Origin: an uncultured Anaerolineaceae bacterium
GTDB lineage: Bacteria; Chloroflexota; Anaerolineae; Anaerolineales; E44-bin32
Assembly (NCBI GenBank): GCA_964513155.1
Contig: CAZEMA010000004.1
Location: 5,284 to 60,609, forward strand
Length of the DNA stretch: 55,326 nt
Direction of reading: 5' to 3'
Part shown: piece after piece, positions 1 through 55,326 of the stretch
How positions within the stretch are numbered: position 1 is the stretch's first letter
How the letters are laid out: each line of letters begins with the position of its first letter
The notes under the pieces: model-generated
Databases searched by the model: none
What the model was told of the DNA's origin: nothing
Seen by the model: the letters and a program-made list of their open reading frames with translations, nothing else
Made by a program: the position numbers and the translations under genes

Positions 1-429
1 TGGGGAGCGGTGCCCGCCCTGGATGCCCTCAGCCGGGTCCCACCCCGAAAGCGCTCGAAGGCGATACGCCGGGCGATCGACAGCGGCGTCGAGTTCTTCT
101 TCAGCCGGGATCCGGCTGCGGCGGACTACCCGATGGGTTGGTCGACCAAGCCCAACGGCAGCTGGTTCAAGTTCGGCTACCCGATGGGGTACGTCACCGA
201 TGTGCTCCGGGCCGCCGAGGTCCTGACCGCCCTTGGCCACGGTGGCGACCCGCGGTTGGAAAACGCGGCCAAGCTGATCCTAAGCAAGCGGAGGCCCGAC
301 GGCCGATGGCCTCTGGAGTATTCGTATGCCGGCAAGACCTGGTTCGACCTGGGTGAGAAGCGCCAACCGAACAAGTGGGTGACTTTGCGTGCGATGAGGG
401 TATTGAAAAGGATGGGTATCACCGAATGA
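1..429 (+). CDS. C-terminal part of a prenyltransferase/terpene-cyclase-like alpha/alpha-toroid repeat protein (5' end outside window)
   Basis: The frame is open to the window edge. The tail (FKFGYPMGYVTDVLRAAEVL...DGRWPLEY...KWVTLRAMRVL) resembles squalene-cyclase/prenyltransferase repeats. Stop TGA 427-429 overlaps the next start (ATGA). Confidence 0.5.
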   Translation, partial: WGAVPALDALSRVPPRKRSKAIRRAIDSGVEFFFSRDPAAADYPMGWSTKPNGSWFKFGYPMGYVTDVLRAAEVLTALGHGGDPRLENAAKLILSKRRPDGRWPLEYSYAGKTWFDLGEKRQPNKWVTLRAMRVLKRMGITE

Positions 430-1193
430 CGAAGACCATTGCCTTGGCGGGCAAGGGCGGCACAGGCAAGACGACGATCGCCGCTCTGCTCATCCGCTCT
501 CTCCTAAAGCGGACCTCTGCCCCGGTGCTGGCCATCGACGCCGACCCAGCCACCAACCTGCATATGGCGCTGGGCCTGTCCATGCCGGTCACCGCCGGCG
601 AGATCCGCGAGCAGATGATGGACTCGGCCCAGGCCGGGCAACTCGGGGTCACGATCAGCCGCCACGAGTACCTGACCCGAGAGATCCGCATGGCTCTGGA
701 AGAGGGCGACCAGGTCGATCTCTTGGCAATGGGCCGGCCCGAAGGCCAGGGCTGCTACTGCGCCGTCAACCACCTGCTGCGCCAGATCGTCGACGACCTT
801 GGCCGCAGCTACGAATACGTCGTCATCGACAATGAGGCCGGCATGGAGCACATCAGCCGGCGGACCACCAAGGACGTCGACCTGCTGCTCCTGGTCACCG
901 ACCCTACCGTGCGCGGCGTCCGGACCGCGGCCGGTATCGCCGCCTTGGCGCGGGACGTGGAGGTCAACGTCAAGAGAACGATGCTGGTTATCAACCGCAG
1001 TCAGGGCGAGGCGCCAGCGCCACTTCAAGCCGTGATCGACGACCTCGGCCTGGAGATCGCAGGAACGATCCCGGCCGATGGCCGGGTGAACGAGCTCGAT
1101 GCCTACGGTCTGCCACTCATGCATCTGGACGGCGACTCCCCGGCCCTGCGGGCCATCGAGGAGATGACCGACCGGATCGTGAACTCGATTTAG
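426..1193 (+). CDS. cooC: CooC-family (MinD/ParA-type) P-loop metallocentre-maturation ATPase
   Basis: MTKTIALAGKGGTGKTT is a deviant Walker A. GQGCYCAVN is the Cys-x-Cys motif typical of CooC Ni-insertion ATPases. I chose the ATG at 426 over the longer 375 start because of the ATGA coupling and the N-terminal P-loop position. Confidence 0.75.
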   Translation: MTKTIALAGKGGTGKTTIAALLIRSLLKRTSAPVLAIDADPATNLHMALGLSMPVTAGEIREQMMDSAQAGQLGVTISRHEYLTREIRMALEEGDQVDLLAMGRPEGQGCYCAVNHLLRQIVDDLGRSYEYVVIDNEAGMEHISRRTTKDVDLLLLVTDPTVRGVRTAAGIAALARDVEVNVKRTMLVINRSQGEAPAPLQAVIDDLGLEIAGTIPADGRVNELDAYGLPLMHLDGDSPALRAIEEMTDRIVNSI

Positions 1194-1211
1194 CCCCACA
1201 GGAGGGGATCC

Positions 1212-2135
1212 ATGTACAAGATCGGGGAAAACATCCACATCATCTCGCCCAAAGTGAAGGAGGCATTGGCCAACCGAGACGGAGGCTTCTTCGTCGAGCT
1301 GGCCCGCAAGCAGAAAGCGGCGGGCGCCGATGTGCTCGACCTCAACATCGGCCCGCAGAAGAAGGCCGGCCCTGAGGTCATGGACTGGCTGGTCGACTGC
1401 ATCCAGGAAGCCGTCCCGGGCATGACGCTGTCCTTTGACACGACCAACCTGGCCGCCATCGAAGTCGGACTCAAGAAGGTTGGCTCCAACGCCATCGTCA
1501 ACTCGACCTCGGCCGAGGAGGAACGCCTGGCGAATGTGCCCCCCCTGGCAGCCAAGTATGGCGCGGGGCTGATCGCCCTGTGCCTGGAGAAGAGCGGCAT
1601 TCCCGTCAGCGCCGATGCCCGGGTGGGGATCGCCATGGAGAAGCTGATGCCTCGCGCCCAGGAAGTGGGTGTGCCGATGGACAAGCTCTTCATCGACCCG
1701 CTCATCCTGACGGTATCTGGCTGCCAGGAGTATGTGCCTCAGGCCATCGAGACCGTACGCATGCTCAAGATGGTCGCCGATCCGCCGCCGATGACGGTCG
1801 TCGGGCTATCGAATGTGTCCAACCAGGTCCCGCCCGAGATGCGGCCCCGTCTCAACCAGGTCTACATGGTGATGCTCATGGCGGTGGGGCTTGACGCGGC
1901 CATCCTCGATCCGCTCGATGCCAAGCTGTTGGATATCATCCGCATCGTCGAGACCCGGGATGCTTCGACGCCCGCGGGCGCGCTCTACCTCAAGCTGCAC
2001 GATGCAGTCGCGGCCAGCGAGGAATTGCAGCCCGAGGCGGTTGACATGTCCGACCGCGAACAGCTGGACATCTGGAAGACGGTGTGCGTTCTGATCAACA
2101 AGGTGATCTACACGGAGTCCTACCTGCGGCTGTGA
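1212..2135 (+). CDS. Pterin-binding methyltransferase (MtrH/AcsE/MtgA-like methyl-H4folate:corrinoid methyltransferase family)
   Basis: An AGGAGGGG SD lies just upstream. The N-terminus (IGENIHIISPKVKEAL...AGADVLDLNIGP) and the length (307 aa) fit the DHPS-like pterin-binding TIM-barrel methyltransferases. Confidence 0.7.
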   Translation: MYKIGENIHIISPKVKEALANRDGGFFVELARKQKAAGADVLDLNIGPQKKAGPEVMDWLVDCIQEAVPGMTLSFDTTNLAAIEVGLKKVGSNAIVNSTSAEEERLANVPPLAAKYGAGLIALCLEKSGIPVSADARVGIAMEKLMPRAQEVGVPMDKLFIDPLILTVSGCQEYVPQAIETVRMLKMVADPPPMTVVGLSNVSNQVPPEMRPRLNQVYMVMLMAVGLDAAILDPLDAKLLDIIRIVETRDASTPAGALYLKLHDAVAASEELQPEAVDMSDREQLDIWKTVCVLINKVIYTESYLRL

Positions 2136-2502
2136 TGCCCCGCCCCCCGGCCCTTCCGGCAAGTTCCCGGGTCGGACGCCGGGCGACAAGAGAGCCGCCG
2201 TGGGGGCGCGAGGCTCGGGCACCGGTTCTGGCCCGAGGACGGGCTGATCTAGAGCCGGGGGGAGGCCCTGGTTCCGGGAGGCTGAGCGATTGGGGAGGGT
2301 CGCCCGGCAAGCCCCCGGGACGGGAGGGCCCTTGCGGCCCACGATCGTGGGGGACGTCGGGTCTCGACCAAAACGGAGAGAGAACGGGTGGAATGGGTCT
2401 GCGCGAGTTTGTAGAGCGTTGGCCTGCCAAAGGAAACAAAGGGGGAGACCGTCGACGGACAAGAGATCATGGAGTGACAACGATGTTGAAGGAGCGCGTG
2501 TC

Positions 2503-3069
2503 ATGTTCAGTCAGCTAGATGCGAACTATCGTCAATTGGTGACCCTGGCCGACGGGGCTCGGGTGCTGCTCCGGCTGCTCACCACAGCCGACCGACAGGG
2601 GCTGCTTGATCTGTATGCTCCGGTCACGGAGGAAGATCAACGCTACATGCGCCAGAATGTGCGCGACCCCAAGCTCATCGAATCTTGGGTTGACGACCTG
2701 GACTACGACAAGGTGCTGCCGCTGGTGGCCTTGTTCGGCGACCGGATCGTCGGCAACTCAACCCTGCACTTCGGCAGCGGGCCGACCCGCCACGTTGCCG
2801 AGCTGCGCATCTTCCTTCCGAAGGACTTCCGCCGGCGCGGCCTCGGGACGAAGATGCTCCAGGGCCAGATCGATCTAGCCAAGCGGCGCAACCTGCACTT
2901 CCTGATGGCGCATATCGTCAGCGACCAGACGAATGTGATCAAGGCGTTTCAGCAGGTGGGATTCGAGCGGAAGTGCACGTTGGAGAACTACCACATGCTT
3001 CCAGACGGCGACCTGAGAGACACGGTCATCGTCAGCCTGGCCCTGCGCGCCAGCCGCAGCGAGTTCTAG
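2503..3069 (+). CDS. GNAT family N-acetyltransferase
   Basis: The ATG at 2503 is preceded by GAAGGAG. The motif RRRGLGTKMLQ (R-x-x-G-x-G) and the following beta-strands are typical of the GNAT acetyl-CoA site. The upstream part of the 2290 ORF looks non-coding (R/G/P rich). Confidence 0.75.
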   Translation: MFSQLDANYRQLVTLADGARVLLRLLTTADRQGLLDLYAPVTEEDQRYMRQNVRDPKLIESWVDDLDYDKVLPLVALFGDRIVGNSTLHFGSGPTRHVAELRIFLPKDFRRRGLGTKMLQGQIDLAKRRNLHFLMAHIVSDQTNVIKAFQQVGFERKCTLENYHMLPDGDLRDTVIVSLALRASRSEF

Positions 3070-3107
3070 GAGCATGCTGGAAATGCCAACGCTGAGTGAG
3101 ATGGATT

Positions 3108-3152
3108 GGCATATGTGGGGGTGCGGGCGAAGCCCGCACCCCCACATATGCC
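3108..3152 (+). terminator. Perfect 21-bp stem / 3-nt loop hairpin downstream of the GNAT gene
   Basis: ggcatatgtgggggtgcgggc-gaa-gcccgcacccccacatatgcc. It starts 39 nt after the stop at 3069, and a T5 run follows at 3174-3178. Confidence 0.5.
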
Positions 3153-3663
3153 TGTTCCTTCTCCTCCGGGGGCCTTTTTCACCAGCCTGCTAGTGTGGCG
3201 TGTCGAAAGTTCGCAGACTGATCCCGTCTGGCGAGCTCTCCACTTGCACCTTCATGGCCGCGCCTCCGGGAGCCTGACGAATGGCCCATGAAGACTCTAC
3301 GGGCGACAGAGACTGGATCGCCTCGAGGGGTGATCCGTCGTCCGTGATGCAGAGCAATGAAGCATCTGGGCGGACCCTGCGCGGCGCACGCCACATCATG
3401 CACAGCCGCCTCGCACCATCCTGGATTTCGGCACATTGGGACGCGCAAGGGTTGGGCCCATGGCCCGCCCTTTGTCTTGGGGATTCTTCGTCGTATCCTC
3501 GAGGGACCGTCCCGCTGACAGCGTGACGTACGAACACGGCTTGCGTAGCCCCGCTCAAGCCAGACTCTTTCCCGACAACTCCGGCAGGCACGTCACGATC
3601 GTATCCGGCTGCTCTCACGGGCTGCAGATGCGAACACGTGACCGCGCCCTCCGGCACGCGGGG

Positions 3664-4686
3664 CTACCGACGGATCGTCAGCCGATAGATCGACCGGGGA
3701 ATTCCTCCAAGCCGGAACTTGTAGTCCTCGTCGCCTCGCAGGAAGTCGAACTCCTTGCGGCCCTGCTCAACCGCCCAGCGGATCAGGTAGGCCACAAGCA
3801 CCCATCCGGGGGAGAGCCACTGATATTCCGGGTCCAACCCCGAGTTGTAGACGAAGACGCGATCGTTGTAGTCGAAGTTGAGATAGGTCGCGGCAGGCTT
3901 TCCCCCCACTTCGAGAAAGGCAAGCTGCAGCCAACCCTTCGACTGAGCCGCCCGCAGCAAAGCTTCGAACTGGGCACGCATGGCGGGGGTGAGGAAGCGC
4001 GCCTTGTGCCCATCCAACGCCATGAGAGACATGAAGGTCTCGGTCGCTGCAGTCAGGTCCTCGCCTCTCTCGACGAACCGCCAGGTGACACGCCAGGCGC
4101 CGCTCTCCGCCCGGCGGAGCTTGCGCCGCAGTTCATGGCGCTGCTTCTTCTCGAGGCCCATCAGGTAGGCTTCCCAGTCGGAGGGCAAGGTTGCCACGGG
4201 GCAAGGCTGGAGCTTCTCCCGCGCCACCCGCCAGCCTCTCCGCCCGGCAGCAGCCTCCAGGCTGGGCAGGCTGGGCGAGGCCTCCGGCAGGTTGTACAGG
4301 TCAAGCACCTCCCACCCCGCTGGACCGCCAGTCTCCAGGGCTTGCAGTAGCCCCTCGGCGAGGGCCGGCATCGTCTCGGCCGGCGAGACCAGGTCCAGGT
4401 AATCAGAGATCTCGATGCTGCCAATCAGCATGAGCCCCGATGCGCCGTCGCGGGTGCGGGTGTGAAAGAGCGGCGCCAGGCCAAGTAGCTCCCCGGTCTC
4501 CCCCCGGCCAACGCCGATCCACAGCGCGCCCTCCTGCCACTCCCCACCGCCCAGCGTTGACCACCACGCCTGCAGGTATTCGTGGCGCAGGAAGGGGACG
4601 TTTGTCGCTGCCCGGGCCAACAAATCGTTCCAGGCTGGCTCTAGCCCGTGAAGACCCTGTTCGTCATGGATGAACGTCAGCTGCAT
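3664..4686 (-). CDS. CelD/BioF2-like GNAT-fold acyltransferase (FemAB-like acetyltransferase domain)
   Basis: The sequence MQLTFIHDEQGL..LEPAWNDLL...FLRHEYLQAWW...FDFLRGDEDYKFRLGG matches the CelD-like family pattern. I took the start at the internal Met (4686). Confidence 0.65.
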   Translation of the reverse strand: MQLTFIHDEQGLHGLEPAWNDLLARAATNVPFLRHEYLQAWWSTLGGGEWQEGALWIGVGRGETGELLGLAPLFHTRTRDGASGLMLIGSIEISDYLDLVSPAETMPALAEGLLQALETGGPAGWEVLDLYNLPEASPSLPSLEAAAGRRGWRVAREKLQPCPVATLPSDWEAYLMGLEKKQRHELRRKLRRAESGAWRVTWRFVERGEDLTAATETFMSLMALDGHKARFLTPAMRAQFEALLRAAQSKGWLQLAFLEVGGKPAATYLNFDYNDRVFVYNSGLDPEYQWLSPGWVLVAYLIRWAVEQGRKEFDFLRGDEDYKFRLGGIPRSIYRLTIRR

Positions 4687-4784
4687 AGGGCACCGTCCGC
4701 GGAATGCCCGTGATTGTACCAGCCCTGGCACTGACCTTGCATGTCGAATTGCGTGCAACTCACCGAATCGGTACAATTGCCGCT

Positions 4785-6965
4785 ATGCCAGTCACCCTCG
4801 ATGCCGATGTCGCCCTGATCCACATCGCTGGTGGGGAGTCGCGGGTTACCCCTCCGCCAGGGACCTTCGCCCAGACGCCGCCCCGCCGCGCTGGGCGCGG
4901 CCGCGGGGAGGACCTGCTCTTCGTCAGCCTCGGGCTGCTTTCCACCCGGACCATTGCGCCAGCCCTGATCGACCAATTGGCCAAGCTCGCCGCCGATGCC
5001 TTCTACGGCTCTCCGGGCTCGGTGACTGCTGCCCTACGCCAAGCCGCAGCGGAGCTCAACGATCGCCTGCTCGACCTCAACCAGAACCCGGCTGATCCGG
5101 TGCAGCTTCAGGGCCGGCTGATCGCGGGCGTGTTGCGCGGGCAGGATCTGTACCTGGCGCAGTGCGGCACAGGTCAGGGAATCTTGATCCGACCCAGCCA
5201 GGTCACCCGCCTGACCTCCGAGGAAGCCGCCAACCGGCCCCTCGGCCTGACCCCCACCGCTCACCTGCGCTACCATCACATCGAAGTCCATCCAGGCGAC
5301 ATTGTCATCCTGACCACGGCTCCGCCGCCGGGATGGTCCGATCCGACGCTCTCGGGGCTGGCCGGACTGGATCCCGCCCAGGCGGTCGATCGCCTTGTGG
5401 CCGCCAGTGCCAACGACCTGACGGGCATTCTGATCCGGGCGGCACAGCCCGGGGAGGGCCTGACGCTGCCGGACCAGGCTCCGGTCCGGGCCGTCCCGCC
5501 CTCGGCCCCGTTTTCTGCGCCGGGCCGCGCACCCGTCCATCGGGCCCGCCCGATCGGGCCCAGGCCCCAGCGCGCCCGCCCTGGCCTGGCACAGGAACGC
5601 CCATTCAGCGCCGAGCCCACCCCGCCGCGAGAGGTCCCCGCCTGGAGACGGAAGGCCTCGGCTCTCCTGCGCGGGGCTGGCGGCCTGTTCGCCGCCGGCT
5701 TCGGCTGGCTGGAGGAATGGCTTGGCCGCCTGGCGCCGGGCGCCTACGAGCCCTCCCGCTCCGGCTCCTTCCAGCCCGGACTCCTGGCCATAACCGCCGT
5801 TGCCGTGCCCCTCGTCGTGGTGACCATCGCCAGCGTTGTCTATTTCCATCGCGGGCGGGCGGAGCAATTCCAGCAATACCTCGATCTGGCCAAGGCCGCG
5901 GCCATCTCCGCGCAGATGAAGACCTCTCCGGAGGAGGCCTGGCCCGAGTGGCAGGCCGCCCTGGACTGGCTCGACCGGGCGGAACGGTACCGCCAGACGG
6001 ATGAGTCCCAGGCACTGCGGCAGCAGATCGAAACCGAACTCGACAGGCTCAACCAGGTCGTCCGGCTGGACTTCCAGCCTGCCGTCAGCGGCGGCTTTGG
6101 CAGTGGAGCGCGGCTGGCGGCCCTGGCCGCCACGGCCACTGACCTGTATGTGCTGGATGCGACTCACCAGGTGATCTGGCGGGCCTGGGCTACCGGTCGA
6201 GGCTATGAGCTCGACCGCGACTTCGAATGCCTCGACGGGCCGGGCAGCGTCCCAGGGATGAGCATGCCTGTCGAGTTGATCCGCCTGGACGAGCCCGGTG
6301 CCCTGCCCGGTCCGGGGATCGTGGCCATCGACGAGGACGGAACGCTGCTCTACTGCGCCCCGGACAGTCCGGCTGCCTCCGGCCAGTTGACCGCGCCCGC
6401 CGGCGGCTTCCAGCAGATTCAAGCCCTCGATCTCTTCGGTGGCTTTCTCTACGTTCTCGACGCCCAGGCCAACGCTGTCTGGATTTACAGCTCCAGCGGC
6501 GGCATCTTCGGTTCCGCCCCACAGACGTACTTCAGCGATCAGGTCCCCGACCTGAGCACGGCCGTCGACCTTGCCTTGGTTCAGGATCAACTCCTGGTTC
6601 TGTACGCCGACGGGCATCTAGACAGTTGTCAGCGTTTCGTCGACGAGGGCGGCGCTCGCGTGCGCGTCGACTGCCAGTCCCACGTGCGCTTCCAGGATGA
6701 ACGGCCCGGCCGCCAGTCCACTGACCGCATCCCCGAGGCCACGCCGGTGGAGATGCTCTACTCCCCGCCACCCGAGCCATCGCTCTACTTCCTGGATAGC
6801 ACGAGCAATAGCCTCTACCGCTATAGCCTGCGTCTGGTATACCAGGGACAGATCCAGCCCAGCGAAGCCTTTGAAAGCACGCCTACCGCCTTCACTCTCG
6901 ATCCCATGCACGACCTGTTCGTGGCCGTGGCTGACCAGGTATACTTCGCCCAACCCGAGCAATAG
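4785..6965 (+). CDS. Membrane-anchored protein with an N-terminal PP2C/SpoIIE-like (apparently degenerate) domain, a Pro-rich linker, one TM helix and C-terminal beta-propeller-like repeats
   Basis: The N-terminal segment is PPM-like (GRLIAGVLRGQDLYLAQCGTGQGILIR...HPGDIVILTT). The TM segment is LLAITAVAVPLVVVTIASVVYF. The C-terminus has repeated LYVLDA..x..W/Y blade-like motifs. Confidence 0.55.
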   Translation: MPVTLDADVALIHIAGGESRVTPPPGTFAQTPPRRAGRGRGEDLLFVSLGLLSTRTIAPALIDQLAKLAADAFYGSPGSVTAALRQAAAELNDRLLDLNQNPADPVQLQGRLIAGVLRGQDLYLAQCGTGQGILIRPSQVTRLTSEEAANRPLGLTPTAHLRYHHIEVHPGDIVILTTAPPPGWSDPTLSGLAGLDPAQAVDRLVAASANDLTGILIRAAQPGEGLTLPDQAPVRAVPPSAPFSAPGRAPVHRARPIGPRPQRARPGLAQERPFSAEPTPPREVPAWRRKASALLRGAGGLFAAGFGWLEEWLGRLAPGAYEPSRSGSFQPGLLAITAVAVPLVVVTIASVVYFHRGRAEQFQQYLDLAKAAAISAQMKTSPEEAWPEWQAALDWLDRAERYRQTDESQALRQQIETELDRLNQVVRLDFQPAVSGGFGSGARLAALAATATDLYVLDATHQVIWRAWATGRGYELDRDFECLDGPGSVPGMSMPVELIRLDEPGALPGPGIVAIDEDGTLLYCAPDSPAASGQLTAPAGGFQQIQALDLFGGFLYVLDAQANAVWIYSSSGGIFGSAPQTYFSDQVPDLSTAVDLALVQDQLLVLYADGHLDSCQRFVDEGGARVRVDCQSHVRFQDERPGRQSTDRIPEATPVEMLYSPPPEPSLYFLDSTSNSLYRYSLRLVYQGQIQPSEAFESTPTAFTLDPMHDLFVAVADQVYFAQPEQ

Positions 6966-7034
6966 ACCGGCTTTGACAACCCTGTCGGGGCAAGCTAGAA
7001 TCCCCACAAGGTCCGCTCTTCAGGAGAGGCATCC

Positions 7035-8168
7035 TTGAGTCGTTGGCCTGGCAAGTATGCGATTGCCCTGACCGGCAACATCGCCACCGGAAAGAGCGTC
7101 GTGCGCAAGATGTTGGAGCACCTCGGTGCCTACGGCATCGACGCCGATGCGCTGGCCCACCGCGCCATGGCCAAGGGCGCGCCAGGCTTCCCTGTCATCG
7201 TCCGGGCCTTCGGCGAGTGGATCCTGGACGAGGAAGGGCAGATTGACCGCACGCGTCTGGGAAGCCTAGCCTTCGCCGATCCCCGTGCGCTGGAACGCCT
7301 GGAATCGATCGTTCACCCGCTGGTGGGGCTGGCGGTTGACGTCCTGATCCGGCGGGGCACACAGAAAGTGATCGTCCTCGAGGCGGTCAAGATCCTCGAA
7401 TCGGATCTGGCTACCGGTTGTGACGCCATCTGGGTGGTCGATGCCCCCGAAGACCAGCAGATCGCCCGGCTGATGCACAAGCGCAAGCTCACCGAGGCCG
7501 CTGCCCGCCAGAGGGTCGCGGCCCAGCCGCCCCAGGCACTCAAGCTGCGGGCTGCCAAGGTTGTCATCCACAACAATGGGTCCTTTGAGAACACCTGGGA
7601 ACAGGTCCAGAACGCGTGGGCCAGGATCCCCAGAGCAGCGGAGCCACTTCTCAAGCCGCCACCCCCGGCCCGGCCCGGCCAACTGGTGGTGCGGCGCGGC
7701 CGCCCTCAAGACGCGGACGAGATCGCCGCCTTCATCACCCGCGTCACACACGGCCGCCGCCGGATGACCCGGTCGGACGTGATGGCGGCTTTCGGGGAGA
7801 AAGCCTACCTGATGATCGAACGCGACGGGAAACTGGCCGGCGTGACCGGCTGGCAGGTCGAGAACCTGGTAACGCGCATCGACGAGCTGTACTTCGAACC
7901 CGGCCTGCCGCTCGATGAAACCATCCCCGTCCTCATGGAAACCGTTGAGACCGCCTCGACCGAACTCCAGAGCGAGGTTTCCCTATTGTTCCTCGCCCCC
8001 TACCTTGCCCGCTACGAGGGCACCTGGCGCGCGGCCGGCTACCGCCCGCAAACGATCCCGGGCCTGGGCGTCCGCGCCTGGCAGGAAGCAGCTCGCGAAT
8101 CCCCGGCCCGCGCCGCCTCGCTTTGGTACAAGCGCTTGCGCGAAGACCGCGTCCTCCGCCCGGTCTAG
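7035..8168 (+). CDS. coaE: Dephospho-CoA kinase fused to a roughly 180-aa GNAT-like/unknown C-terminal domain
   Basis: IALTGNIATGKSVV is a P-loop, and the GIDADALAHRAM and VHPLV motifs are CoaE-like. The protein is 377 aa against about 200 aa for stand-alone CoaE. The start is a TTG at 7035 and is uncertain. Confidence 0.7.
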   Translation: MSRWPGKYAIALTGNIATGKSVVRKMLEHLGAYGIDADALAHRAMAKGAPGFPVIVRAFGEWILDEEGQIDRTRLGSLAFADPRALERLESIVHPLVGLAVDVLIRRGTQKVIVLEAVKILESDLATGCDAIWVVDAPEDQQIARLMHKRKLTEAAARQRVAAQPPQALKLRAAKVVIHNNGSFENTWEQVQNAWARIPRAAEPLLKPPPPARPGQLVVRRGRPQDADEIAAFITRVTHGRRRMTRSDVMAAFGEKAYLMIERDGKLAGVTGWQVENLVTRIDELYFEPGLPLDETIPVLMETVETASTELQSEVSLLFLAPYLARYEGTWRAAGYRPQTIPGLGVRAWQEAARESPARAASLWYKRLREDRVLRPV

Positions 8169-8335
8169 TTCCCCTCCGGCCTCTTCCCTCCGACCTGCCT
8201 CCACGCGACGCCCTGTGGGGGCCAGACCACGCTCTGGCCGTCCCTGATCATGAACCTGCGCCGGCATCCGTCCGCGCGGACCGCGCGGCCGCCTGCCACG
8301 GCAGAAGCGCGGCGGTCTCACCCCGAGAACGGGAC

Positions 8336-8362
8336 AGGGGCGAGCAGGTGGTGCTCGCCCCT
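8336..8362. terminator. 10-bp perfect hairpin between convergent genes
   Basis: aggggcgagc-aggtggt-gctcgcccct lies 29 nt beyond the stop of the minus-strand gene ending at 8391. There is no clear U-tract. Confidence 0.4.
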
Positions 8363-8390
8363 CAAGATGGCGCGCTGCGAGCTCGGGCGG

Positions 8391-9419
8391 CTACCACCAG
8401 ACGCGGAAGGAATCCTCGGCCGAGGCCTCTATGTCCTCGAAGACGACGGAGAACTCGAGGACCACGCTGCTTCCCGGTGGCACGTCCGTGTAGCCCAGGG
8501 TCAGCCGACTCAAGCCTTGCTCGTCGGTGACCGGCATGACGACCGTCCGGTCCCCGCCCGGGAAACGGGCGGTCAGCACAACGGCCGCGCCGTGGACCGG
8601 CGCCAGGTTCTGGTCACGCACGAGAACGAACACTCGCTGCGCGCCTTCGGAAGCGGAGATGGATTCCCATACAGAGGAGGATAGGCGGAGTTCTGTCACC
8701 TGGTAGAGATCCGGGTCGGGGGGCGGCACTGCGCGGAGCAACGCCGGATCGAAGCCCATGGCCGCAAAGTGCACCCGGCCGAGAGCCCCCACTCGAACCC
8801 GGTCCCCGCTGGCGTCTTCCGGGCGCCAATCCAGCCGGAGGTTCTGGAAGTACTGGACGATCCGGCCGTTCTCGAGGGTGAACTCCGAGATGGGGAAGCC
8901 AAACAGCGAGGGACCGCCGTGGGCCAGAAAGAACTCCTCGAAGGCGTAGCAGACGCTGTGGCCCGATTCGCGGTAGAAGCGGCAGCCTCGGCTCACGCCC
9001 AATGGGCCGGCATCCCACGGGGGCTGCCAGCCGCCTACGGCCTCCCCCAGCGCGCTCAATCGGACCGAGGCCGCACTGCCTGACGAGGCAGGAGCCAACT
9101 CCAGCCGCGCGTTCTCCGTGTACTGGATCAACCATCCGCTGCCGGGTTCCACGAAAGCCTCGGTGATCGGGTAGCCGAGAATCTCCAGGCCTCCGTGCTC
9201 GTCGAAGTAGGCCACAAACTCAGGTGCCAGGGTGTGACCGGTCTCCGCGTAGTATCTCCCGCCCCCGCCCGCCGAGACGGCGGCCGGCGCGTCACCAAAC
9301 TCAGCTGCCAGGGTGTGACCGGTCTCCGCGTAGTATCTCCCGCCCCCGCCCGCCGAGACGGCGGGTGGTGCGGCAACTAGGGCAAGGAGGACGAGAGCTA
9401 CCCCAACGATGCGTCTCAT
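8391..9419 (-). CDS. Secreted repeat protein of unknown function
   Basis: MRRIVGVALVLLALVAAPPAVSA is a signal peptide starting at the Met at 9419. Repeats of the Y(Y/F)xE(T/S)GHx..F..(Y/F)...GG....G(Y/F)PI(T/S)E type follow. The C-terminus looks like a beta-sandwich domain. Confidence 0.6.
   Translation of the reverse strand: MRRIVGVALVLLALVAAPPAVSAGGGGRYYAETGHTLAAEFGDAPAAVSAGGGGRYYAETGHTLAPEFVAYFDEHGGLEILGYPITEAFVEPGSGWLIQYTENARLELAPASSGSAASVRLSALGEAVGGWQPPWDAGPLGVSRGCRFYRESGHSVCYAFEEFFLAHGGPSLFGFPISEFTLENGRIVQYFQNLRLDWRPEDASGDRVRVGALGRVHFAAMGFDPALLRAVPPPDPDLYQVTELRLSSSVWESISASEGAQRVFVLVRDQNLAPVHGAAVVLTARFPGGDRTVVMPVTDEQGLSRLTLGYTDVPPGSSVVLEFSVVFEDIEASAEDSFRVWW
9216..9364. repeat. In-frame tandem duplication, period 81 bp (27 aa), inside the secreted repeat protein gene
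   Basis: Positions 9216-9283 and 9297-9364 are identical apart from one mismatch (9224 g / 9305 c). Both copies encode VSAGGGGRYYAETGHTLA. Confidence 0.9.
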
Positions 9420-9594
9420 TTCGGTCACTCGCCTTGTCATTATAGGAACCTGCAACCGGGGCGCAAGGTAGCGGTCAGAGGACGGTGGGACCAGCTCGGA
9501 ACGGCCGACTGTCTTTGACAGGGGGCGATGGCTCGGCGCAGCTGCGGGCATGGATCCCCCTCGCGGCATGGAGGATCTACCCGCCTTCCACGCT

Positions 9595-10512
9595 TCAGTC
9601 TGTCCGCCCGGTGCGCATCCGGCAGTAGGAATCGTAGCGCTCCGGACTGATAAGGCCCTCGCCGACGGCAGCGATCACGGCGCATCCCGGCTCATGCACG
9701 TGGGTGCAGTCGCTGAACGCGCACTCAGCCACCAGGTCCCGCATCTCGGGGAAGTAGGCGTCCAACTCTTCCGGCTCGATGTCCCACAAGCTGAGCGCCT
9801 TGAGACCGGGCGTATCGGCCACGTAGCCTCCGCCGTCGAGGGCGAGCAGCTCGGGCACAACGGTCGAATGATGGCCCTTCCGCGTTTGGCGCCGGATCTC
9901 GTGCGTGCGCAACCCGAGCCCTGGCTGGAGGGCGTTGAGCAGGCAGGATTTGCCCACGCCCGAAGGTCCAGCCAGCACGGTCAGCTTGCCAGTCAGGGCA
10001 CGTTTGAAAGCGCGGAGTCCCTTCCCGGTCGTGGCCGAGGTATAGAGGACCGGGTAGCCAAGCCGATCATACTCGCCGAACTCCTGGCGAGCGCTGCGCG
10101 GCTCTACCAGGTCAAGCTTGTTGGCGCAGATGAGGGCGGGAAGGTTCTGCCGTTCGGCCGCGACCAGAAACCGGTCCAGCATGCGGAAGTTGGGATCCGG
10201 GTCGGCGCAGGCAAAGACGAACATGGCCTGGTCAGGGTTGGCCACGATGACCTGTTCGGCTTCGCGTCGGGGCGAGGGTGCCCGACGAGAAAGGACCCGT
10301 TGGCGGGGCTCGATCTTCTCGAGGATCCCCGTGCCGTCCTCAAGCAGACGGACCTGCACACGGTCGCCCACGGCGGCGACATCGGTGTCCCGCCGCGTCC
10401 GCTTGAGGCGGCCGCGCAAGTGGGCAACGACCGGGCCTTGCTCGGTCTGGACAGTCAAAAACCCAGATTGGGCACGGATGATCAGACCAGGAAGGATGCT
10501 CTCGTTCGGCAC
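9595..10512 (-). CDS. rsgA: Ribosome small-subunit biogenesis GTPase RsgA (YjeQ)
   Basis: The protein has an N-terminal OB-fold, the circularly permuted GTPase motifs NKLDL...GPSGVGKSCLLNAL, and a C-terminal zinc knuckle (CAFSDCTHVHEPGCAV). Confidence 0.9.
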   Translation of the reverse strand: MPNESILPGLIIRAQSGFLTVQTEQGPVVAHLRGRLKRTRRDTDVAAVGDRVQVRLLEDGTGILEKIEPRQRVLSRRAPSPRREAEQVIVANPDQAMFVFACADPDPNFRMLDRFLVAAERQNLPALICANKLDLVEPRSARQEFGEYDRLGYPVLYTSATTGKGLRAFKRALTGKLTVLAGPSGVGKSCLLNALQPGLGLRTHEIRRQTRKGHHSTVVPELLALDGGGYVADTPGLKALSLWDIEPEELDAYFPEMRDLVAECAFSDCTHVHEPGCAVIAAVGEGLISPERYDSYCRMRTGRTD

Positions 10513-10516
10513 GGGC

Positions 10517-12763
10517 TTACTGGGGCGAGGGCGTTGGCGTTTCGGTGGCAGCGCCCTCCGGTCCCTCGGTCGGCGTGGGCGTGCGCGTCACGCCGATCGC
10601 TGCCTCCCAGGGATAGAGTGATCGCGGGCCTCCGAAGAAGTAGCACTCGACCACTCGGCGGAAGATCGGCGCCGCCCACTCCGAACCTTCCCCCTGGTAC
10701 TCGACTAGGACGACGACCGCGATGTCCGGCTTGTCCTGACGGTCCTCGAAGGTGTAGCCGGTGAACCAGGCGTGCGGATATTCGGAACCGCTCTCCGCCG
10801 TCCCCGTCTTGCCAGCGATGTTGATGTCCAGCCCAAGGAACCGGCGGCGGGCCGTGCCTTGGTCCGCGCGGATGACCTGCACCATCGCCGCTTGGATGGT
10901 CTGCAGGTTCTCGGGGCTGACGGGCAGAGTCCCTTGGACCAGAGGCGCCCCCTGGTAGGTGGGCCCGCCGGTGGCCCCCTGGATATGGTCGATGAGATAA
11001 GGCCGGTAGAGGGTTCCGCCATTGCCCACGGCGGCCGTGAAACGCGCCACCTGGAGCGGGGTCACGTTAAGTGAGGCCTGGCCAATCGCCAGCTGCACCG
11101 AGTCCCCGGGTGCCCATTCCGTCCCCGTGTTCTGGAGCTTCCACTCGGGGTCAGGGACCAACCCGGGCCAGTCGCCAATCTCGAGGCCAGTGGCAGCGCC
11201 CAGGCCGAAGCCCCGAGCCATGTCGGGAAGCGCCGTCGGCATGCCCAGGTTGAAGAGATCCAGGCCAATGTGCCAGAAGTAGGGATTGCAGGAGCGCTCA
11301 AGCCCCTCCATCAGCGTGATCTCGCCGTGGGCCGCCCGATCGTGAGTCACCGTCCAGTCGTAAAGGGTCACGCCTGGCAGCTCCGTGAACTCGCCGTTAC
11401 AGGTGTAGAGCGAGTCGGGAGAATAGTACCCAGACTGGAGCGCAGCGGACATGGTGATGATCTTGAACACCGAGCCGAGGGGGTAGCCGCTGCGGCCCGA
11501 GCCGGTCGCCCGGTTGATGAGCGGTTGATTGGGGTCGGCGAGCACATCACCCAGAATCTGCCAATTGGGGTTGGCCGTGTCGAAGAGGTTCGGGTCGAAA
11601 CCGGGCGAAGAGACCATGGCCAGGACGGCGCCGGTGTCCCGCTGCAGAACGACGATCGCGCCGTTGAACCCGGAGATCGCCTGCTGCGCCTGGAGCTGCA
11701 AGTCCCTGTCGATCGTTGTGTACAGGGCCTGAGGTGGCTCCGCCTCGCGCGAGGCCAGGGGGGTGCCCACGATCTGGCCGGCAGGGTCGGTGAGGTAGAG
11801 CGTACCGCCGGGCTGGCCCCGTAGCGCCTCCTCGTAGATCAGCTCCAGCCCCGTCTGGCCGACGAATTCATCCCCGGCGTAGCCGCGCGCCTGGTAGTCT
11901 TGAAGCTGGTCCTGCTGGATCTGGGCGACGTAGCCAACTGTCTGCGGGCCGAGCCCGCCCGCCGGGTAGTAGCGGGTGGAGTACACCTCCCACCCCACGC
12001 CACCCACCGCCGTCAGCGTGCCTTCGACCGCCTGGAAATCCTCCAGCGCAACTTCGCCCAGGGGGACCCGCCAGTCCGGCAGGGCGTACTCGTACAGGGC
12101 CTGGATCGAGTCCGGGCGGCGGCCAAGGAGACGTCCCAGCGTGCTCAGCATGGTCGCTTCGGCATCCTCGTTCCCGATCATGCCGGGCACGATCCACAGG
12201 GCAACGGCGTCGGTTTGGGCAGCCAGGGCCAGGCCGTTCCGGTCGTAGATGTTGGCCCGGGTCAGGGTTTCAAAGGAGAGGTAGAGGCCATTCCCGCCAG
12301 CGAGCTCCGGTAGGATGGCCGTCTCCGTCCAGGCCACCCGCCAGTCACCTTCCACCAGCGTCAGGTTCATGGTCGTCTCGCGAACCACATCGCCAACGAC
12401 GGAGCTGTGCAGGGTGAGACGATAGGCTACCTGGGCCGCCCGGGGGTTAACCAGGGAGGCCACGATCTCGTAGTCCACGCTGCTCACCGCCGCCCCGGTC
12501 CGGACCCCTTCGTAGCGGGCGGTGAAGTCCTCGAGGGTCATGGCGTCCTGCGTGAGCGGGCTGAGCATGGCATACATGGCCTCGTAGTCCCACTGCTTCC
12601 AGGCATCGAGGAAGCGGCCGACAGCGATCTCGGGATCTGGCGCCGAGACCGTCGTCACACCCGGCCCGGGCAAGGTGGGACTGGCTACGGGCGTTCGAGG
12701 CCCCGCCAGCGAGCAACCAGCCGCGAGCACGGTCAAGATCAGGTAGCCAACTCTTCGTCTCAA
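10517..12763 (-). CDS. Class-B penicillin-binding protein (transpeptidase) with N-terminal NTF2-like domain; lipoprotein signal
   Basis: The lipobox is LAAGCS and the SxxK active site is GSVFKIIT. The overall architecture is PBP2-like. A TTG start overlaps the maf stop (TTGA). Confidence 0.85.
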   Translation of the reverse strand: MRRRVGYLILTVLAAGCSLAGPRTPVASPTLPGPGVTTVSAPDPEIAVGRFLDAWKQWDYEAMYAMLSPLTQDAMTLEDFTARYEGVRTGAAVSSVDYEIVASLVNPRAAQVAYRLTLHSSVVGDVVRETTMNLTLVEGDWRVAWTETAILPELAGGNGLYLSFETLTRANIYDRNGLALAAQTDAVALWIVPGMIGNEDAEATMLSTLGRLLGRRPDSIQALYEYALPDWRVPLGEVALEDFQAVEGTLTAVGGVGWEVYSTRYYPAGGLGPQTVGYVAQIQQDQLQDYQARGYAGDEFVGQTGLELIYEEALRGQPGGTLYLTDPAGQIVGTPLASREAEPPQALYTTIDRDLQLQAQQAISGFNGAIVVLQRDTGAVLAMVSSPGFDPNLFDTANPNWQILGDVLADPNQPLINRATGSGRSGYPLGSVFKIITMSAALQSGYYSPDSLYTCNGEFTELPGVTLYDWTVTHDRAAHGEITLMEGLERSCNPYFWHIGLDLFNLGMPTALPDMARGFGLGAATGLEIGDWPGLVPDPEWKLQNTGTEWAPGDSVQLAIGQASLNVTPLQVARFTAAVGNGGTLYRPYLIDHIQGATGGPTYQGAPLVQGTLPVSPENLQTIQAAMVQVIRADQGTARRRFLGLDINIAGKTGTAESGSEYPHAWFTGYTFEDRQDKPDIAVVVLVEYQGEGSEWAAPIFRRVVECYFFGGPRSLYPWEAAIGVTRTPTPTEGPEGAATETPTPSPQ

Positions 12764-13437
12764 GGTTCACCCCTCAGTATCCGGCGGTGCACACGGCAGA
12801 GGTAGCCTGTGTGCGCCTGGCAGACTGCAGGTACATCCTCCGGCCAGTGACGGTGCAGGGCCCGCAAGCTCCGCGCCAGATGGCACAACGGCAAACCCAT
12901 GACGTTGGCATAGCACCCGTCTAGCCGGTCGACCGCCACCGGCCGGAAGCCGTTGTCTTGAATCCCATAGGCGCCGGCCTTGTCCATCGGTTCACCCGAG
13001 GCAATGTAGGCAGCCACCTCATCGTCATTGTAGTTGCGCATGGGAACCCGCGTCTCGCACACGTCGACTACCTCGGTTCCCGTCTCACCATCGATCAAAG
13101 CCAGGCCTGTGATGACCTGATGATTGATACCCCTTAGCTGGGCCAACATGCGCGCGGCCTCGGCCGCATCGGCGGGCTTGCCCAGCAGGTTCTCGCCGTC
13201 GACGACAACCGTGTCGGCACCCAGCGACAGCGAGCCCGGCCTCGAGCCGGCAGCCGCTCTCGCCTTGGCGAGCCCCAGCCGTCGGGCCATCGCAATCGCA
13301 AGCTCCCCCGGCGCGGGCGATTCGTCCACCCCGACGGGAAGCACTTCGGCCATACCCCCAATCCACGCGAGCATCTCCCGTCGGCGAGGCGAGGCAGAGG
13401 CAAGCGTCAGGGCAAAGGTCGGTGAACCGGCGTGCAC
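12760..13437 (-). CDS. maf: Maf-like nucleoside triphosphate pyrophosphatase
   Basis: LTLASASPRRREML is the signature N-terminus, with GAYGIQD near the C-terminus. I chose the GTG at 13437, preceded by GAGGG, over the longer 13542 start. Confidence 0.75.
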   Translation of the reverse strand: MHAGSPTFALTLASASPRRREMLAWIGGMAEVLPVGVDESPAPGELAIAMARRLGLAKARAAAGSRPGSLSLGADTVVVDGENLLGKPADAAEAARMLAQLRGINHQVITGLALIDGETGTEVVDVCETRVPMRNYNDDEVAAYIASGEPMDKAGAYGIQDNGFRPVAVDRLDGCYANVMGLPLCHLARSLRALHRHWPEDVPAVCQAHTGYLCRVHRRILRGEP

Positions 13438-13970
13438 CTGCACCCTCAGGCGGCGGATGCGAGCAGGGATTCGACACTGCTCCGGGCTCGCCTCCGGCCA
13501 ACTCGAGCCCCCCTCCGTCGCCAGACGGAAGCCGGGCCACATACGAACGAGGATTCTAACATAGCCAATGCCTGTTCCCCGATGACGGTCGAAACCAGCC
13601 CGCCTCGAGAGGTGCTGCCCAGGGGATGGGGCACCGGGCGGGTTTGTCGGCCCTCGCCAGTCGAACTGGGTGTCCTATGTTAGAATGGTCTTGGCGGATG
13701 GTCCGCCCAGAGGTCCACCATGCACCCCTTATCGGTGAGTGCGCGTCTCCTGCTCATCCTCCTGGACACTCTCTCCTTTCTCCTCTACCTGGCGCTGGTT
13801 GGGCACAACTTGGTAACACGGATTCTGCGCCGGCGGCACGGGCACCGAGACTGAGGCCGGGAGCCGTACCTCCCCGTCCGATCCGCCTCTTCGCCACACT
13901 CGAGCCGCCCTCCCCTACCTGGCCACGGGGCTGGGGGTCCTGGTCCTAGAAGACCGTCTCCCCGGAGAAG

Positions 13971-14027
13971 AGAATTCATCTATGTGGTGGTTGGGGCTTC
14001 GCCCCAACCACCACATAGATGAATTCT
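13971..14027. repeat. Perfect 27-bp stem / 3-nt loop palindromic intergenic element
   Basis: agaattcatctatgtggtggttggggc-ttc-gccccaaccaccacatagatgaattct. The right arm and its flank (14003-14042) recur at 45730-45769. Confidence 0.9.
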
Positions 14028-14107
14028 TACCTGGAAGCAGGGAGACGGTGCAGGCCTTGAGCCTCCTCAGGCCGCGCTCCGGTTGCCTGGTGCAGTGATC
14101 TTGACCG

Positions 14108-14725
14108 TCAAGCGCTCTCCTCCAGCAAAGCACGCAGGTCGGCGAGTATCTGTGGGGTCGACTGGAAGCGGATGGCGTGCATGCCGATGGCTTTGGCCCC
14201 GGCGACATTGGCCTCGAGATCGTCCACGAAGACCGACTCCTGCGGTTGTACGCCCAGCCTCGACAGTGCCAACTCGTAGATCCGAGCATCTGGCTTTGCC
14301 AGGTGTTCCTCGGCTGAGATCACCAACACGTCGAATGCGTCGGCGATGTGCCATCTGGTCTCCAGGTAGTGGCGGGCAATGTCCCAGGCATTGGTGATCA
14401 TACCGGTCTTGCGTGCCGGCCGCAGGGAACGGATGTAGTCCATCAGCACCTGGTCAATCCTGTCTTCAGTGAAGAAGTCGCGCACAAACGCGTCTCGCTC
14501 GATCTGCGGAAGGCCAAGTCGCTCCAGAACCCACGTCCAGACGTCCTCCGTGGTCATCTCGCCCACGGTCGCCCGCAGGCTGGCCTCGCTGTCGAAGACA
14601 ATCCGGCCGAGCTCCCCGCGTGGCAGGCCCAGCCGATCCTCCAACTGGATACGGCTGCTCTGGTCTTCGGTCCGAAGCAGCACGCCCCCTAGGTCCCACA
14701 GCACCGCACGGATGGTCATCCTCAT
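14108..14725 (-). CDS. HAD-superfamily hydrolase/phosphatase
   Basis: The N-terminus AVLWDLGGVLL is HAD motif I-like. The C-terminal VFVDDLEANVAGAKAIGM is HAD motif IV-like. Confidence 0.75.
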   Translation of the reverse strand: MRMTIRAVLWDLGGVLLRTEDQSSRIQLEDRLGLPRGELGRIVFDSEASLRATVGEMTTEDVWTWVLERLGLPQIERDAFVRDFFTEDRIDQVLMDYIRSLRPARKTGMITNAWDIARHYLETRWHIADAFDVLVISAEEHLAKPDARIYELALSRLGVQPQESVFVDDLEANVAGAKAIGMHAIRFQSTPQILADLRALLEESA

Positions 14726-14809
14726 CTCCTCGCGCTTTGGGGCACCCGCGGCCGTATCCTGAGGCCGCTGCCCTGCGACTTCCGCTCGATTCCCGTCGGC
14801 CCATCGGCC

Positions 14810-14932
14810 TCAATCCAAACGCTTGCGGTAGAAGGTCCACCGCATGGCGGGCCGGTAGCCCAGATTCTCATACAGGCGCAGGGCGCCGGTTCTGTTGTCC
14901 GCGTCGACCGTCCAGCGAAACCCGAAGCCCAC
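14810..14932 (-). pseudogene. Orphan C-terminal fragment of a GNAT acetyltransferase
   Basis: The minus-strand translation VGFGFRWTVDADNRTGALRLYENLGYRPAMRWTFYRKRLD* is a typical GNAT C-terminal N..A..LYE.LG(F/Y) motif. No N-terminal part exists. The frame runs into the 3' end of hom in another frame. Confidence 0.4.
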
Positions 14933-14961
14933 GAGGAGCCTGGACTGCCGGGACGAGTCCT

Positions 14962-16023
14962 TCAGCCTCTCACTGCGTTGAGCAGGTCGGCTAGCAGACC
15001 ATAGGCGGTGGTCTCGGGCCCGGGATTCTCCTCCACCAGGGTGAGCCCAGGGAGGACATCCGCGTGGAAGGTAACGGCGGAGGAAGTCCCCATCACACCG
15101 AAGAGCGGATCGCCAACCTCGACCTCTTCCGGCCGGACGCTAGCCCTCACGCCCTCCGGGGTGCGTTCGGCCTGGCAGACGAGCTTCCAGCGTCTGCCTG
15201 CGGCCCGGGCCGCGGCGACGACCTCGGCTGTCAGCCCTTCGATGCCCTGGCGCTCCACCTGCTCCGGCTTGAGAGGCGTGTCCATGAGAACGGTCGCCAG
15301 CGCGGCCACCTTGACGGCCGCATCCCAGCCCAGGACGTCGCCCCGGGGGTCGGTCTCGGTCACGCCAATCGACTGAGCATAGGCCAGGGCGTTCTTGAAG
15401 CTCTGGCCTTCCTCCATGCGGGTCAAGATCAGATTGGTGGTCGAGTTGAGGATCCCGCGGAAGGAGAGCAAGCGCGCCCCGGGCAGGGCCTCCCGCCACA
15501 AGGAGAAGACCGGAGCCCCGTCCATGACCGCCGATTCGAAATAGAAGCAGCGGGCGTGCCTCCGCGCCAGGTCCGTCAGAAGCTGGTAGGCGTGGACCAC
15601 AGGGCCCTTGTTGGCAGTGATGGCGTGCATGCCCGATTCGAGCGCGGTGCGAAGATAATCGACCGCCGGCTGTCCTGTCTCGTAGTTGACCGGCGTGGTT
15701 TCGAACAGGACATCCGCTCGGCAAGCCCGCACGAAGGCGGCGCCGTCGCCGGGATCGGGAAGCTCGGAGAGGTTCGCAAGAGATCGACCCGACCGGCTCA
15801 GTTCAGACGCCCGCTCAAGGCTGATTCCCCTGGGATCGATGGCCGTCCCGTGGCTGCCCGTGGCGATGCCCACGACCCGCCACTCGAGGCCATATCGCCG
15901 ACTCAATTCCTCCCGTTTTGCCACCAGCAGGCGAGCGAAGGCGCGGCCAACATTGCCGAAGCCAAGCAGGGCCAGATCACAGAAGCGTGTGTCCATAGGC
16001 ACTTGGTCTGCGATAGAACGCAT
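14962..16023 (-). CDS. hom: Homoserine dehydrogenase (short form, no ACT domain)
   Basis: LALLGFGNVGRAF is the NAD(P) fold. GILNSTTNLILTRM...AQSIGVTETDPRGDVLGWDAAVKVAALA is the catalytic-domain signature. The start is at Met 16023 or 15996. Confidence 0.8.
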   Translation of the reverse strand: MRSIADQVPMDTRFCDLALLGFGNVGRAFARLLVAKREELSRRYGLEWRVVGIATGSHGTAIDPRGISLERASELSRSGRSLANLSELPDPGDGAAFVRACRADVLFETTPVNYETGQPAVDYLRTALESGMHAITANKGPVVHAYQLLTDLARRHARCFYFESAVMDGAPVFSLWREALPGARLLSFRGILNSTTNLILTRMEEGQSFKNALAYAQSIGVTETDPRGDVLGWDAAVKVAALATVLMDTPLKPEQVERQGIEGLTAEVVAAARAAGRRWKLVCQAERTPEGVRASVRPEEVEVGDPLFGVMGTSSAVTFHADVLPGLTLVEENPGPETTAYGLLADLLNAVRG

Positions 16024-16259
16024 TGGATCGCGGCGCAACGGTACACGAGGACGCGGGCAGTTGTCAAGCACCTCGCCTGGCACGGGCTCTCGCAACAGCA
16101 CGCTCGAGCTCCGAAGCCAATGGGCGGCGCGGTTCCCAACCGCGGTTCCCCCAGCGTGCGAGTGTGCTCTGAGCAGTGTCTCTTGTCGGATTCGGCAACT
16201 TGATTGCAGATAGTTGCCGTTCACGACGGTTTCCGCTATACTCTATGCACCTCCGAGCA

Positions 16260-16841
16260 ATGCGAGAAAAGGCCCCATTCATGGCGGCAATCGCTCCCCT
16301 CGACAAGCGGATCGTGGATCTGTTGATGGAAGATGGCCGCATGCCCTGCGCGGAGCTCGCGCGTCGCATTGGCGACGTCTCCGAGCGAACGGTCCGCTAT
16401 CGGCTTGACCGGATGGTTCGGCAAGGGCTCCTGCGACTGGTGGCGATTCCGAACCCTAAGGCTCTCGGCTACTCCGTGATCGCCGACGTGTTCCTGGAGG
16501 TCGAGCCAGGGGCCATCCTCGAGGTTGCTCGCAAAATGGCGGAGTATGAGTGCGTATCCTATGTTGGGTGCTCGATGGGGGACGTCGACGTAAGCATCCA
16601 GGTTGTGGCCCACGACAATGACGAGGTCTACGCCTTTGTCACCGAAGTGGTGGCCAATGTCCCTGGGGTCCGCAAGACCACGACCTTGATCGTTCCCAGG
16701 ATCGTCAAAGACGTCTACCAATGGCAAATACCGCCCTCGGCTTGCACCGACGCCGCCGTCGCCACGGTTCGCCAGATTGAGATGCCGCAAGAGAGCCGGC
16801 CGGCAGCGAGCTCTCCTTTGCTGCCGGCGCGGCGCCAGTGA
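16260..16841 (+). CDS. Lrp/AsnC-family transcriptional regulator
   Basis: LDKRIVDLLMEDGRMPCAELARRIGDVSERTVRYRLDRMVRQGLL is the HTH, followed by a RAM-like domain. The gene is divergent from hom. The start is ambiguous (16245, 16260 or 16281). Confidence 0.8.
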   Translation: MREKAPFMAAIAPLDKRIVDLLMEDGRMPCAELARRIGDVSERTVRYRLDRMVRQGLLRLVAIPNPKALGYSVIADVFLEVEPGAILEVARKMAEYECVSYVGCSMGDVDVSIQVVAHDNDEVYAFVTEVVANVPGVRKTTTLIVPRIVKDVYQWQIPPSACTDAAVATVRQIEMPQESRPAASSPLLPARRQ

Positions 16842-17175
16842 AAGTCTGCTGCGGTCGCAGACCGTCCGCTGATACCAGGGTCGGCTTCTCGCAGGCGGAA
16901 GCTCACTGAGACTTCCCCTCGCGTCCGGGAAACCTCTCTCGGTGAGGAGTCCGGCGCCTGCCCCGGTCGAGCATGGCGCGTCGCCGTGACCGACAATGGG
17001 CTGCCACGAGGGCGACATGGGTGTCGCTTGACGACGGTGGCCTCGATGCGGTGCTTTCCATCCTTGGGGTGCAGCCTTTACCCTATCGGTGAACCAGGGT
17101 CAATGAGTTGCTGCGAGTGTGCCGCCCTGACGGCAGAACCGGGCTGACTCTCGGCATGCAAGGCGGAGGTGTCAC

Positions 17176-18288
17176 ATGGCCCAGGAATGTGCCGTAGAAC
17201 TACGCCGGGTGACTAAGCGCTTTGCCGACGTGGCGGCGGTGCGCCACGTGTCTCTCCAGGTGCCGGACGGCGAGTTCTTCTCCCTTCTCGGGCCCAGCGG
17301 TTGCGGCAAGACCACCACGCTTCGCCTGATTGGCGGCTTCGAGATGCCGACGGAGGGCGAGATCTGCATCGGAGGCGAACCCCAGGGATACAAGCCTCCG
17401 TACCAGCGTCCCGTCAACACCGTCTTCCAGAACTACGCGCTGTTTCCACACATGAATGTCTACGAAAACGTAGCCTTCGGTCTGGAGATGCAGAAGGTGC
17501 CCGGTGACGAGGCGCGTCGCCGTGTGGCGGAGGCGCTGGAGATGGTTCGCCTATCCGGTCTTGACAAGAGGAGGCCGAATCAACTCTCAGGTGGCCAGCA
17601 ACAGCGCGTGGCACTCGCCCGAGCACTCGTCAACCATCCGAAGGTGCTTCTGCTGGACGAACCACTCGGGGCGCTTGATCTCAAGCTTCGGAAGGCGATG
17701 CAGCTAGAACTAAAGGCTTTGCAGGAGAGAGTGGGGATCACTTTCGTCTACGTGACTCACGACCAGGAAGAAGCTCTGACGATGTCCGATCGCATCGGCG
17801 TCATGTGTCAAGGAGAGCTGCTGCAAGTGGGGACGGCCCTCGAGGTCTATGAGTCACCCCAGAGCCGTTTTGTGGCGGATTTCATCGGCGACTCCAACTA
17901 CCTGGTAGGGGATGTGCTGTTGGTCGATCAGGGCGTTGCCGAGGTGGCACTGGCCCCGGGTGTTCGAGTGAGGGCGCCCGCAGCCCCCGATGTGCGTCAG
18001 GGAAAGCGGGCCAGCGTCACCTTCCGGCCCGAGAAGATACACATCGATGTGGCGCCTGATCCGGCATCGAACCAGTTGACGTGCGTGGTTACGGATGTGG
18101 TCTACACAGGCTCGAACACAACCTACGTCGTGGCATTTCGGGATGCCCCCCGGATCATGGTTCGTCAGCTCAATGAGGAGGCCTCGGTGGGGCCTGCAGC
18201 TTCTCCTGGTGATCAGGTGATGATCTCCTGGCCAATAGGGGTGAGCAAAGCCTTCCTCGAAGAGGGAGGAGGGGACCGAGCGCGATGA
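17176..18288 (+). CDS. potA: Spermidine/putrescine-type ABC transporter ATPase
   Basis: It has Walker A (GPSGCGKTT), the signature LSGGQQQRVALARAL, Walker B (LLLDEPL) and a C-terminal TOBE-like domain. Confidence 0.9.
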   Translation: MAQECAVELRRVTKRFADVAAVRHVSLQVPDGEFFSLLGPSGCGKTTTLRLIGGFEMPTEGEICIGGEPQGYKPPYQRPVNTVFQNYALFPHMNVYENVAFGLEMQKVPGDEARRRVAEALEMVRLSGLDKRRPNQLSGGQQQRVALARALVNHPKVLLLDEPLGALDLKLRKAMQLELKALQERVGITFVYVTHDQEEALTMSDRIGVMCQGELLQVGTALEVYESPQSRFVADFIGDSNYLVGDVLLVDQGVAEVALAPGVRVRAPAAPDVRQGKRASVTFRPEKIHIDVAPDPASNQLTCVVTDVVYTGSNTTYVVAFRDAPRIMVRQLNEEASVGPAASPGDQVMISWPIGVSKAFLEEGGGDRAR

Positions 18289-19142
18289 TCGAGGCTCTGC
18301 GGCGTCGTCCCGGCCTGAGGGCAGGCGTGTTGATCCTGCCGGCAACAGCCTTCCTCGTAGTGTTCTTTGTGGCGCCGCTCTTCATCGTCCTGGCATACAG
18401 CTTTCTCGAGCGGGGGACGTACGGCGGCGTGGTCTGGGTGTTCACCCTGGAGAACTTCCGCCGCGCTATTGATCCCCTATACCTCAGAACCTTCCTGCGT
18501 TCAGCCTACATTGCAGGCGCGACAACCCTCATCACACTGGTCCTCGGTTATCCCTTCGCCTACTTCATCGCCACTCGCAGGCCCCAAACGCGCAATGTCT
18601 TGCTGCTGGCTTTGATGATCCCGTTTTGGACGAACTTCTTGATTCGGACCTATGCCTGGCTCACGATTCTTCGGACCAACACCGGATTGCTCAACGCGGC
18701 GCTCCTGTCTCTCGGCCTGATCAGGGAGCCACTGCCCCTTTTCGGCAACGACTTTGCCATCCTTCTGGGCCTTGTATATGGCTGGTTTCCCGACATGGTG
18801 CTACCGCTCTTCGCCGCGATCAGCCGTCTCGATTCATCCCTTCTTGAAGCAGCTCGGGATCTCTATGCCGGCAATCGTCAGGTCTTCTTGCGCGTGGTCT
18901 GGCCTCTGACGTTGCCGGGCGTGGCGGCAGGTTCGATCCTCGTGTTCATCCCTTCCCTGGGGGCCTTCATCACCCCGACCCTGCTGGGCGGTGGGAGATC
19001 CCTGATGATTGGCAACATCATCAACAATCAGTTCCTGGCTGCTCACGACTGGCCATTCGGCGCCGCACTTTCGACGATCATGATAGGGATCATGTTGATA
19101 GCGACAATCGGCTACCTCCGTATCGTCCGAAGGCAGGGCTAG
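18285..19142 (+). CDS. potB: ABC transporter permease (PotB-like)
   Basis: There is an ATGA overlap with potA. The protein has six predicted hydrophobic segments and the EAA-loop-like motif LLEAARDLYAG. Confidence 0.85.
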   Translation: MIEALRRRPGLRAGVLILPATAFLVVFFVAPLFIVLAYSFLERGTYGGVVWVFTLENFRRAIDPLYLRTFLRSAYIAGATTLITLVLGYPFAYFIATRRPQTRNVLLLALMIPFWTNFLIRTYAWLTILRTNTGLLNAALLSLGLIREPLPLFGNDFAILLGLVYGWFPDMVLPLFAAISRLDSSLLEAARDLYAGNRQVFLRVVWPLTLPGVAAGSILVFIPSLGAFITPTLLGGGRSLMIGNIINNQFLAAHDWPFGAALSTIMIGIMLIATIGYLRIVRRQG

Positions 19143-20060
19143 GTGGCTCTTCTCGCGCGATCCGTCGGACCGAGGAAGAACGGCGCATACAGCGGGCGCT
19201 GGGGTGCTTTCCGCGCCCGCTTGGGTGGACGCCTGCTATCCGCACATGGCATTGCGCTTTTCGCTTTCCTCTATCTCCCGATCGTGGTCCTTGTCGTCTT
19301 CTCTTTCAACGACTCGCGCTTCTTGGCTCAGTGGGAGGGGGTAACCCTGCGGTGGTACGGCCAACTGCTTGACGACAGTCAAGTCGCCGTAGCTCTCTGG
19401 AATAGCCTCTTCGTCGCCGTGGTCTCCACGCTCATCTCGACGGTCATCGGCACACTGGCGGCGATGGCGATGGAGCGCTATGACTTCAGGGGCAAGCTGG
19501 CCGCGGACATCATGCTCTACCTACCCATCATCCTGCCTGACATCGCTCATGCCATCATGCTGCTGGTCTGGTTCAACATGGTTGGCATCGGTTTCACGCC
19601 CTGGCGGGTAGACCTCTTCGGCCTGCGGCTGGCAGTCCCCTACTCGGTGATCATTGGCCATGCCTCCTTCAACGTTTCTTTCGTCGCCATCATCGTGAGG
19701 GCACGCCTTGCCAACATGGACCGCACGCTTGAAGAGGCGGCTCAGGATCTCTACGCCAACACTTGGCGGACCTTTCGCCGCGTAACACTGCCCATGATGA
19801 TGCCTGGGATCATTGCCGGCGCGCTTCTGGCCTTCACCCTGTCGTTGGACGACTTCGTCATCACTTTCTTCACTAGCGGTGCTGGTTTCAACACGTTGAC
19901 GGTTTACGTGTTTAGTCTGGTCAAGAGAGGGGTCACCCCCAAGATCAATGCCATTTCGACGCTCATGGTGGCTTTCTCGCTCATCCTGGTTCTGATCTCT
20001 CGGATCCTGCAGAAGAGAGGAGGAGGGGAGGGAGGCGAGGTGCCAATCGCGACTTTCTGA
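19143..20060 (+). CDS. potC: ABC transporter permease (PotC-like)
   Basis: A GTG follows immediately after the potB stop. The EAA-like motif is LEEAAQDLYAN. The exact start is uncertain. Confidence 0.8.
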   Translation: MALLARSVGPRKNGAYSGRWGAFRARLGGRLLSAHGIALFAFLYLPIVVLVVFSFNDSRFLAQWEGVTLRWYGQLLDDSQVAVALWNSLFVAVVSTLISTVIGTLAAMAMERYDFRGKLAADIMLYLPIILPDIAHAIMLLVWFNMVGIGFTPWRVDLFGLRLAVPYSVIIGHASFNVSFVAIIVRARLANMDRTLEEAAQDLYANTWRTFRRVTLPMMMPGIIAGALLAFTLSLDDFVITFFTSGAGFNTLTVYVFSLVKRGVTPKINAISTLMVAFSLILVLISRILQKRGGGEGGEVPIATF

Positions 20061-20131
20061 GGGTCCGGGGCTCTCCGCGAGATGGGCTTGTCTATCGCGA
20101 CGGCCCATGAGTTTGACAGAAGGAGGAGAAG

Positions 20132-21226
20132 ATGAAAACGCGTTGGATTGCTCTCGGGGTGCTGACGTCGATGTTCCTCTCGGCGTGCGCTGGCGCCACG
20201 GCGACACCAGAAGTCTTGGCCACAGAGCCTCTCACCATCCAGCCGGCGAGCGAGATACAACTCTTCAACTGGTCGGAGTATATAGACCCCGTGATCTACG
20301 ATCTGTTCAGGCAAGAATACGGGATCACCGTGGTTGAGAGCAACTTCGCCAGCAACGAGGAGATGCTCGCCAAGCTTCAGGGTGGAGGCGCGGGCTATGA
20401 CCTAATCGTCCCTTCAGACTACTATGTCGGCATCATGATCGAAGAGGGGATGCTTGCCGAGCTGGATCACTCCGTGATCACCAACCTGGGTAACCTGGCG
20501 GAGCGCTTCCAGACCGTGCCCTACGATCCGGGGAACAGGTACTGCGTACCCTACCAGTGGGGGACTTCGGGCATAGGCTACGACTCCTCGGTCATGGATG
20601 CGCCCCAGAGCTGGTCTGTGCTCTTCGATCCGGATCCCAATGCTGTCTACTACGGGCGCACAACCATGCTCGACGACCCGCGTGAAGCTTTTGCGGCCGC
20701 GCTCATCTACCTTGGCTACAGCGCCAACACAACGGACGACGCCCAACTGGAAGAGGCCATGCAGGCGCTGATCCGGGCCAAGGCGGCACTCTTGGGCTAC
20801 GATAGCGACCAGTTTGAGGACCTCCTGGCGGCAGGCGAGACCGTCATGGCTCACGGCTGGAACGGGGACATCCTGATGGGGCAAGCAGAGTCCGAGGACA
20901 TTAGTTACACCATCCCCCAAGAGGGCGGTGTGGTGTGGATTGACAACATGTGCATCCCGAACACGGTCCCCCCGGAACGCAAACTCGCAGCCGAGATGTT
21001 CATCAACTTCATCCTCCGGCCCGACATTGGGGCAATGATCTCAGAGTTCACATACTATGCCACTCCCAATGAAGCGGCCGAGGCCTACTTGGATGAGGAG
21101 TTCCTTTCAGACCCAATAGTCTACCCGCCGGCAGATGTGCTCGAGAGGCTTCAGTACATCGAGCCTCTGGGAGAATACGAGTCGGTCTACCAACGGATGT
21201 GGGACGAGGTCAAAGCCGCCCAATAG
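20132..21226 (+). CDS. potD: PotD/PotF-family periplasmic polyamine-binding lipoprotein
   Basis: A GAAGGAGGAG SD lies upstream. The lipobox is FLSACAG. NWSEYIDP...YDLIVPSDYY...PYQWGTSGIGY is typical of the PotD/PotF family. Confidence 0.85.
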   Translation: MKTRWIALGVLTSMFLSACAGATATPEVLATEPLTIQPASEIQLFNWSEYIDPVIYDLFRQEYGITVVESNFASNEEMLAKLQGGGAGYDLIVPSDYYVGIMIEEGMLAELDHSVITNLGNLAERFQTVPYDPGNRYCVPYQWGTSGIGYDSSVMDAPQSWSVLFDPDPNAVYYGRTTMLDDPREAFAAALIYLGYSANTTDDAQLEEAMQALIRAKAALLGYDSDQFEDLLAAGETVMAHGWNGDILMGQAESEDISYTIPQEGGVVWIDNMCIPNTVPPERKLAAEMFINFILRPDIGAMISEFTYYATPNEAAEAYLDEEFLSDPIVYPPADVLERLQYIEPLGEYESVYQRMWDEVKAAQ

Positions 21227-21410
21227 CCCACACCTAAGTGCTTGCCGTCGGTGGACGCGATCTGGTGGGCGCTACCGGGGCCCTTGCTGAGGGACGGCGG
21301 CGCGCCCTTGAATCGATGGGAAACCCGTCGGGGCCTCCAAGCCTCGAAGCTGAACGCACACGGAGCAACAGCCGGACCCGCATCCACGGCTGCGAATGAG
21401 GAGGCACGCA

Positions 21411-22622
21411 ATGAGAACCCTATTGGTCGGCTCAGGAGGTGTTGGCGAGTCCGTCGCGGTTCTTGCCCAAGACCTCCCCTGGCTCAACAGGGTTGTGCTG
21501 GCAGACATCAGCGCCAAGCGGTTGCGCGAGGTTAAGGGGAAGCTCCACAATCCGAAGAAGTTCTCGCTTGAGCCAGTCAACGCCGAGGACAAGAACCAGG
21601 TCGCCGAGCTGGCCAAGAAGCATAAGGTGGACCTGATCCTGAATGCCGTCGATCCTTTGTTCAACGAGAGTATCTTCAACGCCGCCTTCCAGTACGGGTG
21701 CACCTACATGGACTTGGCGATGACGCTCTCATCGCCGCACCCAACCGATCCTTTCCACCAGTGCGGCATCAAGCTCGGTGACTACCAGTTCGAGCGCGCC
21801 CAGAAATGGGAGAAAAGGGGCCTGCTCGCGCTCCCAGGAATGGGCGTGGAGCCCGGCTTGTCTGACGTTTTCGCCAAGTATGCCGAGAAGCACCTCTTCG
21901 ACGAGATCGATGAGATCGGCGTACGTGACGGGGGCAATCTGGAAGTGCGCGGCTATGAGTTCGCCCCCAACTTCTCCATCTGGACCACGATCGAAGAGTG
22001 CCTGAACCCGCCCGTGATCTGGGAGAAGACCCGGGGATGGTACACCACCGAGCCCTTCTCCGAGGTCGAGGTCTTCGATTTCCCGGAGGGTATCGGGCCG
22101 CAGGAGTGCGTCAACGTCGAGCACGAAGAGGTCTTGCTCGTTCCCCGCTGGGTAAAGTGTAAGCGCGTCACCTTCAAGTACGGTCTCGGGGACAGATTCA
22201 TCCGCGTGCTCAAGACACTCAAGATGCTCGGCCTGGACAACAAGCACGCGATCGAGGTCAAGGGCGTCAAGGTCGCCCCGCGCGATGTGGTCGCCGCCTG
22301 TCTGCCAGACCCGGCGCACCTGGGAGACAAGATGTTCGGCCAGACCTGCGCCGGCACCTGGGTGAAGGGCAAGAAGGACGGCAAGCCGCGCCAGGTGTAC
22401 CTGTACCAGGTGGCCGACAACGAGACCTGCATGAAGAAGTACGGCGTTCAGGCTGTGGTCTGGCAGACGGCGGTCAACCCGATCATCGCCATGGAGCTGC
22501 TCGAGACCGGGGTTTGGAAGGGTAAGGGTGTGCTGGGGCCGGAAGCCTTCGACCCGGACCCGTTCCTGGAGCGGATGCCCAAATACGATTTCCCCTACGC
22601 GATCAAGGAGATGGCCCCCTGA
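21411..22622 (+). CDS. Saccharopine-dehydrogenase-family NAD(P) oxidoreductase (paralog 1)
   Basis: A GAGGAGG SD precedes the ATG at 21411. MRTLLVGSGGVGESVA is a Rossmann motif. The protein has long identity blocks with the ORF at 27912-29096 (DVFAKYAEKHLFDEIDEIG..., RGWYTTEPFSE..FDFPEGIGP). Confidence 0.75.
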   Translation: MRTLLVGSGGVGESVAVLAQDLPWLNRVVLADISAKRLREVKGKLHNPKKFSLEPVNAEDKNQVAELAKKHKVDLILNAVDPLFNESIFNAAFQYGCTYMDLAMTLSSPHPTDPFHQCGIKLGDYQFERAQKWEKRGLLALPGMGVEPGLSDVFAKYAEKHLFDEIDEIGVRDGGNLEVRGYEFAPNFSIWTTIEECLNPPVIWEKTRGWYTTEPFSEVEVFDFPEGIGPQECVNVEHEEVLLVPRWVKCKRVTFKYGLGDRFIRVLKTLKMLGLDNKHAIEVKGVKVAPRDVVAACLPDPAHLGDKMFGQTCAGTWVKGKKDGKPRQVYLYQVADNETCMKKYGVQAVVWQTAVNPIIAMELLETGVWKGKGVLGPEAFDPDPFLERMPKYDFPYAIKEMAP

Positions 22623-22733
22623 TCTCCGCCAGGACTGTGTCCGGCCCCGTGAGCCAATGGACCGGGCACAATCCGGGCAGCCTGCGTCCGCGCCCGCTCC
22701 GCCTCAGCAAGTTACGCCCGTCGGGAGCGTTCT

Positions 22734-24092
22734 ATGCCGCAATCCCTGCACGATGCGCTTGAGTACTCGCACCAATGGTTGGGCATTATCAAGAACCCTC
22801 AGGTCTCCCAGGAGGAAGGCAAGCGGATCATCGAAGAGGCGACTCTCAACTTCGCCGAGTACTTCAACAAAGGCTGGCTCGAGTACCGCAAGTCGGTGAC
22901 GGAGGCCGGCGATTGGGCGGCGACCGAGTGGACCGGCCACGGGGCTTCCTTCCAGGATGTGCTCGGGCGCGAATTCATTGACTGCCTCGGCGGCTTCGGG
23001 ATGCTCAATCACGGCTGGAGCCATCCCGAGATCGTGGCCGCCGTCCAGGCCCAGTTGCTGCGGACCCCGATGCCCACCCAGGAGTTGATCGATCCGCTCC
23101 GGGGCGTGCTGGCCCGGTTGATGGCCCAGATCACCCCCGGAGACATCCGCTACAGCTTCTTTGCGGCCAGCGGCACCGAGGCAATCGAAGGGGCGATCAA
23201 GCTGGCCAAGATGCACACCCGCAAGCCCGGCTTCATCGCCGCACTCCAGGCCTTCCATGGCAAGACAATGGGGTCGCTCAGCATGCTCGGCAAGGCCGAG
23301 TACCGTGAGCCTGCGGGGATACTCTATGGCGGCCCGGTCTACCACGTCCCCTTCGGTGACGCCGAGGCGGTCGAGCGGCAACTCGATGCCTGCCGCACGG
23401 TCGGCGTGGGGATCGCGGCGGTGCTGATGGAGCCGATTCAGGGCGAGGCCGGTGCCATCGTACCCCCCGACGATTTCTGGCCCCGCATCCGCCAGGCCAC
23501 CCGCGAGCATGGCGCCCTGCTGATCGCCGACGAGGTTCAGACTGGCCTCGGCCGGACCGGAAAGCTCTGGGGTGTCGATCACTGGCAGGTCGAGCCCGAC
23601 ATCCTGGCCGTGGCCAAGTCGCTCGGCGGCGGGATCATGCCGGTCAGCGCCTTCTGCTCGACCGAGGAGATCTGGCAGTGCATGATGACACCCAACCCGT
23701 TCATTCACACCAACACGACGGGCGGCGGGGCTCTGGCGTGCAGCGCGGCGATCGCCTCGATCCACGTTACGCTGCGCGATCGGCTCTGGGAGCAGGCCGC
23801 CGCCAAGGGTGAGTTCCTGATGCCGAAGCTGCAGGCCCTGGCCGAGCGCTTCCCGGCCGTCTACCGAGGCATCACCGGCAAGGGCCTGCTCATCGGACAG
23901 CACTTCCGGACGCCGCAGATCGGCTATCGCGTCGCCGCCGGATTGTTCCGGCGCGGCATCCTGGTCTCGGGCAATCTCACCAGCGCCCACACCGTGCGGA
24001 TCGAGCCCCCGCTGGTGATCACCTACGAGCAGCTTGAGGCCGTGCTGGACCGCCTGGAGGACGCCGTGGCGGAGGTCCATCGGAGCCTGTGA
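22734..24092 (+). CDS. Class-III PLP aminotransferase, putrescine-aminotransferase-like
   Basis: The N-terminus (AEYFNKGWLEYRKSV...) resembles PatA/YgjG. DEVQTGLGRTGKLWG and AKSLGGG (Schiff-base Lys region) are also present. Confidence 0.75.
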   Translation: MPQSLHDALEYSHQWLGIIKNPQVSQEEGKRIIEEATLNFAEYFNKGWLEYRKSVTEAGDWAATEWTGHGASFQDVLGREFIDCLGGFGMLNHGWSHPEIVAAVQAQLLRTPMPTQELIDPLRGVLARLMAQITPGDIRYSFFAASGTEAIEGAIKLAKMHTRKPGFIAALQAFHGKTMGSLSMLGKAEYREPAGILYGGPVYHVPFGDAEAVERQLDACRTVGVGIAAVLMEPIQGEAGAIVPPDDFWPRIRQATREHGALLIADEVQTGLGRTGKLWGVDHWQVEPDILAVAKSLGGGIMPVSAFCSTEEIWQCMMTPNPFIHTNTTGGGALACSAAIASIHVTLRDRLWEQAAAKGEFLMPKLQALAERFPAVYRGITGKGLLIGQHFRTPQIGYRVAAGLFRRGILVSGNLTSAHTVRIEPPLVITYEQLEAVLDRLEDAVAEVHRSL

Positions 24093-24176
24093 GGCCCGGC
24101 CGCAGGCAAGCCCAGCCGCAACCTTTCTCCCAGGGGATCCGCCGGCAGCGCTTTGGTCAGATGAATGGAGGCTTGT

Positions 24177-25493
24177 ATGAACAAGGGTGATCAGAGACTG
24201 AGCGGCGACGAAATCGTCCGTCTCAATCGCCAGCATGTCTTCTTCTCGTGGTCCGTCCAGAACAGCGTCGATCCGATCCCAGTCGTCGGCGGTGAGGGCA
24301 TCACCTACTGGGACGCCCGAGGCAAGCGCTACCTGGATTTCTCCTCCCAGCTGATGAACCTGAACATCGGCTACCAGCATCCCAAGGTCGTGGCTGCGAT
24401 CCAGGAGCAGGCCGCCCGGCTGTGTGCCGCCCACCCCGGTGCCGCCCACGAGCCAAAGGCCGTCCTGGGCCAGCGCGTCGCCGAGGTCACGCCGGGAGAC
24501 CTCAACAAGGTCTTCTTCACTCTGGGCGGGGCCGAGGCCAACGAGAACGCCATCAAGTTCGCCCGCCAGTACACCGGCCGTCAGAAGATCCTGGCCCGCT
24601 ATATCTCCTACCACGGGGCCACCTACGGCGCCATCAGCCTGAGCGGCGACTACCGCCGACCGCCGGTCGAGCCGGGCATTCCTGGGGTCATCCACACCTT
24701 CGATCCTTACTGCTACCGCTGCGTCTTCGGCCAGAAGCCGGAGACCTGCCACCGCGAGTGCATTACCCACATCGAGCAGATGATCCAGTACGAGAACCCG
24801 GACACAGTCGCCGCCTTGATCATGGAAGGCGTCACTGGCTCGAACGGCATCCTCGTGCCCCCGGATGACTACTGGCCCCGCCTGCGAGAGATCACCCGCA
24901 AGTACGGGATCCTGCTGATCTCCGACGAGGTCATGACCGGCTTCGGCCGCACCGGCAAGTGGTTCGCCGTGGACCACTGGAACGTCGTCCCGGACATCAT
25001 GACCATCGCTAAGGGGCTGACCTCCGGCTATCTCCCGCTCGGCGCCGTGGTCGTCTCCGATCCGATCGCCGAATACTTCGAAGACAAGATGCTCTACATG
25101 GGGCTGACCTACTTCGGCCACCCGATGTCGTGTGCGGCCGGCATCGCCACCTTGGATGTGTATGAGCAGGAGAACCTGATCGAGAACAGCCGGCGGATGG
25201 GAGAAGTCCTGGCTGCGGAGCTGGCCCGGATGAAAGCCGAGCACCCGGCCATCGGCGACGTGCGGTCGATCGGACTCTTCTCTGCCATCGAGCTGGTCAG
25301 GGATCGGGAGGGGCGTGAGCCTATGGGCCCGGACGTGATGAACGCGATCAAGTCCCGCCTGCTGGCCGAGGGACTGACAACCTTCATCAACAAGAACATG
25401 GTCTTCGTTTGCCCGCCACTGATCATCACCCAGGACGAGTTGCTGGCCGGATTGGCGATCATCGAGCGGGCGATCGCCGCCGAGGCGGGGTAG
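24177..25493 (+). CDS. Class-III PLP aminotransferase (omega-amino acid:pyruvate type)
   Basis: The ATG at 24177 follows a GGAGG. DEVMTGFGRTGKWFA and IAKGLTSGYLPLG are class-III aminotransferase motifs. Confidence 0.8.
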   Translation: MNKGDQRLSGDEIVRLNRQHVFFSWSVQNSVDPIPVVGGEGITYWDARGKRYLDFSSQLMNLNIGYQHPKVVAAIQEQAARLCAAHPGAAHEPKAVLGQRVAEVTPGDLNKVFFTLGGAEANENAIKFARQYTGRQKILARYISYHGATYGAISLSGDYRRPPVEPGIPGVIHTFDPYCYRCVFGQKPETCHRECITHIEQMIQYENPDTVAALIMEGVTGSNGILVPPDDYWPRLREITRKYGILLISDEVMTGFGRTGKWFAVDHWNVVPDIMTIAKGLTSGYLPLGAVVVSDPIAEYFEDKMLYMGLTYFGHPMSCAAGIATLDVYEQENLIENSRRMGEVLAAELARMKAEHPAIGDVRSIGLFSAIELVRDREGREPMGPDVMNAIKSRLLAEGLTTFINKNMVFVCPPLIITQDELLAGLAIIERAIAAEAG

Positions 25494-25495
25494 GG

Positions 25496-25544
25496 TTCTC
25501 TTCCGACTTCCGAAGTCCTTTGGACTTCGGAAGTCGGAAGAGAA
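25496..25544 (+). terminator. Perfect 23-bp stem / 3-nt loop hairpin between aminotransferase genes
   Basis: ttctcttccgacttccgaagtcc-ttt-ggacttcggaagtcggaagagaa starts 3 nt after the TAG at 25491-25493. Confidence 0.5.
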
Positions 25545-25578
25545 GGACATCTCAAGCCACATCGGAGGTCAAGCACGC

Positions 25579-26889
25579 ATGAGCCGCGACCTGGATCTGA
25601 CCAAGACCCGCGCCCTGTTTGAGCGCGCCCGACAAGTCATGCCCTGGGGCGTCAGCTCGAACTTCCGCTACTGCGGGGACGATACGCCGGTGATCTCCCG
25701 GGGCCAGGGCGCCTACGTCTGGGATGCCGACGGCAACCGCTTCATCGACTACCGCCTCGCCTTCGGGCCGATCATCCTTGGGCACGCCGACCCACGCGTC
25801 AACCGGCGGGTGCACCAGGCAATCGACGACGGGACGCTCTTCGCCCACACCCACGCCCTCGAGGTTGAGCTGGCCGAGAAGATCGTCCGGATGTGCCCCG
25901 GCGTCGAGATGGTCCGATTCGCCAACTCGGGCACCGAGGCGACCATGCATGCCCTACGCATCGCCCGGGCCCACACCAACCGGGAGAAGATCATCAAGTT
26001 CGAGGGAACCTACCACGGATTCCATGACTACGTCCTCTGGTCGACGGCCTACACCGCCTACGGATCGATCGGCTCGCGGCGCAGCCCGACGGCCGTCTCG
26101 AACTCCTCCGGGATCCCCGCCTGTCTACGTGATCTGGTGATCATGCTGCCCTTCAACGAGTTCGAGATGCTGGACAAGACGGTCCGGGCCCGCTGGGGCG
26201 AGATCGCCGCCATCATCGTCGAGCCGATCGCCGCCAACATGACCAGCATCCTGCCGGAGCCTGGCTGGCTGGAGCACATCCGCCGCCTGTGCGACGAGTT
26301 CGGCATCGTCATGATCGTTGACGAGGTCAAGACCGGGTTTCGCATCGCCCGCGGTGGCGCCACCGAGTACTTCGGCGTCAAAGGCGACCTGATGACCTAC
26401 GCCAAGTCGCTGGCCAACGGTTACCCCCTGGCGGCCATCGGCGGCTCGAAAGAAGTCATGAGCGTGATCGAGCCCGGCCGCATGGCCCACGGCGGCACGT
26501 ACTGCGGCAATGCCGCCGGTGTGGCAGCCGCCCTGGCCACGCTGGAGGTGATCGAGACCACCGACGCCCTAAAGACCGTCGCTGCCCGAGGCAAGCGCCT
26601 GATGGAAGGGATCGATGAGATCCTGACCGAGGCCGGTCTCGAGCACGCCCTGACCGGCGTGCCGGCCATGTTCTCATTCGTACTCGGCCTCTCACATCCG
26701 CCCCGTGAATACCGCGACCTGCAGGCGGTGGACGTGGAGCACTACAAGGCCCTCCAGACCGGCATGCGCGCCCGCGGGGTGGAGTACGAACGTGACGCCA
26801 AGGAGCCGTGGTTCGTGTGTGAGGCCCATTCCGAGGCAGACGTCGAAGTCACTCTCTCCGCACTGGCCGAAGCAGTGAAGGAGGCCTAG
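25579..26889 (+). CDS. Class-III PLP aminotransferase, glutamate-1-semialdehyde-aminomutase-like
   Basis: A GGAGG SD lies upstream. FANSGTEATMHALRIAR, DEVKTGFRIARGG and YAKSLANGYPL form the HemL-like subfamily pattern. Confidence 0.8.
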   Translation: MSRDLDLTKTRALFERARQVMPWGVSSNFRYCGDDTPVISRGQGAYVWDADGNRFIDYRLAFGPIILGHADPRVNRRVHQAIDDGTLFAHTHALEVELAEKIVRMCPGVEMVRFANSGTEATMHALRIARAHTNREKIIKFEGTYHGFHDYVLWSTAYTAYGSIGSRRSPTAVSNSSGIPACLRDLVIMLPFNEFEMLDKTVRARWGEIAAIIVEPIAANMTSILPEPGWLEHIRRLCDEFGIVMIVDEVKTGFRIARGGATEYFGVKGDLMTYAKSLANGYPLAAIGGSKEVMSVIEPGRMAHGGTYCGNAAGVAAALATLEVIETTDALKTVAARGKRLMEGIDEILTEAGLEHALTGVPAMFSFVLGLSHPPREYRDLQAVDVEHYKALQTGMRARGVEYERDAKEPWFVCEAHSEADVEVTLSALAEAVKEA

Positions 26890-26897
26890 CCAGCACC

Positions 26898-27159
26898 ATG
26901 TGCCCTGAGATCCTAACCCTCAACTACGTCGATGGCGGCTGGCGGCCGTCCGGCGCGGCGGTTCCGCTACGAGGTCGAAGCCGGGAACATTGGCATCAAC
27001 ATCGGCGTGGCCGCGCCGATGGCTTTCTTCCCCTTCAGCGGCTGGAAAGAGAGCTTCTTCGGCGACTTGCACGGCCAGGGCCTGGACGCGGTCGGGTTCT
27101 TCACCCAGAAGAAGGTCGTGATCGAGCGCTGGCCTAGGGAATGGTCGCGCACGTCCTAA
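26898..27159 (+). pseudogene. Internally deleted (CoA-acylating methylmalonate-semialdehyde type) aldehyde dehydrogenase remnant
   Basis: Frame A (26898-) reads ...[13 protein letters not shown], an ALDH N-terminus. Frame B (26932-27159) reads [56 protein letters not shown], an MmsA/IolA-type C-terminus. Roughly 400 aa of the middle is missing. Confidence 0.7.
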
Positions 27160-27261
27160 TACCGTGCACAGGAGCCACCTCACGCGGGGGCGCCGCTTCC
27201 CGCCAGCCGACGTGGACACGAGCAGGCAACCAAGGCCACATCCGCAAGCCAGGAGAGACCC

Positions 27262-27915
27262 ATGAGCCAAGAGATGTTCGATGAGATGGCCCAGAGCATC
27301 ATCGATGGCGAACCCGACATCGCCGCGGCGCTGGCCAAGCGGGCCGTAGCCGAGGGGGTCGACCCTCTAGATGCGGTCAACAAAGGATTCCTCATTGGTG
27401 TCAACCGCGTCGGAGAGATGTTCAGCTGCGGGGAGGCCTTTCTTCCCGATCTCGTCTTGGCCGGCGAGGCAATGAAGGCCGCCGTCGCCGTGCTCGATCC
27501 GGAGCTAGCGAAGAGCGGCCTGCAGCGGCAGACGTTGGGCAAGGTGGTGATTGGCACGGTCCAGGGAGACATCCACGACATCGGCAAGACGCTGGTCGCG
27601 ACCTTGCTGGCTGCCGGCGGCTTCGAGGTCTACGATCTCGGGGTAGACGTCTCGGCCGAGGAGTTCGCCGAGAAAGCGCGGCACGTCGGCGCCAGCATCG
27701 TCGGTCTAAGCGCTCTGCTGACCACGACGATGGTCAATCAGAAGACGGTCATCGAGGCCCTGGACGATCTGGGACTCCGGCCGAAGGTCAAGGTGATGGT
27801 CGGGGGTGCGCCGGTGACGCGGACTTGGGCCGAACAGATCGGCGCAGATGGCTACAGTGAGGACGCCATCGGCGCCGTGGGGGAGGCCAAGAGACTGATG
27901 GGAGGCGCCTCATGA
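27262..27915 (+). CDS. Cobalamin-binding corrinoid protein (MtgC/MttC/MtbC type)
   Basis: It has an N-terminal four-helix cap (B12-binding_2-like), a DxHxxG motif (GDIHDIGK, D at nt 27568), an SxL motif (GLSALLT) and a GG motif (VMVGGAPV). The protein is 217 aa. Confidence 0.85.
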
Positions 27916-29096
27916 GAGTCCTGCTCCTCGGGACCGGCTCCGTTGGAGAGGCCATTGCGCTTGTTGCCCACAAGCGGCCCTGGCTCGAAGGCCTGGTCCT
28001 AGCGGACTACAACCTCGAACGCGCCCGGACGGTCCAGGCCCGGTTAGGGCCGCCGGAGGTGTTCCCGGTCGAGCAGGTCGATGCGCGCGACACCCGGCGG
28101 GTCGTCCAGCTGGCCCGCCAGCATCGCGCCAACCTGATCATGAATGCCGTGAGCAGCATTTACAACGACTCGGTGTTCGACGCGGCCTTCGAGGCCGGAT
28201 GCGGATACATCGACATGGCCATGTCGGGCACCGGCGCCGAGATGGGCAGCTACCAGTTCGGCCAGGCCGCGCGCTGGGAGCAAAGGGGGCTGCTGGCCCT
28301 GCTGTGCATGGGGATGGATCCAGGGGTCTCGGACGTTTTCGCCAAGTACGCCGAGAAGCACCTCTTCGACGAGATCGACGAAATCGGCATCCGCGACGGC
28401 GCCAATCTGGCGCTGCAGGGTTACGCATTCGCACCAACCTTTTCGGTTATCGACACCGTAGAGGAGTGCACCGATCTGCCGCTCATCTGGGAGCGCGAGC
28501 GCGGATGGTACACGACGGAGCCGTTCTCCGAGCCGGAGCTCTTCGATTTCCCCGAAGGGATCGGCCCCCTCAAGTGCATCAACATCGAGCACGAGGAGGT
28601 GGTGCTGGTGCCGCGTTGGGTCAAGTGCCGAAGGGTCACCTTCAAGTACAGCCTCGACGACGAGTTCCTGAGCATCATCAAGGCCATCAAAACGCTTGGC
28701 TTGGAGAGCTCCGTCCCGGTAGACATCAAGGGGTTGCGGGTTGCGCCGCGCGATCTCCTGGCCGCCTTGCTCCCCGATCCCGCCAGCCTGGGGGACAAGA
28801 TGAAGGGCAAGACCTGCGTCGGCACGTGGGTCAAGGGTGTCAAGGACGGCAGGCCTCGCCAGGTCTACCTCTACCAGTCCACCGACAACGCCTTTAGCAT
28901 GGAGCGCTACGGCTGCCAGGCCGTCGGACTCCAGACCGGGATCGGGCCGGTGATTGCCATGGAACTCCTGGCGACCGGCGTCTGGCAGGGCCGGGGCGTC
29001 CTCGGCCCGGAGGCGTTCGACCCCGACCCGTTCCTGGCGCGCATGCCTGCGTTCGACTTCCCCTATGGGATCGTCGAGATGGGAGTGGACACATGA
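27912..29096 (+). CDS. Saccharopine-dehydrogenase-family NAD(P) oxidoreductase (paralog 2)
   Basis: There is an ATGA overlap with the corrinoid protein gene. [16 protein letters not shown] is a Rossmann motif. The protein is a strong paralog of the ORF at 21411-22622. Confidence 0.75.
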   Translation: MRVLLLGTGSVGEAIALVAHKRPWLEGLVLADYNLERARTVQARLGPPEVFPVEQVDARDTRRVVQLARQHRANLIMNAVSSIYNDSVFDAAFEAGCGYIDMAMSGTGAEMGSYQFGQAARWEQRGLLALLCMGMDPGVSDVFAKYAEKHLFDEIDEIGIRDGANLALQGYAFAPTFSVIDTVEECTDLPLIWERERGWYTTEPFSEPELFDFPEGIGPLKCINIEHEEVVLVPRWVKCRRVTFKYSLDDEFLSIIKAIKTLGLESSVPVDIKGLRVAPRDLLAALLPDPASLGDKMKGKTCVGTWVKGVKDGRPRQVYLYQSTDNAFSMERYGCQAVGLQTGIGPVIAMELLATGVWQGRGVLGPEAFDPDPFLARMPAFDFPYGIVEMGVDT

Positions 29097-30544
29097 ACGG
29101 CGGCCGGCCTCCGATTGAACCGCTGCGGACCCACCAGAGACTGCGCTGCCTGAGCGATCATCAACTCGACCAACTTCAGGAAGCGACGCTTCAGATCCTG
29201 GAGGAAGTGGGCGTCCGCTTTCCTTCGGAGAAGGCGCTCGCGATCCTGTCCGGCCACGGCGCCCGGGTTGACCCCAAGACACAGGTTGCCAGATTTCCAA
29301 GAGAACTCGTACTCGGGGCAATGTCGAGCGTGCCGCGGTACTTCCACCTCGGTGCCCGCGATCCCTCCCTTGACCTCCAGCTTCAGGACGGGGTCACCTA
29401 CTTCACCTCGGACGGATGCGGGGTCGAGACGGTCGACTTCGAGACCGGCCAGCGGCGTCCCTCGTGCAAGGCGGATGTGGCGCTCATGGCGCGCGTCTGC
29501 GACTATCTCTCGTCAATGGCCTTCTGCTGGCCGATGGTCAGCGCCCAGGATCATGGCAGGACCGCGCCCCTGCACGAGATGGACGCTTGCTGGAACAACA
29601 CCCTTAAGCATGTCCAGAGTGAGACGATCATGGGCGAGGCGCCGGCCCGCTACGCAGTCGAAATGGGCAGTGTGATCGCCGGCAGCCAGGACGAGCTTCG
29701 CCGCCGCCCGACGTTCTCCCTCGTGGTATGCACGATCGCCCCCCTGGTCCAGGATAAGGCCGGCATCGAGGGAGCGCTCGTCCTGGCTGAAGCCGGCGTG
29801 CCGGTCGGCTTTCTGGCCATGCCAACCATGGGGACCACTGCCCCGGCAAGCCTGCCAGGCGCGCTGGCCATGGCCGACGCCGAGATCGTCAGCGCCGCCG
29901 TGCTCATGCAGCTGGCCGCTCCCGGCGCCCCCGTGTTCCACTCGCTGATGCAGGCCTGGGCCGACCCGCGCTCGGGGGCCTACATAAGCTACCCGCTCGA
30001 CTCTCGCGGCCGCTATGCGCCCGTGGAGATGGCCCATCACTGGGGAATGCCAGCCCTGGGCGCCGCCTTCGGCACAGACGCCCCGGCTCCTGGCACCTGG
30101 CAATCGGCGGCTGAGGTCGCCCTGGATCCGTTCTGGGTCGCGCTGACGGGCGCCGAGTTCGTGACAGGCATCGGCCTCGCCGAAACGTATACGCTGCTGT
30201 ACCCCGAGGCCATCATCCTGGACGACGACCTGTACCACCGGGCCCGATATGCCTTGATGGACCTGGAGATCAACGCTGAGACATTGGCCGTCGAGGTCGT
30301 CCGCGCCGTGGGGCCCGCTGGTCACTTCCTGGCGCAGAAGCACACCCGCCAGCACATGCGCCAGGCGATGAAGCCTGCCATCACCCAGATGGCCGGGGAG
30401 AGTGCCAAGTACCTCGAACCGCGCCAGGCGGCGCGAGCCAAGCTCGAATGGATCCTGAAGAACCATCAACCGGAACCCCTGGAGGTAGCCAAGCGAGCCG
30501 AGCTCGAGCGAATCCTCGCCGCCGCCGACAAGGAACTGGGGTAG
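29093..30544 (+). CDS. MttB-superfamily (trimethylamine-methyltransferase-like) methyltransferase, non-pyrrolysine type, paralog A1
   Basis: There is an ATGA overlap with the upstream gene. The protein is 483 aa. LSDHQLDQLQEATLQILEEVGV is a typical MttB-family N-terminus. There is no internal in-frame TAG. Confidence 0.8.
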   Translation: MNGGRPPIEPLRTHQRLRCLSDHQLDQLQEATLQILEEVGVRFPSEKALAILSGHGARVDPKTQVARFPRELVLGAMSSVPRYFHLGARDPSLDLQLQDGVTYFTSDGCGVETVDFETGQRRPSCKADVALMARVCDYLSSMAFCWPMVSAQDHGRTAPLHEMDACWNNTLKHVQSETIMGEAPARYAVEMGSVIAGSQDELRRRPTFSLVVCTIAPLVQDKAGIEGALVLAEAGVPVGFLAMPTMGTTAPASLPGALAMADAEIVSAAVLMQLAAPGAPVFHSLMQAWADPRSGAYISYPLDSRGRYAPVEMAHHWGMPALGAAFGTDAPAPGTWQSAAEVALDPFWVALTGAEFVTGIGLAETYTLLYPEAIILDDDLYHRARYALMDLEINAETLAVEVVRAVGPAGHFLAQKHTRQHMRQAMKPAITQMAGESAKYLEPRQAARAKLEWILKNHQPEPLEVAKRAELERILAAADKELG

Positions 30545-30574
30545 CTAGGCGATCTGCGGCCAGGAGGCAATGAG

Positions 30575-32026
30575 TTGACAAGCGAAACCCCGAAGCTGCA
30601 GCCGATCGTGCCTGCCTACCACGTGCGCCTCCTGACGGACGAGCAGCTGGATCGGTTCAAGTCGGCGACACTCACGATCCTGGACGAGGTCGGCGTTCAC
30701 TGCCCCTCACAACGAGCTCGGGACATCTACGCCGAGCACGGCGCAAGGGTGGAGGCTGACCAGCAGATCGTCCGGCTCCCGCCGGCGATGGTCCTGGAGG
30801 CCATGTCCCACGCTCCTCGCTTCTACACCATGGGGGCGCGCCAGGCAGCGTATGACCTCCGGCTCGACGGGAAGGCAATGTACATCGCCACCGACGGCTG
30901 TGGCGTGGAGACCATTGACTTCTCAACTCGCCAGCGCCGCCCGTCAATGAAAGACGACGTTGCCAAGATGGCCCGGGTGGTCGATGCCCTCCCCTCGGTC
31001 GGCTTCTACTGGCCCATCGTCAGCGCCCAGGACCATCCGCCCACTGCCCCCTTGCACGAACTGGAAGCTTCATTCAACAATACGCTCAAGCACGTCCAGA
31101 CCGAGACCGTCATGGATGAGCGCATGGCGCGCTACGCTCTCGAAATGGCCCGGGTTATCGCCGGGGACGAGACCACGCTGCGCGGGCGTCCACCTCTCTC
31201 ATCGCTGATCTGCACGATTGCGCCCCTGGCCCAGGATGGGGGAGGGATGGAGTCGGCGCTGGTCTTCGCCGAGGCTGGGCTGCCCGTCGGTTTCATGTCG
31301 ATGGCCAACACGGGCTCCACCGGGCCGGGGACGATCGCGGGCACGCTGGCCGCGGCCGACGCCGAGATCGTGGCGGCGCTGGTGCTGATCCAACTAGCGT
31401 TTCCGGGTGCTCCGGTATATCACTCCATGATGCCCGGGATCATGCACCCCCGCACCGGGGCGTATCTGGGCACGGCCTGGGAGGGCGACGTCTTCTACCC
31501 CCTGGGCGTCGAACTCGCCCACAACTGGGGCGTGCCGACTCTGGCCGGATGCTTTGGCACAGACGCCAGCGTGCCGGGCTGGCAGGCAGCCGCCGAGGCG
31601 CCTGCCTCCTTGCTCCTGTGTGCTCTGTGCGGCGCGGAGACAGGCAGTGGCATGGGGCTGCTGGAATCCTGCACCGTGCTTTACCCCGAGGCAGTGCTCC
31701 TGGACACCGACATCTACCACCGGGTGCGTATCCTGGCGGGATACCTCGAGACCGGACCCGAGGCTCTGGCCCTAGATGTGGTCCGGCAGGTCGGCCCGCG
31801 TGGCCAGTACCTGCGGAAACGCCATACCCGGGATCACCTGCGCCGCCTGAGCTTCTCGGAGCTCACCGCCCAACCCCTGCCAGGAGGCGGCTATCGGGAC
31901 CCTGTCGAGGTAGCCCGTGAGAAGGTAGACTGGATTTTGCAGAATCACCAGCCGGAGCCGTTGGAGTCCTACAAGCAAGACGAACTGGCAAGGATCCTTC
32001 GATCGGCGGAAGCGGAGCTGGCATGA
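30575..32026 (+). CDS. MttB-superfamily methyltransferase, non-pyrrolysine type, paralog A2
   Basis: A TTG start lies 7 nt after AGGAGG. The protein is 483 aa and colinear with A1 (TDGCGVETIDF, WPIVSAQDH, NNTLKHVQTE, HQPEPLE). Confidence 0.8.
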   Translation: MTSETPKLQPIVPAYHVRLLTDEQLDRFKSATLTILDEVGVHCPSQRARDIYAEHGARVEADQQIVRLPPAMVLEAMSHAPRFYTMGARQAAYDLRLDGKAMYIATDGCGVETIDFSTRQRRPSMKDDVAKMARVVDALPSVGFYWPIVSAQDHPPTAPLHELEASFNNTLKHVQTETVMDERMARYALEMARVIAGDETTLRGRPPLSSLICTIAPLAQDGGGMESALVFAEAGLPVGFMSMANTGSTGPGTIAGTLAAADAEIVAALVLIQLAFPGAPVYHSMMPGIMHPRTGAYLGTAWEGDVFYPLGVELAHNWGVPTLAGCFGTDASVPGWQAAAEAPASLLLCALCGAETGSGMGLLESCTVLYPEAVLLDTDIYHRVRILAGYLETGPEALALDVVRQVGPRGQYLRKRHTRDHLRRLSFSELTAQPLPGGGYRDPVEVAREKVDWILQNHQPEPLESYKQDELARILRSAEAELA

Positions 32027-32091
32027 GGCCGGGCCGAGGGCCAATGTCACAAGGTAACCACGGCCGGTGATGTTATCAGGAGGAGGGAGAG

Positions 32092-33837
32092 ATGCACGAC
32101 AAGTCTGAGCGCAGACGATGGATTGGGCTCACCTGGGTGGCTGTGCTGGCCATCGTGCTGGCCGGTTGCGGGACCCCGCAGCCGGAGGGGCCGACCCCCG
32201 AAGCCCCACCAGCCACGGCTGGACCCGGCGAGTTGTCCACCATCGTCATGGTCATCCCCGAGGATCCGCCTAGCTTCAACGGGTTGGTGACCGATGCCGG
32301 ATACGACTCGCTCGTTATGGAGCTCGTCCTGCTGAGCGTGACGGACATCGATCCCCAGGGCAATATCTTCCCCGAACTGGCTGCTTCTCTGCCAACGGTC
32401 GAGAACGGCGGGGTCGTCCTGGATGAGGCGAGCGGCGCCATGGACGTCACCTGGACCCTGCGCAACGATGTCTCCTGGGCGGACGGCGAGCCGGTGACCG
32501 CGGACGACGTGATCTTCACCTGGGAGGCGATCAACGCGCCCGAAGGTGGAATCTGGGTCCAGGGATCCGACTACGTCGACAGCGTTGAGAAGATCGACGA
32601 GTTCACTTTCGTCGTCCACTACACCTCCGTCTACACCGGCTACCTGACCCAGTTCGGCGGCGACCAGGTGGTCATCTGGCCTCACCACTACTGCGACGCG
32701 TCGCAGGGCTTTGTCGCCTGGGACTGCAACCGCCAGCCTCTGAGCGACGGCCCGTACATCCTCGAGGAGTGGGAGGAAGGCGACCACCTCACCTTCGTCC
32801 GCAACCCCATGTTCTACCAGGCCGGCAAGCCCTTGATTGACCGGATCATCATCCGCATCGTGCCTGAGGCGGCCGTGCGCCAGACCATGATGGCCCGGGG
32901 GGACGCCGATGTCGATGTCTGGGTGACGGAAGCGGGCATCGAGGAACTGAGCAGCGCCCCCGATGTCGCCGTCAGCATGGCCCCCAACCCCCGGTGGGTG
33001 TTCCGGCTCATCCCCAACCTGGCCGCTCGCGGAACCATCGATGCCGCGGCCACGCCCCACCCGATTCTCTCAGACGTGCGCGTGCGCCAGGCCATGCGCA
33101 TGGCGATTGACGTTGAGACCATTTCCCAGACCGTGTTCCGTGGCTATGGCCAGCCGATCTGGACGGAGTTCTTCCGCCCGCCCTACATCTGTACGATCAC
33201 CCGCCCCGCGTACGACCCCGAAGGGGCCCAGGCGATGCTGGAGTCGGCCGGTTGGGTTGACATCAATGACGACGGGGTCCGAGAGTGCCAGGGTTGCCTG
33301 AATGCTCCCGAGGGCTACCGCATGTCGATGGAATTCGCCACCTACGGTGAGTACGGCCCGGAGCTCGAACTGGCCCAGCAGTTGATCGGCGAGATGTTGG
33401 GCAGGATCGGCTTCGAGTTGCAGCTGCGGGTCCTCCAGGGACCGGTGATGTGGGCCGACCAGGCCAGCGGCGGCACCGAGCAGAATGGTCAGTTCGACCT
33501 CGACATGTACGATGATGGCTACCCCGGCGTGGACCCGACCGAGCATCTGTACTTCTATTACTACTCGGCCTCCGCCGTGCCCGATGCCGGCTTCAACGTC
33601 GGCCGGTGGATCAGCCCGGAATTCGACGCCTTGCTGGACGAGGCCTACACACTGGACGAAGCGCGGCGCCAGGAAGTGTTCTGCCAGATCGCCCAATTGC
33701 TGGACGAACAACTGCCGCAGATCCTGCTCTTCTCTGCCGTCAATGCCGACGCCCATTCCACGCGGCTTGAGGGCGTGCAATCCACGGTCAACGACATGGT
33801 GACCTGGAATGTCGCCGACTGGAGGCTCACCCAGTAG
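32092..33837 (+). CDS. Family-5 (Opp/Dpp/opine/nickel type) ABC substrate-binding lipoprotein
   Basis: An AGGAGGAGGGAG SD lies upstream. The lipobox is VLAGCG. The protein is 581 aa and has the SBP_bac_5 look (DVxWSDGEPVTADDVxFTWE). Confidence 0.85.
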   Translation: MHDKSERRRWIGLTWVAVLAIVLAGCGTPQPEGPTPEAPPATAGPGELSTIVMVIPEDPPSFNGLVTDAGYDSLVMELVLLSVTDIDPQGNIFPELAASLPTVENGGVVLDEASGAMDVTWTLRNDVSWADGEPVTADDVIFTWEAINAPEGGIWVQGSDYVDSVEKIDEFTFVVHYTSVYTGYLTQFGGDQVVIWPHHYCDASQGFVAWDCNRQPLSDGPYILEEWEEGDHLTFVRNPMFYQAGKPLIDRIIIRIVPEAAVRQTMMARGDADVDVWVTEAGIEELSSAPDVAVSMAPNPRWVFRLIPNLAARGTIDAAATPHPILSDVRVRQAMRMAIDVETISQTVFRGYGQPIWTEFFRPPYICTITRPAYDPEGAQAMLESAGWVDINDDGVRECQGCLNAPEGYRMSMEFATYGEYGPELELAQQLIGEMLGRIGFELQLRVLQGPVMWADQASGGTEQNGQFDLDMYDDGYPGVDPTEHLYFYYYSASAVPDAGFNVGRWISPEFDALLDEAYTLDEARRQEVFCQIAQLLDEQLPQILLFSAVNADAHSTRLEGVQSTVNDMVTWNVADWRLTQ

Positions 33838-33857
33838 CGGGGGGGGTTGCCCCTCCC

Positions 33858-33896
33858 GGCTCGCAGGTGCGACCGTTGCGGACGCACCTGCGAGCC
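33858..33896 (+). terminator. Intra-operon 14-bp perfect hairpin between the SBP and permease genes
   Basis: ggctcgcaggtgcg-(11 nt)-cgcacctgcgagcc lies 21 nt after the SBP stop and 17 nt before the permease start. Confidence 0.5.
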
Positions 33897-33912
33897 ATGA
33901 TTTGGGGATGAC

Positions 33913-34953
33913 ATGGGTCGCTACATCGCCCGGCGTCTGCTGCAGGCCATCCCGATGCTCTTCCTGCTCAGCCTCGTGCTGTTCACCTTGGTCAACCTGG
34001 CTCCCGGTGGGCCCCTGGCCAGCCAAGGTGTGTCGCGCCATGTCTCCCCGGAACGGCTGGAAAGGCTGAGGCGCGAATTCGGCCTGGATAAGCCCCTGGC
34101 CGTTCAGTATGTCATCTGGCTGATCGGAAATGACTGGATGAGGGTCGACGCGGACGGGGACGGTGTGCCAGACAGCTACGGCCAGCGCCGGGGCATCTTG
34201 CGAGGCGACTTCGGGTCCTCCTTCCGCACCCGCCAGCCGGTCCTCCAGGAGATCGCTGATCGCCTGCCCAATACCGCCTACCTGATGGCAGTCACCATCG
34301 TGGTCGTCGGTGTCATTGCCATTCCGGTGGGAGTCTTCTCAGCCGTCAGGCAATACTCCCTATTCGACATCGGCGTGACAACCTTGTCTTTCATGGGACA
34401 GGCGATCCCCGAGTTCTGGCTGGGCCTCATCCTGATCTTGATCTTCTACGCCCGCTTGGAGAACCCATTTACCGGCGCGCCCTTGCTCCCCTCGGGCGGG
34501 ATGTATACCCTGGGAATGGGCTTCTCGCTCTTGGATCGGATCAAGCATTTGATTCTGCCGGTCACGATGGGAGCCGTCGGCTGGGTTGCCTGGTACTCGC
34601 GCTTCCTGCGCTCCGGCATGCTGGACGTGATCAACCAGGACTACGTCCGCACCGCACGGGCCAAGGGCTTGGCCGAACGCAAGGTCCTGTACCGGCATGC
34701 CCTCAAGAACGCCTTGATCCCTCTGCTGACGATCTTCGGCCTGGACTTGCCCTACATTTTCACCGGATCCCTCTACGTCGAGCTGCTCTTCTCCTGGCCT
34801 GGCATGGGCAGGCTCTACTACCAAGCTGCGCTGGCTCGTGACTACCCACTCTTGATGGCCGTCCTGATCATCGCCTCGGCGACGACCGTCATCTGCAACC
34901 TGGTGGCCGACATCAGCTATGGCTACCTCGATCCCAGGATCCAGTATGAGTAG
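33913..34953 (+). CDS. ABC permease, DppB/OppB-like
   Basis: MGRYIARRLLQAIPMLFLLSLVLF is a typical N-terminus. The EAA-like region is YVRTARAKGL. Confidence 0.85.
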   Translation: MGRYIARRLLQAIPMLFLLSLVLFTLVNLAPGGPLASQGVSRHVSPERLERLRREFGLDKPLAVQYVIWLIGNDWMRVDADGDGVPDSYGQRRGILRGDFGSSFRTRQPVLQEIADRLPNTAYLMAVTIVVVGVIAIPVGVFSAVRQYSLFDIGVTTLSFMGQAIPEFWLGLILILIFYARLENPFTGAPLLPSGGMYTLGMGFSLLDRIKHLILPVTMGAVGWVAWYSRFLRSGMLDVINQDYVRTARAKGLAERKVLYRHALKNALIPLLTIFGLDLPYIFTGSLYVELLFSWPGMGRLYYQAALARDYPLLMAVLIIASATTVICNLVADISYGYLDPRIQYE

Positions 34954-35914
34954 CGACGGCGGCGCCGTGCGGGACGCCAGGACCTCGGCCCAAAGGGCCC
35001 GCGATCGTGCCCTCGAATCCGAGCACCTCGGTTCAGACCGGGGGTCGTTGGTATGGCGCCGCTTCCGCAGTCACCCAGGGGCCGTTGTGGGCACGATGGT
35101 CCTGGCGGTCCTGATCCTCATGGTCCTGCTCGCGCCGGCGTTGCCCCACGACCCGGAGCTCTCGTCGATGTCCGAGCGGCTCCAGCCCCCCTCCTTGTCC
35201 CATCCTATGGGCACAGACGCGTTGGGCCGGGACCTGCTCACTCGCGTTCTGTATGGGGGGCGCATCTCGCTGTCGGTGGGTCTGATGGTCGTGGCGATCA
35301 CGCTGGTCATCGGGGTGCCCATCGGGGCCGTCACCGGCTACTTCGGTGGATGGATCGACGATGTTCTGATGCGGATCACGGACGCCGCCCTCAGTCTGCC
35401 GGCCATTCTCGTGCTCATCCTGCTGAGCGCCGTCCTGCAGGAGATCCCGGTGCCCTTCATCCAGCACAACAACGTGCTGATGATCGCCGTGGTGATTGGC
35501 TCCCTCTCCTGGATGACGGTCGCCCGTCTGGTGAGGGCCAGCTTCCTCACCTTCCGGGAAATGGACTTCGTCACCGCCGCCCGCTGCATTGGCGCGCCCA
35601 ACTTCCGGATCATGGCCCGACACATCCTGCCGAACGCGGTCGGCCCCATCGTGGTCGAATCCACGCTCGAGGTTGGCTACGCCATCATGGAGGAATCCGG
35701 ATTGAGCTTCCTGGGTTTCGGCATCCAACCCCCGACGCCCAGCTGGGGAAACCTGCTCAGCAACGCACAAGACCATCTCATTCGAGAACCCTGGCTGGCC
35801 ATCTTCCCCGGGTTGATGATCTTCCTGACGATCATCTCGGTCAACTACATCGGCGACGGGGTACGGGATGCATTCGATCCCTACAAGGTACTCAAGAAGA
35901 TCGGGCAAGTCTGA
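34946..35914 (+). CDS. ABC permease, DppC/OppC-like
   Basis: The ATG at 34946 overlaps the upstream stop by 8 nt. HPMGTDALGRDLLTRVLYG and FVTAARCIGA are DppC-family motifs. Confidence 0.85.
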   Translation: MSSDGGAVRDARTSAQRARDRALESEHLGSDRGSLVWRRFRSHPGAVVGTMVLAVLILMVLLAPALPHDPELSSMSERLQPPSLSHPMGTDALGRDLLTRVLYGGRISLSVGLMVVAITLVIGVPIGAVTGYFGGWIDDVLMRITDAALSLPAILVLILLSAVLQEIPVPFIQHNNVLMIAVVIGSLSWMTVARLVRASFLTFREMDFVTAARCIGAPNFRIMARHILPNAVGPIVVESTLEVGYAIMEESGLSFLGFGIQPPTPSWGNLLSNAQDHLIREPWLAIFPGLMIFLTIISVNYIGDGVRDAFDPYKVLKKIGQV

Positions 35915-35933
35915 GGTTCCCCACAGGTGAGAG

Positions 35934-37364
35934 ATGCAGACAGTGCTGCGAGTGCTCTCGGACGATGAGCGGTCCCAGGTTCATGAGAGGACGCTCGAGG
36001 TACTCTCCAAAACAGGCCTTCGGGTTGATTCCGTCCGGGCGCGCAAGATCCTGGCGGACGCCGGGGCCGACGTGGATGAGACTTCTCGGATTGTACGTTA
36101 CCCCAAGGACCTGGTCGAGCGCTGCCTCAGCTCCGCGCCCAGGAAGTTCAACTTGGGAGGGCGGCGGCCCCACTGGACCCTCCCCCTAAGCAAGGGGGAG
36201 TGCACGCTGGTTGCCGATGGGGAGGGGATGCAGGTCGTCGACGGCACACCACTCCAGCGGCGTGCGGCGACGCCAGACGATTGGCTCAAGGCTACGCGGC
36301 TGATCGACGCCTTGGATGAGGTCGGCGTCTACTGGCGCATGGTGACAAGCGGCCTGGCCGGCCAATCGTCGGGAGACCTGGTCGCCTATTGGCGTAAGGT
36401 GTTCGGCAACTTCTCCAAGCATATCCAGGAGGGCAACGAAGATCCGGACCAAGTCCACTGGACCCTCGAGGTCTTGCAGGTCGTGTTTGGCGACCGGGCC
36501 ACCATCAAGCGCCTGCGGCCGGTCTCGTTCCTGCTCTGCCCCCTGTCGCCGCTCATCCTCCAGGGTGCGCCCGTCGATGCCTATCTGGAGACACTGGACT
36601 GGGGGATCCCCCTGGCCATCATGCCCATGCCTCTGATGGGGGCAACTGCGCCGGCAAGCCTGATCTCGACCCTCGTCTTGGCCAACACAGAGGCACTGGC
36701 GGTTCTGTGTTTGGCGCAGACGGCAGACCCGGGGACGCCCTGCATCTACGCGCCGGTCCCCGGTCTGGTTAACCCACGGACGGGCCGGTACAACGGCGGC
36801 GAGGTCGAACACGCTCTTCTCGGCGCGGCCGTGGCCGAGATGGGCGGCCACTACGGCCTGCCGGTCGAGACGGCGACCGGCGGCACCGATCAGCCCATTC
36901 CCGGCCTGCAGGCCGCCTACGAGCGCGCCATCAACTGGACGCTGCCGGTCTTGGCCTGGCCCGACATCCTGGTCGGCCCGGGCATGCTCAGCGGCTCGAC
37001 GGTCCTCTCGTATGAGCAGATGGTCATCGATGTGGAGATCTTCCGGCGATGCCGGCGGCTCCGCCAGGGGATCAACACCGAGCCGAAACGCTGGCTGGAG
37101 GACGTGCTGGCAGCCGTCGGCGCGGGTGGCAACTTCCTCGCCCAGCGCACCACTCGGGACGCCCTACGGAAGAACGAATGGTATATCAGCCGACTCGGTT
37201 TCCACGACACCTACGAGCAATGGGAAGCGCTCGACAGGCCATATATCCTGGCGGAAGCCCGCGAACGCGTTGATCAGTTCCTGGCGAACCGCGAGTCGCT
37301 ACCCCTGGATGATCGCGCAGAGCGCGAGCTCGATCGGATCGAGCGTCAGGCCCGGATGGCCTGA
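35934..37364 (+). CDS. MttB-superfamily methyltransferase, non-pyrrolysine type, paralog B1
   Basis: The protein is 476 aa. The N-terminus is LSDDERSQVHERTLEVLSKTGLRV, and MPMPLMGATAP is present. It is much more divergent from A1/A2. Confidence 0.75.
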   Translation: MQTVLRVLSDDERSQVHERTLEVLSKTGLRVDSVRARKILADAGADVDETSRIVRYPKDLVERCLSSAPRKFNLGGRRPHWTLPLSKGECTLVADGEGMQVVDGTPLQRRAATPDDWLKATRLIDALDEVGVYWRMVTSGLAGQSSGDLVAYWRKVFGNFSKHIQEGNEDPDQVHWTLEVLQVVFGDRATIKRLRPVSFLLCPLSPLILQGAPVDAYLETLDWGIPLAIMPMPLMGATAPASLISTLVLANTEALAVLCLAQTADPGTPCIYAPVPGLVNPRTGRYNGGEVEHALLGAAVAEMGGHYGLPVETATGGTDQPIPGLQAAYERAINWTLPVLAWPDILVGPGMLSGSTVLSYEQMVIDVEIFRRCRRLRQGINTEPKRWLEDVLAAVGAGGNFLAQRTTRDALRKNEWYISRLGFHDTYEQWEALDRPYILAEARERVDQFLANRESLPLDDRAERELDRIERQARMA

Positions 37365-37390
37365 CAATCCCCGAATAGAGAGGAGGAGGG

Positions 37391-38839
37391 TTGGACGTAC
37401 AGCTGCAGGTGCTGTCTGAGGCGGAACGGGAACGCGTCCACAGGGAAAGCCTGCGGATCCTGAGCGAGGTTGGCGTCCGCTTCCACGGTGACAAGGCCTT
37501 GGGGATTCTGGAGACTCACGGCGCCAAGGTCTCCCGAGAGCAGAAGCTGGCCAGGATCCCCCAGGAGTTGGTCAGCCTAGCCCTGGCAACTGCCCCCAAG
37601 TCCTTCGTGTTGCAGGCCAGGAATCCCGATTTGAGTTTCTCGCTCCCCTCGGCCTTCCCGGGCTACGGCATGGATGGGACGTGCGCCTTTGCCGTTGACT
37701 TCGAGACCGGGGAGAGGCGCTACGGAACCACCAAGGACATCCGCAACGCCTTACGCGTCTTCCAGGCGCTGGATCTGGCCGTGATGGCCTGGTCGCCCAC
37801 GTGTGCCTCGGACAAGCCGGCCAACGCCAGGCCCCTGCACGAGTTCTTCGGCATGCTGCGGCACTGCTCCAGGCACGGCCAGCACGAACTCCACCGCGTC
37901 GAGCAGGTGCCCTACCTCATCGCCGGTCTTAAGGCCATCCTGGGCAGCGAGGACGCCATCAAGGCGAAGAAGATCTGCTCCCTGATCTACTGCCCTGTGG
38001 CCCCTCTGGTCCACGATGGGCAGATGCTGGACGCCTATCTCGAACTGGGCGAGTTCGAGTTGCCCGTGATGATCATGCCCATGCCGGTTACCGGAACCAC
38101 CGGCCCCGCCAGCCTATTCTCCAACATCTGCCTGGCGAATGCTGAAACGCTCTCGGCGATCGTCGTCTTCCAGCTTGCCCACCCCGGCCGACACTTGATC
38201 TACAGCGATGCGGTCGGCACAATGGACTTCGCCACGGGCGGCTTCCTGGCCGGCGCGCCGGAGACGGCGCTCCAGGCGACCGGTCTCGTTGCCATGGGCC
38301 GTCACTACAACCTCCCGACGACGTCCACCGGCTGTTCGGCCGACGCCAAGGAACCCGGGGCGCAGGCTGTCCTGGAGAAGGTGCTCACGACGCTGCCCTG
38401 CGTCTTGGCCGGCTCGGATATGATCATTGGGATCGGCTTGATCGAGTGCAGCCAGACCCTTGTCCTGGAGCAGATCGTCGTCGACAACGAGATCGGCCAC
38501 CTGTGCCAGCGCATACGCCAGGGGATTGACACCGACGAGAAAAGGAACCTGTTCGCAGACATTGCCCAGGTGGGTCCTGGCGGCAACTTCCTCAAGTCAA
38601 GGAGCACCCGCCAGGCCGCCCGCAGTGGTGAGTTCTCGCGCACGACGCTGGTGGATCGGCAACCCTACGAGGCCTGGGTCAAGCAGGGAATGCCATCGAT
38701 CTACACCCGGGCCAGGGAGAAGGTGCGGGCGATTCTGGAGGCTCCCCCTGTGGATCCCTTGCCCGAGGACGTATCTCATGAATTGGACGAGATCCTGCGC
38801 GTCGCCGACCGCGAGATCCCTGCGGAGGCCGGCGGGTAG
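37391..38839 (+). CDS. MttB-superfamily methyltransferase, non-pyrrolysine type, paralog B2
   Basis: A TTG start follows GAGGAGGAGGG. The protein is 482 aa. LSEAERERVHRESLRILSEVGVRF and MPMPVTGTTGP are present. Confidence 0.75.
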   Translation: MDVQLQVLSEAERERVHRESLRILSEVGVRFHGDKALGILETHGAKVSREQKLARIPQELVSLALATAPKSFVLQARNPDLSFSLPSAFPGYGMDGTCAFAVDFETGERRYGTTKDIRNALRVFQALDLAVMAWSPTCASDKPANARPLHEFFGMLRHCSRHGQHELHRVEQVPYLIAGLKAILGSEDAIKAKKICSLIYCPVAPLVHDGQMLDAYLELGEFELPVMIMPMPVTGTTGPASLFSNICLANAETLSAIVVFQLAHPGRHLIYSDAVGTMDFATGGFLAGAPETALQATGLVAMGRHYNLPTTSTGCSADAKEPGAQAVLEKVLTTLPCVLAGSDMIIGIGLIECSQTLVLEQIVVDNEIGHLCQRIRQGIDTDEKRNLFADIAQVGPGGNFLKSRSTRQAARSGEFSRTTLVDRQPYEAWVKQGMPSIYTRAREKVRAILEAPPVDPLPEDVSHELDEILRVADREIPAEAGG

Positions 38840-38962
38840 CCTCGGCGAACAACAACCGTTGGTGATTGCCAGCGCGCCCGCGAGGTTGCTCTGCCTTCTC
38901 TGCCCCGGCCCAAGAGGCGGACTACGGATACCGTCGGATCACCCGTTCCCTGAGGAGTGGAA

Positions 38963-40237
38963 ATGACGACAGACGCGATTTCGCACATCTCGCCGATCTG
39001 GCCCCGCAGCTGGACGCTCCTGGTCGACCATGGCCGCGGACCATACATCTACAGCACCGATGGCCGAGAATACCTCGACTTCACCTGCGGCATCGCCGTC
39101 ACGAATACCGGCCATTCTCACCCCCGGGTGGTTCAGGCGATCCAGGAGCAGGCCGCGCGGCTGATCCATGGCCAGGCGAATATCGTCATTCACCAGCCCA
39201 TGCTCCGCCTGGTCGAAGAGCTCCTGACCGTCGTGCCGACACAGCTGGACAGCTTCTTCTTCACCAATTCGGGCGCCGAAGCCGTTGAAGGGGCGGTCAA
39301 GCTGGCCCGCGCCGCGACGGGACGGCCGAACGTGATCGTCTTCCAGGGATCCTTCCACGGTCGCACCAACGCCACCATGGCCATGACCACTTCCAAGACG
39401 ATCTACCGGGCCGGCTACCAGCCGCTCGCCAGCGGTGTGTTTGTCGCTCCCTACCCGTACGCCTACCGTTTCGGCTGGGATGAGGAGACGACCCTTCACT
39501 TCTGCCTGCGCGAGCTCAAGATTCTCCTCAAGTCGCAAACGGCGCCGGAAGAAACCGCGGCCATTGTTGTCGAGCCCGTTCTGGGCGAAGGCGGCTATGT
39601 TGTCCCGCCGGACGGGTTCTTGCCAGTGCTCAGGGACCTTTGCGACCACTCTGGCATCCTGCTAGTTGCCGACGAGGTGCAAACGGGCTTTGGGCGGACC
39701 GGCAAGTGGTTCGCCGTCGAGCACAGTGGGGTCATCCCCGACATCCTCATCATGGCGAAGGGTATCGCCTCCGGGCTTCCTCTGGCCGGGCTGGCGGCTC
39801 GCGGGGAATTGATGCAGCGTTGGCCGCCGGGATCGCATGGCGGCACGTTCGGAGGCAACGTGGTTGCCTGCGCTGCCGCGGTGGCGACCATCCAGGTGAT
39901 CCGCGAGGAGCGGCTGGTGGAGAACGCCGCCCGGATGGGCGAAGTGCTTCTGGGCGGCTTGCGGCAGTTGCAGGCCGCGCACCCGGAGATTGGCGAGGTG
40001 CGCGGGCGTGGGCTAATGATCGCCAGCGAGTTCACCGATCCATCCGGCGAGCCCTGGACCGAGCGAGCCAAGGCCGCCGCCAAGGCCGCCTATGAGGAAG
40101 GGCTTCTCCTGCTCACCTGCGGCACCTACGACAATGTCGTCCGCTGGATCCCTCCGCTCGTCGTGAACGCCAGCCAGATTGAAGAGGCGTTGGCGAAGTT
40201 CGAGCGAGCCCTGGACCGAAGCCGGGTCTCCGCCTAG
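38963..40237 (+). CDS. Class-III PLP aminotransferase, 4-aminobutyrate aminotransferase-like
   Basis: The ATG lies 5 nt after GAGGAG. FTNSGAEAVEGAVKLAR, DEVQTGFGRTGKWFA and MAKGIASGLPL fit the GabT-like pattern. Confidence 0.8.
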   Translation: MTTDAISHISPIWPRSWTLLVDHGRGPYIYSTDGREYLDFTCGIAVTNTGHSHPRVVQAIQEQAARLIHGQANIVIHQPMLRLVEELLTVVPTQLDSFFFTNSGAEAVEGAVKLARAATGRPNVIVFQGSFHGRTNATMAMTTSKTIYRAGYQPLASGVFVAPYPYAYRFGWDEETTLHFCLRELKILLKSQTAPEETAAIVVEPVLGEGGYVVPPDGFLPVLRDLCDHSGILLVADEVQTGFGRTGKWFAVEHSGVIPDILIMAKGIASGLPLAGLAARGELMQRWPPGSHGGTFGGNVVACAAAVATIQVIREERLVENAARMGEVLLGGLRQLQAAHPEIGEVRGRGLMIASEFTDPSGEPWTERAKAAAKAAYEEGLLLLTCGTYDNVVRWIPPLVVNASQIEEALAKFERALDRSRVSA

Positions 40238-40483
40238 GCTTCCTTTAGGAGTCCACCATAGAATCAGCCTGCCCCGCCGTCTCCTCTACATCGGCCGGTT
40301 AGGTGGCTCCTGGGAGATTGATTGCGATCCGGTAACTCTCGACGGGAGAGACCTGGTTGACCTGGTCAAGGGGGTCTGCCAAGAGGGAGACCCGAAAGCC
40401 GCGCATCTTCCCTGCGCTCCAGTCCGGGAAGGCGATATCGCGGGATGTGGCACGGAACCGTTAGACCTGCCGAGGAGCTTAGG

Positions 40484-42193
40484 ATGAACTCTCGAGTGTG
40501 GCGCGCCGATGTCGCCAAGCGTACAGTGCAGACGGAAAGCGTACCAGCCGGCTGGGAACAGTGGGGGGGCCGGGGTCTCATCGCCCGGATCCTCCTGGAC
40601 GAAGTGCCTCCCACTTGCGACCCCCTCGGCCCTTTCAGCAAGCTGATCTGGGCACCCGGGCTGCTGGTTGGTCACATGGTCTCGTCGTGTGACCGTATCT
40701 CGATTGGAGGCAAGAGCCCGCTCACCGGGGGTGTCAAGGAGAGCAACGCCGGGGGCACGACCGGCCTGAAGATGGTCCGCCTGGGAATCAAGGCGCTGCT
40801 GCTCGAGGGCGACCTGGCCACCAACGGCTGGTGGTTGCTCCATCTCACCACCGAAGGCGGCCGCGTTGAAGCGGCAGACGATGTCGCCGGACTGGGGACC
40901 TACGAGGCGGCCAGCCGTCTCCTGGAGCGCTTCGGCTCCAAGGTGGGCCTGGCAGTGATCGGCCCGGCTGGGGAAATGCGCCTAGCGGCCGCGGGGGTCC
41001 TCAACCTCGACAAGGATCGGGAGCCCTCTCGCATTAACGGCCGAGGTGGACTGGGAGCGATTATGGGCGCCCGCCGGTTGAAGGCAATCATCATCGATGA
41101 CGCGGGCGGAGACAAGCCGCTGTTGGCCGATCCTGCGAGATTCGTCGCGGCCCAGAAGTACTTCACCCGGGAGCTGATGGCCCATCCCCAGACGGCGATC
41201 TACCGGGACTACGGCACGGCGGCGCTCGTCTCGACGGTCGAGGGCTTCGGCGGTCTGCCGACTCGTGGCTTTTCCTCCGGCCACTTCGAGGGCGCCGAGA
41301 ACATCAGCGGCGAAGCCATGCGGGACCTTCTCCTTTCGCGAGAGGCGCCCAGCGAGACCACCCACGCCTGCATGCCTGGATGCACGATTCGCTGCTCCAA
41401 TCGGGTGGGAAGCGCCAAGGGGGAGAAGATCGTCGCACCCCTCGAGTACGAGACGATCGGCCTGGTCGGCGCCAACCTGGGCTTCGACAACCTGGACGTT
41501 ATCGCCAGGCTCAATTGGGAACTCAACGACCTGGGACTGGACACGATCGAAACGGGGGCCGCGCTGGGAGTCGCGGCGCAGGCAGGTTATATGTCCTTTG
41601 GGGATTCTGAGAGCGTGATGGCTCTCCTCAACGAGATTCGCAGAGGCACACCGCTCGGCCGCCTCATCGGGAACGGCGCGGCCACCACCGGCCGCGTCCT
41701 GGGCGTCAGGCGTGTGCCGGCCGTCAAAGGGCAGGCGTGCGCGGCCTACGATCCCCGCGCCATCAAGGGTACCGGGGTGACCTACGCCACATCCCCTCAG
41801 GGCGCAGATCACACCGCCGGGCTGACCGTCAGGGCCAAGGTGGATCACCTCGATCCCAAGGGGCAGGCCGACCTCTCCCGGACCGCCCAGGTCAACATGG
41901 CCGGCTACGACACGCTGGGCGCCTGCATCTTCGCCGGCTTCGGTTTCGCCAAAGCCCCTGGCGCCATCCGCGACTTGCTCAATGGCCGCTACGGCTGGTC
42001 GGTCGGCGACGGGATCCTGCAAGAGCTCGGCCGCCAGACCCTGACGTGGGAGCGGACCTTCAACCGCCTCGCTGGCTTCGGCCCTGAAGACGATCGGATT
42101 CCCGAGTGGATGACCACCGAACCGCTCCCGCCGCACAACTCTGTCTTCGACGTTCCCAACGAAGACCTCGACGGGATCTTCGAATGGTCGTGA
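40484..42193 (+). CDS. aor: Tungsten/molybdopterin aldehyde:ferredoxin oxidoreductase (AOR family)
   Basis: The ATG follows GAGGAG. WGGRGLIARIL...DPLGP.SKLIWAPGLL.G......R.SIGGKSPLTGG..ESNAGG is the AFOR N-terminal signature. The C-terminal domain carries Cys motifs (HACMPGCTIRC). Confidence 0.85.
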   Translation: MNSRVWRADVAKRTVQTESVPAGWEQWGGRGLIARILLDEVPPTCDPLGPFSKLIWAPGLLVGHMVSSCDRISIGGKSPLTGGVKESNAGGTTGLKMVRLGIKALLLEGDLATNGWWLLHLTTEGGRVEAADDVAGLGTYEAASRLLERFGSKVGLAVIGPAGEMRLAAAGVLNLDKDREPSRINGRGGLGAIMGARRLKAIIIDDAGGDKPLLADPARFVAAQKYFTRELMAHPQTAIYRDYGTAALVSTVEGFGGLPTRGFSSGHFEGAENISGEAMRDLLLSREAPSETTHACMPGCTIRCSNRVGSAKGEKIVAPLEYETIGLVGANLGFDNLDVIARLNWELNDLGLDTIETGAALGVAAQAGYMSFGDSESVMALLNEIRRGTPLGRLIGNGAATTGRVLGVRRVPAVKGQACAAYDPRAIKGTGVTYATSPQGADHTAGLTVRAKVDHLDPKGQADLSRTAQVNMAGYDTLGACIFAGFGFAKAPGAIRDLLNGRYGWSVGDGILQELGRQTLTWERTFNRLAGFGPEDDRIPEWMTTEPLPPHNSVFDVPNEDLDGIFEWS

Positions 42194-42423
42194 CGGTCCG
42201 CCTCCTCACCGTCCTGCGGCGACAGACACCGGAGGGGATCGTCGACCGTCTGACGCTGGATTTGGCGGATGGTGCCACCGTGGCAACCGCGCTCGACCAT
42301 TTGGGCATCCGGGGGCAGGGCGATCTCATCCTGCTGGTGCTCAACGGCCGGCTGGTCTCGCCTGAGCAGGCCCTGGCCGATGGCGACGATCTGCGGCTGG
42401 TGCCTGCCATCTCGGGCGGCTGA
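42184..42423 (+). CDS. MoaD/ThiS-family ubiquitin-like sulfur-carrier protein
   Basis: The protein is 79 aa and ends in ...LRLVPAISGG*, a C-terminal Gly-Gly. Its start overlaps the AOR stop by 10 nt. Confidence 0.7.
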   Translation: MVVTVRLLTVLRRQTPEGIVDRLTLDLADGATVATALDHLGIRGQGDLILLVLNGRLVSPEQALADGDDLRLVPAISGG

Positions 42424-42524
42424 GGCGGCATCGGCGTCGGTGAGGGCATCCACCTCGCTCGCTGTTTCTCCTGGGATTCTCACAACGTGAGTTACGCGGC
42501 GGGCCGCCGGTGCCATGAGAGGGC

Positions 42525-42782
42525 TCACCACCCGGGTGCCCCACGGCCCCGATGAGGCAGTGCGGCAGCCTGCCGCTTGCCTTGCCCGCTTCGGCCATGA
42601 ATGCCCTCGATTCGGCAGTAGCGCGCAAAGACACGGGGAACGTGCTCCGGCGGGAGGACGCTGCCATTGTCGGTGACGGTCACGTCGAGGCTATTCCCCT
42701 CCCGCCGAGCCTCCAACCGGATGAGACTCCCACCCGACGTGCCGCCGAGCGCACGGTTGAGGAGGTGTGAAGTACCTGACAC
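42525..42782 (-). pseudogene. Isolated remnant of a histidine-kinase ATPase (HATPase_c) domain
   Basis: LLNRAL..TSGGSLIRLEARREGNSLDVTVTDNGSVLPPEHVPRVFARYCRIEG contains the N-box, G1-box and F-box region. There is no DHp or sensor part, and the G2 box is decayed. It lies antisense between plus-strand genes. Confidence 0.5.
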
Positions 42783-42943
42783 GGCTCGGTCGGGGGCGCC
42801 GTCCCCGCGCGGATCCCGCCTTGCGGTCGATCCCCCTCAGGCTCTTAGGGGAAGGCAGTCAGCAGCGGTTTCCGTCGGGCCGTTGCGCCCGGGAGCATTC
42901 CCGGGTATCCTGTAGCCGATCTCATCCCATTGCGGGTGTCCCC

Positions 42944-43588
42944 GTGTATCTGGCGATCGAAGGCGTTATCGGCGTTGGCAAGACGTCCCTCGCCCGCCTG
43001 CTCCAGCCGACGTTTGGCGGCGAACTCTTGCTTGAGGTCTTCGAGGAGAATCCGTTCCTCTCAGACTTCTATGCCGACCGCAGGCGCTACGCATTCCAGA
43101 CTCAGATCTTCTTCCTGCTCAGCCGGTACCGTCAACAGCGGGAGGCGGTCCCCAACGCACTGGCCAAGGGCAACCTGATCGCCGACTACACCTTCGAGAA
43201 GGACGCTCTTTTCGCCAGGCTCAATCTGGACGGGGACGAGCTCAACACCTACTTCCGCCTCCATGAAGCCCTGGCCGAACGCATCCCCCGCCCGGACCTG
43301 ACGGTCTATCTGCGGGTCGAGACAGAAATCGCCATGCGGCGGATTGCCACGCGCGACCGCTCCTACGAGCGCAACATGGATCGCGCCTACATGGATGACC
43401 TAAACCGGGCCTACGAGGAGTTCTTCGGCGACCACGACTCGGGACCGGTGATGGTCGTCGACAGCAATTCCCTTGACTTCGTCGCCCGCCCGGAGCACCT
43501 GGCTTACATCGTCAACCGGATCCGGGACACCCTTGGCATCCCGCCATTCCAACCGCAGCTTCCCCTCACGGGCGGCCTCCCGGCATGA
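42944..43588 (+). CDS. Deoxynucleoside kinase (dNK family), copy 1
   Basis: YLAIEGVIGVGKTSLARLL is a P-loop, with ENPFLSDFYAD....AFQTQIFFLLSR and a DRSYER lid. A GTG start near 42944 is assumed. The upstream part of the 42767 ORF looks non-coding. Confidence 0.8.
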   Translation: MYLAIEGVIGVGKTSLARLLQPTFGGELLLEVFEENPFLSDFYADRRRYAFQTQIFFLLSRYRQQREAVPNALAKGNLIADYTFEKDALFARLNLDGDELNTYFRLHEALAERIPRPDLTVYLRVETEIAMRRIATRDRSYERNMDRAYMDDLNRAYEEFFGDHDSGPVMVVDSNSLDFVARPEHLAYIVNRIRDTLGIPPFQPQLPLTGGLPA

Positions 43589-43713
43589 GAGCCCGCCCGG
43601 CCTGGATAGCCTGGTTCAGGCTCCGGTAGCAGGGTTCGCAGTACCAACCGAGTGCAACGACGGGACCGGTAGAGTTGGGGCGGGCGCCCTCGCCCGCACG
43701 GAAGGGGAAGATC

Positions 43714-44406
43714 ATGAAGCATTTCATCGCCGTCGCTGGCAACATCGGAGTTGGCAAGTCGACCCTGGTTGAGCTTCTCTCTCGTCGCCTCGGCTGGCAG
43801 CCATTCTATGAGCCTGTCGGCGAGAACCCCTACCTGGCCGACTTCTATCGTGATATGCGATCCTGGTCCTTCCACTCCCAGGTCTTCTTCTTGACCCGCC
43901 GCCTGCGCGCCCATCGCCAACTCTGCGACCATCCGACGTCCGTCATCCAGGACCGCAGCGTCTACGAAGACGCCGAGGTTTTCGCGCACAACCTGTACCT
44001 TCAGGGCCACTTCTCCGAACGCGACTACGCCACCTATCGCGAACTCTACCAGGTGCTCACCGAATTCCTGCCCGCGCCGGATCTCGTCGTCTACCTGCGA
44101 GCCTCGGTCCCCACGCTCCGCCAACGGATCGCACTGCGCGGCCGGGATTACGAGCAGCAGATCCAGACGGACTACCTCTCCCGCCTGAACGACCTGTACG
44201 AGGATTGGACCAAGAACTTCACCCTGTGCCCGGTGCTGACGGTGCCCGCCGATGATCTGGACTATGTCGCCCACAGCAGCCACCTGGAACTGATCGTCTC
44301 CAAGATCCATGACAAACTCACCGGCAAGGAGGAGGTCGTCTTCGCCGAGGAGGAGGTGGCGCGGGTCAACGGCCGCGCACCGCACACCGCCGCGCAACAG
44401 CCGTAG
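43714..44406 (+). CDS. Deoxynucleoside kinase (dNK family), copy 2
   Basis: The ATG follows GGAAGGGGAAG. IAVAGNIGVGKSTLVELL, ENPYLADFYRDM..WSFHSQVFFL, IQDRSVYED and LRGRDYEQ are present. Confidence 0.85.
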   Translation: MKHFIAVAGNIGVGKSTLVELLSRRLGWQPFYEPVGENPYLADFYRDMRSWSFHSQVFFLTRRLRAHRQLCDHPTSVIQDRSVYEDAEVFAHNLYLQGHFSERDYATYRELYQVLTEFLPAPDLVVYLRASVPTLRQRIALRGRDYEQQIQTDYLSRLNDLYEDWTKNFTLCPVLTVPADDLDYVAHSSHLELIVSKIHDKLTGKEEVVFAEEEVARVNGRAPHTAAQQP

Positions 44407-45013
44407 CTCCTTTCAAGAGTCGCTTCTGCGTTCTGGCAGCCCTCGATGTGCCCCTGGATTCTCTTTTGGAGGCCCACGCCGCTGCGCACTTCCCACGCCT
44501 GTTCATCCCCTTCACCGAAAGACCCGCCTCGATGACGACAACCGGCTTCTTGGACTGGTTCTAGCCTATCGCCCTGGCGTGTCTCCTTGGGGCCGGGATC
44601 GGGCGCCCCATCCTGCTCTGCGGCCGCGGCACCCGCCGCCTGTCGTCGTTCGAAAGCGGCCGCCGCGGCAGTTGCTGGGGGATCTGCTCCCCATCCCCGT
44701 GCTTTCCGTGAGGGCTCCACGCGTGGCCGCTGCGAGGCCATGTCCTCCCGGTATGCCTAGGCGTCGTGCTCTACAACACCATGGGGCCAAGCTGACAGGT
44801 GTGGTGGCCATGCTGGCCCGGTTGCCCGTCTATGCCCTCGGCGTATGAGCATTTGCCGACTCCTGGCGAATCGACCTCGATCGGGAAAGCCCGGGCCTGC
44901 TCGTGCGCCGCGGGATCGTTGCCTGCGACCGCAATGTGGGCTTCGTTGGTCTGGATCTAGGGGGTTTCGGCTCCCTCCTGGCATCGGGCCGGGCGTCGTT
45001 CAGACCCGAATCC

Positions 45014-45042
45014 TTGCTTCCACCTCCCGAATGCTGTACAAT
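45014..45042 (+). promoter_or_regulatory. Sigma-70-type promoter upstream of spoVS
   Basis: TTGCTT (45014-45019), a 17-nt spacer, then TACAAT (45037-45042). It lies about 60 nt upstream of the spoVS start. Confidence 0.55.
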
Positions 45043-45101
45043 AACTATCTAAGGCGCACACGATCGGGCATTTGCTGCAAGTCAACAGGGGAGACAGCCC
45101 G

Positions 45102-45362
45102 ATGGACATCATCAAGGTCTCTGCCGAGTCGCGTACCTCGGCCGTCGCGGGCGCCATCGCTGGCGTGATTCGCGAGCGAGGTCGGGCCGAAGTTCAGGCA
45201 ATCGGTGCCGGCGCAGTCAATCAGGCGATCAAGGCCACCGCAATCGCCAGGGGGTATCTCCACGAGGAGGGCATCGAGATCGTCTGCCTGCCAGAGTTCG
45301 TCACCGTGGACATCGAGGGCAAGGAAAGGACAGCCATCAAGCTCACTGTCGAGCCGCGCTAG
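45102..45362 (+). CDS. spoVS: SpoVS-family protein
   Basis: MDIIKVSAESRTSAVAGAIAGVIRERGRAEVQAIGAGAVNQAIKA.AIARGYL is near-canonical SpoVS. It is 86 aa and has an AGGGGAG SD. Confidence 0.85.
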   Translation: MDIIKVSAESRTSAVAGAIAGVIRERGRAEVQAIGAGAVNQAIKATAIARGYLHEEGIEIVCLPEFVTVDIEGKERTAIKLTVEPR

Positions 45363-45729
45363 CGGCCGTCGGTCCGCCGACCTCCGCTGACCGTCTTGCT
45401 CCAACGCCAGCCATCCCATTCCTACAGGCGCGTCGCGATGCCCCCTCGGGAGTGAAACGCGTTTGTGTCGGCCGCCCAGGGCTGGAGACCCCGCGCTCAG
45501 GGCATCCTGAGGAGGTTAGCCCCTCTTCCACCAGATTCCATTCTCGATCCTAGGGGAATGCCGGGAGCCTTACCGTCGCCTCCGGTTGGCCTTGGCCAAA
45601 GCCGGGCGGCTCATGATCCACCCACCCTCGCTGCCTTGACTTTTCCCCGGCCGCCCCCCAGTCCTTGCCGGGCTCCGTGAGCCACCGGGCGACCCGGCGA
45701 GACCCCACCTGGTCCTGTTCCGGATGCGA

Positions 45730-45769
45730 CCCAACCACCACATAGACGGATTCTTTCCGGGAAGCAGGG
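45730..45769. repeat. Solo copy of the 40-nt element found in the 13971-14045 palindrome
   Basis: cccaaccaccacatagacggattctttccgggaagcaggg matches 14003-14042 at 36 of 40 positions. It lies 17 nt beyond the holB stop. Confidence 0.85.
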
Positions 45770-45785
45770 CCTTTTCAACACACTC

Positions 45786-46811
45786 CTACTGCCCGCCGGG
45801 CACCCGCGGCATGTCAAGCATGAGCGTTTCCATCGCCAGCGTCAGATTGGCATTGCGCCGGATGGACTCGATTGTCCGCTCTGTCGCCCGAACGGCCGCC
45901 ACGACCTCGAAAGGAGGCACAGACACCTTCAGGCGCTTGAGATCCCTCCCCCGATCCGGGTTTGCCAAGGGCGCTTGCACGCCATAGGCTGCCAGCATTG
46001 CGTCCCGCCACAGGCTGAGCCAGGTCTCCAGGACCTCTACCGCCTTCCGCCTCTTCGCCTCAAGATCGACTTCTCGGCTCCTTCTGCCCACCAAGCGGTC
46101 AACATAGTCGAATTGCTCGGGCCGGCCCGCACCGAGGAGTCGCTGCAGCTCGTCCAGGACCTGCACCCTCAGCTCCAGAAGTTGTGGTTCCCCTCTCAGT
46201 TGCAGGGCCCGCCCCGGCCTTCCCGCGGCCAGCGCCGCCAGGAGGGCAGACCGGTCCGGTGTCTCTCCCGTGGCGGCCAGGGCCGCCGCGATCTCCCCAG
46301 CGGGCAGGCCCCGGAGTGCCACTACCTCACATCGAGACACGATGGTGGGCAGCAGACTCTCCGGCTCGCGCGCCGTCACCAGAAGCACGACCCGCGAGGA
46401 GGGTTCCTCCAGCGTCTTGAGCAAGGCGTTCTGGGCAGGAAGACTGGCATCGTGGAAGTCGGCCAGGAGCGCCACCCGGCAGCGCCCGGCATAGGGCGCC
46501 AGGGCCAACTGGTGCTGCAACTCGCGTATCTGGTCAATCGGAATCTGGCTCTCCCCCAGCCGCCTGGATACCACATGCAGGTCCGGGTAGCTTTGGGCGT
46601 CGATCTGTCCGCAGGCGCGGCAAGTCCTGCAGGCCTCCCCAGGCAAGGGCGGTGACTCGCAGGCGAGCACCCGCGCGAAACGCAACGCCAGGGTCCGTTT
46701 CCCAACGCCGTTCGGCCCCGTGAAAAGGTAGGCGTGGCGAACCCGGCCGTCGGCGAGATGCTTCTGCAGAAGCTCCACCGCCCACGCGTGCCCGATCATT
46801 TCCCAAGCCAT
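45786..46811 (-). CDS. holB: DNA polymerase III delta-prime subunit
   Basis: MAWEMIGHAWAVELLQKHL..GRVRHAYLFTGPNGVGKRTLALRFA, a Cys-rich zinc module (CRTCRACGQ) and an SRC-like motif (TIVSRC) are present. Confidence 0.85.
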   Translation of the reverse strand: MAWEMIGHAWAVELLQKHLADGRVRHAYLFTGPNGVGKRTLALRFARVLACESPPLPGEACRTCRACGQIDAQSYPDLHVVSRRLGESQIPIDQIRELQHQLALAPYAGRCRVALLADFHDASLPAQNALLKTLEEPSSRVVLLVTAREPESLLPTIVSRCEVVALRGLPAGEIAAALAATGETPDRSALLAALAAGRPGRALQLRGEPQLLELRVQVLDELQRLLGAGRPEQFDYVDRLVGRRSREVDLEAKRRKAVEVLETWLSLWRDAMLAAYGVQAPLANPDRGRDLKRLKVSVPPFEVVAAVRATERTIESIRRNANLTLAMETLMLDMPRVPGGQ

Positions 46812-46906
46812 GGCCCGATTGTAGCCGATCTCGGGGCCTCCGCCGAGAGCAGGTGCTCCATGCTCCCCTCTCGGGTATAATCCCCCCAGCACCCTAGGAA
46901 AGCGCG

Positions 46907-47425
46907 ATGCCCAGCCTTCTCGGTCAAGTCATGAGCGTACCCTGGCTCTCCCGACTGCGGCGAAACCATGCCCTCGAGCATGCCACCGTTCGCTTGATCA
47001 GCGCCCGCTACCCACGGAAGTTCGTGGCTGGCCACTCGGATCCCATGGGGTTCACCCTGCACGCAGATCTCCCTACCGAGGTTGTCCAACAGGCCGCTCA
47101 GGAGGCGCTGGCCAGGCTGGCGGAAGGAGAACGGCACCTAGCCATCCACCCGAACTGTGGCACCAACTTCATCGCCTCCGGCACACTGGCAGGGCTGGCG
47201 GCCTTTCTCAGCCTGAGTGGGACACGTAGCCCGCGCCGGCGCGACCTCCTCGCCCGGCTGCCTTTCACCATCCTGGCCACTACGCTGGCCGTCATCCTGG
47301 CCCAACCGGTCGGCCTCCAGCTTCAACAGCATGTGACCACCCAGGCCGATCCGGCGGGTCTGGCCATCCGGAGCGTCCGGCGGCTACCTCGCGGCCGCGC
47401 CCACCGCATCCTTACCTCCGGCTGA
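46907..47425 (+). CDS. Conserved-looking hypothetical protein with HxxEH and HPNCGT motifs and two C-terminal hydrophobic segments
   Basis: RNHALEHATV, AIHPNCGTNF, then IASGTLAGLAAFLSL and LPFTILATTLAVILAQPVGL. Its stop lies 1 nt before the holA start. An alternative start is at 46931. Confidence 0.5.
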   Translation: MPSLLGQVMSVPWLSRLRRNHALEHATVRLISARYPRKFVAGHSDPMGFTLHADLPTEVVQQAAQEALARLAEGERHLAIHPNCGTNFIASGTLAGLAAFLSLSGTRSPRRRDLLARLPFTILATTLAVILAQPVGLQLQQHVTTQADPAGLAIRSVRRLPRGRAHRILTSG

Positions 47426-47426
47426 C

Positions 47427-48401
47427 ATGGATCGCCCCCCTCCTAGCGTCTACCTGCTGCATGGCGATGACGATCTGGCCATCGCCGAGTTCATCGCCCG
47501 CTTGAAGGCTAAGCTTGGCGATCCCGCGACTGCCGAGCTCAATATCCAGACGTTCAGCGCCGACACCCTCCAGATGAGCGCCCTGGAGGAAGCCTGTACC
47601 GCGGCTCCCTTCCTCTCTCGGCGGCGCCTGATCATCGTCACGCACGCCTCAGCCTTCGGCCCCGCCGGCAGTCACCGGCAAGAGGCTCTTCTGGACCTGC
47701 TGGGTCGATTGCCGCCGACGACTGCCCTGGTACTGGTCGAGGCTTCCAATCTCGAATCGAACTCACCCCTGCCCCGTTGGGCCGAAGCCCACCAACAGGC
47801 TGTCTTCATCCGGGAATTCGCCATCCCCCGGGGTCCGGCCTTTGTCGGATGGATCCGCGACCGGTGCAAGAGCCTCGGCGGCGAGGTTGATCCCGAAGCC
47901 GCTCGGCTCCTGGCCGACTCGATCGGAGAGGATCCACGCTTGGCTCACCATGAACTCACCAAGCTCCTGGACTACGTTGACCGGAGCCGACCCATTCGGC
48001 GCGAGGACGTCGAAGCTCTCACTCCCGTCAAGGGCCAGAGCGATGTGTTCGCCATGGCGGATGCCCTGGGCACCGGCGATGGCCGCCAGGCGCTGGCCCA
48101 CCTGCAGCGCCTCCTGGCGGACGAATCCCCCCGTGCCATCTTCCCCATGATTGTCCGGCACTTCCGCCTGCTGCTGCTCGCCCGGGAGGCGCTGGACTCC
48201 GGCCAGGATCCAAAACAAGCCCTGAGCCAGCACCGATGCCCCGTCCCTCGAATCACCACGCAGGCGCGCCGCTTCTCAGCCGCCCAACTGCACGCCATCT
48301 ACCATCGGCTCCTGGAGACCGACGTGGCGATGAAGACCAGCCAGATCGAGGACGCCATCGCCCTCCAGACACTCGTCGCCAGCCTAGCCACGCAGGCGTA
48401 G
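47427..48401 (+). CDS. holA: DNA polymerase III delta subunit
   Basis: VYLLHGDDDLAIAEFIARLK is the N-terminus. The length (324 aa) and the helical C-terminal domain pattern are typical of HolA. Confidence 0.8.
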   Translation: MDRPPPSVYLLHGDDDLAIAEFIARLKAKLGDPATAELNIQTFSADTLQMSALEEACTAAPFLSRRRLIIVTHASAFGPAGSHRQEALLDLLGRLPPTTALVLVEASNLESNSPLPRWAEAHQQAVFIREFAIPRGPAFVGWIRDRCKSLGGEVDPEAARLLADSIGEDPRLAHHELTKLLDYVDRSRPIRREDVEALTPVKGQSDVFAMADALGTGDGRQALAHLQRLLADESPRAIFPMIVRHFRLLLLAREALDSGQDPKQALSQHRCPVPRITTQARRFSAAQLHAIYHRLLETDVAMKTSQIEDAIALQTLVASLATQA

Positions 48402-48516
48402 GCACCACTGCTCCGGGAAACGAAGGCCGTGCAGCACACCCCTTATCGGGGATAGCCGCACGGCACGTCGTCCGCCCCTGGCCCGGAAGCCAGGAGATGA
48501 CCCTCCTGCCACGGCT

Positions 48517-48538
48517 GAGCTCTCAGGGATGAGAGCTC
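48517..48538. terminator. 9-bp hairpin at the convergent junction (overlaps the stop of the 48523-48792 ORF)
   Basis: gagctctca-ggga-tgagagctc. Confidence 0.3.
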
Positions 48539-48792
48539 ACCGGGCTGGCAACCCCGCTACGCCGGCCGTCGCCGACCCCCAGCCAGAAGTGATCCGGGAG
48601 CACTGAGTGGCTGGTCTTCACGTCCAACGGGCCAAGCTTGCCGGGAGAGTTGTCACCCGCCGTGGCCGGGTTCACAAAGCACAACGTCGGGACCCTCCCA
48701 TACTTGCGGTGATAGTAGTCTGCGGCACGCTGGATCTTGGTGGGCACATCCAGCCCCGGATCCGCATCGAACCACAACATGCCTACATCCAT
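48523..48792 (-). CDS. Hypothetical 89-aa protein (third gene of the FtsK-like operon)
   Basis: The ATG at 48792 is preceded by GGGAGG and sits 1 nt after the upstream stop (TGAGATG). MDVGMLWFDADPGLDVPTKIQRAADYYHRKYGRVPTLCFVNP has a globular, non-repetitive composition. The longer 49041 start looks non-coding. Confidence 0.5.
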   Translation of the reverse strand: MDVGMLWFDADPGLDVPTKIQRAADYYHRKYGRVPTLCFVNPATAGDNSPGKLGPLDVKTSHSVLPDHFWLGVGDGRRSGVASPVSSHP

Positions 48793-48793
48793 C

Positions 48794-49054
48794 TCAGCCT
48801 CCCGTCGCCGGCAGCACTTGCTCGATACGCCAAGACCCATCGCGGGGATCCAAAGACAACTGGCATCGCATCCCGGTCGCCGTCCGCAGACGGAGAGTCC
48901 GCTTGCGTGCCCCTTGCCCGCGGCCACCCCAGTCACGGCAGACCTCGACGGCGCGGACTTCATGCCTCCGCCCCCGCCATATAAAGTCTTTGGGCAGTCC
49001 GGCTGGCGTGCCCCTCCCCACTCGGATCCTCTCCCCCGCACCCACGATCCTCAT
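48794..49054 (-). CDS. Hypothetical 86-aa protein (second gene of the FtsK-like operon)
   Basis: The ATG at 49054 follows a GGGGAGG SD. The beta-rich pattern PKDFIWRGRRHEVRAVEVCRDW...RLRTATGMRCQLSLDPRDGSWRIEQV is present. The family is not assignable from memory. Confidence 0.45.
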   Translation of the reverse strand: MRIVGAGERIRVGRGTPAGLPKDFIWRGRRHEVRAVEVCRDWGGRGQGARKRTLRLRTATGMRCQLSLDPRDGSWRIEQVLPATGG

Positions 49055-49175
49055 CCCGACCTCCCCTCACCAACGGATCTGCCCCGCCCAAGGCTGACTC
49101 GCGCCGCCCACGCGAAGGCTTCCCTCACCACCCGGCCGACGCCGGTCGTCAACACATCGTACGTCCCCAGAGCCC

Positions 49176-50198
49176 TCAGGACCAGCAGGACCTCCCTTCC
49201 TGTCGTCGCGAATGCACTGTGGAAGCGAGCCGCACGCCCGCGTCCATGTCCCGCGCGCTTAGCCAAGCTGTCTTCGCGCGAACGGTTCTGCTTCCCGAGT
49301 GGAAGTCGAACCGTCCGACGGCCGGAGCACCTCCGTTCGCCTCCCCTGTTGTGGCCACCGCCTGGATCGTGCTGGCTTTGCCCAGACGAAGCCCCAGCGA
49401 GTCCATCAACCCTAATCCCGCGGCCGCGAGAACATGGACCCCACAAACCGGCCCTTGCCTCCAGATCTGCTCGAGGTCATGCCCGCCGGGTTCGCAGTCC
49501 GCATGGGCTAGCCACGACAGGTCGTCCAGGACGAGAACGAGCTCCGGCCTGCGAATCCCTGCCGTCGTACGCCGCGCCACTTCTTCCACCAGCCACGACA
49601 GCAGTTCCAGCGCGTACCCCTCCTCCGTCGCCAGCTCAGCCACCGCGTGCGGCAATGCCTCCATCACGGCAAGTTCCCGGCCACCGATGTCGATCCCGAG
49701 AACTTGGAGCTGGGAGGCCCGGCTGGTTAGTGCCAGACTGAACATCGCAGCCCTGAGCAACTCCGACTTGCCGCAGCCATGGTCCCCAGTCGCGAGCAGG
49801 CTCCAGGTCTCCCGCCCCTGGAGGGGGAAGAGCAAGGGTTGCCCCTCTGGGGTCAACCCCAGCAGGACCGTCAACGGCGGAAAGGGCCCCAAAGCTTCGA
49901 GCAGGGGCAACAGGCGCACGTGGGGCTGACCCGGGAGTGGGACATCCACTGCCAGGTCTCCCTCTCCGGGCGCAAGCCGCACCTCTGGGACACCGAGCGC
50001 CCGCGCCACCTCGCCTGCCACCGCGCCTAGCTGGCTGAGCGCGGTCCCAGGCATCGGCGTCAGCCTGTATCGCACCCAACCTCTCCTGACTTCGCCTCCA
50101 CCCACATGTACTGGCACGGCTAGGCCCAGGAATGCTCGCTCGATCTGGTCCGCCTGCGCATCCAGGGTCTCTGTCTCCCACGGAAAGGTATCCACCAC
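49176..50198 (-). CDS. Soluble minimal FtsK/SpoIIIE-like P-loop ATPase (alpha+beta motor domains only)
   Basis: It has Walker A (LLATGDHGCGKSELL) and Walker B (LVLVLDDLSWL). It is colinear with the FtsK motor (LQVLGIDIGGRELAVMEALPH, CGVHVLAAA, GRFDFHSG..VRAKTAWLS). It has no TM segments and no gamma domain. The start is a GTG at 50198 or 50195, after GGAGGG. Confidence 0.65.
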   Translation of the reverse strand: MVDTFPWETETLDAQADQIERAFLGLAVPVHVGGGEVRRGWVRYRLTPMPGTALSQLGAVAGEVARALGVPEVRLAPGEGDLAVDVPLPGQPHVRLLPLLEALGPFPPLTVLLGLTPEGQPLLFPLQGRETWSLLATGDHGCGKSELLRAAMFSLALTSRASQLQVLGIDIGGRELAVMEALPHAVAELATEEGYALELLSWLVEEVARRTTAGIRRPELVLVLDDLSWLAHADCEPGGHDLEQIWRQGPVCGVHVLAAAGLGLMDSLGLRLGKASTIQAVATTGEANGGAPAVGRFDFHSGSRTVRAKTAWLSARDMDAGVRLASTVHSRRQEGRSCWS

Positions 50199-50217
50199 AT
50201 CCCTCCATTGGCCACGG

Positions 50218-50233
50218 TAGAACGCATGTTCTA
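50218..50233. promoter_or_regulatory. Cheo-type LexA (SOS) box, perfect arms
   Basis: TAGAAC-GCAT-GTTCTA is GAAC-N4-GTTC with symmetric extension. It lies immediately downstream of the -10 of the minus-strand promoter. Confidence 0.6.
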
Positions 50234-50239
50234 TCCACT

Positions 50240-50268
50240 ATGATACAGAACATTTGTGCGGTTGTCAA
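50240..50268 (-). promoter_or_regulatory. Near-consensus sigma-70 promoter of the FtsK-like operon
   Basis: The minus strand reads TTGACA (50268-50263), a 17-nt spacer, then TATCAT (50245-50240). It lies about 40 nt upstream of the start codon. Confidence 0.6.
50248..50259. promoter_or_regulatory. Second, imperfect LexA-like box inside the promoter spacer
   Basis: GAAC-ATTT-GTGC has one arm mismatch. It lies between the -35 and the -10. Confidence 0.4.
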
Positions 50269-50492
50269 GCCACACCGGATGAGAGTGTTGAAAAAGCCCC
50301 CCGGTGGGAGATCCTGACGTAGGAGTGAGAAGAACGCGTCCTTCCGTACGTCTGGGCGTCCCTCAGGCCACCGCAGGCGTGATTCGTGGTGATGATATTC
50401 ATCCTCTCCCCTCTCACCCTTCCCCGGAGCGCCACCCTGAGGCTAGGCCGCTTCCAGAGAGGCTTCTCGGTAACTCGACCCCGAGCCGGGTG

Positions 50493-50501
50493 TGCTACAA
50501 T
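50493..50501 (+). promoter_or_regulatory. Extended -10 element (TGcTACAAT) upstream of the MEMO1-like gene
   Basis: TG at 50493-50494 and TACAAT at 50496-50501. The -35 is weak. The start codon is 24 nt downstream. Confidence 0.35.
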
Positions 50502-50524
50502 CTGATTGCGAGGGAGATGAAGAG

Positions 50525-51376
50525 ATGAGACCCGATGTCCGGCCCTCCCCCATCGCTGGGACCTGGTATCCTGGCGACGCAGACACGCTCACCCGCTCCG
50601 TCGACGAACAACTCCGCCAGGCCGAGATCGTATCGCCCGCAGGCGAGATGCTTGGCGTCATCGCGCCGCATGCCGGTCACATCTACTCCGGCCTGGTCGC
50701 CGCCTACGCCTTCCAGACGCTCCGGAACCTCCGGCCGGAGGTCGTAGCCGTTGTTTCCCCTCTGCATCAACCCTACCCCGGCCAGGTCCTCACCTCTGGC
50801 CACGAGGCCTACGCCACGCCCCTAGGCAAAGTGCCAGTCGACCGTGACCTGGTCGGCCGTCTGGAGGGCCAACTCGCCAGTGCAGCCGGCATCCACCTCA
50901 GGCGCGTCACGAACGACCAGGAACACTCCCTCGAGATCCAGTTGCCTTTCCTGCAGAGAGCCCTGGCGGCTCCCTTCCGGCTACTGCCCCTCATGCTCCG
51001 CGACCAATCTCACGAGGCTGTCGAGGCCGTCGGCCACGCCCTGAGCTCTGTCCTGACCGGCACGAGCGCCATTCTCGTGGGCAGCTCCGATCTCTCGCAC
51101 TTCTACCCCGACCCCGTCGCCCGTCGCCTGGACGCCGAGGTCCTGGCGCGCATCGAGGCATTCGACCCAGACGGCGTCCTGGAGACGGAGGAGAAGGGCG
51201 TTGGCTTCGCCTGCGGCCGTGGCGCGGTGGCGGCCGTGCTTTGGGCCGCCAGGGACCTGGGCGCGGACAGCGTGCAGATCCTCCGCCACGCGACCTCGGC
51301 TGATGTCACGGGGGACTACGCTTCGGTGGTCGGCTATGGGGCTGCGGCTATCTACCGCGCCCGGCCGGGTGACTAG
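50525..51376 (+). CDS. AmmeMemoRadiSam system protein B (MEMO1 family)
   Basis: MRPDVRPSPIAGTWYPGD.....V........GVIAPHAGHIYSG..AA.AF and EHSLEIQLPFLQ are MEMO1-family signatures. Confidence 0.8.
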   Translation: MRPDVRPSPIAGTWYPGDADTLTRSVDEQLRQAEIVSPAGEMLGVIAPHAGHIYSGLVAAYAFQTLRNLRPEVVAVVSPLHQPYPGQVLTSGHEAYATPLGKVPVDRDLVGRLEGQLASAAGIHLRRVTNDQEHSLEIQLPFLQRALAAPFRLLPLMLRDQSHEAVEAVGHALSSVLTGTSAILVGSSDLSHFYPDPVARRLDAEVLARIEAFDPDGVLETEEKGVGFACGRGAVAAVLWAARDLGADSVQILRHATSADVTGDYASVVGYGAAAIYRARPGD

Positions 51377-51441
51377 CCAGCGAATGCTTCCATCTATCGT
51401 CATCCGCCTCCTCACGCAGTCATTACCTGCCCTCTACGACC

Positions 51442-52791
51442 ATGCTCTCATCCATAGCCGCTGATCTTCTCAGGCTCGCAGCCGTTGTTCTCCTGGTTTT
51501 AGTCAACGGCTTCTTCGTCGCGGCGGAATTCGCCCTGGTCAGCGTGCGTCGTACCCGGGTTGACGAACTTGTCGCTCGCGGCAGCCAGCCCGCCCGCTGG
51601 GCCCAGAAGGCCATTCAGAATCCAGACCGCTTTATCGCTGCCACCCAGCTTGGCATCACCATGGCCAGCCTCGGCCTGGGTTGGATCGGCGAGCCCGCCT
51701 TGGCCCATCTCCTGCAGCCCGTGATCTCCCTCTTCCCCGGCCTGCCACAAGATGGTATCAGCCACAGCCTGTCCGCAGCCTTCGCCTTTGCCGTCATCAC
51801 CCTCCTGCACGTCGTGGTCGGCGAGCTGGCTCCCAAGTCCGTGGCCCTGCAGGATCCCGAGCGCACGGCCCTGGCGGTTGCCCAGCCGACCGTGTGGATC
51901 GAATGGATCTTCAAGCCCGCCATCTGGGGCTTGAATGGCGCAGGCAACGCCCTGCTTCGCCTGCTTAAGGTCAAACCTGCTTCGGCCCACGAAATGGTCC
52001 ACTCGGTTGAGGAGCTGAAGATGCTGGTTTCGGCCAGCGCCGAGAGCGGGGTGGTGGAACCCGATGAGCAGGAGATGCTTCATGCCGTCTTCGATTTCGG
52101 CGACACGCTCGTCCGACAGGTGATGCTTCCTCGAACGGAGATCGTCGCCGTCGCAGCCGACGCCTCGCTGGACGAGATGATCGCCATCGCCCTGCGTCAC
52201 CCGTACACCAAGTTCCCTGTCTATGGGGGCGACCTCGACGAGGTTCTGGGGGTGGTCCATCTCCATGACATCATGCGGGCCCGCCATACCGACCGAACCG
52301 GTCCGACCACCGCCCGCGCCTTGATGCGCGAGGCCCTGTTCGTGCCCGAGACCGTCCCCGTCAACACGCTGCTGCAGCGATTCCGCGCCCGTCGCCAGCA
52401 TATCGCCATCGTTCTCGACGAGTACGGCGGCACGGCAGGGTTGGTCACGCTGGAGGACTTGCTCGAGGAAATCGTCGGCGAGGTGAGTGACGAGTTCGAC
52501 GAGGGGCCCGCCATCCAACCCCTCCCAGACGGCTCGTTCATGCTGGACGGGTTGACCAGCATTGAAGAGGTGAACGAGTATTTCCACCTCGGTCTTCAGG
52601 ATCCAAACTACGATACGATTGCCGGTTTCATCCTTGGCCGCCTTGGCCGCCTGGCACAGGTGGGGGATACGGTGACTGCTGGTAGCATGCGCCTGAGGGT
52701 GGAGGCCCTCGACGGCAGACGGATCGCCCGCCTCTCGCTCTACCCTGCGCAGACGCCAGCCGCTCCCTCGCCACCCCCCGCCCCGTGCTGA
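51442..52791 (+). CDS. CNNM/CorC/HlyC-family membrane protein (DUF21 + CBS pair + CorC_HlyC)
   Basis: The N-terminal TM region contains NGFFVAAEFALVS. MLPRTEIV marks the CBS pair. The C-terminal transporter-associated domain is present (DGSFMLDGLTSIEEVN). Confidence 0.85.
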   Translation: MLSSIAADLLRLAAVVLLVLVNGFFVAAEFALVSVRRTRVDELVARGSQPARWAQKAIQNPDRFIAATQLGITMASLGLGWIGEPALAHLLQPVISLFPGLPQDGISHSLSAAFAFAVITLLHVVVGELAPKSVALQDPERTALAVAQPTVWIEWIFKPAIWGLNGAGNALLRLLKVKPASAHEMVHSVEELKMLVSASAESGVVEPDEQEMLHAVFDFGDTLVRQVMLPRTEIVAVAADASLDEMIAIALRHPYTKFPVYGGDLDEVLGVVHLHDIMRARHTDRTGPTTARALMREALFVPETVPVNTLLQRFRARRQHIAIVLDEYGGTAGLVTLEDLLEEIVGEVSDEFDEGPAIQPLPDGSFMLDGLTSIEEVNEYFHLGLQDPNYDTIAGFILGRLGRLAQVGDTVTAGSMRLRVEALDGRRIARLSLYPAQTPAAPSPPPAPC

Positions 52792-55301
52792 GAACCGTGT
52801 TCCTCGAAATTGCTGTCAATCTCCCGCCGGTCCGCGGCACCTTTCACTACCACGTCCCCCCAGAACTCGAAGGCCAGGTCGGACTGGGACATCTGGTGAC
52901 GGCTCCCTTCGGCCCCCGCCGCGTCCAAGGGGTCGTTGTTGGCCTGCCCGAGACGGCCGAGGTCCCCGAGACCCGACCCATCGAGGGCCTCGTCGACCCC
53001 CAACCCGTCCTCACGCGTGCCCAAATTGACCTCGCCCGCTGGCTTGCCGTCGAGAATCTCACACCTCTGATCGACTGCCTGACCTTGATGCTGCCTCCTG
53101 GCCTCAGCCAGCAGGCTGACAGCCTCTACACCCTGCAGGGGACCGCCGCCCAGCCTGCCAACGCCGCCGAAGGCCGTCTCCTTCGCTTGCTCACCCGGCG
53201 CGGGCCGCTGCGAGGCCGGCAGATCGCCCATGCTCTCCCCCGACACGACTGGCGGCGGGCGGCTGAGGCTCTGGTCCACCGGGGCCTCCTCACCCGGGTC
53301 TCCGTCCTCGACCCCCCGCGACTCCGCCCGCGCCATCTGCACACCGCCAGCCTGGCCGTCCTCCCCGAACAAGCCCGTGCGGCCTGCAAGGAACTCTCGC
53401 AGGCGCCGAGCCAGGCCGGCCGGCGCCGCCGAGCGATCCTGGAAGCCCTCCTACGCGAGGGTGGTCCCCTTGAGCTCACCTGGGTCTACGCCGAAAGCGG
53501 GGGGCGTTTGGAGGATCTACGGCGTCTCGAGAGCCAGGGCCTGGTGTCCCTGGGCGAAGCCGAGGTCTGGCGCGATCCGCTCGCCGAGATGGAGTTCGTC
53601 CCCACCGAGGCACCCCAGTTGACGCGTGATCAGGCCCTGGTCTGGTCACAGGTGGCGGCCGGGTTGGCCTCGGCGGCCGCAGGTCAGGCCGTCGTCCCAT
53701 TCCTGCTACACGGCGTGACCGGCTCAGGCAAGACCGAGATCTATCTACGTGCCGTGGAGGAAACGCTGGGGCTAGGCCGCCAAGCGATCGTGTTGGTACC
53801 CGAGATCGCCCTCACGCCGCAGACGGTGCGTCGCTTCCTGGCCCGCTTCCCGGGCCGGGTCGGGGTTCTCCATTCGCAGCTCACCGAAGGTCAGCGCTAC
53901 GATACCTGGCGCCGTTGCCGGGCCGGGTTGGTCGGGGTGGTGGTAGGTGCCCGCAGCGCTCTCTTCGCACCGCTCTCCGGAGTCGGCCTCATCGTGCTGG
54001 ACGAGGCTCACGACGACTCCTACAAGGAACAGGGACAGGCGCCCCGCTACGACACCCGCCTGACGGCGGTGGAGTATGCCCGCCACCTCGGCGCCGTCTG
54101 TGTGCTCGGGAGCGCCACCCCCGATGTCAACCTGACATACCGGGCATCCCGGGGCGCACTCACGGCGCTCAGCCTCCCCTCGCGCATCCTCGGCCACCGG
54201 GACCGCCTGAGCCAGCAGGCCGCCCAACTCGGCGTGACCTCTCGCTATCACCCCGCCGAGGGTGAGGCCGAAATGATCGAACTTCCCCCCGTTCAGGTCG
54301 TCGACATGCGCCAGGAGCTTAAGGCCGGCAACCGTTCGCTCTTCAGCCGGCCACTCCAGCAAGCCCTGGCAGTGACCCTGGCCGCGGGCCAGCAGGCGAT
54401 CCTCTTCCTCAACCGCCGTGGCACCTCGACCTACCTCTTCTGCCGCGACTGCGGCGCACCCTTGCTCTGCCCGCGCTGTGAGACGCCGCTCACCTATCAC
54501 AGCGCTCAGGAGGAGCTCCTGTGCCACCACTGCGGCGCCCATCGCCGGCCGCCCGCCGTCTGCCCCGCTTGCGGCAGCCCTCGCCTGCGTCACTTTGGAG
54601 CCGGCACCCAGAGGATCGAAGCCGAGGTCCAACGGATGCTACCCGCTGCCCGTACCTTGCGCTGGGATTGGGACGCCACCCGCGCGGCTGGGTCTCACGA
54701 CATCATCCTCGCCCACTTCTCCGCCCACCGGGCCGATTTCCTCATCGGCACCCAGATGATCGCCAAGGGTCTCGACCTGCCCCTGGTGACCCTGGTAGGT
54801 GTAGTCTCTGCCGACACCGGACTCAACCTGCCCGACTTCCGCGCCGCCGAGCGCACATTCCAGGTGCTGACACAGGTGGCCGGCCGGGCGGGGCGAGGCC
54901 TTTTGGGAGGGCGCGTCATCCTGCAGACCTACCAGCCTGAGCACTACGCCATCCAGGCCGCCGCTGCCCACGACTACCAGGCATTCTACAAGCAGGAGCT
55001 TCGCCACCGCCGTGAGCTCGACTACCCGCCTTTCCGACGCCTGGCCAGGCTGCTCTACCGCAACGTCTCAGAGCGCAAAGCGCAATCCGAAGCCGAGCGC
55101 ATGGCCCACCTCCTGGCCGGTCGGATCGCCCACGCGGAGGCCAAGGCTGACCTGATCGGCCCCGTCCCCTGCTTCTTCCGTCGCGTGCGGGGCGATTATC
55201 GCTGGCAGGTGGTCGTCCGCGCTGCCGACCCGGTGGCCGTGCTGCCCGAGACCCTGCCCGAAGGCTGGGCGGTTGACGTCGACCCGGTCTCGCTCCTCTA
55301 G
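52785..55301 (+). CDS. priA: Primosomal protein N' (replication restart helicase PriA)
   Basis: It has Walker A (LLHGVTGSGKTEIYL), DEAH (VLDEAHDDSY) and a Cys-rich zinc region (CRDCGAPLLCPRCETPLTYH...LLCHHCG...CPACGS). A GTG start overlaps the upstream stop. Confidence 0.9.
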   Translation: MLRTVFLEIAVNLPPVRGTFHYHVPPELEGQVGLGHLVTAPFGPRRVQGVVVGLPETAEVPETRPIEGLVDPQPVLTRAQIDLARWLAVENLTPLIDCLTLMLPPGLSQQADSLYTLQGTAAQPANAAEGRLLRLLTRRGPLRGRQIAHALPRHDWRRAAEALVHRGLLTRVSVLDPPRLRPRHLHTASLAVLPEQARAACKELSQAPSQAGRRRRAILEALLREGGPLELTWVYAESGGRLEDLRRLESQGLVSLGEAEVWRDPLAEMEFVPTEAPQLTRDQALVWSQVAAGLASAAAGQAVVPFLLHGVTGSGKTEIYLRAVEETLGLGRQAIVLVPEIALTPQTVRRFLARFPGRVGVLHSQLTEGQRYDTWRRCRAGLVGVVVGARSALFAPLSGVGLIVLDEAHDDSYKEQGQAPRYDTRLTAVEYARHLGAVCVLGSATPDVNLTYRASRGALTALSLPSRILGHRDRLSQQAAQLGVTSRYHPAEGEAEMIELPPVQVVDMRQELKAGNRSLFSRPLQQALAVTLAAGQQAILFLNRRGTSTYLFCRDCGAPLLCPRCETPLTYHSAQEELLCHHCGAHRRPPAVCPACGSPRLRHFGAGTQRIEAEVQRMLPAARTLRWDWDATRAAGSHDIILAHFSAHRADFLIGTQMIAKGLDLPLVTLVGVVSADTGLNLPDFRAAERTFQVLTQVAGRAGRGLLGGRVILQTYQPEHYAIQAAAAHDYQAFYKQELRHRRELDYPPFRRLARLLYRNVSERKAQSEAERMAHLLAGRIAHAEAKADLIGPVPCFFRRVRGDYRWQVVVRAADPVAVLPETLPEGWAVDVDPVSLL

Positions 55302-55326
55302 CGCACTCCTCGAACGCTAGTGCCCA

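Follow-up and report, generated by a model that had tools for sequence, protein, structure and literature searches.

A 26-kb gene run in an uncultured Anaerolineaceae bacterium joins a probable polyamine catabolic set with a separately widespread MttB methyltransferase cassette

The region at 16260-42423 of the window (the whole stretch of DNA that was analysed, 55,326 nucleotides) consists of two separately widespread gene sets that have been joined in one Anaerolineae lineage. Pfam and NCBIfam profiles place 21 intact genes and one remnant on a single strand over 26 kb, upholding the count and every family assignment of the initial annotation. Intergenic distances lie between -35 and 372 bp, and the pairs PotA/PotB, CoP/SDH2 and SDH2/MttB1 each overlap by 4 bp. 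The single supercluster proposed earlier stands as a physical run but not as one co-conserved unit, since comparison of 167 related loci resolves two separable modules, here called A and B. The run is nonetheless more than a chance juxtaposition, as the same gene order is found in independent contigs. With moderate confidence, we read the region as a mosaic catabolic island that would combine O2-independent, NAD(P)-dependent cleavage of polyamines (C4 and C3 branches) with a grafted methyl harvest. Its features are as follows:

16260-16841, plus strand: Lrp/AsnC-type regulator (Pfam AsnC_trans_reg and HTH_AsnC)
17176-18288, plus strand: PotA, polyamine-type ABC importer ATPase (TIGR01187 potA, 383.7 bits against a cutoff of 355.6)
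18285-19142, plus strand: PotB permease (top NCBIfam match PotB, 259 bits, below the equivalog cutoff of 348)
19143-20060, plus strand: PotC permease (top NCBIfam match PotC, 244 bits, below the cutoff of 326)
20132-21226, plus strand: PotD-like polyamine-binding protein (SBP_bac_8; PDB matches)
21396-22622, plus strand: SDH1, NAD(P) enzyme of the carboxyspermidine dehydrogenase (CASDH) family (Sacchrp_dh_NADP and Sacchrp_dh_C)
22734-24092, plus strand: AT1, putrescine-aminotransferase-like class-III aminotransferase (NF008570, 569 bits, slightly under the cutoff of 612)
24165-25493, plus strand: AT2, omega-amino-acid (taurine/beta-alanine type) class-III aminotransferase (PRK06062, 548 bits against a cutoff of 472)
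25579-26889, plus strand: AT3, glutamate-1-semialdehyde-aminomutase-like class-III transaminase (NF041362 GntE, 581 bits against a cutoff of 525; HemL-like)
26899-27159, plus strand: remnant of a CoA-acylating methylmalonate/malonate-semialdehyde dehydrogenase (MMSDH), internally deleted
27262-27915, plus strand: corrinoid (B12-binding) protein, CoP (B12-binding and B12-binding_2; TIGR02370, 218.4 bits against a cutoff of 215.3)
27912-29096, plus strand: SDH2, SDH1 paralogue at 60% identity (Sacchrp_dh), overlapping CoP and MttB1 by 4 bp each
29093-30544, plus strand: MttB1, non-Pyl MttB-superfamily methyltransferase (PF06253)
30575-32026, plus strand: MttB2, non-Pyl MttB paralogue, 52% identical to MttB1 (PF06253)
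32092-33837, plus strand: cluster-C (Opp/Dpp/Nik-type) solute-binding protein, SBP (SBP_bac_5)
33913-34953, plus strand: OppB-type permease (BPD_transp_1 and BPD_transp_1_N)
34919-35914, plus strand: OppC-type permease (OppC_N and BPD_transp_1); the start may be 34946 or 34967
35934-37364, plus strand: MttB3, non-Pyl MttB paralogue, 31-36% identical to the other three (PF06253)
37391-38839, plus strand: MttB4, non-Pyl MttB paralogue (PF06253, 272 bits)
38957-40237, plus strand: AT4, GABA-aminotransferase-like, class III (PRK08117, 544 bits, slightly under the cutoff of 574; GABAtrnsam, 422 bits)
40445-42193, plus strand: AOR, divergent aldehyde:ferredoxin oxidoreductase ("AORw", 582 aa; AFOR_N and AFOR_C)
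42184-42423, plus strand: ThiS/MoaD-family small protein (PF02597), whose first 10 nt overlap the end of AOR
42439-42459, plus strand: terminator-like hairpin directly 3' of ThiS

Promoter and terminator scans of the region gave no signal above chance, and hairpins were fewer than expected from shuffled sequence; the hairpin at 42439-42459 may tentatively mark the 3' end of the cluster.

Module A comprises Lrp, SDH1 and class-III aminotransferases together with a transporter and an aldehyde oxidiser that are both swappable, and recurs without any MttB in many Anaerolineae genomes. Among 80 species-level loci with an SDH homologue, 43 encode AT1, AT2 or AT4, 36 an AOR or ALDH, 34 an aminotransferase together with an aldehyde oxidiser, 47 a transporter, and 31 an Lrp orthologue (59-71% identity) adjoining SDH1. 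Solitary SDH1-clade genes, with no module gene nearby, account for 12 of these loci, and only five carry any MttB. Similarly, the core of module B (the Opp-like SBP with two permeases, plus four non-Pyl MttBs that are distinct paralogues, joined in some copies by CoP, SDH2 or a pterin methyltransferase) stands alone in most of its loci: of 21 loci that are centred on MttB1 and span 12 kb or more, one has an aminotransferase and five an SDH. The scarcity of MttB beside SDH (5/80) and of aminotransferases beside MttB1 (1/21) contradicts co-conservation of the whole 26 kb.

Module B lies inside module A in one clade only, represented by eight contigs at 70-93% identity, and the insertion point is constant in all eight, between MMSDH (ALDH) and AT4. 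We propose a single insertion at this position in one Anaerolineae clade. The clade displays repeated cassette loss and several reduced forms, persisting down to ~70% identity. CoP and MttB4 are the MttB elements found in every clade locus that spans the position (L135 ends upstream of MttB4). For example, these two alone represent module B in L085, where module A gains an agmatine deiminase and a putrescine-carbamoyltransferase-like gene. The adjacency seen here could have been inherited without functional coupling, as the modules are mostly found apart. A separate point against a supply of module A by module B is that the known substrates of the MttB superfamily are quaternary amines or trimethylamine, whose demethylation products are not aminotransferase substrates. 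The retention of module B in place, full or reduced, suggests that module A is supplied with the demethylated products of B, so that the two would be functionally coupled.

Within module A, the transporter slot is filled by PotABCD, APC or SSF among related loci. The polyamine uptake system of the initial annotation is confirmed at the level of family, as one of three interchangeable transporters rather than a fixed part of the unit. The top PDB matches of PotD are all polyamine binders (7xjm, 226 bits; E. coli PotD 1pot, 218; PotF, ~180), and the GC content of the PotABCD cassette is 59.5%, compared with 64-66% in its surroundings. The Lrp reading frame opens at GTG 16176, with ATG 16260 the likelier start.

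SDH1 (motifs GSGGVG and HEE243; top PDB matches 4ina, 4rl6 and 8deb) groups with an SDH1 clade that has aminotransferases and AOR or ALDH as its neighbours. SDH2 belongs to its own SDH2 clade (13 members, 7 of them linked to MttB) and is an optional element of the MttB cassette in related loci. Both retain GxGxxG and the CASDH His-Glu-Glu triad, and the nearest solved relatives of both are CASDHs, in agreement with the earlier comparison to carboxyspermidine dehydrogenase; this branch acts on polyamine secondary amines. Because the triad (PMC10413350) is retained, SDH1 and SDH2 are not lysine-pathway enzymes. We propose that SDH1 cleaves a secondary amine, and its neighbour genes point to an oxidative, catabolic role. 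In this it would differ from the characterised members of the CASDH branch, which to our knowledge are all biosynthetic and use aspartate semialdehyde.

The commonest SDH1 neighbour is AT4 (35/80 loci), and AT1 is present in 24/80. AT2 best matches taurine:2-oxoglutarate aminotransferase in the PDB (6jix, 378 bits), AT3 matches GSAM structures at ~300 bits, and relatives carry an AT3-AT2-MMSDH trio. The remnant noted earlier is now placed at 26899-27159 and identified as an internally deleted MMSDH: three-frame translation recovers ~20 N-terminal and ~72 C-terminal codons in different frames, and tblastn shows 82% identity to residues 415-486 (the last 72) of the intact ALDHa of L048, which scores 529 bits on TIGR01722 (cutoff 448.5). 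Indeed, an intact MMSDH occupies the same position in L085, L170 and L135.

AOR matches 9mqx (240 bits), 8c0z and 1aor and has a conserved Cx3Cx3C plus a distal Cys; its family assignment is retained and the tungsten label dropped, as sequence cannot tell tungsten from molybdenum. The last small reading frame is corrected to an intact ThiS/MoaD-family gene with a probable start at ATG 42184, and the AORw-ThiS pair recurs in L085 and L169. In relatives the aldehyde-oxidiser slot holds AORc, AORw, MMSDH or an acylating ALDH, and in L168 two ALDHs cleanly replace AOR and ThiS between flanks 88% identical in DNA, with the swap boundary at 42853. These replacements support AOR as the aldehyde oxidiser of the set.

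Judged by its genes, module A (Lrp, PotABCD, SDH1, AT1-AT3, the MMSDH remnant, AT4 and AOR with ThiS) is probably an O2-independent polyamine/diamine catabolic set; every substrate in the following route is predicted, as is the direction of the SDH reaction. Spermidine or putrescine would enter through PotABCD, and SDH1, working oxidatively, would convert a secondary amine and NAD(P)+ to a diamine and an amino-aldehyde. In the C4 branch, putrescine would pass through 4-aminobutanal (AT1) to GABA (AOR), and then through succinate semialdehyde (AT4) to succinate (AOR), a last step that an acylating ALDH would take in relatives. In the C3 branch, 3-aminopropanal or diaminopropane would yield beta-alanine (AT3, AOR) and then malonate semialdehyde (AT2), with MMSDH as the finish in relatives. 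As MMSDH is deleted here, either AOR must substitute for it or the C3 branch is decaying.

Module B (CoP, SDH2, MttB1-4, the Opp-like SBP and two permeases) would import a putative N-methylated amine, whose methyl groups would reach CoP via four non-redundant MttB paralogues. CoP, with a DxHxxG motif at residue 103, is the predicted methyl acceptor. The four MttBs share 26-30% identity with MtgB and MttB (MttB1, 26% and 29%, respectively) and 31-52% with one another, forming groups that are each conserved and mutually distinct; MttB1 orthologues occur in 80 metagenome loci at 68-76% identity. They do not retain the glycine-betaine contacts of MtgB; the MtgB R312 position is Glu or Gln in MttB3 orthologues, and PDB alignment puts Ser at the Pyl position of MttB4. 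The low identity and missing contacts rule out redundant MtgB copies, and none of the four is an orthologue of MtgB or MttB. Domain scans also bore out the remark of the initial annotation on missing partners: no scanned reading frame has a RamA-type domain, PotA is the sole ABC ATPase of the window, leaving none for the Opp-like importer, and no cognate methyl-corrinoid:THF methyltransferase was found there; the methyltransferase, reductive activase and ATPases serving module B would be encoded elsewhere in the genome. The SBP matches PDB entries only weakly (82 bits or less) and is a core partner of the four MttBs (18/21 loci of at least 12 kb). In L108, L122 and L124, PotABCD-like transporters take the place of the Opp-like one beside the MttBs.

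ORF listing combined with Pfam and NCBIfam profile searches identifies the following genes, in order, at 16260-42423. Identities are by profile search, through PF06253 for the MttB family.

16176/16260-16841, plus strand: Lrp/AsnC regulator, likely start ATG 16260
17176-18288, plus strand: PotA
18285-19142, plus strand: PotB
19143-20060, plus strand: PotC
20132-21226, plus strand: PotD
21396-22622, plus strand: saccharopine-dehydrogenase-family enzyme SDH1
22734-24092, plus strand: class-III aminotransferase AT1
24165-25493, plus strand: class-III aminotransferase AT2
25579-26889, plus strand: class-III aminotransferase AT3
26899-27159, plus strand: remnant of a methylmalonate/malonate-semialdehyde dehydrogenase (MMSDH), inside the 372-bp gap between AT3 and CoP
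27262-27915, plus strand: B12-binding corrinoid protein (CoP)
27912-29096, plus strand: saccharopine-dehydrogenase-family enzyme SDH2
29093-30544, plus strand: MttB1
30575-32026, plus strand: MttB2
32092-33837, plus strand: SBP_bac_5 binding protein (SBP5)
33913-35914, plus strand: two Opp-type permeases
35934-37364, plus strand: MttB3
37391-38839, plus strand: MttB4
38957-40237, plus strand: class-III aminotransferase AT4
40445-42193, plus strand: aldehyde:ferredoxin oxidoreductase (AOR)-family enzyme
42184 (probable start ATG)-42423, plus strand: ThiS/MoaD-family gene

This order bears out the gene run of the initial annotation, which had read these 26 kb as one unidirectional amine-catabolism supercluster. 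Intergenic distances range from -35 to 372 bp, with 4-bp overlaps at PotA/PotB, CoP/SDH2 and SDH2/MttB1, and the ThiS/MoaD gene overlaps the AOR stop by 10 nt. The final ORF (42106-42423), considered as a possible remnant, is an intact ThiS/MoaD gene; the true remnant is the fragment of a CoA-acylating type MMSDH, of which an internal deletion has left about 20 N-terminal and about 72 C-terminal codons in different frames. The C-terminal piece is 82% identical to a relative's intact gene, and MMSDH is intact at this position in three related loci (L085, L170 and L135). Both flanks consist of housekeeping genes: homoserine dehydrogenase, HAD hydrolase, Maf and PBP2 upstream on the minus strand, and two deoxynucleoside kinases, holB, DUF6391 and holA downstream. 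Promoter and terminator scans return counts at or below shuffle expectation and therefore do not delimit transcription units, and a search of the whole window for Rfam families (gathering thresholds) and tRNAs (ARAGORN) found none, hence no cobalamin or other riboswitch. PotA is the sole ABC ATPase within the window, and no RamA-type domain occurs in the window ORFs scanned; these domain scans agree with the earlier statement that the window holds neither RamA nor an ATPase for the second importer. A 340-aa ORF at 49176-50198 (minus strand) has only partial FtsK/SpoIIIE domains and is maybe a fragment or the product of miscalled ORF boundaries.

We compared the window with loci from three sources: 80 loci with 10-kb flanks, one genome per species, from a scan with an alignment of SDH2 homologues plus SDH1; 80 loci from a scan of metagenome contigs with an MttB1 alignment; and 11 further loci from exact-protein look-ups. 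For annotation, the window proteins were run against all loci by tblastn, the remaining ORFs were clustered, and recurrent families were named by Pfam/NCBIfam. The comparison separates the run into module A (Lrp, transporter, SDH1, AT1-AT4, MMSDH, AOR and ThiS; a putative polyamine-breakdown set) and module B (CoP, SDH2, MttB1-4, SBP5 and its permeases; a putative N-demethylation set). From the SDH side, 43 of the 80 loci carry an AT1-, AT2- or AT4-type aminotransferase within 10 kb, 36 carry an AOR or aldehyde dehydrogenase (ALDH) within the same distance, and 34 carry both. A transporter is found near SDH in 47/80 loci (26 APC, 16 SSF and 13 with PotA and PotD) and an orthologous Lrp in 31/80. 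The typical Anaerolineae module A comprises Lrp, a transporter, SDH1, a canonical AOR (AORc) and AT4, and ends in a window-type AOR (AORw) or an acylating ALDH, with AT1 and the AT3-AT2-MMSDH trio close by. We further note a cassette by SDH1/AT1, in the place of PotABCD, that joins an APC-family permease, a metallophosphoesterase and a protein of about 270-294 aa without Pfam match (L001 1359-4908; also L011, L022, L065 and L170).

Viewed from the MttB side, module B has a recurrent core of SBP_bac_5, two permeases and four MttB orthologue groups. Among 21 MttB1-centred loci of at least 12 kb, all four MttBs are present in 15 and the SBP_bac_5 binding protein in 18, while SDH and the corrinoid protein are each found in five. 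The MttB set is thus not tied to SDH2, which is also absent from L169, L135 and L085. The two modules are apart in most loci, with any MttB near SDH in 5/80 SDH loci and any aminotransferase in 1/21 long MttB1 loci. The 26 kb is accordingly not the single unit first proposed but a lineage-specific fusion of two widespread, uncharacterised modules, whose cassettes are quickly gained and lost. No published description of either module or of their combination was found in the full-text literature, with most subscription journals outside coverage.

Besides the window, eight contigs place module B inside module A, and in every locus spanning both flanks the insertion site is the same, after MMSDH and before AT4. 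The nested order thus recurs within one lineage, and the whole 26 kb is not co-conserved.

Relatives carrying the nested form, with identity to the window
L004 and L168 (one MAG), 88% DNA identity: nested, with cassette changes
L170, 81% (SDH2): truncated MttB between SDH2 and MttB4
L001/L002, 76%: APC permease, metallophosphoesterase and uncharacterised protein instead of PotABCD
L171, 73%: compact, Lrp-APC-SDH1-AT1-CoP-SDH2-MttB1-MttB2-SBP-perm-perm-MttB3-MttB4
L169, 71% (MttB4): without SDH2
L135, 72% (MttB1): without SDH2
L085, 67% (MttB4): only CoP and MttB4 nested; agmatine deiminase and putrescine-carbamoyltransferase-like gene in module A

The SDH1 genes of the nested contigs group together in the SDH tree, which fits one insertion followed by differential loss. 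Cassette turnover within the cluster is fast. The DNA alignment with L168 is unbroken except at window 40207-42853, where AOR and ThiS give way to two ALDH genes (L168 3290-6510), a recent non-orthologous cassette swap. In L004 of the same MAG, 11406-11566 jumps from window 29333 to 36798 and so fuses the beginning of MttB1 with the last part of MttB3. Most of these two genes is missing from the MAG, as are the whole of MttB2 and the importer with its binding protein and both permeases; CoP, SDH2 and MttB4 are kept. A similar truncated MttB is found at L170 9870-10929. The PotABCD cassette (17176-21226) has a GC content of 59.5% against 64-66% in the rest of the cluster and its flanks, and it is missing from the 76%-identical L001, which has the APC permease cassette there instead; PotABCD may have been acquired recently.

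SDH1 and SDH2 are 60% identical and fall in separate clades; in the SDH2 clade 7/13 members are MttB-linked and three lie in tandem with SDH1 inside module A. Both proteins keep the Sacchrp_dh_NADP and Sacchrp_dh_C domains and the Rossmann GxGxxG NAD(P) site. Their nearest solved structures (PDB 4ina, 4rl6, 8deb and 8h4z) are all carboxy-polyamine dehydrogenases of the carboxyspermidine dehydrogenase (CASDH) branch, or proposed as such: 8deb is a CASDH, and 4ina and 4rl6 have been argued to be misannotated CASDHs (PMC10413350). At the core of this branch is a His-Glu-Glu triad (H228-E229-E230 in BfCASDH) that neither saccharopine reductase nor lysine 6-dehydrogenase possesses (PMC10413350). 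The triad is found at residue 243 of SDH1 and residue 227 of SDH2, where it aligns with that of 4ina, and it is invariant or nearly so in 20 SDH homologues.

Source databases call these homologues 'saccharopine dehydrogenase (NAD+, L-lysine-forming)', and the Pfam Sacchrp_dh domains would likewise fit ordinary saccharopine/lysine-pathway enzymes in a cluster that degrades lysine or methyl-lysine. We consider this highly improbable: the triad is specific to the CASDH branch (PMC10413350), the PDB matches belong to that branch with no lysine 6-dehydrogenase structure among them, and the cluster contains no AlaDH-type lysine-ketoglutarate reductase. The triad and the nearest structures thus argue that SDH1 and SDH2 are not lysine-pathway enzymes, in line with their earlier description as carboxyspermidine dehydrogenase relatives, and the database name is probably misleading here.

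A second alternative is that SDH1 and SDH2 work reductively, joining an aminotransferase-made amino-aldehyde, or aspartate semialdehyde, to a diamine, with spermidine, homospermidine or a carboxy-polyamine among the possible polyamine products. Biosynthesis is the role of CASDH and carboxyaminopropylagmatine dehydrogenase (CAPADH), their nearest characterised relatives (PMC10413350, PMC10599626). SDH1 and SDH2 share with CASDH/CANSDH and CAPADH the fold, the domains, GxGxxG, the catalytic His-Glu-Glu triad and a predicted chemistry at the secondary-amine C-N bond of polyamines (PMC10413350, PMC10599626), and in both the residue that aligns with BfCASDH Glu188 is acidic. Actinomycetota loci with APC-SDH1-AT3-like genes only would also suit biosynthesis, as would the homoserine dehydrogenase gene divergently upstream, but the latter is not conserved in other loci. 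Unlike the known enzymes, SDH1 and SDH2 reach only 219.7 and 193.7 bits on the carboxynorspermidine synthase equivalog model NF043000 against a cutoff of 800. They also have no nearby partner decarboxylase: no carboxyspermidine decarboxylase domain (PLP-dependent, Orn/DAP/Arg decarboxylase fold) occurs in the window ORFs scanned, and no such family is among the annotated recurrent neighbours, from which several smaller recurrent clusters were left out. Their neighbours are instead importers, GABA-/beta-alanine-type and other omega-aminotransferases, and the aldehyde oxidisers MMSDH, acylating ALDH and AOR. A biosynthetic role is therefore very unlikely, and this neighbourhood points to the reverse, oxidative direction on a substrate without an obligatory carboxyl group. 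The carboxylate requirement of SDH1 and SDH2 is not readable from their binding residues, since the carboxyl group of the CAPADH substrate touches only the catalytic His and the nicotinamide. Judged from sequence, SDH1 and SDH2 would add a new branch to the family of polyamine C-N dehydrogenases, placed in a catabolic neighbourhood.

The other members of module A are consistent with this oxidative reading. PotA passes TIGR01187 (383.7 vs 355.6 bits), and PotB, PotC and PotD find their best NCBIfam matches in the corresponding families, below the E. coli-based equivalog cutoffs. The PDB matches of PotD are polyamine binders only, and its PotD score exceeds its PotF score. With an ATPase of the right subfamily, two permeases and a PotD/PotF-type binder, PotABCD is a predicted spermidine/putrescine importer. 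Among the aminotransferases, AT1 narrowly misses the putrescine-aminotransferase cutoff and AT4 is similar to GABA aminotransferase; AT2 comes nearest to the taurine/beta-alanine type and AT3 to glutamate-1-semialdehyde aminomutase. AT3 (25579-26889) also passes the equivalog for the guanitoxin transaminase GntE (581 vs 525 bits), with no other guanitoxin-pathway genes beside it; automated annotation would probably misname it, and the name 'GntE' is probably misleading here. Module A of the relative L085 also contains, at 912-3137, genes for agmatine deiminase (PAD_porph) and a putrescine-carbamoyltransferase-like protein (OTCace), which links the module to agmatine and putrescine.

The window AOR combines AFOR_N and AFOR_C domains with four Cys ligands of a [4Fe-4S] cluster (C309, C313, C317 and C494). 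Both domains and the four ligands are shared with tungsten AORs (P. furiosus 1aor; Aromatoleum 8c0z), and a ThiS/MoaD-like gene adjoins it in the window; the Aromatoleum aor operon includes a MoaD-like gene as well. Unlike tungsten AORs, the window enzyme is shorter and has no adjacent electron-transfer subunit genes, and AORw and its orthologues show a conserved Cx3Cx3C plus distal Cys in place of the canonical Cx2Cx3C. At 582 aa, AORw is about 50 residues shorter than, and about 28% identical to, the AORc that usually stands beside its orthologues in relatives, and it is always paired with a ThiS/MoaD gene. The window AOR belongs to a divergent subfamily. In relatives, AOR is replaced or accompanied by ALDHs of two kinds, MMSDH and a CoA-acylating ALDH whose best match is SauS, an acylating sulfoacetaldehyde dehydrogenase.

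We infer from this gene content that module A would process both parts of spermidine, each in a branch of its own. On the C4 side, AT1 and AT4, each followed by an aldehyde oxidiser, would take putrescine through 4-aminobutanal, GABA and succinate semialdehyde to succinate or succinyl-CoA. On the C3 side, AT3, an oxidiser, AT2 and MMSDH would take diaminopropane or 3-aminopropanal through beta-alanine and malonate semialdehyde to acetyl-CoA; with MMSDH deleted in the window, this branch would lean on AOR or be decaying. The predicted step order and the homologous class-III aminotransferases are those of known putrescine/GABA (YgjG/SpuC, aminobutyraldehyde dehydrogenase, GabT, GabD) and beta-alanine (BauA, BauC/MMSDH) catabolism, and relatives likewise have MMSDH and an acylating semialdehyde dehydrogenase. 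Those routes use NAD(P)-ALDHs for the aldehyde steps, to which a ferredoxin-linked enzyme of the AOR family is assigned here. Cleavage of the secondary amine would be the sole step without a conventional enzyme, and SDH1 is the one constant, family-appropriate candidate for it. Spermidine is otherwise known to be broken down by a spermidine dehydrogenase of the FAD/haem type, by an amine oxidase or by way of gamma-glutamylation, whereas here its cleavage is assigned to an NAD(P) dehydrogenase. The free exchange of transporters and of AOR/ALDH fits a catabolic module with fixed chemistry and swappable parts, and this chemistry for the polyamine half of the cluster is the best reading of the evidence.

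Module B is built around four distant MttB paralogues. They score 181.5, 193.3, 203.3 and 271.8 bits on PF06253 (cutoff 25), share 31-52% mutual identity, and are each 26-30% identical to M. barkeri MttB and D. hafniense MtgB; the reference set comprised MttB (7xcl) and MtgB (2qne). Their ORFs are uninterrupted, with Gly, Gly, Gly and Ser at the Pyl position, and the model for Pyl-dependent MttB (TIGR02369) is not reached (324-373 bits vs 525). MtgB binds glycine betaine through Y97, R312, H348 and F356 (PMC13080624). The R312 position is changed in all four orthologue groups (L/F, L, E/Q and S/T/G) and the aromatic at F356 is kept in MttB1 only; the alignment at Y97 and H348 is uncertain. Redundant MtgB copies are ruled out by the low identity and by a separate conserved residue at R312 in each group. 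The distant relationship and these group-specific replacements indicate that the four MttBs are non-redundant, so that the non-Pyl MttB set of the initial annotation survives (26-29% identity to MtgB, contacts lost). The database name 'trimethylamine methyltransferase' is probably misleading here.

CoP passes TIGR02370 (218.4 vs 215.3 bits) and carries the DxHxxG cobalamin motif as DIHDIG at residue 103; MtgC-specific models are not reached (236 vs 310 bits). An MttB-family methyltransferase (MT1) beside a corrinoid protein is the arrangement of the MtgBCA, MtpB, MtcB, MtyB and MthBCA-MthK systems, and, as in such non-Pyl systems, several loci with module B alone carry a pterin-binding methyltransferase (MT2) directly after MttB4. 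Unlike them, module B has four co-conserved distant paralogues without the MtgB contacts (PMC13080624), an Opp/Dpp-type importer rather than a betaine transporter and an SDH-family dehydrogenase as its accessory enzyme, and a complete MT1, corrinoid protein, MT2 and RamA system is not present in the window, which has no RamA-type domain and no cognate MT2. The window's only pterin-binding protein (1212-2135), 25 kb upstream, is doubtful as the cognate MT2: it is AcsE-like (226 bits vs a cutoff of 259), and its identity to the MT2 found behind MttB4 in relatives is about 30%. This gene follows a CbiA/ParA-family P-loop ATPase (together 375-2135), and its best match is a methyl-THF:corrinoid/iron-sulfur protein methyltransferase; the pair may belong to the margin of a Wood-Ljungdahl cluster and provide a candidate methyl-corrinoid sink. 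SBP5 has only weak, non-diagnostic matches among solved homologues, and ABC ATPase genes flank module B in L118, L125 and L129. Module B would import an N-methylated amine and pass its methyl groups to the corrinoid protein, with the downstream methyltransferase, activase and ATPases encoded elsewhere. In the choline system the kinase MthK prepares the MttB substrate, so that an MttB cluster can hold a substrate-preparing accessory enzyme (PMC12155760), and by analogy MthK may be a precedent for an enzyme such as SDH2.

Whether the two modules share metabolites bears on how the nested form is read. We consider it unlikely that they are independent neighbouring operons, a polyamine/GABA set into which a quaternary-amine methyltransferase operon has been inserted with no metabolites in common. 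This would account for the separation of the modules in most genomes, for the larger gaps at cassette borders (334, 169, 372 and 207 bp), for a clade-restricted distribution that fits a single vertically inherited insertion, and for MttB4 orthologues that are also found alone or with a corrinoid protein only. It is harder to square with an insertion that persists at one site over about 30% protein divergence and in spite of recurrent internal deletions, and with independent links between MttB and polyamine genes: a CASDH-family paralogue (as SDH2) in three positions of the MttB cassette (ahead of the binding protein, flanked by MttB2 and MttB3, or flanked by CoP and MttB1), Pot-type (PotABCD-like) transporters adjoining the four MttBs in L108, L122 and L124, and, in L088 and L093, AT3 and/or AT4 behind the MttBs.

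The fixed site inside module A, the three positions of the paralogue and the Pot-type transporters suggest that the substrates of module B are polyamine-like and that its products enter module A. The same links, together with the single strand, the short gaps, the 4-bp overlaps of CoP-SDH2-MttB1 and a nested arrangement kept from 93% to about 70% identity, would favour a fully integrated pathway with all 21 genes devoted to one substrate class (for example N-methylated polyamines), in which MttBs demethylate, SDHs cut, and aminotransferases and AOR finish. Such full integration is nevertheless quite unlikely, because the modules are apart in the great majority of loci, close relatives lose SDH2, MttB1-3 and the importer while the rest persists, PotABCD and AOR are exchangeable, and demethylation at a secondary or tertiary polyamine nitrogen is known for no MttB-superfamily enzyme. 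The fusion of two modules with probable polyamine breakdown in module A remains our preferred reading. Only as a distinctly improbable extension do we put forward the joint proposal that Anaerolineae mineralise polyamines completely by a hitherto overlooked route independent of O2, through a reversed CASDH-family NAD(P) spermidine dehydrogenase and a ferredoxin-linked AOR oxidising the amino-aldehydes, and that the four co-conserved MttBs would be the first enzymes of their superfamily to act on N-methylated polyamines or omega-amino compounds, stripping methyls stepwise so that the skeleton enters the same pathway. Taken together, the observed gene run of the initial annotation stands and its interpretation is partly supported: its polyamine-half chemistry is the likeliest reading and its views of the SDH and MttB proteins are upheld, but its single co-conserved unit is not.

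Spermidine-type polyamine breakdown by strict anaerobes is poorly understood, and Anaerolineae are abundant in digesters and anoxic sediments. Module A, with its CASDH-family dehydrogenase, omega-aminotransferases and AOR/ALDH, is a concrete candidate pathway for this process and a possible new function for the CASDH family, hitherto known from biosynthesis only. Finding substrates for the MttB superfamily is an aim of much current research, for which the widespread four-MttB set with its Opp-type importer is a well-defined target, and the repeated physical links to polyamine genes narrow the candidate substrates. The AOR/ALDH and PotABCD/APC/SSF swaps are clear cases of non-orthologous displacement and useful for annotating these genomes.

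Two further features recur around the MttB genes. Six or seven MttB paralogues, a strong expansion of the family, accompany an Lrp-like regulator and a corrinoid protein in the module-B loci L092, L109 and L146. A gene of the amidinotransferase fold with weak arginine-deiminase and dimethylarginine-dimethylaminohydrolase matches lies on the opposite strand in L113 (9489-10247) and in six other loci, in L113 just past the MttB4/pterin-methyltransferase end of module B.

Follow-up and report, generated by a model that had tools for sequence, protein, structure and literature searches.

A carboxyspermidine dehydrogenase-family enzyme recurrently but optionally linked to a four-paralog MttB module in a polyamine cluster of a wetland Chloroflexota genome

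We analyzed a stretch of 55,326 nucleotides (hereafter the window) from the wetland Chloroflexota genome of an uncultured Anaerolineaceae bacterium; coordinates refer to the window and all features lie on the + strand unless stated otherwise. Three open reading frames are chained here by two ATGA overlaps, namely a corrinoid protein gene (27262-27915, 217 aa), a gene for a dehydrogenase of the carboxyspermidine dehydrogenase (CASDH) family with a predicted NAD-type cofactor pocket, termed SDH2 (27912-29096, 394 aa), and MttB1 (29093-30544, 483 aa), which encodes a non-pyrrolysine methyltransferase of the MttB superfamily. The corrinoid/SDH2 junction at 27912-27915 reads cctcATGAgagtc and the SDH2/MttB1 junction at 29093-29096 reads cacATGAacgg, so that each TGA stop codon and the following ATG have four bases in common. 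Both overlaps between the corrinoid, SDH-like and MttB genes had been described in an earlier sequence-only reading of this DNA, with which the ORF coordinates and the sequence agree exactly. Overlaps of this length occur at 3 of the 18 same-strand junctions of the cluster from 17176 to 42193, PotA/PotB among them, and the overlap length by itself is not unusual in this cluster. The four-base overlap is also the commonest overlap type in bacteria. The ATGA overlaps indicate operon membership and possible translational coupling; stoichiometry is not shown by them.

The gap upstream of the corrinoid gene measures 372 nt, the widest in the cluster, and a consensus scan placed a terminator-like hairpin inside it (27000-27021). 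The hairpin is weak evidence, as such sites are rarer than the shuffle expectation, and it may separate the corrinoid-SDH2-MttB unit from the aminotransferase genes that precede it. Taken together, gap and hairpin suggest that a transcription unit probably begins with the triad. Close relatives (designated by locus numbers) retain the tight spacing of the three genes: in L121/L122 the overlaps comprise 4 bp (corrinoid/SDH2) and 14 bp (SDH2/MttB1), in L085 the tblastn matches of the three genes abut directly or share one base, and in more distant relatives the corresponding genes are separated by 2-96 nt.

The corrinoid protein contains the cap and Rossmann B12-binding domains of a cognate MttB-system corrinoid protein (Pfam B12-binding_2, E 1.5e-18, and B12-binding, E 8e-28) as well as the DxHxxG motif, read off the translation as GDIHDIGK. 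It is MtgC/MtbC-like, with 218 bits for NCBIfam pyl_corrinoid TIGR02370 (cut-off 215) and 236 bits for MtgC. Its gene belongs to the triad only in the close relatives of the window (at least 76% identity). The triad opens a conserved module (27262-38839) with an Opp-type ABC importer and four divergent MttB paralogs. MttB1 (Pfam MTTB, 2.2e-53) is followed by MttB2 (30575-32026, Pfam MTTB), which is 52% identical to MttB1 and adjoins it in all modules in which both orthologs were detected. Further downstream lie an Opp/Nik-type (family 5) solute-binding protein (32092-33837; Pfam SBP_bac_5, 5e-60), to which characterized binders match only distantly, two ABC permeases (33913-34953 and 34919-35914; Pfam BPD_transp_1, BPD_transp_1_N and OppC_N across both), MttB3 (35934-37364) and MttB4 (37391-38839), the last two again with Pfam MTTB. 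An importer ATPase gene is absent from the module within this window; in L123 OppD/F-type ATPase genes come after the module.

Four MttB paralogs per module are conserved, with 31-52% identity to one another. Their Pfam MTTB matches and the PDB matches 7xcl and 9yce identify the MttB fold of an MT1, and MttB1 is 26-28% identical to MtgB and to the MttB of M. barkeri. No in-frame UAG is present in any of the four, and the pyrrolysine position is occupied by G, G, G/S and S/T in MttB1 to MttB4, respectively. The combination of an MttB-fold MT1 with a cognate-type corrinoid protein is shared with the known systems (MtgB/MtgC; MtcB, MtpB and MtyB with MtqC/MtqA; MthBCA with MthK of Eubacterium limosum), but the module differs from them in the number of divergent paralogs and in its dedicated Opp-type importer. 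It also differs in the substrate site, as the residues of the MtgB glycine-betaine site (Y97, R312, H348, F356) are replaced in the paralogs. R312 and H348 bind the carboxylate in MtgB (PMC13080624), and at the R312 position MttB3 carries an invariant Glu, which amounts to a charge reversal. Moreover, neither an MT2 nor an activase gene is adjacent: the module itself contains no MT2 gene, and a candidate methyl-THF:corrinoid methyltransferase-like MT2 (1212-2135; Pfam Pterin_bind; NCBIfam NF005719 with 226 bits, below the cut-off of 259) is located 25 kb upstream. A RamA-type activase domain was not found among the scanned ORFs of the window and could be encoded elsewhere in the genome.

The lack of a RamA-type activase among the scanned ORFs and the tight overlaps with both neighbours in the window's lineage would be consistent with a structural or redox role of SDH2 in the corrinoid system. 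It could, for instance, stand in for RamA as a reductive activator that uses NAD(P)H and is made in constant proportion to the corrinoid protein and MttB1. We consider such a role extremely improbable. In the majority of modules linked to SDH2, the surrounding 10 kb hold no corrinoid gene (L002, L003, L006, L123, L126), modules with a corrinoid gene but without SDH2 exist (L128, L134), and SDH2 has kept the complete substrate-side catalytic apparatus of CASDH. In addition, we know of no member of this fold that reduces corrinoids.

In the window, the MttB/ABC module is nested within a polyamine cluster, between the aminotransferase gene AT3 and the pair AT4-AFOR. The upstream half of this cluster comprises a PotA/B/C/D-like spermidine/putrescine ABC importer (17176-21226; Pfam; NCBIfam PotD 222 bits, below the cut-off), SDH1 (21396-22622), a paralog with 60% identity to SDH2 that sits 5 kb 5' of it, and three class III aminotransferases assigned by family profile matches: a putrescine-aminotransferase-like enzyme (22734-24092), an omega-aminotransferase-like enzyme (24165-25493) and the GSA-aminomutase/GntE-like AT3 (25579-26889). 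The downstream half contains the GABA-aminotransferase-like enzyme AT4 (38957-40237) and an aldehyde:ferredoxin oxidoreductase (AFOR, 40445-42193). A homoserine dehydrogenase gene lies on the - strand at 14962-16224. The SDH1 cluster with its genes for polyamine uptake, aminotransferases and aldehyde oxidoreductases is widespread, and in dozens of loci SDH1 is flanked by GABA-aminotransferase-like and AFOR genes. The polyamine cluster of L125 is colinear with that of the window and holds SDH2 alone in the interval between AT3 and AT4-AFOR. In neighbour-joining trees built on tblastn-derived sequences, SDH2 forms a clade with 97% bootstrap, whose basal members are tandem neighbours of SDH1 within polyamine clusters, and the MttB-linked SDH2 genes fall into one subclade with 88% support. 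The triad noted from the sequence alone was confirmed, but SDH1, three further MttB paralogs, the ABC importer and the polyamine-catabolism cluster had been missed.

SDH2 contains the Pfam domains Sacchrp_dh_NADP (1.3e-11) and Sacchrp_dh_C (1.7e-19), and a phmmer search against the PDB retrieved 4ina (4.8e-61) and the CASDH 8deb (4.5e-50). Foldseek analysis of its AlphaFold model (pLDDT 86) yielded TM scores of 0.87-0.90 to the CASDHs 8deb, 8h4z and 4ina and of 0.68-0.78 to lysine dehydrogenase, saccharopine dehydrogenase and homospermidine synthase. For CASDH, PMC10413350 defines a His-Glu-Glu triad and a Glu on the substrate side; in SDH2, H227-E228-E229 and E185 align with His228-Glu229-Glu230 and Glu188 of BfCASDH and are invariant in 114 of 114 relatives. 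SDH2 therefore belongs to the CASDH family by phmmer, fold and triad, and not to the saccharopine-dehydrogenase type under which it had originally been labelled, even though the Pfam domains and the general secondary-amine dehydrogenase chemistry are common to both. Saccharopine dehydrogenase proper was rejected on the basis of TM scores of 0.70-0.78, an identity of 11-14% and the CASDH-specific triad, which true saccharopine dehydrogenases lack (PMC10413350). Bacterial homospermidine synthase is NAD-dependent, belongs to the same superfamily and oxidizes a polyamine C-N bond, but it is more distant (TM 0.68, 15% identity) and its active-site arrangement differs (PMC10413350). The original suggestion of an enzyme that handles a secondary amine agrees with the chemistry of the CASDH family, in which, as part of polyamine metabolism, a secondary amine is converted into an aldehyde and a primary amine or formed from them.

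A comparison with the carboxy(nor)spermidine dehydrogenases (CASDH/CANSDH) of Bacteroides fragilis (8DEB) and Helicobacter pylori (8H4Z) revealed the same three-domain fold and the same catalytic residues at 25-30% identity. The cofactor pocket differs, since the alignment replaces the NADP 2'-phosphate pocket S34/R35/T36/K39 of BfCASDH by D32/Y33/N34/R37 in SDH2, and D32 is retained in 110 of 114 relatives. Classically, an acidic side chain at this site signals a preference for NAD. Judged by these residues, the NADPH-specific pocket of the family is absent and the pocket of SDH2 is predicted to be of the NAD type. Two SDH2-specific changes, T181D and N188D, sit on either side of the catalytic Glu pair. 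These differences bear on the question whether SDH2 could act in biosynthesis as a carboxy(nor)spermidine dehydrogenase and join aspartate semialdehyde and a diamine to a carboxy-polyamine. The top NCBIfam and PDB matches are CASDH/CANSDH, the catalytic residues are kept and a homoserine dehydrogenase gene lies upstream, all of which would be in line with such a role, but we regard it as very unlikely. SDH2 reaches 194 bits and SDH1 220 bits for NCBIfam NF043000, far from the equivalog cut-off of 800, the predicted pocket carries Asp in place of the NADPH-specific residues, and the genes annotated in the window cluster and in the loci L001-L003 and L121-L135 include no partner carboxyspermidine decarboxylase. 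Furthermore, the surrounding genes point to catabolism (importers, aminotransferases, AFOR, MttB), which makes oxidative cleavage the likely direction of SDH2 rather than biosynthesis.

A survey of gene neighbourhoods, which had been proposed as a check from the sequence alone, confirmed that the dehydrogenase is repeatedly associated with MttB genes, in no fewer than ten loci with 66-95% identity and in three gene orders. In the literature searched, MttB and saccharopine dehydrogenase are not mentioned together. In stand-alone modules (L003, L123/L124, L126/L127) SDH2 is located between MttB2 and MttB3, with unrelated flanks (nusA/infB in L126) and without polyamine genes nearby. Sampling through MttB1 gave a different picture, as SDH2 was adjacent in none of five distinct loci and within 10 kb in one of them: in four loci the MttB/ABC module occurs without SDH2, and in the fifth the only such gene is a cut Sacchrp_dh gene at a distance of roughly 9 kb. 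Conversely, close SDH2 orthologs without an MttB gene are found in L125, L088 and L022, and SDH2 without MttB also in L017. L134 has a 2-oxoacid:ferredoxin oxidoreductase and an aldehyde dehydrogenase in the place of SDH2, and in L132 a kinase-aminotransferase fusion and a Sacchrp_dh gene are located next to MttB genes. The link is optional in both directions, and with this inconstant co-occurrence SDH2 is not a fixed, stoichiometrically coupled member of the methyltransferase system, as the sequence-only reading had put it. As the linkage is recurrent in relatives yet optional, SDH2 is probably a pathway neighbour and not a methyltransferase subunit.

This mixed pattern could also mean that there is no direct metabolic link, i.e. 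that SDH2 serves the polyamine pathway only, that the MttB/ABC module was inserted beside it or co-travels in an amine-catabolism island, and that the ATGA overlaps reflect operon compaction only. Each partner occurs without the other, the module of the window interrupts a cluster that is colinear with that of L125, and four-base overlaps are common here. Nevertheless, we consider this rather unlikely, because SDH2 keeps its place between MttB2 and MttB3 in the stand-alone modules, where polyamine genes are not nearby, the linkage persists through three gene orders and the MttB-linked SDH2 genes form a single subclade.

An enzyme that processes the substrate is not without precedent in an MttB cluster. 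The premise that characterized systems consist of an MT1, a corrinoid protein, an MT2 and an activase is outdated, since the choline system of Eubacterium limosum (MthBCA) additionally contains MthK, a substrate-conditioning kinase (PMC12155760). SDH2 is likewise an extra enzyme in its cluster, but a predicted NAD-type dehydrogenase instead of a kinase, and an optional one. By analogy to MthK, which alters the substrate ahead of demethylation, SDH2 might act first, either by splitting a conjugate after its import, which would set free the actual methyl donor, or by reductive coupling of the imported amine with an aldehyde to a form bound by an MttB paralog. The position of SDH2 as the second gene of the window unit, before the MttB genes, and the gene arrangement in L132 would be compatible with such conditioning. 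However, we think it improbable: SDH2 orthologs occur in genomes or clusters without nearby MttB (L125, L088, L022), the NAD-type pocket would favour oxidation over reductive coupling, and the frequent lack of SDH2 beside the MttB module indicates that conditioning is not generally required by the methyltransferases.

We therefore tentatively favour, at somewhat below an even chance, that SDH2 is a facultative catabolic accessory at the pathway level, which acts on an N-methylated cationic amine after its import and cleaves it at a secondary amine of the backbone. SDH2 would be an NAD-preferring CASDH-family dehydrogenase born by duplication of a polyamine-cluster dehydrogenase and recruited, in one Chloroflexota lineage, into a catabolic module with an Opp-type importer and four MttB, which in the window's close relatives would have a corrinoid protein of its own. 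In the proposed pathway, a cationic N-methylated amine, probably polyamine-like, would be imported, and its N-methyl groups would be passed by the MttB paralogs to the Co(I) corrinoid protein and further to tetrahydrofolate. SDH2 would then form an imine by oxidizing a C-N bond at a secondary amine in the backbone. Hydrolysis of the imine would give an aldehyde and a primary amine, and the flanking aminotransferases and the AFOR would consume these products. We infer these steps, and the order of demethylation before cleavage is pure conjecture. The CASDH fold with its invariant residues, the predicted NAD-type pocket, the SDH2-specific changes T181D and N188D, the position of SDH2 in the trees, its recurrence with MttB genes in three gene orders and the placement of the window module between AT3 and AT4-AFOR count in favour of this explanation. 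So do the precedent of MthK, the replacement of MtgB R312/H348 in the MttB paralogs together with the Glu of MttB3, and the absence of a carboxyspermidine decarboxylase-type gene from the examined loci. On the other hand, the binding protein is of the Opp/Nik type and not of the PotD type, a RamA-type activase is absent from the window and the sole MT2 candidate lies far upstream, and most modules sampled through MttB1 do without SDH2. The characterized substrates of non-pyrrolysine MttB proteins are all quaternary amines bearing an acidic group (PMC12155760), so that a polyamine-like MttB substrate would be unprecedented.

The module is conserved and environmentally common, with occurrences in Anaerolineae of wetlands and sediments. 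Methylated amines feed methanogenesis and acetogenesis in anoxic sediments. To our knowledge, only about six substrates are known for the thousands of proteins in the MttB superfamily, all of them either TMA or quaternary amines that carry an acidic group. With four distinct MttB paralogs, a dedicated importer and, within a single lineage, a dehydrogenase of the polyamine type, the module offers a concrete way towards a new class of substrates for corrinoid-dependent demethylation in anoxic sediments. The presence of CASDH-like paralogs in clusters for polyamine uptake suggests an unrecognized oxygen-independent breakdown of polyamines. A broader proposal, which we consider improbable as a whole, joins both parts: SDH1 and SDH2 would carry out O2-independent, NAD-dependent cleavage of polyamine C-N bonds, and the four-paralog MttB module would demethylate N-methylated polyamine-like cations that feed it. 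Such a route may derive from the biosynthetic CASDH fold and may occur widely across Chloroflexota and Actinomycetota, with cultured Streptomyces, Nonomuraea and Micromonospora among its carriers. If this holds true, the MttB superfamily would gain its first substrates that lack an acidic group, along with its first pathway coupled to a dehydrogenase.

The corrinoid gene (27262-27915), the dehydrogenase gene SDH2 (27912-29096) and the methyltransferase gene MttB1 (29093-30544) are three open reading frames on the plus strand, and ATGA is present at both junctions, with four bases common to each stop codon and the following start codon, as the sequence-only reading had described. Pfam assigned B12-binding_2 and B12-binding to the first product, Sacchrp_dh_NADP and Sacchrp_dh_C to the second and MTTB to the third, and the corrinoid protein, whose DxHxxG motif reads GDIHDIG, passes the cut-off of the NCBIfam model 'methyltransferase cognate corrinoid protein' (218 versus 215 bits). 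The ATGA overlaps by themselves are unremarkable: in the stretch from 17176 to 42193, which has 18 same-strand junctions, -4 overlaps account for 3. No gap in the cluster exceeds the 372 nt that precede the corrinoid gene, and this gap contains a terminator-like hairpin (27000-27021); therefore, the triad probably opens a transcription unit. An Rfam scan of the whole window detected no riboswitch or other RNA family, and in particular none for cobalamin ahead of the corrinoid gene. None of the RNA runs searched for evidence of co-transcription contains the gene, and DNA runs place the organism's DNA in wetland, peat and freshwater-sediment metagenomes. By the names of homologs, the organism belongs to Chloroflexota (Anaerolineae or Anaerolineales).

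The triad lies within a 25-kb run of plus-strand genes. Upstream are a PotABCD-like spermidine/putrescine importer (17176-21226), SDH1, another Sacchrp_dh gene with 60% identity to SDH2 (21396-22622), and three class-III aminotransferases (22734-26889). MttB1 is paired with MttB2 (29093-32026) and followed by a family-5 binding protein with two permeases (32092-35914), MttB3 and MttB4 (35934-38839), a GABA-aminotransferase-like enzyme (38957-40237) and an aldehyde:ferredoxin oxidoreductase (AFOR, 40445-42193). The ABC importer consists of the binding protein and two permeases, with no ATPase genes in the window's module; OppD/F-type ATPases follow the module only at the homologous locus L123/L124. 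The binding protein (32092-33837) matches peptide, nickel and opine-metallophore binders, all of them distantly, and these matches gave no hint of its ligand. A 260-aa ORF without Pfam or NCBIfam match (16236-17018, minus strand), divergent from the PotA-like gene, could be a regulator gene or a spurious prediction.

One representative genome per species (at least 80 loci) and metagenome contigs (at least 36 loci) were scanned, and the window's proteins were mapped onto these loci by tblastn. SDH2, the ABC genes and exactly one ortholog each of MttB1-4 were found in three gene orders: Corr-SDH2-MttB1-MttB2-SBP-perm-perm-MttB3-MttB4 (Corr, corrinoid protein; SBP/perm, binding protein and permeases) in the window, L086 and L121/L122, with fragments of the same order in L085, L089 and L117; SBP-perm-perm-MttB1-MttB2-SDH2-MttB3-MttB4 in L003, L123/L124 and L126/L127; and SDH2-SBP-perm-perm-MttB3-MttB1-MttB2-MttB4 in L002 and L006. 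The linkage of SDH2 and MttB has thus been kept through rearrangement, which argues for a functional link. The modules of the SBP-first order are stand-alone, and in L126 nusA and infB flank the module and polyamine genes are lacking in the vicinity; that SDH2 and MttB are merely co-located within an amine-catabolism island appears rather unlikely to us. A corrinoid gene adjoins SDH2 only in the Corr-first group, and the idea, to which the overlapping genes of the window might point, that SDH2 serves the corrinoid system as a structural or redox partner is hardly credible. The four paralogs are one-to-one orthologs across the modules of the window, L002, L003, L006, L086, L121, L123, L126, L130 and L133. 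MttB1 adjoins MttB2 wherever both orthologs were detected and MttB3 adjoins MttB4 in most orders, L002/L006 being the exception; this pairing may reflect heteromeric enzymes or successive demethylation steps.

The association is also optional. In L125, a locus colinear with the polyamine cluster of the window, SDH2 (72% identity) is placed between the aminotransferase AT3 and AT4-AFOR, and genes for a corrinoid protein, MttB and the ABC importer are lacking; this SDH2 nests within the MttB-linked subclade despite the MttB-free locus. Five distinct loci were sampled through MttB1 orthologs, blind to SDH. No dehydrogenase was found nearby in L128, L130/L131 and L133; L134/L135 have none of the SDH type and carry a 2-oxoacid:ferredoxin oxidoreductase and an aldehyde dehydrogenase after the MttB genes instead, and in L132 a cut Sacchrp_dh gene is located about 9 kb away, after a kinase-aminotransferase fusion. 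MttB1 of these loci is 72-77% identical to that of the window, which is as close as in the SDH2-linked modules, and therefore presence and absence of SDH2 are interleaved. The importer and the MttB paralogs form the core of the module, to which SDH2 and the corrinoid protein are accessory. Consequently, of the triad proposed in the sequence-only reading the SDH2-MttB recurrence stands, but the corrinoid gene belongs to one group only, and the optional link does not support SDH2 as a new, stoichiometrically coupled member of the methyltransferase system.

In the SDH-less module of L134 (12923-18801) the MttB genes are followed by the 2-oxoacid:ferredoxin oxidoreductase, an Fe-S/flavin oxidoreductase and the aldehyde dehydrogenase, and therefore the same core carries different downstream oxidoreductases in different lineages. 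An APH phosphotransferase domain fused to a class-III aminotransferase was observed beside or near MttB modules in L132 (18235-20598) and L128 (1-3039, minus strand). These fusions resemble pairs of a kinase and a phospho-lyase with amino alcohols as substrates, and they also bring to mind MthK, the kinase in the choline system of E. limosum. As MthK conditions choline (PMC12155760), SDH2 might likewise condition the substrate before methyl transfer, which we regard as doubtful. An AsnC/Lrp-type regulator gene heads the corrinoid-containing MttB modules of L128 (8692-9189), L132 (1309-1806) and L134 (1288-1785), and none was seen in the window.

SDH2 itself has a single NCBIfam match, carboxynorspermidine synthase, far below the cut-off (194 versus 800 bits), and its best solved relatives are 4INA (4.8e-61) and the carboxyspermidine dehydrogenase (CASDH) of Bacteroides fragilis, 8DEB (4.5e-50). 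The AlphaFold model (pLDDT 86, pTM 0.87) superimposes on CASDH structures with TM scores of 0.87-0.90, compared with just 0.68-0.78 for lysine dehydrogenase, saccharopine dehydrogenase/reductase and homospermidine synthase. CASDH is defined by His228-Glu229-Glu230 and Glu188 (PMC10413350). The aligned counterparts in SDH2, H227-E228-E229 and E185, are invariant in all 114 relatives examined. The B. fragilis enzyme holds the 2'-phosphate of NADP in a pocket of S34/R35/T36/K39 and shows no turnover with NADH. SDH2 has D32/Y33/N34/R37 at these positions, with D32 conserved in 110 of the 114 sequences. An acidic residue at this place is the classical mark of NAD preference, which suggests an oxidative, catabolic role of SDH2. 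The opposite assumption, a biosynthetic CASDH, would fit the catalytic residues but is very improbable; a carboxyspermidine decarboxylase gene is absent from every cluster examined. Compared with SDH1, SDH2 has two added Asp residues (T181D and N188D) on either side of the catalytic Glu pair. The 561-aa SDH homolog P0012 was considered as a fusion and contains an internal duplication of about 170 residues instead, most likely an assembly or gene-calling artefact producing a chimeric gene call.

Sequences of the SDH2 type group in one clade (97% bootstrap), whose basal members (L088, L022, L013) stand in tandem with SDH1 with no MttB nearby, and the link to MttB genes belongs to an inner subclade with 88% support. 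The SDH1 type is part of a conserved cluster in dozens of Anaerolineales loci (for example the window at 17176-26889 and 38957-42193, L038, L046, L057, L064, L066 and L105), comprising PotABCD and SDH1 with one or more aminotransferases, an amino-acid permease, AFOR, the GABA-aminotransferase-like enzyme, a further aminotransferase and a second AFOR, with one or two AFORs per cluster. This looks like polyamine uptake and breakdown, by an oxygen-independent pathway around a CASDH-derived enzyme. A shorter version composed of PotABCD, an aminotransferase and SDH1 was found in Actinomycetota, among them cultured Streptomyces and Micromonospora. SDH1-type orthologs of cultured actinomycetes (60-65% identity) were found in Streptomyces (L044, L070), Micromonospora (L053) and Nonomuraea (L049/L050/L063/L069/L082); those of L044, L053 and L070 adjoin PotABCD-like genes, and in L044 and L053 also a class-III aminotransferase.

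Each of MttB1-4 shares 26-29% identity with the MtgB of D. hafniense and the MttB of M. barkeri; among the paralogs, identity is 52% for the pair MttB1/MttB2 and 31-35% for the remaining pairs. None of the four paralogs contains UAG, and small residues occupy the pyrrolysine position. The experimentally defined glycine-betaine site of MtgB (Y97, R312, H348, F356; PMC13080624) is not conserved: MttB1 and MttB2 have Cys at the Y97 and Leu at the R312 position, and MttB3 has an invariant Glu in place of the carboxylate-binding Arg312. These residues argue against an acidic betaine and for a putative cationic partner group, and glycine betaine was ruled out, as the binding residues are missing. 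Diatom long-chain N-methyl polyamines, trimethyl-hydroxylysine, choline derivatives and opine metallophores were weighed as specific substrates and none was advanced. At 375-2135 a MinD/CbiA-type P-loop ATPase gene precedes a methyl-THF:corrinoid/iron-sulfur protein methyltransferase-like gene; the latter (1212-2135, AcsE/MT2-like) scores below the cut-off (226 versus 259 bits) and may be the MT2 that the module lacks, or belong to a Wood-Ljungdahl set.

The reading we favour, with slightly less than even confidence, is that the ABC importer would take up an N-methylated cationic amine, from which the MttB paralogs would strip methyl via the corrinoid protein, the methyl group then presumably passing to THF by MT2, with the gene at 1212-2135 as candidate. 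SDH2 would use NAD+ to oxidize a secondary-amine bond in the backbone, yielding an aldehyde and a primary amine, and both would be consumed by the adjacent aminotransferases and AFOR. The analysis itself shows the family of SDH2, its conserved catalytic residues and altered cofactor pocket, the recurring gene neighbourhoods and the optional link; from these we infer the nature of the substrate, the order of the steps and the catalytic direction of SDH2. In the searchable literature no paper ties MttB to saccharopine dehydrogenase or the enzyme family of SDH2, or a Sacchrp_dh-type enzyme to polyamine catabolism, and for Anaerolineae MAGs there has been only generic mention of mttB homologs to date (PMC11264602). 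In its way of working the module would resemble known MttB/corrinoid demethylation systems and SDH2 the CASDH-type secondary-amine dehydrogenases, but it differs from every characterised case in the set of four MttB paralogs, an Opp-type importer dedicated to the module and an NAD-type dehydrogenase that is derived from CASDH and optional.

Follow-up and report, generated by a model that had tools for sequence, protein, structure and literature searches.

Four pyrrolysine-free MttB-family methyltransferases and an ABC importer form a cassette conserved in Anaerolineae-type Chloroflexota

What might four MttB-family methyltransferases (MT1s) do when they are encoded beside a single corrinoid protein? 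To approach this question, we analyzed a 55,326-nucleotide stretch of DNA (the window) from an uncultured Anaerolineaceae bacterium, in which four such genes lie on the + strand, as do all genes whose coordinates are given below. They are named after their orthogroups: A1 (29093-30544; 483 aa, ATG start), A2 (30575-32026; 483 aa, TTG start after AGGAGG), B1 (35934-37364; 476 aa, ATG start) and B2 (37391-38839; 482 aa, TTG start after GGAGGAGG). Each matched the Pfam MTTB profile (PF06253) end to end, over ~460 of 500 profile positions, with 181.5, 193.3, 203.3 and 271.8 bits, respectively, at a gathering score of 25 bits, which places all four in the MttB superfamily. Inspection of the open reading frames found no internal stop in any of them, in agreement with an earlier note on this DNA that had described four full-length MttB genes without an internal TAG. 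None of the paralogs is MttB sensu stricto, as defined by TIGR02369 and an in-frame UAG-encoded pyrrolysine (Pyl): they scored between 324 (A1) and 373 bits, all below the equivalog cut-off of 525. We gauged their likeness to characterised enzymes by bit scores against the solved MtgB and MttB sequences. The best solved relative of all four is the pyrrolysine trimethylamine methyltransferase MttB of Methanosarcina barkeri (PDB 7XCL; 169-197 bits), to which B2 is nearest (197 bits, compared to 183 bits for MtgB). Unlike this enzyme, the quartet lacks UAG/Pyl and carries Gly (A1, A2 and B1; G317 in B1) or Ser (B2; S316) at the Pyl position, and a profile search of the whole genome (87.7% complete) detected neither PylS nor PylD above cut-off. 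The four paralogs also gave near full-length alignments with MtgB of Desulfitobacterium hafniense (PDB 2QNE, 9YCE; 139-183 bits), and they share the TIM-barrel family and the three-component logic of MtgB/MtgC/MtgA. Two more MttB genes are found elsewhere in this genome.

Judging from global identities, A1 and A2 are the closer pair (52.5%) and B1 and B2 a second, more diverged one (35.9%), with cross pairs at 31.5-34.4%. A tree of 50 sequences resolved the four orthogroups with SH-aLRT values of 100/100/100/100. In a tree of 228 sequences they were supported at 0.92-1.0 (A2 at 1.0), A1+A2 being monophyletic at 1.0 and B1+B2 at 0.97. Identities and trees thus recover the pairing proposed in the earlier note.

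To relate the paralogs to characterised enzymes at the level of the substrate pocket, we mapped pocket positions through sequence alignment alone. According to PMC13080624, MtgB cannot do without R312, which contacts the carboxylate, and MtcB, MtpB, MthB and MtyB retain this Arg; in this group of enzymes it holds a carboxylate or phosphate of the substrate. This hallmark Arg is absent from all four paralogs, whose residues in this genome are L322 (A1), Leu (A2), E312 (B1) and T311 (B2); E312 and G317 of B1 were placed by pairwise HMMER alignments. Among 209 orthologs, none has Arg at this position, the residues being Leu/Met in A1, Leu in A2, mostly Glu in B1 (39 of 59) and Thr/Ser/Met/Gly/Ala in B2. 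M. barkeri MttB resembles the quartet in this respect, having Tyr there. Also unlike MtgB, no paralog shows His at the H348 position, a column ambiguous by one residue. The F356 position stays aromatic only in A1 (Tyr), being Cys in A2 and Ser in the B2 of this genome, whereas 53 of 59 B2 orthologs have Asp; the Y97 position appears aromatic in B2 only, in a poorly aligned and unreliable column. As R312 is replaced, H348 is not His, and F356 and Y97 are mostly altered, glycine betaine is an unlikely substrate of the quartet. Since the Arg of the characterised relatives with acidic substrates is missing in all four, they probably demethylate a non-betaine amine. The pocket set is conserved inside an orthogroup and differs from one orthogroup to the next. 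The pocket residues are not common to the four, so the clustering with identical pockets that the earlier note had named as speaking against its view did not materialise. Thus, alignments and trees support A1, A2, B1 and B2 as distinct, non-redundant, pyrrolysine-free MttB-family enzymes in two phylogenetic pairs.

The quartet lies among genes for a corrinoid protein, an importer and accessory enzymes. A corrinoid protein with B12-binding_2 and B12-binding domains (27262-27915) probably carries the methyl groups removed by the four MT1s. It matched TIGR02370, 'methyltransferase cognate corrinoid protein', with 218.4 bits (cut-off 215.3), while the MtgC models stayed under their cut-offs; thus, the operon of the MT1 genes contains a cognate corrinoid gene, as expected of a three-component system. 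The stop of this gene overlaps the start of the next one by 4 nt, coupling it translationally into the operon. The next gene encodes SDH2, an oxidoreductase of the saccharopine-dehydrogenase/carboxy(nor)spermidine-dehydrogenase family (27912-29096; Sacchrp_dh_NADP and Sacchrp_dh_C), which is translationally coupled to its neighbors on both sides. SDH2 reached 194 bits against the carboxynorspermidine synthase model (cut-off 800), and among solved structures it is closest to 4ina (210 bits) and the carboxyspermidine dehydrogenase 8deb (174 bits). Its orthologs are 70% identical in L059 and L077, where they lie between A2 and B1, and 91% identical in the sister species G003. A possible parallel is the choline system MthB/MthC/MthA/MthK of E. 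limosum, in which the accessory MthK can prepare the substrate (PMC8604678, PMC12155760).

Between A2 and B1, the operon encodes a family-5 (Opp/Dpp/Nik-type) substrate-binding protein of an ABC importer (32092-33837; SBP_bac_5, 204 bits), far from any solved one (best, AppA with 81 bits), as well as an OppB-like (33913-34953) and an OppC-like (34919-35914) permease (BPD_transp_1 with BPD_transp_1_N or OppC_N). In other species, orthologs of the binding protein travel with the quartet (52-71% identity) and those of the permeases lie within the cassette (56-77%); the operon itself contains no importer ATPase gene. Downstream of B2 follow AT4, a class-III aminotransferase of the GABA-aminotransferase type (38957-40237; Aminotran_3, 441 bits; best solved relatives the 4-aminobutyrate aminotransferases PuuE/GabT, up to 345 bits), and a tungsten-type aldehyde:ferredoxin oxidoreductase (AFOR; 40445-42193; AFOR_N and AFOR_C; up to 240 bits to solved AFORs). 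AFOR is the probable last gene of the operon, with a terminator-like hairpin downstream (42439-42459). On the 5' side, a terminator-like hairpin at 27000-27021 (+), between the corrinoid gene and the aminotransferase genes that precede it, possibly marks the operon boundary, five such sites being seen where 6.7 are expected by chance. Amine-catabolism genes of the same strand lie upstream of this hairpin (17176-26889): they encode a polyamine importer of the PotABCD type, SDH1, which shares about 58% identity with the SDH2 type, and three class-III aminotransferases, of which one is putrescine-aminotransferase-like.

A domain search confirmed the corrinoid protein at 27262-27915 as the only B12-binding protein in the window; outside it, the genome encodes four or more further small corrinoid proteins. 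In five other species checked, the closest orthologs of this protein are encoded outside the cassette locus, either on a different contig or, where positions are comparable, at a distance of hundreds of kb; we therefore infer its pairing with the quartet from adjacency only. The earlier note had further reported no RamA-like activase and a gene at 1212 as the only MT2 candidate. Within the window, there is indeed no RACo/RamA-type gene, and 1212-2135 is the sole Pterin_bind gene; both statements owe their truth solely to the limits of the window. The gene at 1212-2135 is AcsE (methyl-THF:CFeSP methyltransferase), which together with a CooC-like ATPase (both within 375-2135) forms the tail of an acetyl-CoA synthase (ACS) operon ordered acsB-acsD-acsC-RACo-cooC-acsE. 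Upstream of the window, the same contig encodes the AcsB C-terminus, two CdhD-family CFeSP subunits and a RACo of 643 aa, which ends ~450 bp before the window start. A second RACo/RamA-type gene, adjoining a Pterin_bind gene, is found on contig C9, so that the genome contains two pairs of a Pterin_bind gene and a RACo/RamA-type gene. The C9 MT2 shares 59-63% identity with its ortholog, the Pterin_bind gene located immediately 3' of B2 in nine other species, and 35% with AcsE. We thus consider the C9 gene, beside its RamA-like activase, a likelier MT2 of the quartet than the gene at 1212. Such a layout is not unusual: in E. limosum, the MT1s MtpB, MtcB and MtyB use MtqC/MtqA/RamQ, with MT2 and activase encoded elsewhere (PMC8604678). 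In both systems, multiple non-Pyl MttB-superfamily MT1s are found per corrinoid protein, and MT2 and activase are remote and near Wood-Ljungdahl genes.

We detected B2 orthologs in 65 further Chloroflexota species and, with B2 as seed, surveyed the resulting 66 species loci. All four paralogs lie within 8 kb in 39 of the 66; these complete cassettes display at least five gene orders, 26 of them having Opp-type and 11 Pot-type permeases. Hence, the quartet is a cassette conserved in Anaerolineae-type Chloroflexota and not a local array. We found no published description of this four-paralog cassette in the literature. B2 occurs without the other three in ten of the 66 loci; one sister species (G001) has the arrangement CorP-B2-AT4-AFOR, and another (G003) retained B2 despite a deletion from A1 to B1. 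The B2-AT4 adjacency is conserved in G001, G003, G017 and L047, and linkage of AT4/AFOR to B2 is confined to four of 66 loci in a few close lineages. Of 300 genomes of the class, sampled independently, 11 contain B1 orthologs; A2 orthologs occurred in ten of these 11 and in no others, and A1 orthologs in eight of them plus one other genome. Some relatives are rich in MttB paralogs: G008 has 19 such genes, and a first look at G301 gave more than 50 candidates.

Almost every locus with both A1 and A2 has A2 directly after A1. This could reflect heterodimers of A1 with A2, and possibly of B1 with B2, the quartet then representing one or two enzymes; paralogs commonly become obligate heteromers after a duplication. 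The C-terminal extension is swapped in the MtgB and MttB dimers (PMC13080624), and in these homodimers each extension completes the active-site rim of the partner. However, A1-A2 stands between B1 and B2 in the commonest gene order, B2 also occurs alone, and the separate conserved pocket of each orthogroup suggests four working active sites. We therefore regard heteromeric enzymes as very improbable.

The cassette might instead be a catabolic island whose paralogs each have a different, chemically unrelated quaternary amine as substrate and use a common corrinoid protein, as for MtgB, MtpB, MtcB/MtyB and MthB of acetogens. All characterised non-Pyl members remove one methyl group from a quaternary amine, and MtqC of E. 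limosum serves three such enzymes. The rule of one methyl from one quaternary amine, on which the earlier note relied, is slightly too strict for substrate number, since MtcB and MtyB each use both carnitine and gamma-butyrobetaine (PMC8604678). The unlike pocket signatures, the existence of paralog-rich relatives and the ability of B2 to stand alone also fit independent substrates. Yet in E. limosum the MT1 genes are scattered, are separately induced by separate betaines and keep the acid-binding Arg, whereas here four fixed orthogroups, all without this Arg for acidic quaternary amines, move with an importer. The cassette embeds one importer with one binding protein, the four orthogroups have stayed together through the gene orders and the importer swap, and A2 and B1 co-occur near perfectly in the unbiased sample; genes for independent substrates would be expected to be gained and lost separately. 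Independent substrates thus appear unlikely, and four unrelated betaines less likely than a common amine family; co-inheritance and a single importer favor joint action on one such family.

Joint action could take the form of strict sequential demethylation without pyrrolysine, in which a quaternary amine becomes tertiary, then secondary and finally primary, before AT4 and AFOR convert it to aldehyde and acid. Besides the inheritance of the quartet together with a single importer, the gene order B2, GABA-type aminotransferase and AFOR in this genus and its kin is in line with this, as an aminotransferase requires a primary amine. Furthermore, most B1 orthologs have Glu and 53 of 59 B2 orthologs Asp at positions that are Arg or aromatic in characterised enzymes, which fits an N-H ammonium more readily than a quaternary nitrogen. 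These acidic residues might take over from Pyl in binding the protonated nitrogen, and the substrate may be, for example, a methylated di-/polyamine or an amino alcohol. If true, the quartet would constitute a pyrrolysine-independent, complete stepwise N-demethylation of one polymethylated, non-acidic amine. However, we know of no non-Pyl MttB-family enzyme that uses tertiary or secondary amines; the AT4/AFOR linkage is rare, the B2 of this genome carries Ser and not Asp, a trimethylammonium group needs at most three steps, leaving one enzyme surplus, and the substrate may have another amino group, free of methyls, on which the aminotransferase acts instead. We therefore consider this complete sequence possible but doubtful. 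Stepwise betaine demethylation is physiologically known, and the stepwise use of paralogs, which the earlier note regarded as unprecedented for the family, has already been proposed for glycine betaine, without enzymology, in strain DCMF ('Ca. Formimonas warabiya') and Sporomusa ovata An4, where several MT1 paralogs are likewise hypothesised to serve successive methylation states (PMC9768040). Unlike the quartet with its orthogroups and importer type, those clusters have BCCT betaine transporters, MtgB-like enzymes and a second step without an assigned enzyme (PMC9768040).

Taken as a whole, with moderate confidence, we favor an importer and four anciently diverged MT1s working on one family of non-acidic methylated amines. 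Judging from orthogroup-specific pockets and the absence of the acid-binding Arg, the most likely targets of the four MT1s are related forms or positions of one such family, cationic and possibly polyamine-like. The cassette here forms one operon with its corrinoid protein, plus the carboxyspermidine-dehydrogenase-like SDH2, the GABA-type aminotransferase and AFOR. The ABC importer would take up a methylated amine, and each MT1 would transfer an N-methyl group to Co(I) of the adjacent corrinoid protein. The C9-encoded Pterin_bind MT2 would hand the methyl group on to tetrahydrofolate, and the neighboring RamA-like activase would restore oxidised cobalt. Methyl-THF would then feed the Wood-Ljungdahl pathway; the ACS operon of this pathway is located 25 kb upstream. 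What the sequences show directly is the genes present, the orthogroups, the changes in the pockets, the conserved cassette and where the helper genes lie, whereas methyl transfer, the choice of partners and the kind of substrate are predictions from them. Against this reading, co-inheritance of the operon may mean transfer as a unit and not a common substrate, B2 is separable, corrinoid orthologs lie off-locus in the five species checked, and the importer ATPase gene is missing from the operon. The cassette is common to dozens of related soil and sediment species, and relatives of A1 with 68-77% identity make up more than 120 protein clusters in metagenomes.

The four MttB-family methyltransferase (MT1) genes A1 (29093-30544), A2 (30575-32026), B1 (35934-37364) and B2 (37391-38839), all on the plus strand, are full length at 476-483 aa, as the earlier note had claimed. 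They contain no internal stop and match PF06253 over nearly the whole profile. A1 and A2 are 52.5% identical and B1 and B2 35.9%, while the cross pairs range from 31.5 to 34.4%. An IQ-TREE quick search with 50 sequences yielded four clades, each with an SH-aLRT support of 100, in which A1 was sister to A2 (95) and B1 to B2 (98). A FastTree phylogeny of 228 sequences gave the same picture for A1 (48 members, support 0.92), A2 (43, 1.0), B1 (59, 1.0) and B2 (59, 1.0), with supports of 1.0 for A1 plus A2 and 0.97 for B1 plus B2. The two pairs of paralogs proposed previously are thus recovered as phylogeny in both trees. Judged from their sequences, the four genes are ancient orthogroups and not recent copies. 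These trees do not include the characterised Eubacterium limosum enzymes MtpB, MtcB, MtyB and MthB; solved relatives (the MttB, MtgB and 4YYC sequences) were compared by HMMER only. For A1, public metagenomes held more than 120 protein clusters at 68-77% identity, the named ones coming from Anaerolineae or Chloroflexota MAGs. Relatives can be very rich in paralogs: G008 has 19 MttB matches, and a single 20-kb stretch (G008:C22; L014, L015) accounts for at least nine of these and includes extra A-like clades, while two other genomes (G301 and G299) show ~50 first-look MttB candidates.

The host is a 2.57-Mb metagenome-assembled genome (87.7% complete, ~65% G+C), and the window is part of its contig C4. 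Neither PylS nor PylD was found at cut-off in this genome at its 87.7% completeness. All four paralogs scored higher with the pyrrolysine (Pyl) MttB (169-197 bits) than with its non-Pyl relative MtgB (139-183 bits), and all fell far below the TIGR02369 equivalog cut-off. According to a recent study (2026) of MtgB, Y97 and F356 contact the quaternary nitrogen through cation-pi interactions, and the carboxylate is contacted by R312 and H348, of which R312 is essential and conserved in MtcB, MtpB, MthB and MtyB (PMC13080624). Pocket positions were mapped by sequence alignment alone: two multiple alignments and the pairwise HMMER alignments with the solved MtgB and MttB structures agreed on four columns, whereas the Y97 column was not reliable. 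At the R312 position, A1 has Leu or Met, A2 Leu, B1 Glu in 39 of 59 sequences and otherwise Thr, Ile or Val, and B2 Thr, Ser, Met, Gly or Ala. None of the four orthogroups has His at the H348 position, which is Gly in A1, A2 and B2 and Gly or Ala in B1, where the column is ambiguous by one residue. The Pyl position (L317 in MtgB) is Gly in A1, A2 and B1 and Thr, Ala or Ser in B2 (S316 in the window). The F356 position is Tyr in A1 (47/48), Cys in A2 (42/43), Ser or Ala in B1 and Asp in B2 (53/59), the window's own B2 having Ser. The aligned signatures thus differ between the orthogroups and are conserved within them; the identical pocket residues that would have counted against the earlier note's reading are not seen. 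Since the acid-binding Arg is missing and acidic residues occur in B1 and most B2 orthologs, the substrates of the quartet are probably non-acidic and cationic.

A scan of one genome per species, with the B2 orthogroup as seed, yielded 66 loci. Every one belongs to an uncultured member of the Chloroflexota (Anaerolineae, Anaerolineales, Anaerolineaceae, 'uncultured Chloroflexia' bins and Candidatus Limnocylindrales). A1, A2, B1 and B2 lie together within 8 kb of B2 in 39 of the 66 loci, with Opp-type permeases in 26 and PotB/C-type permeases in 11 of these full loci. Several gene orders occur: SBP-OppBC-B1-A1-A2-B2(-MT2), where SBP is a family-5 substrate-binding protein and MT2 the methylcorrinoid:THF methyltransferase; SBP-OppBC-A1-A2-B1-B2; PotD-like-A1-A2-(A1')-B1-B2; B1-B2 divergent from A2-A1; and the order of the window, found again in L047 with a class-III aminotransferase gene (AT4) and two aldehyde:ferredoxin oxidoreductase (AFOR) genes. 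Among 300 genomes of the class that were sampled separately, 11 have B1 orthologs; A2 is present in ten of these 11 and in no other genome, A1 in eight of the 11 and in one more, and B2 in one. These counts are descriptive only, since related genomes cannot be treated as independent.

Of the four paralogs, B2 separates most readily from the rest and stands alone in 10 of the 66 loci. In four other species with a stand-alone B2, its neighbours are of mixed kinds (amidohydrolase, GH114, S9 peptidase, GNAT, acyltransferase) and do not point to a substrate. The sister species G001 has only CorP-B2-AT4-AFOR-AFOR, CorP being the corrinoid protein. In a second sister species, G003, A1 breaks off after 80 codons and continues directly as B1 from about codon 289 (L016:1-400; L045:12953-13399), beside an intact B2-AT4. 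This joint probably reflects a deletion, by recombination between paralogs, of everything from A1 to the importer together with the start of B1, though it may be an assembly artefact at contig ends. We rejected CorP-B2-AT4-AFOR as a general conserved unit, as it was found in close kin only (4/66 loci).

A domain search confirmed that the window holds a single B12-binding gene. In E. limosum, MtqC, MtqA and RamQ serve MtpB, MtcB and MtyB, which are encoded apart, and MtqA and RamQ lie amid methyl-THF oxidation genes (PMC8604678). This layout matches ours, so four MT1 genes beside one corrinoid gene are not in themselves unusual. The unusual feature is that the same four orthogroups are kept with one importer across many species and rearrangements, which is easier to reconcile with joint action on one family of substrates than with four unrelated ones.

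The gene at 1212-2135 (+), a Pterin_bind gene previously taken as the only MT2 candidate, proved to be a different component. Its best models are methyl-THF:corrinoid/iron-sulfur protein methyltransferases, and it follows a CooC-like ATPase gene (375-1193, +) that itself follows a RACo-type activase gene (643 aa) ending ~450 bp ahead of the window start on the same contig. Ahead of that RACo gene lie the AcsB C-terminus and two CdhD-family genes for corrinoid iron-sulfur protein subunits (L001:1-5400). Based on these models and neighbours, we assign the gene at 1212 as AcsE of the acetyl-CoA synthase operon. The tail of this operon looks complete, and its presence on contig C4 marks the host as a Wood-Ljungdahl bacterium. 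A further Pterin_bind gene (283 aa) is found on contig C9, where a small gene and a second RACo/RamA-type activase come directly after it. The C9 Pterin_bind protein is 59-63% identical to the product of a Pterin_bind gene located 40-60 nt after B2 in nine other species and only 35% identical to AcsE, which makes it the likelier MT2 candidate of the system. The reported absence of a RamA-like activase accordingly holds inside the window but not for the genome, which has one such gene just upstream and the other on C9. Three more small B12-binding genes are found on contigs C15, C65 and C165, one on each, and another accompanies an MttB pair on contig C113. The CorP gene was rejected as a constant companion of the quartet, since in five of five other species checked its closest ortholog lies outside the cassette locus, on another contig or far off on the same one.

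In the window, eleven plus-strand genes with short gaps or 4-nt overlaps run from 27262 to 42193 in the order CorP (27262-27915), the saccharopine-dehydrogenase-family gene SDH2 (27912-29096), A1, A2, SBP, two Opp-type permeases, B1, B2, AT4 and AFOR. In this copy of the cassette, CorP, SDH2, AT4 and AFOR are thus united with the quartet in a single operon. Terminator-like hairpins flank the run (27000-27021 and 42439-42459) in a scan that overall did no better than chance. A promoter scan gave no plus-strand site in the operon region, and an Rfam search of the window gave no match and hence no cobalamin riboswitch ahead of the CorP gene. The importer (32092-35914) comprises the binding protein, whose best solved relative, at only 81 bits, is too remote to suggest a ligand, and two permeases, with no ATPase genes; ABC ATPase genes adjoin the homologous importer elsewhere (G008, G039, L078). 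The upstream plus-strand genes, encoding a PotABCD-type polyamine importer, a second SDH-like protein and three further class-III aminotransferases, one of them near putrescine aminotransferase, look like polyamine uptake and putrescine transamination. The third of these aminotransferases (25579-26889) scores 581 bits against the NCBIfam cut-off of 525 for GntE, the guanitoxin-pathway transaminase, and also exceeds the cut-off of a glutamate-1-semialdehyde aminomutase subfamily model. Divergent from potA, a minus-strand ORF (16236-17018, 260 aa) lacks any Pfam or NCBIfam match. A homolog (34% identical) lies directly upstream of the cassette's CorP gene in G138 (L033:3142-3573), and the product may be a regulator.

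By homology and gene context, the most likely scheme is that each paralog would methylate the Co(I) form of the adjacent CorP with an imported N-methyl compound, the C9 MT2 would hand the methyl group to tetrahydrofolate, a RamA-like enzyme would reactivate oxidised cobalt, and methyl-THF would enter the Wood-Ljungdahl pathway encoded on the same contig. For the carbon skeleton, SDH2 is similar to carboxyspermidine dehydrogenases, enzymes that form or cleave secondary amines. SDH2 and the second SDH-like gene (21396-22622) are carboxy(nor)spermidine-dehydrogenase-like paralogs (~58% identical, via comparison with the G003 ortholog) in a setting that looks catabolic. The window shows no gene for a carboxyspermidine decarboxylase, and the two enzymes may run in the cleavage direction. 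SDH2 orthologs occur between A2 and B1 in two further species (70%) and after the CorP gene in G003 (91%). MthK sets a precedent for substrate preparation by an accessory enzyme in the MttB family (PMC12155760). AT4 resembles the GABA aminotransferases PuuE/GabT, and the aldehyde from its step would be oxidised by AFOR. As a conjecture, a methylated diamine or polyamine would fit as the substrate, as would a methylated amino alcohol or amino acid ending as an omega-amine. Other families repeatedly show more distant Sacchrp_dh genes, large amidohydrolases, peptidases and MFS transporters next to B1, with Amidohydro_3, MFS, S15 X-Pro dipeptidyl peptidase, C45 acyltransferase-type hydrolase and enolase-superfamily (MR_MLE) genes at L038, L037, L035, L014 and L040. 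These neighbours hint at amide-linked or peptide-derived substrates in those Anaerolineae families.

Joint action could also take the form of the paralogs working stepwise on successive methylation states of one amine. Co-inheritance of the quartet, the acidic pocket residues and the primary amine that an AT4-type aminotransferase requires lend such a sequence some support; this aminotransferase link is, however, limited to close kin, the window's B2 is without the Asp, and a trimethylammonium group offers only three steps for four enzymes. The earlier note had called sequential demethylation unprecedented. The idea itself is not, as stepwise betaine demethylation via paralogous MT1s was already proposed for strain DCMF and Sporomusa ovata (PMC9768040), but it does remain that no non-Pyl family member is known to act on a tertiary or secondary amine. 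On balance, we consider the stepwise reading unlikely.

Among 'methylamine' genes annotated in soil and sediment metagenomes, those of the MttB family rank with the most frequent, above all in Anaerolineae and Limnocylindria (PMC11264602), and they are routinely taken as evidence that trimethylamine or glycine betaine is used. A large and conserved share of these genes belongs to four orthogroups that match neither reading. Our literature searches retrieved no description of the quartet, only general remarks on how common mttB is in the two Chloroflexota groups just named (PMC11264602). The substrate, if identified, would add a new methyl donor to the anaerobic one-carbon metabolism of uncultured but widespread Chloroflexota, and if some members take tertiary or secondary amines, N-demethylation without pyrrolysine would be explained. 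As the genes for the corrinoid protein, MT2, activase and binding protein are now all located, direct testing is possible.

Contig C113 carries a second corrinoid methyltransferase cluster on its minus strand (L002:1-7586). It comprises two MttB homologs (493 and 482 aa), both without Arg at the R312 position, a GntR/UTRA regulator, an MtgC_2-like corrinoid protein and a gene with a homocysteine S-methyltransferase domain, which the contig end truncates. The layout recalls the link between betaine demethylation and methionine synthesis in marine bacteria (PMC12478193).

Follow-up and report, generated by a model that had tools for sequence, protein, structure and literature searches.

The DNA analysed here is a 55,326-nucleotide stretch, hereafter the window, from an uncultured Anaerolineaceae bacterium. 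Its minus strand carries three co-directional genes, delimited by GC3 analysis and Pfam annotation, behind a predicted promoter that is accompanied by two palindromic elements (Table 1). The first gene encodes a short FtsK-like ATPase, whose translation probably begins at the second of two GTG codons, since the gene calls of relatives specify 339 residues. This start leaves 5 nt after the GGAGGG of the ribosome-binding site. In the related locus L163, the gene calls at matching places comprise 339, 86, and 89 residues.

The product of gene 1 is recognized by Pfam as FtsK_SpoIIIE (6.6e-17) and FtsK_alpha (7.8e-5). Its AlphaFold2 model, based on 28 homologs (pLDDT 83.8), has its best fold matches in the FtsK motor domains 2iut, 6t8b, and 2ius (E about 1e-20), followed by the coupling protein TcpA and by EccC/EssC. 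The protein combines the RecA-like fold and the P-loop of FtsK/SpoIIIE motors. The Walker A sequence GDHGCGKS aligns with GTTGSGKS of P. aeruginosa FtsK, and residues G141, G143, K144, S145, and D225 show little or no variation across the family. The alpha domain starts at residue 8, and the alpha-beta alignment to FtsK structures takes up all 340 residues. No N-terminal membrane domain or linker was found in the protein, no N-terminal transmembrane helices are present in its model, and neither the window protein nor its counterpart in locus L164 has an FtsK_gamma match in Pfam. Such a motor-only FtsK fold, as modelled, suggests ATP-driven translocation of double-stranded DNA.

The two downstream genes encode small proteins. 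The product of gene 2 scores marginally below the Pfam cut-off for DUF6504 (Table 1); its counterparts in L028, L095, and L164 score 27.6, 34.5, and 24.2 bits, respectively, and all reach that cut-off of 24.2 bits. Gene 3 yields no Pfam match. It is conserved in all syntenic loci according to tblastn, and translation of L164 revealed a homolog in an operon adjacent to lexA. A further component, a small membrane protein of 136–154 residues with two predicted helices, has its gene immediately downstream of the short ftsK in L028, L095, L164, and L173. This gene has been lost in the window lineage, leaving a 120-nt gap at 49055–49175.

Upstream, the operon is flanked by divergent genes for Memo, CorC, and PriA, and downstream by a convergent holA, followed by DUF6391, holB, spoVS, and two deoxynucleoside kinase genes. 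In relatives, a conserved block composed of priA-corC-memo, the operon, and the genes from holA through DUF6391 and holB to spoVS lies a few kb from dnaA. An origin of the window's FtsK-like gene in a defence island or mobile element was considered and rejected, as the gene sits in this conserved chromosomal block. The dnaA products of L028 and L031 share only about 50% identity with that of L158.

Table 1. Promoter elements, palindromes, and genes of the FtsK-like operon (positions in the window)
Feature	Positions	Strand	Remarks
-35 hexamer, TTGACA (consensus)	50263–50268	-	Direct read and promoter scan; CTTGACA invariant in 13 diverse orthologous upstream regions
-10 hexamer, TATCAT	50240–50245	-	17-nt spacer to -35; direct read and promoter scan
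Operator 1 (predicted), in promoter spacer	50246–50261		CCGCACAAATGTTCTG on minus strand; ortholog-matrix score 15.3 bits
Operator 2 (predicted), perfect 16-bp palindrome TAGAAC-ATGC-GTTCTA	50218–50233		Begins 6 nt past -10; ortholog-matrix score 23.9 bits
Ribosome-binding site, GGAGGG	50201–50206	-	Direct read; GGAGG kept in orthologs
Gene 1, short soluble FtsK-like ATPase, alpha-beta motor only	49176–50198	-	340 aa from GTG 50198, or 339 aa from GTG 50195
Gene 2, DUF6504-like protein, 86 aa	48794–49054	-	Pfam PF20114, E 5.1e-5, 23.9 bits against a 24.2-bit cut-off
Gene 3, conserved 89-aa protein without family	48523–48792	-	Begins 1 nt past the gene 2 stop

Promoter architecture and its conservation in orthologous loci

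The hexamers are of the sigma-70 type, and the distance between them falls within 16–18 nt. Only this promoter emerged from a scan for sigma-70-like sites between 48300 and 50600, where it matches 11 of 12 consensus positions and shuffled sequences give 0.3 sites; the same scan detected no second promoter for the operon. Re-reading the minus strand from 49900 to 50600 reproduced every base and coordinate of the promoter proposed in the initial annotation, as well as its two boxes, which read on the plus strand as GAAC-ATTT-GTGC in the spacer and TAGAAC-GCAT-GTTCTA 6 nt past the -10. The transcription start is predicted at about 50232–50234. Since operator 2 begins 6 nt past the -10, it covers this predicted start. 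Operator 2 contains a perfect palindromic GAAC-N4-GTTC core, whereas operator 1, with the core GCAC-AAAT-GTTC on the minus strand (50259–50248), departs from it by one mismatch located in a core half-site (GCAC). Both the palindromic cores and their positions, one inside the spacer and one just past the -10, match those of Gram-positive-type LexA operators, and orthologous promoters are arranged alike.

The core motif itself is not rare. In 55 kb, 0.63 copies of GAAC-N4-GTTC are expected by chance, and at least one occurred in 51 of 100 shuffles; a single copy is thus not significant, and the window alone proves little. Operator 2 is the sole perfect copy in the window, as the initial annotation had judged by eye. 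The 16-mer TAGAAC-N4-GTTCTA is rarer, with 0.25 copies expected even when two mismatches are allowed. When the window is searched with a 16-bp weight matrix built from 33 unique ortholog sites, exactly two matches of at least 9 bits are obtained, and these are operators 2 and 1. Similarly, only the two promoter sites reach 12 bits in each orthologous locus of about 9 kb. Operator 1 scores 15.3 bits, compared with 20–27 bits in most orthologs, and its affinity for LexA in the window lineage is predicted to be weaker.

A protein search retrieved 44 homologs of the window FtsK-like protein (320–376 residues), some of which are named Anaerolineales. Orthologous loci were collected from a scan of one genome per species, which gave 27 loci from Anaerolineales, Anaerolineaceae, and Anaerolineae metagenome-assembled genomes; one of them bears a Methanosarcinales label, presumably through a binning error. 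All 27 loci have the same gene order, and the 25 that include upstream DNA form the set for promoter comparison. Although the proteins encoded at these 25 loci are only 35–48% identical to the window protein and their flanking DNA is unalignable, the promoter layout recurs in every one: TTGACA, N3, GAAC-N4-GTTC, the -10, 0–8 nt, and (T)AGAAC-N4-GTTCT(A). Both boxes are perfect in 24 of the 25, with the spacer box reading GAAC-N4-GTTC and beginning 3 nt past the -35. The exception, L020, which also belongs to a high-GC lineage, pairs one perfect box with one imperfect box, the latter in the spacer as in the window. The upstream regions of L028–L033 show the matching layout. In L163, whose protein is 78% identical to that of the window, not a single base differs from the window from the -35 to slightly beyond the -10, a span that contains the imperfect box; substitutions and indels occur in the remaining intergenic region. 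The conservation of the boxes upstream of orthologous operons, which had been put forward as a check, therefore holds in all promoters examined.

The pattern of conservation is informative about the nature of these sites. When 13 diverse upstream regions are aligned with MAFFT, conservation is confined to CTTGACA, the four half-sites, the -10, and the ribosome-binding site. The ortholog -10 is TAGAAT, TATAAT, or TATGAT, and most orthologs derive the TG of an extended -10 (TGn) from the GTTCTG that ends operator 1. The GAAC and GTTC half-sites are invariant, whereas the central N4 is variable, which argues for base-specific protein contacts and against a hairpin. The boxes are separated, centre to centre, by 22, 23, 28, 30, 31, or 34 bp, with fixed placement relative to the -35 and -10. 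This combination of variable spacing and fixed placement fits two independently placed repressor dimers that occlude RNA polymerase.

Explanations of the palindromes as RNA or DNA hairpins, such as a 5'-UTR stem-loop, or as chance matches are scarcely credible. In the transcript, operator 2 would indeed give a 5'-terminal hairpin of 6 bp closed by a 4-nt loop, and about one GAAC-N4-GTTC is expected in a window of this size. However, the half-sites stay invariant without compensatory changes while the central N4 and flanks vary, operator 1 cannot be in the RNA because it precedes the start of transcription, the absence of any Rfam match in the whole window leaves no riboswitch or sRNA explanation, and the retention of the boxes in all orthologous promoters excludes chance.

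Occurrence of the box at lexA and recA

In B. subtilis, M. tuberculosis, and Gram-positive bacteria, the documented LexA motif is GAAC-N4-GTTC (PMC3323433), in agreement with the Gram-positive motif named in the initial annotation. The palindromic core is common to the sites described here and to the Cheo or SOS box of Gram-positive LexA (DinR) systems, for example at recA and lexA promoters. Those systems likewise place sites over the -35/-10 spacer and the transcription start and can have multiple boxes per promoter.

The window itself contains no lexA or recA with which to compare the operon promoter. Neither gene was found in the window or in the first 27 loci by tblastn with approximate E. 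coli and B. subtilis query sequences. No lexA or lexA pseudogene relic was detected in the window with an Anaerolineae LexA query, and Pfam annotation of its approximately 40 ORFs revealed no other SOS gene; consequently, the window offers no internal positive or negative control. Because the 55 kb contain neither gene, the presence of LexA and its use of this motif are extrapolated from relatives.

Two samples of lexA promoters were assembled from such relatives. A metagenome scan for AGAAC-N4-GTTCT located 70–130 nt upstream of sequence encoding GYPPxxRE, which is conserved near the N-terminus of LexA, returned 120 lexA loci. A distinct LexA type, marked by ISSTSVVxYNL, is encoded by 34 of these loci, which span GC contents of 43–71%, and their box lies within the spacer, immediately behind TTGACA, or else just past the -10, as at the two positions in the window. 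The metagenome loci were chosen for the presence of the box, whereas its place relative to the promoter was outside the selection. For this reason, only six independently fetched lexA genes count as a test of box presence. This unselected sample was drawn from a LexA-profile protein search and from lexA genes adjoining a short ftsK; its members are few, and several are homologous to the pre-selected loci. In all six (L158, L161, L164, L169, L170, and the fpg-lexA operon of L173), GAAC-N4-GTTC lies in the core promoter. The fetched proteins carry LexA_DNA_bind and Peptidase_S24 domains according to Pfam, and Anaerolineae LexA aligns over its full length with B. subtilis LexA at approximately 38–41% identity.

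The recA gene is marked in the same way. On contigs of Anaerolineae or Chloroflexota type, a box is found just past the -10 of recA in four of four cases (L095, L096, L137, and L139), and the L095 gene product matches Pfam RecA at 6.9e-133. The proposal that lexA and recA should carry the motif found at the operon is thus borne out at six of six lexA and four of four recA promoters, all of them from relatives of the window organism. The motif is also specific. A survey of 231.6 kb around 36 lexA genes of Chloroflexi type showed that, apart from the sites of lexA itself, scores of 15 bits or more occur only ahead of recA (4 loci), ahead of the short ftsK (2 loci), and at one unexplained position.

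Linkage of the short ftsK to lexA and recA

In several relatives, the operon adjoins lexA or recA. The order in L164, whose FtsK carries the name 'Anaerolineae bacterium', is lexA with a spacer box, a double-box promoter, the short ftsK (390 residues), and genes for a 136-residue membrane protein, a DUF6504 protein of 70 residues, and the 89-residue homolog of gene 3. The short-ftsK promoter of this locus reads TTGACA-TCGAACAAATGTTCTG-GTATGAT-N12-TAGAACATATGTTCTG. Beyond the operon lie convergent genes for DUF6602, holA, and DUF6391. L173 has the order of L164, except that it contains fpg-lexA and one intervening gene. Because the holA and DUF6391 flank is common to L164, L173, and the window, the window operon is the positional ortholog of the lexA-adjacent operon. 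Judging from gene order, its lexA side has been replaced by memo-corC-priA in the Anaerolineales clade.

Other arrangements also place the short ftsK next to lexA or recA. In L053 and L161, it directly follows lexA, behind a double-box or single-box promoter. L095, L096, and L139 have lexA and a terminator, then a box-bearing promoter that precedes recA and the short ftsK. The L095 contig continues with a gene for a predicted membrane protein of 154 residues and DUF6504, whereas those of L096 and L139 break off in ftsK. The short FtsK family of the L095 type comprises 4437 matches, with identities of at least 68% for the best 120, and its members are named 'DNA translocase FtsK' from [Anaerolineae bacterium] or [Chloroflexi bacterium]. 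The box is also present at both remaining copies of the short ftsK that were sampled (L168 and L172). The closest relatives with lexA linkage have a short FtsK that is only about 30–35% identical to the window protein.

These neighbourhoods bear on whether a different dimeric repressor, one that recognizes a GAAC-N4-GTTC-like sequence, could be the regulator. Many helix-turn-helix repressors typically have palindromic sites of such length, the lexA of the window genome is not among the 55 kb, and binding by LexA is predicted from sequence. However, no other regulator gene is conserved beside the operon in more than 30 loci, the operon repeatedly adjoins lexA, and within the 231.6 kb surveyed the box is found at lexA and recA promoters and hardly anywhere else. 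The motif, moreover, equals that of Gram-positive LexA (PMC3323433). A repressor other than LexA is accordingly quite improbable.

Predicted SOS regulation and possible role of the operon

The initial annotation had assigned the FtsK-like operon to the SOS regulon. This assignment is supported independently by four kinds of computational evidence, namely the conserved operators, the box at lexA and recA, the specificity of the motif, and the gene neighbourhood, and the operon is very probably driven by a LexA-repressed SOS promoter that would be released on DNA damage. Under such control, a strong sigma-70-type promoter (TTGACA, 17 nt, TATCAT) would be held off by LexA. One LexA dimer would occupy operator 1 in the spacer, 3 nt past the -35, and a second would occupy operator 2, from 6 nt past the -10 across the transcription start. 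Together, the two bound dimers would block either the binding of RNA polymerase or the formation of the open complex. Upon DNA damage, RecA would trigger the self-cleavage of LexA, allowing transcription to start. The de-repressed transcript would consist of a 5' UTR of about 35 nt, followed by the coding sequences of the motor-only FtsK, the DUF6504-like protein, and the 89-residue protein.

Co-regulation or co-transcription with recA suggests that the motor works on recombination products. The best guess at its role is the processing or segregation of DNA after RecA-mediated recombination, for example of chromosome dimers or intermediates. More broadly, Anaerolineae, and perhaps Chloroflexota at large, may possess a dedicated, tightly LexA-repressed translocation module that acts only after DNA damage. 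Such a module would comprise the motor-only FtsK, usually the small membrane protein, DUF6504, and the protein of about 89 residues; it would have resided ancestrally in a lexA/recA cluster, and its small partners would replace the membrane-anchoring and gamma functions of canonical FtsK. This proposal is tentative. Possible roles for the module include resolving or segregating chromosomes joined by RecA, processing recombination intermediates, or serving as a nucleoid damage checkpoint.

A less likely account accepts the LexA sites as real and regards the operon as encoding a housekeeping FtsK with a basal role in segregation, for which SOS induction provides only a boost rather than a dedicated damage response. 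NCBI names related short proteins 'DNA translocase FtsK', and the L095-type family described above is both large and well conserved. Proximity of ftsK/spoIIIE to recA is an old trait of Gram-positive gene order, and the adjacency to recA may thus be partly inherited. In addition, E. coli ftsK is SOS-induced from the LexA-controlled dinH promoter, which is essential (PMC4080785, citing Wang and Lutkenhaus 1998; Dorazi and Dewar 2000). The E. coli and window systems are alike in that a gene for an FtsK-family translocase is placed under a LexA-type promoter. They differ in most other respects. E. coli FtsK, a membrane protein of 147 kDa, contains an N-terminal division domain, a linker, and a gamma domain, and its gene is controlled through a CTGT-N8-ACAG box; in contrast, the window protein consists of a 340-residue alpha-beta motor and nothing else, its promoter has two boxes of the Gram-positive type, and two or three small partners would share its transcript. 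The window protein has neither a gamma domain nor the membrane domain that bears the essential division role in E. coli. The two operators, the near-consensus promoter, and the lack of a detectable second promoter also suggest tight repression, which is a poor fit with a constitutively needed function. Finally, the window-type family is fast-evolving, at 35–48% identity compared with 54–69% for the neighbouring PriA, CorC, and Memo. On balance, a housekeeping role appears rather unlikely.

Other FtsK-family motors operate without a full membrane domain of their own, as the window FtsK would. Bacillus subtilis SftA is a soluble FtsK-like translocase. In Streptomyces, the FtsK-like motor SffA is paired with the small membrane protein SmeA, according to a 2007 study cited in PMC9380542. 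The small membrane protein encoded after the short ftsK in four of the loci above recalls this pairing in its gene arrangement. In function, E. coli dinH-ftsK and, for such a pairing, Streptomyces SmeA-SffA are the nearest precedents. To our knowledge, neither SmeA-SffA nor SftA is LexA-regulated, and we know of no SOS regulon that contains a short FtsK, DUF6504, or the 89-residue protein.

Anaerolineae are filamentous bacteria that abound in sediments, digesters, and wastewater sludge, and we are aware of no experimental characterization of the SOS response in this class. The literature searched contains nothing on DUF6504 and nothing relevant on Anaerolineae LexA, and it refers to the Chloroflexi SOS box only in passing mentions. 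Within that literature, a conserved operon that links a stand-alone FtsK motor, DUF6504, and small partners to lexA or recA appears to be undescribed. It points to a regulon member without a counterpart in well-studied SOS systems, consisting of a stand-alone FtsK motor and conserved small partners that are inherited together with lexA or recA. Should the module act on the products of recombination, SOS induction would be tied directly to chromosome segregation in a lineage whose division machinery is poorly understood. The same reading, if true, would provide the first biological context for DUF6504. The promoter and its orthologs would also provide a ready reporter for DNA damage.

A partial precedent exists within the phylum. 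The LexA of Dehalococcoides ethenogenes reportedly binds GAAC-N4-GTTC in its own promoter. It is also said to have bound the lexA and uvrA promoters and not that of recA, with no FtsK-like target, which would mean that regulon content varies within the phylum. Dehalococcoides shares its phylum with the window organism and belongs to a different class; on the Anaerolineae-type contigs studied, recA does carry the box. For the Anaerolineae, the orthologous promoters provide a high-confidence predicted model of the LexA operator, wAGAAC-N4-GTTCTw. By its sequence, the operator is an ordinary Gram-positive-type LexA box with a preference for A/T in the flanks, which sets it apart from the B. subtilis box, whose flanks are CGAAC...GTTCG.

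Chromosomal context of the operon and of lexA

A distance of 7-10 kb separates the operon from dnaA and radA in relatives (loci L028, 1-2786; L031, 128-3472; L158, 1-1009), which places it near the presumed replication origin. The lexA gene itself is located about 9 kb from dnaA in L158 and L170. The window stops in priA, short of the dnaA/radA region.

Fpg, a formamidopyrimidine DNA glycosylase, functions in base-excision repair. Because fpg and lexA form one operon behind a boxed promoter in L173, a locus with the short ftsK operon downstream of lexA, this repair gene shares the predicted LexA box with lexA in that lineage. Of the 120 lexA loci that the metagenome scan yielded (L038-L157), about 80 form a majority group on contigs of about 70% GC (e.g., L041, L045, and L049). 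Their LexA has an unusual N-terminus, which includes MTRHDAERRQRIL, and the presence of AGAAC-N4-GTTCT upstream of every lexA in this group is an outcome of selection in the scan. A second LexA subgroup (L040, L074, and L107; GC 0.60-0.66) displays a short linker and a KGKSMI catalytic motif. Here, holA adjoins lexA and encodes a protein with 33-37% identity to the window HolA; the stretch retrieved around these lexA genes showed no short ftsK. This placement of holA hints that lexA, ftsK, and holA are former neighbours.

In all Anaerolineae loci examined, DUF6391 directly adjoins holA, which encodes the clamp-loader delta subunit, and the pairing persists despite an otherwise differing neighbourhood in L164 and L173. 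The replication clamp loader may have an uncharacterised partner in DUF6391.

Coordinates of features in the window and in compared loci
Feature	Locus	Coordinates	Remarks
Terminator-like hairpin	window	50297-50311	minus strand; TCTCCCACCGGGGGG then CTTTTT
DUF6391 gene	window	46907-47425	between holA (47427-48401) and holB (45786-46892)
Methyltransferase island	window	about 21400-38840	four MttB-superfamily paralogs and further genes
MttB-superfamily paralogs	window	29093-30544; 30575-32026; 35934-37364; 37391-38839	full-length
Corrinoid-binding protein gene	window	27262-27915	in the island
136-154-aa protein gene	L028	11032-11448
	L164	7176-7586
	L095	2295-2759
	L173	7168-7596
Short ftsK paralogs (GCA_024232355.1)	L172	2628-3677
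	L168	6001-7038
fpg-lexA operon	L173	2653-4157	promoter TTGACA-CCGAACATTTGTTCGC-GTATAAT

Variation in and around the operon

The window hairpin lies about 30 nt 5' of the -35 element, within the 223 nt that separate memo from the promoter, and is kept in part in L163. A hairpin terminator occupies the equivalent position in L164, 3' of lexA. The window hairpin may shield the SOS promoter from read-through or be the remnant of a lost upstream gene.

Between short ftsK and DUF6504, four relatives carry a gene for a 136-154-aa protein, with two hydrophobic helices in the translated copies (L164 and L095) and, in L164, a weak sub-threshold Pfam match to the Rv2743c family (E 0.0026). This gene is missing from the window lineage and from L163, where about 120 nt of non-coding DNA stand in its place (window 49055-49175).

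One MAG, deposited as "Chloroflexi bacterium", contains two paralogous short ftsK genes, each with TAGAACATTTGTTCTA on its 5' side. The L172 paralog is surrounded by NACHT/trypsin and SIR2-STAND genes, with another FtsK_SpoIIIE gene nearby, a context suggestive of a defence island or mobile element.

Methyltransferase island and a probably mislabelled contig

The MttB-superfamily paralogs of the window have no in-frame stop and are therefore not of the pyrrolysine type. Their island also holds two saccharopine-dehydrogenase-like genes, three class-III aminotransferases, and an oligopeptide/betaine-type ABC transporter, and its gene content resembles that of a cluster for demethylating quaternary amines or methylamines.

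Contig JAIWHF010000105.1 (L011) shows full Anaerolineales synteny and both boxes, yet was deposited as "Methanosarcinales archaeon"; contamination during binning very likely explains its presence in that MAG.
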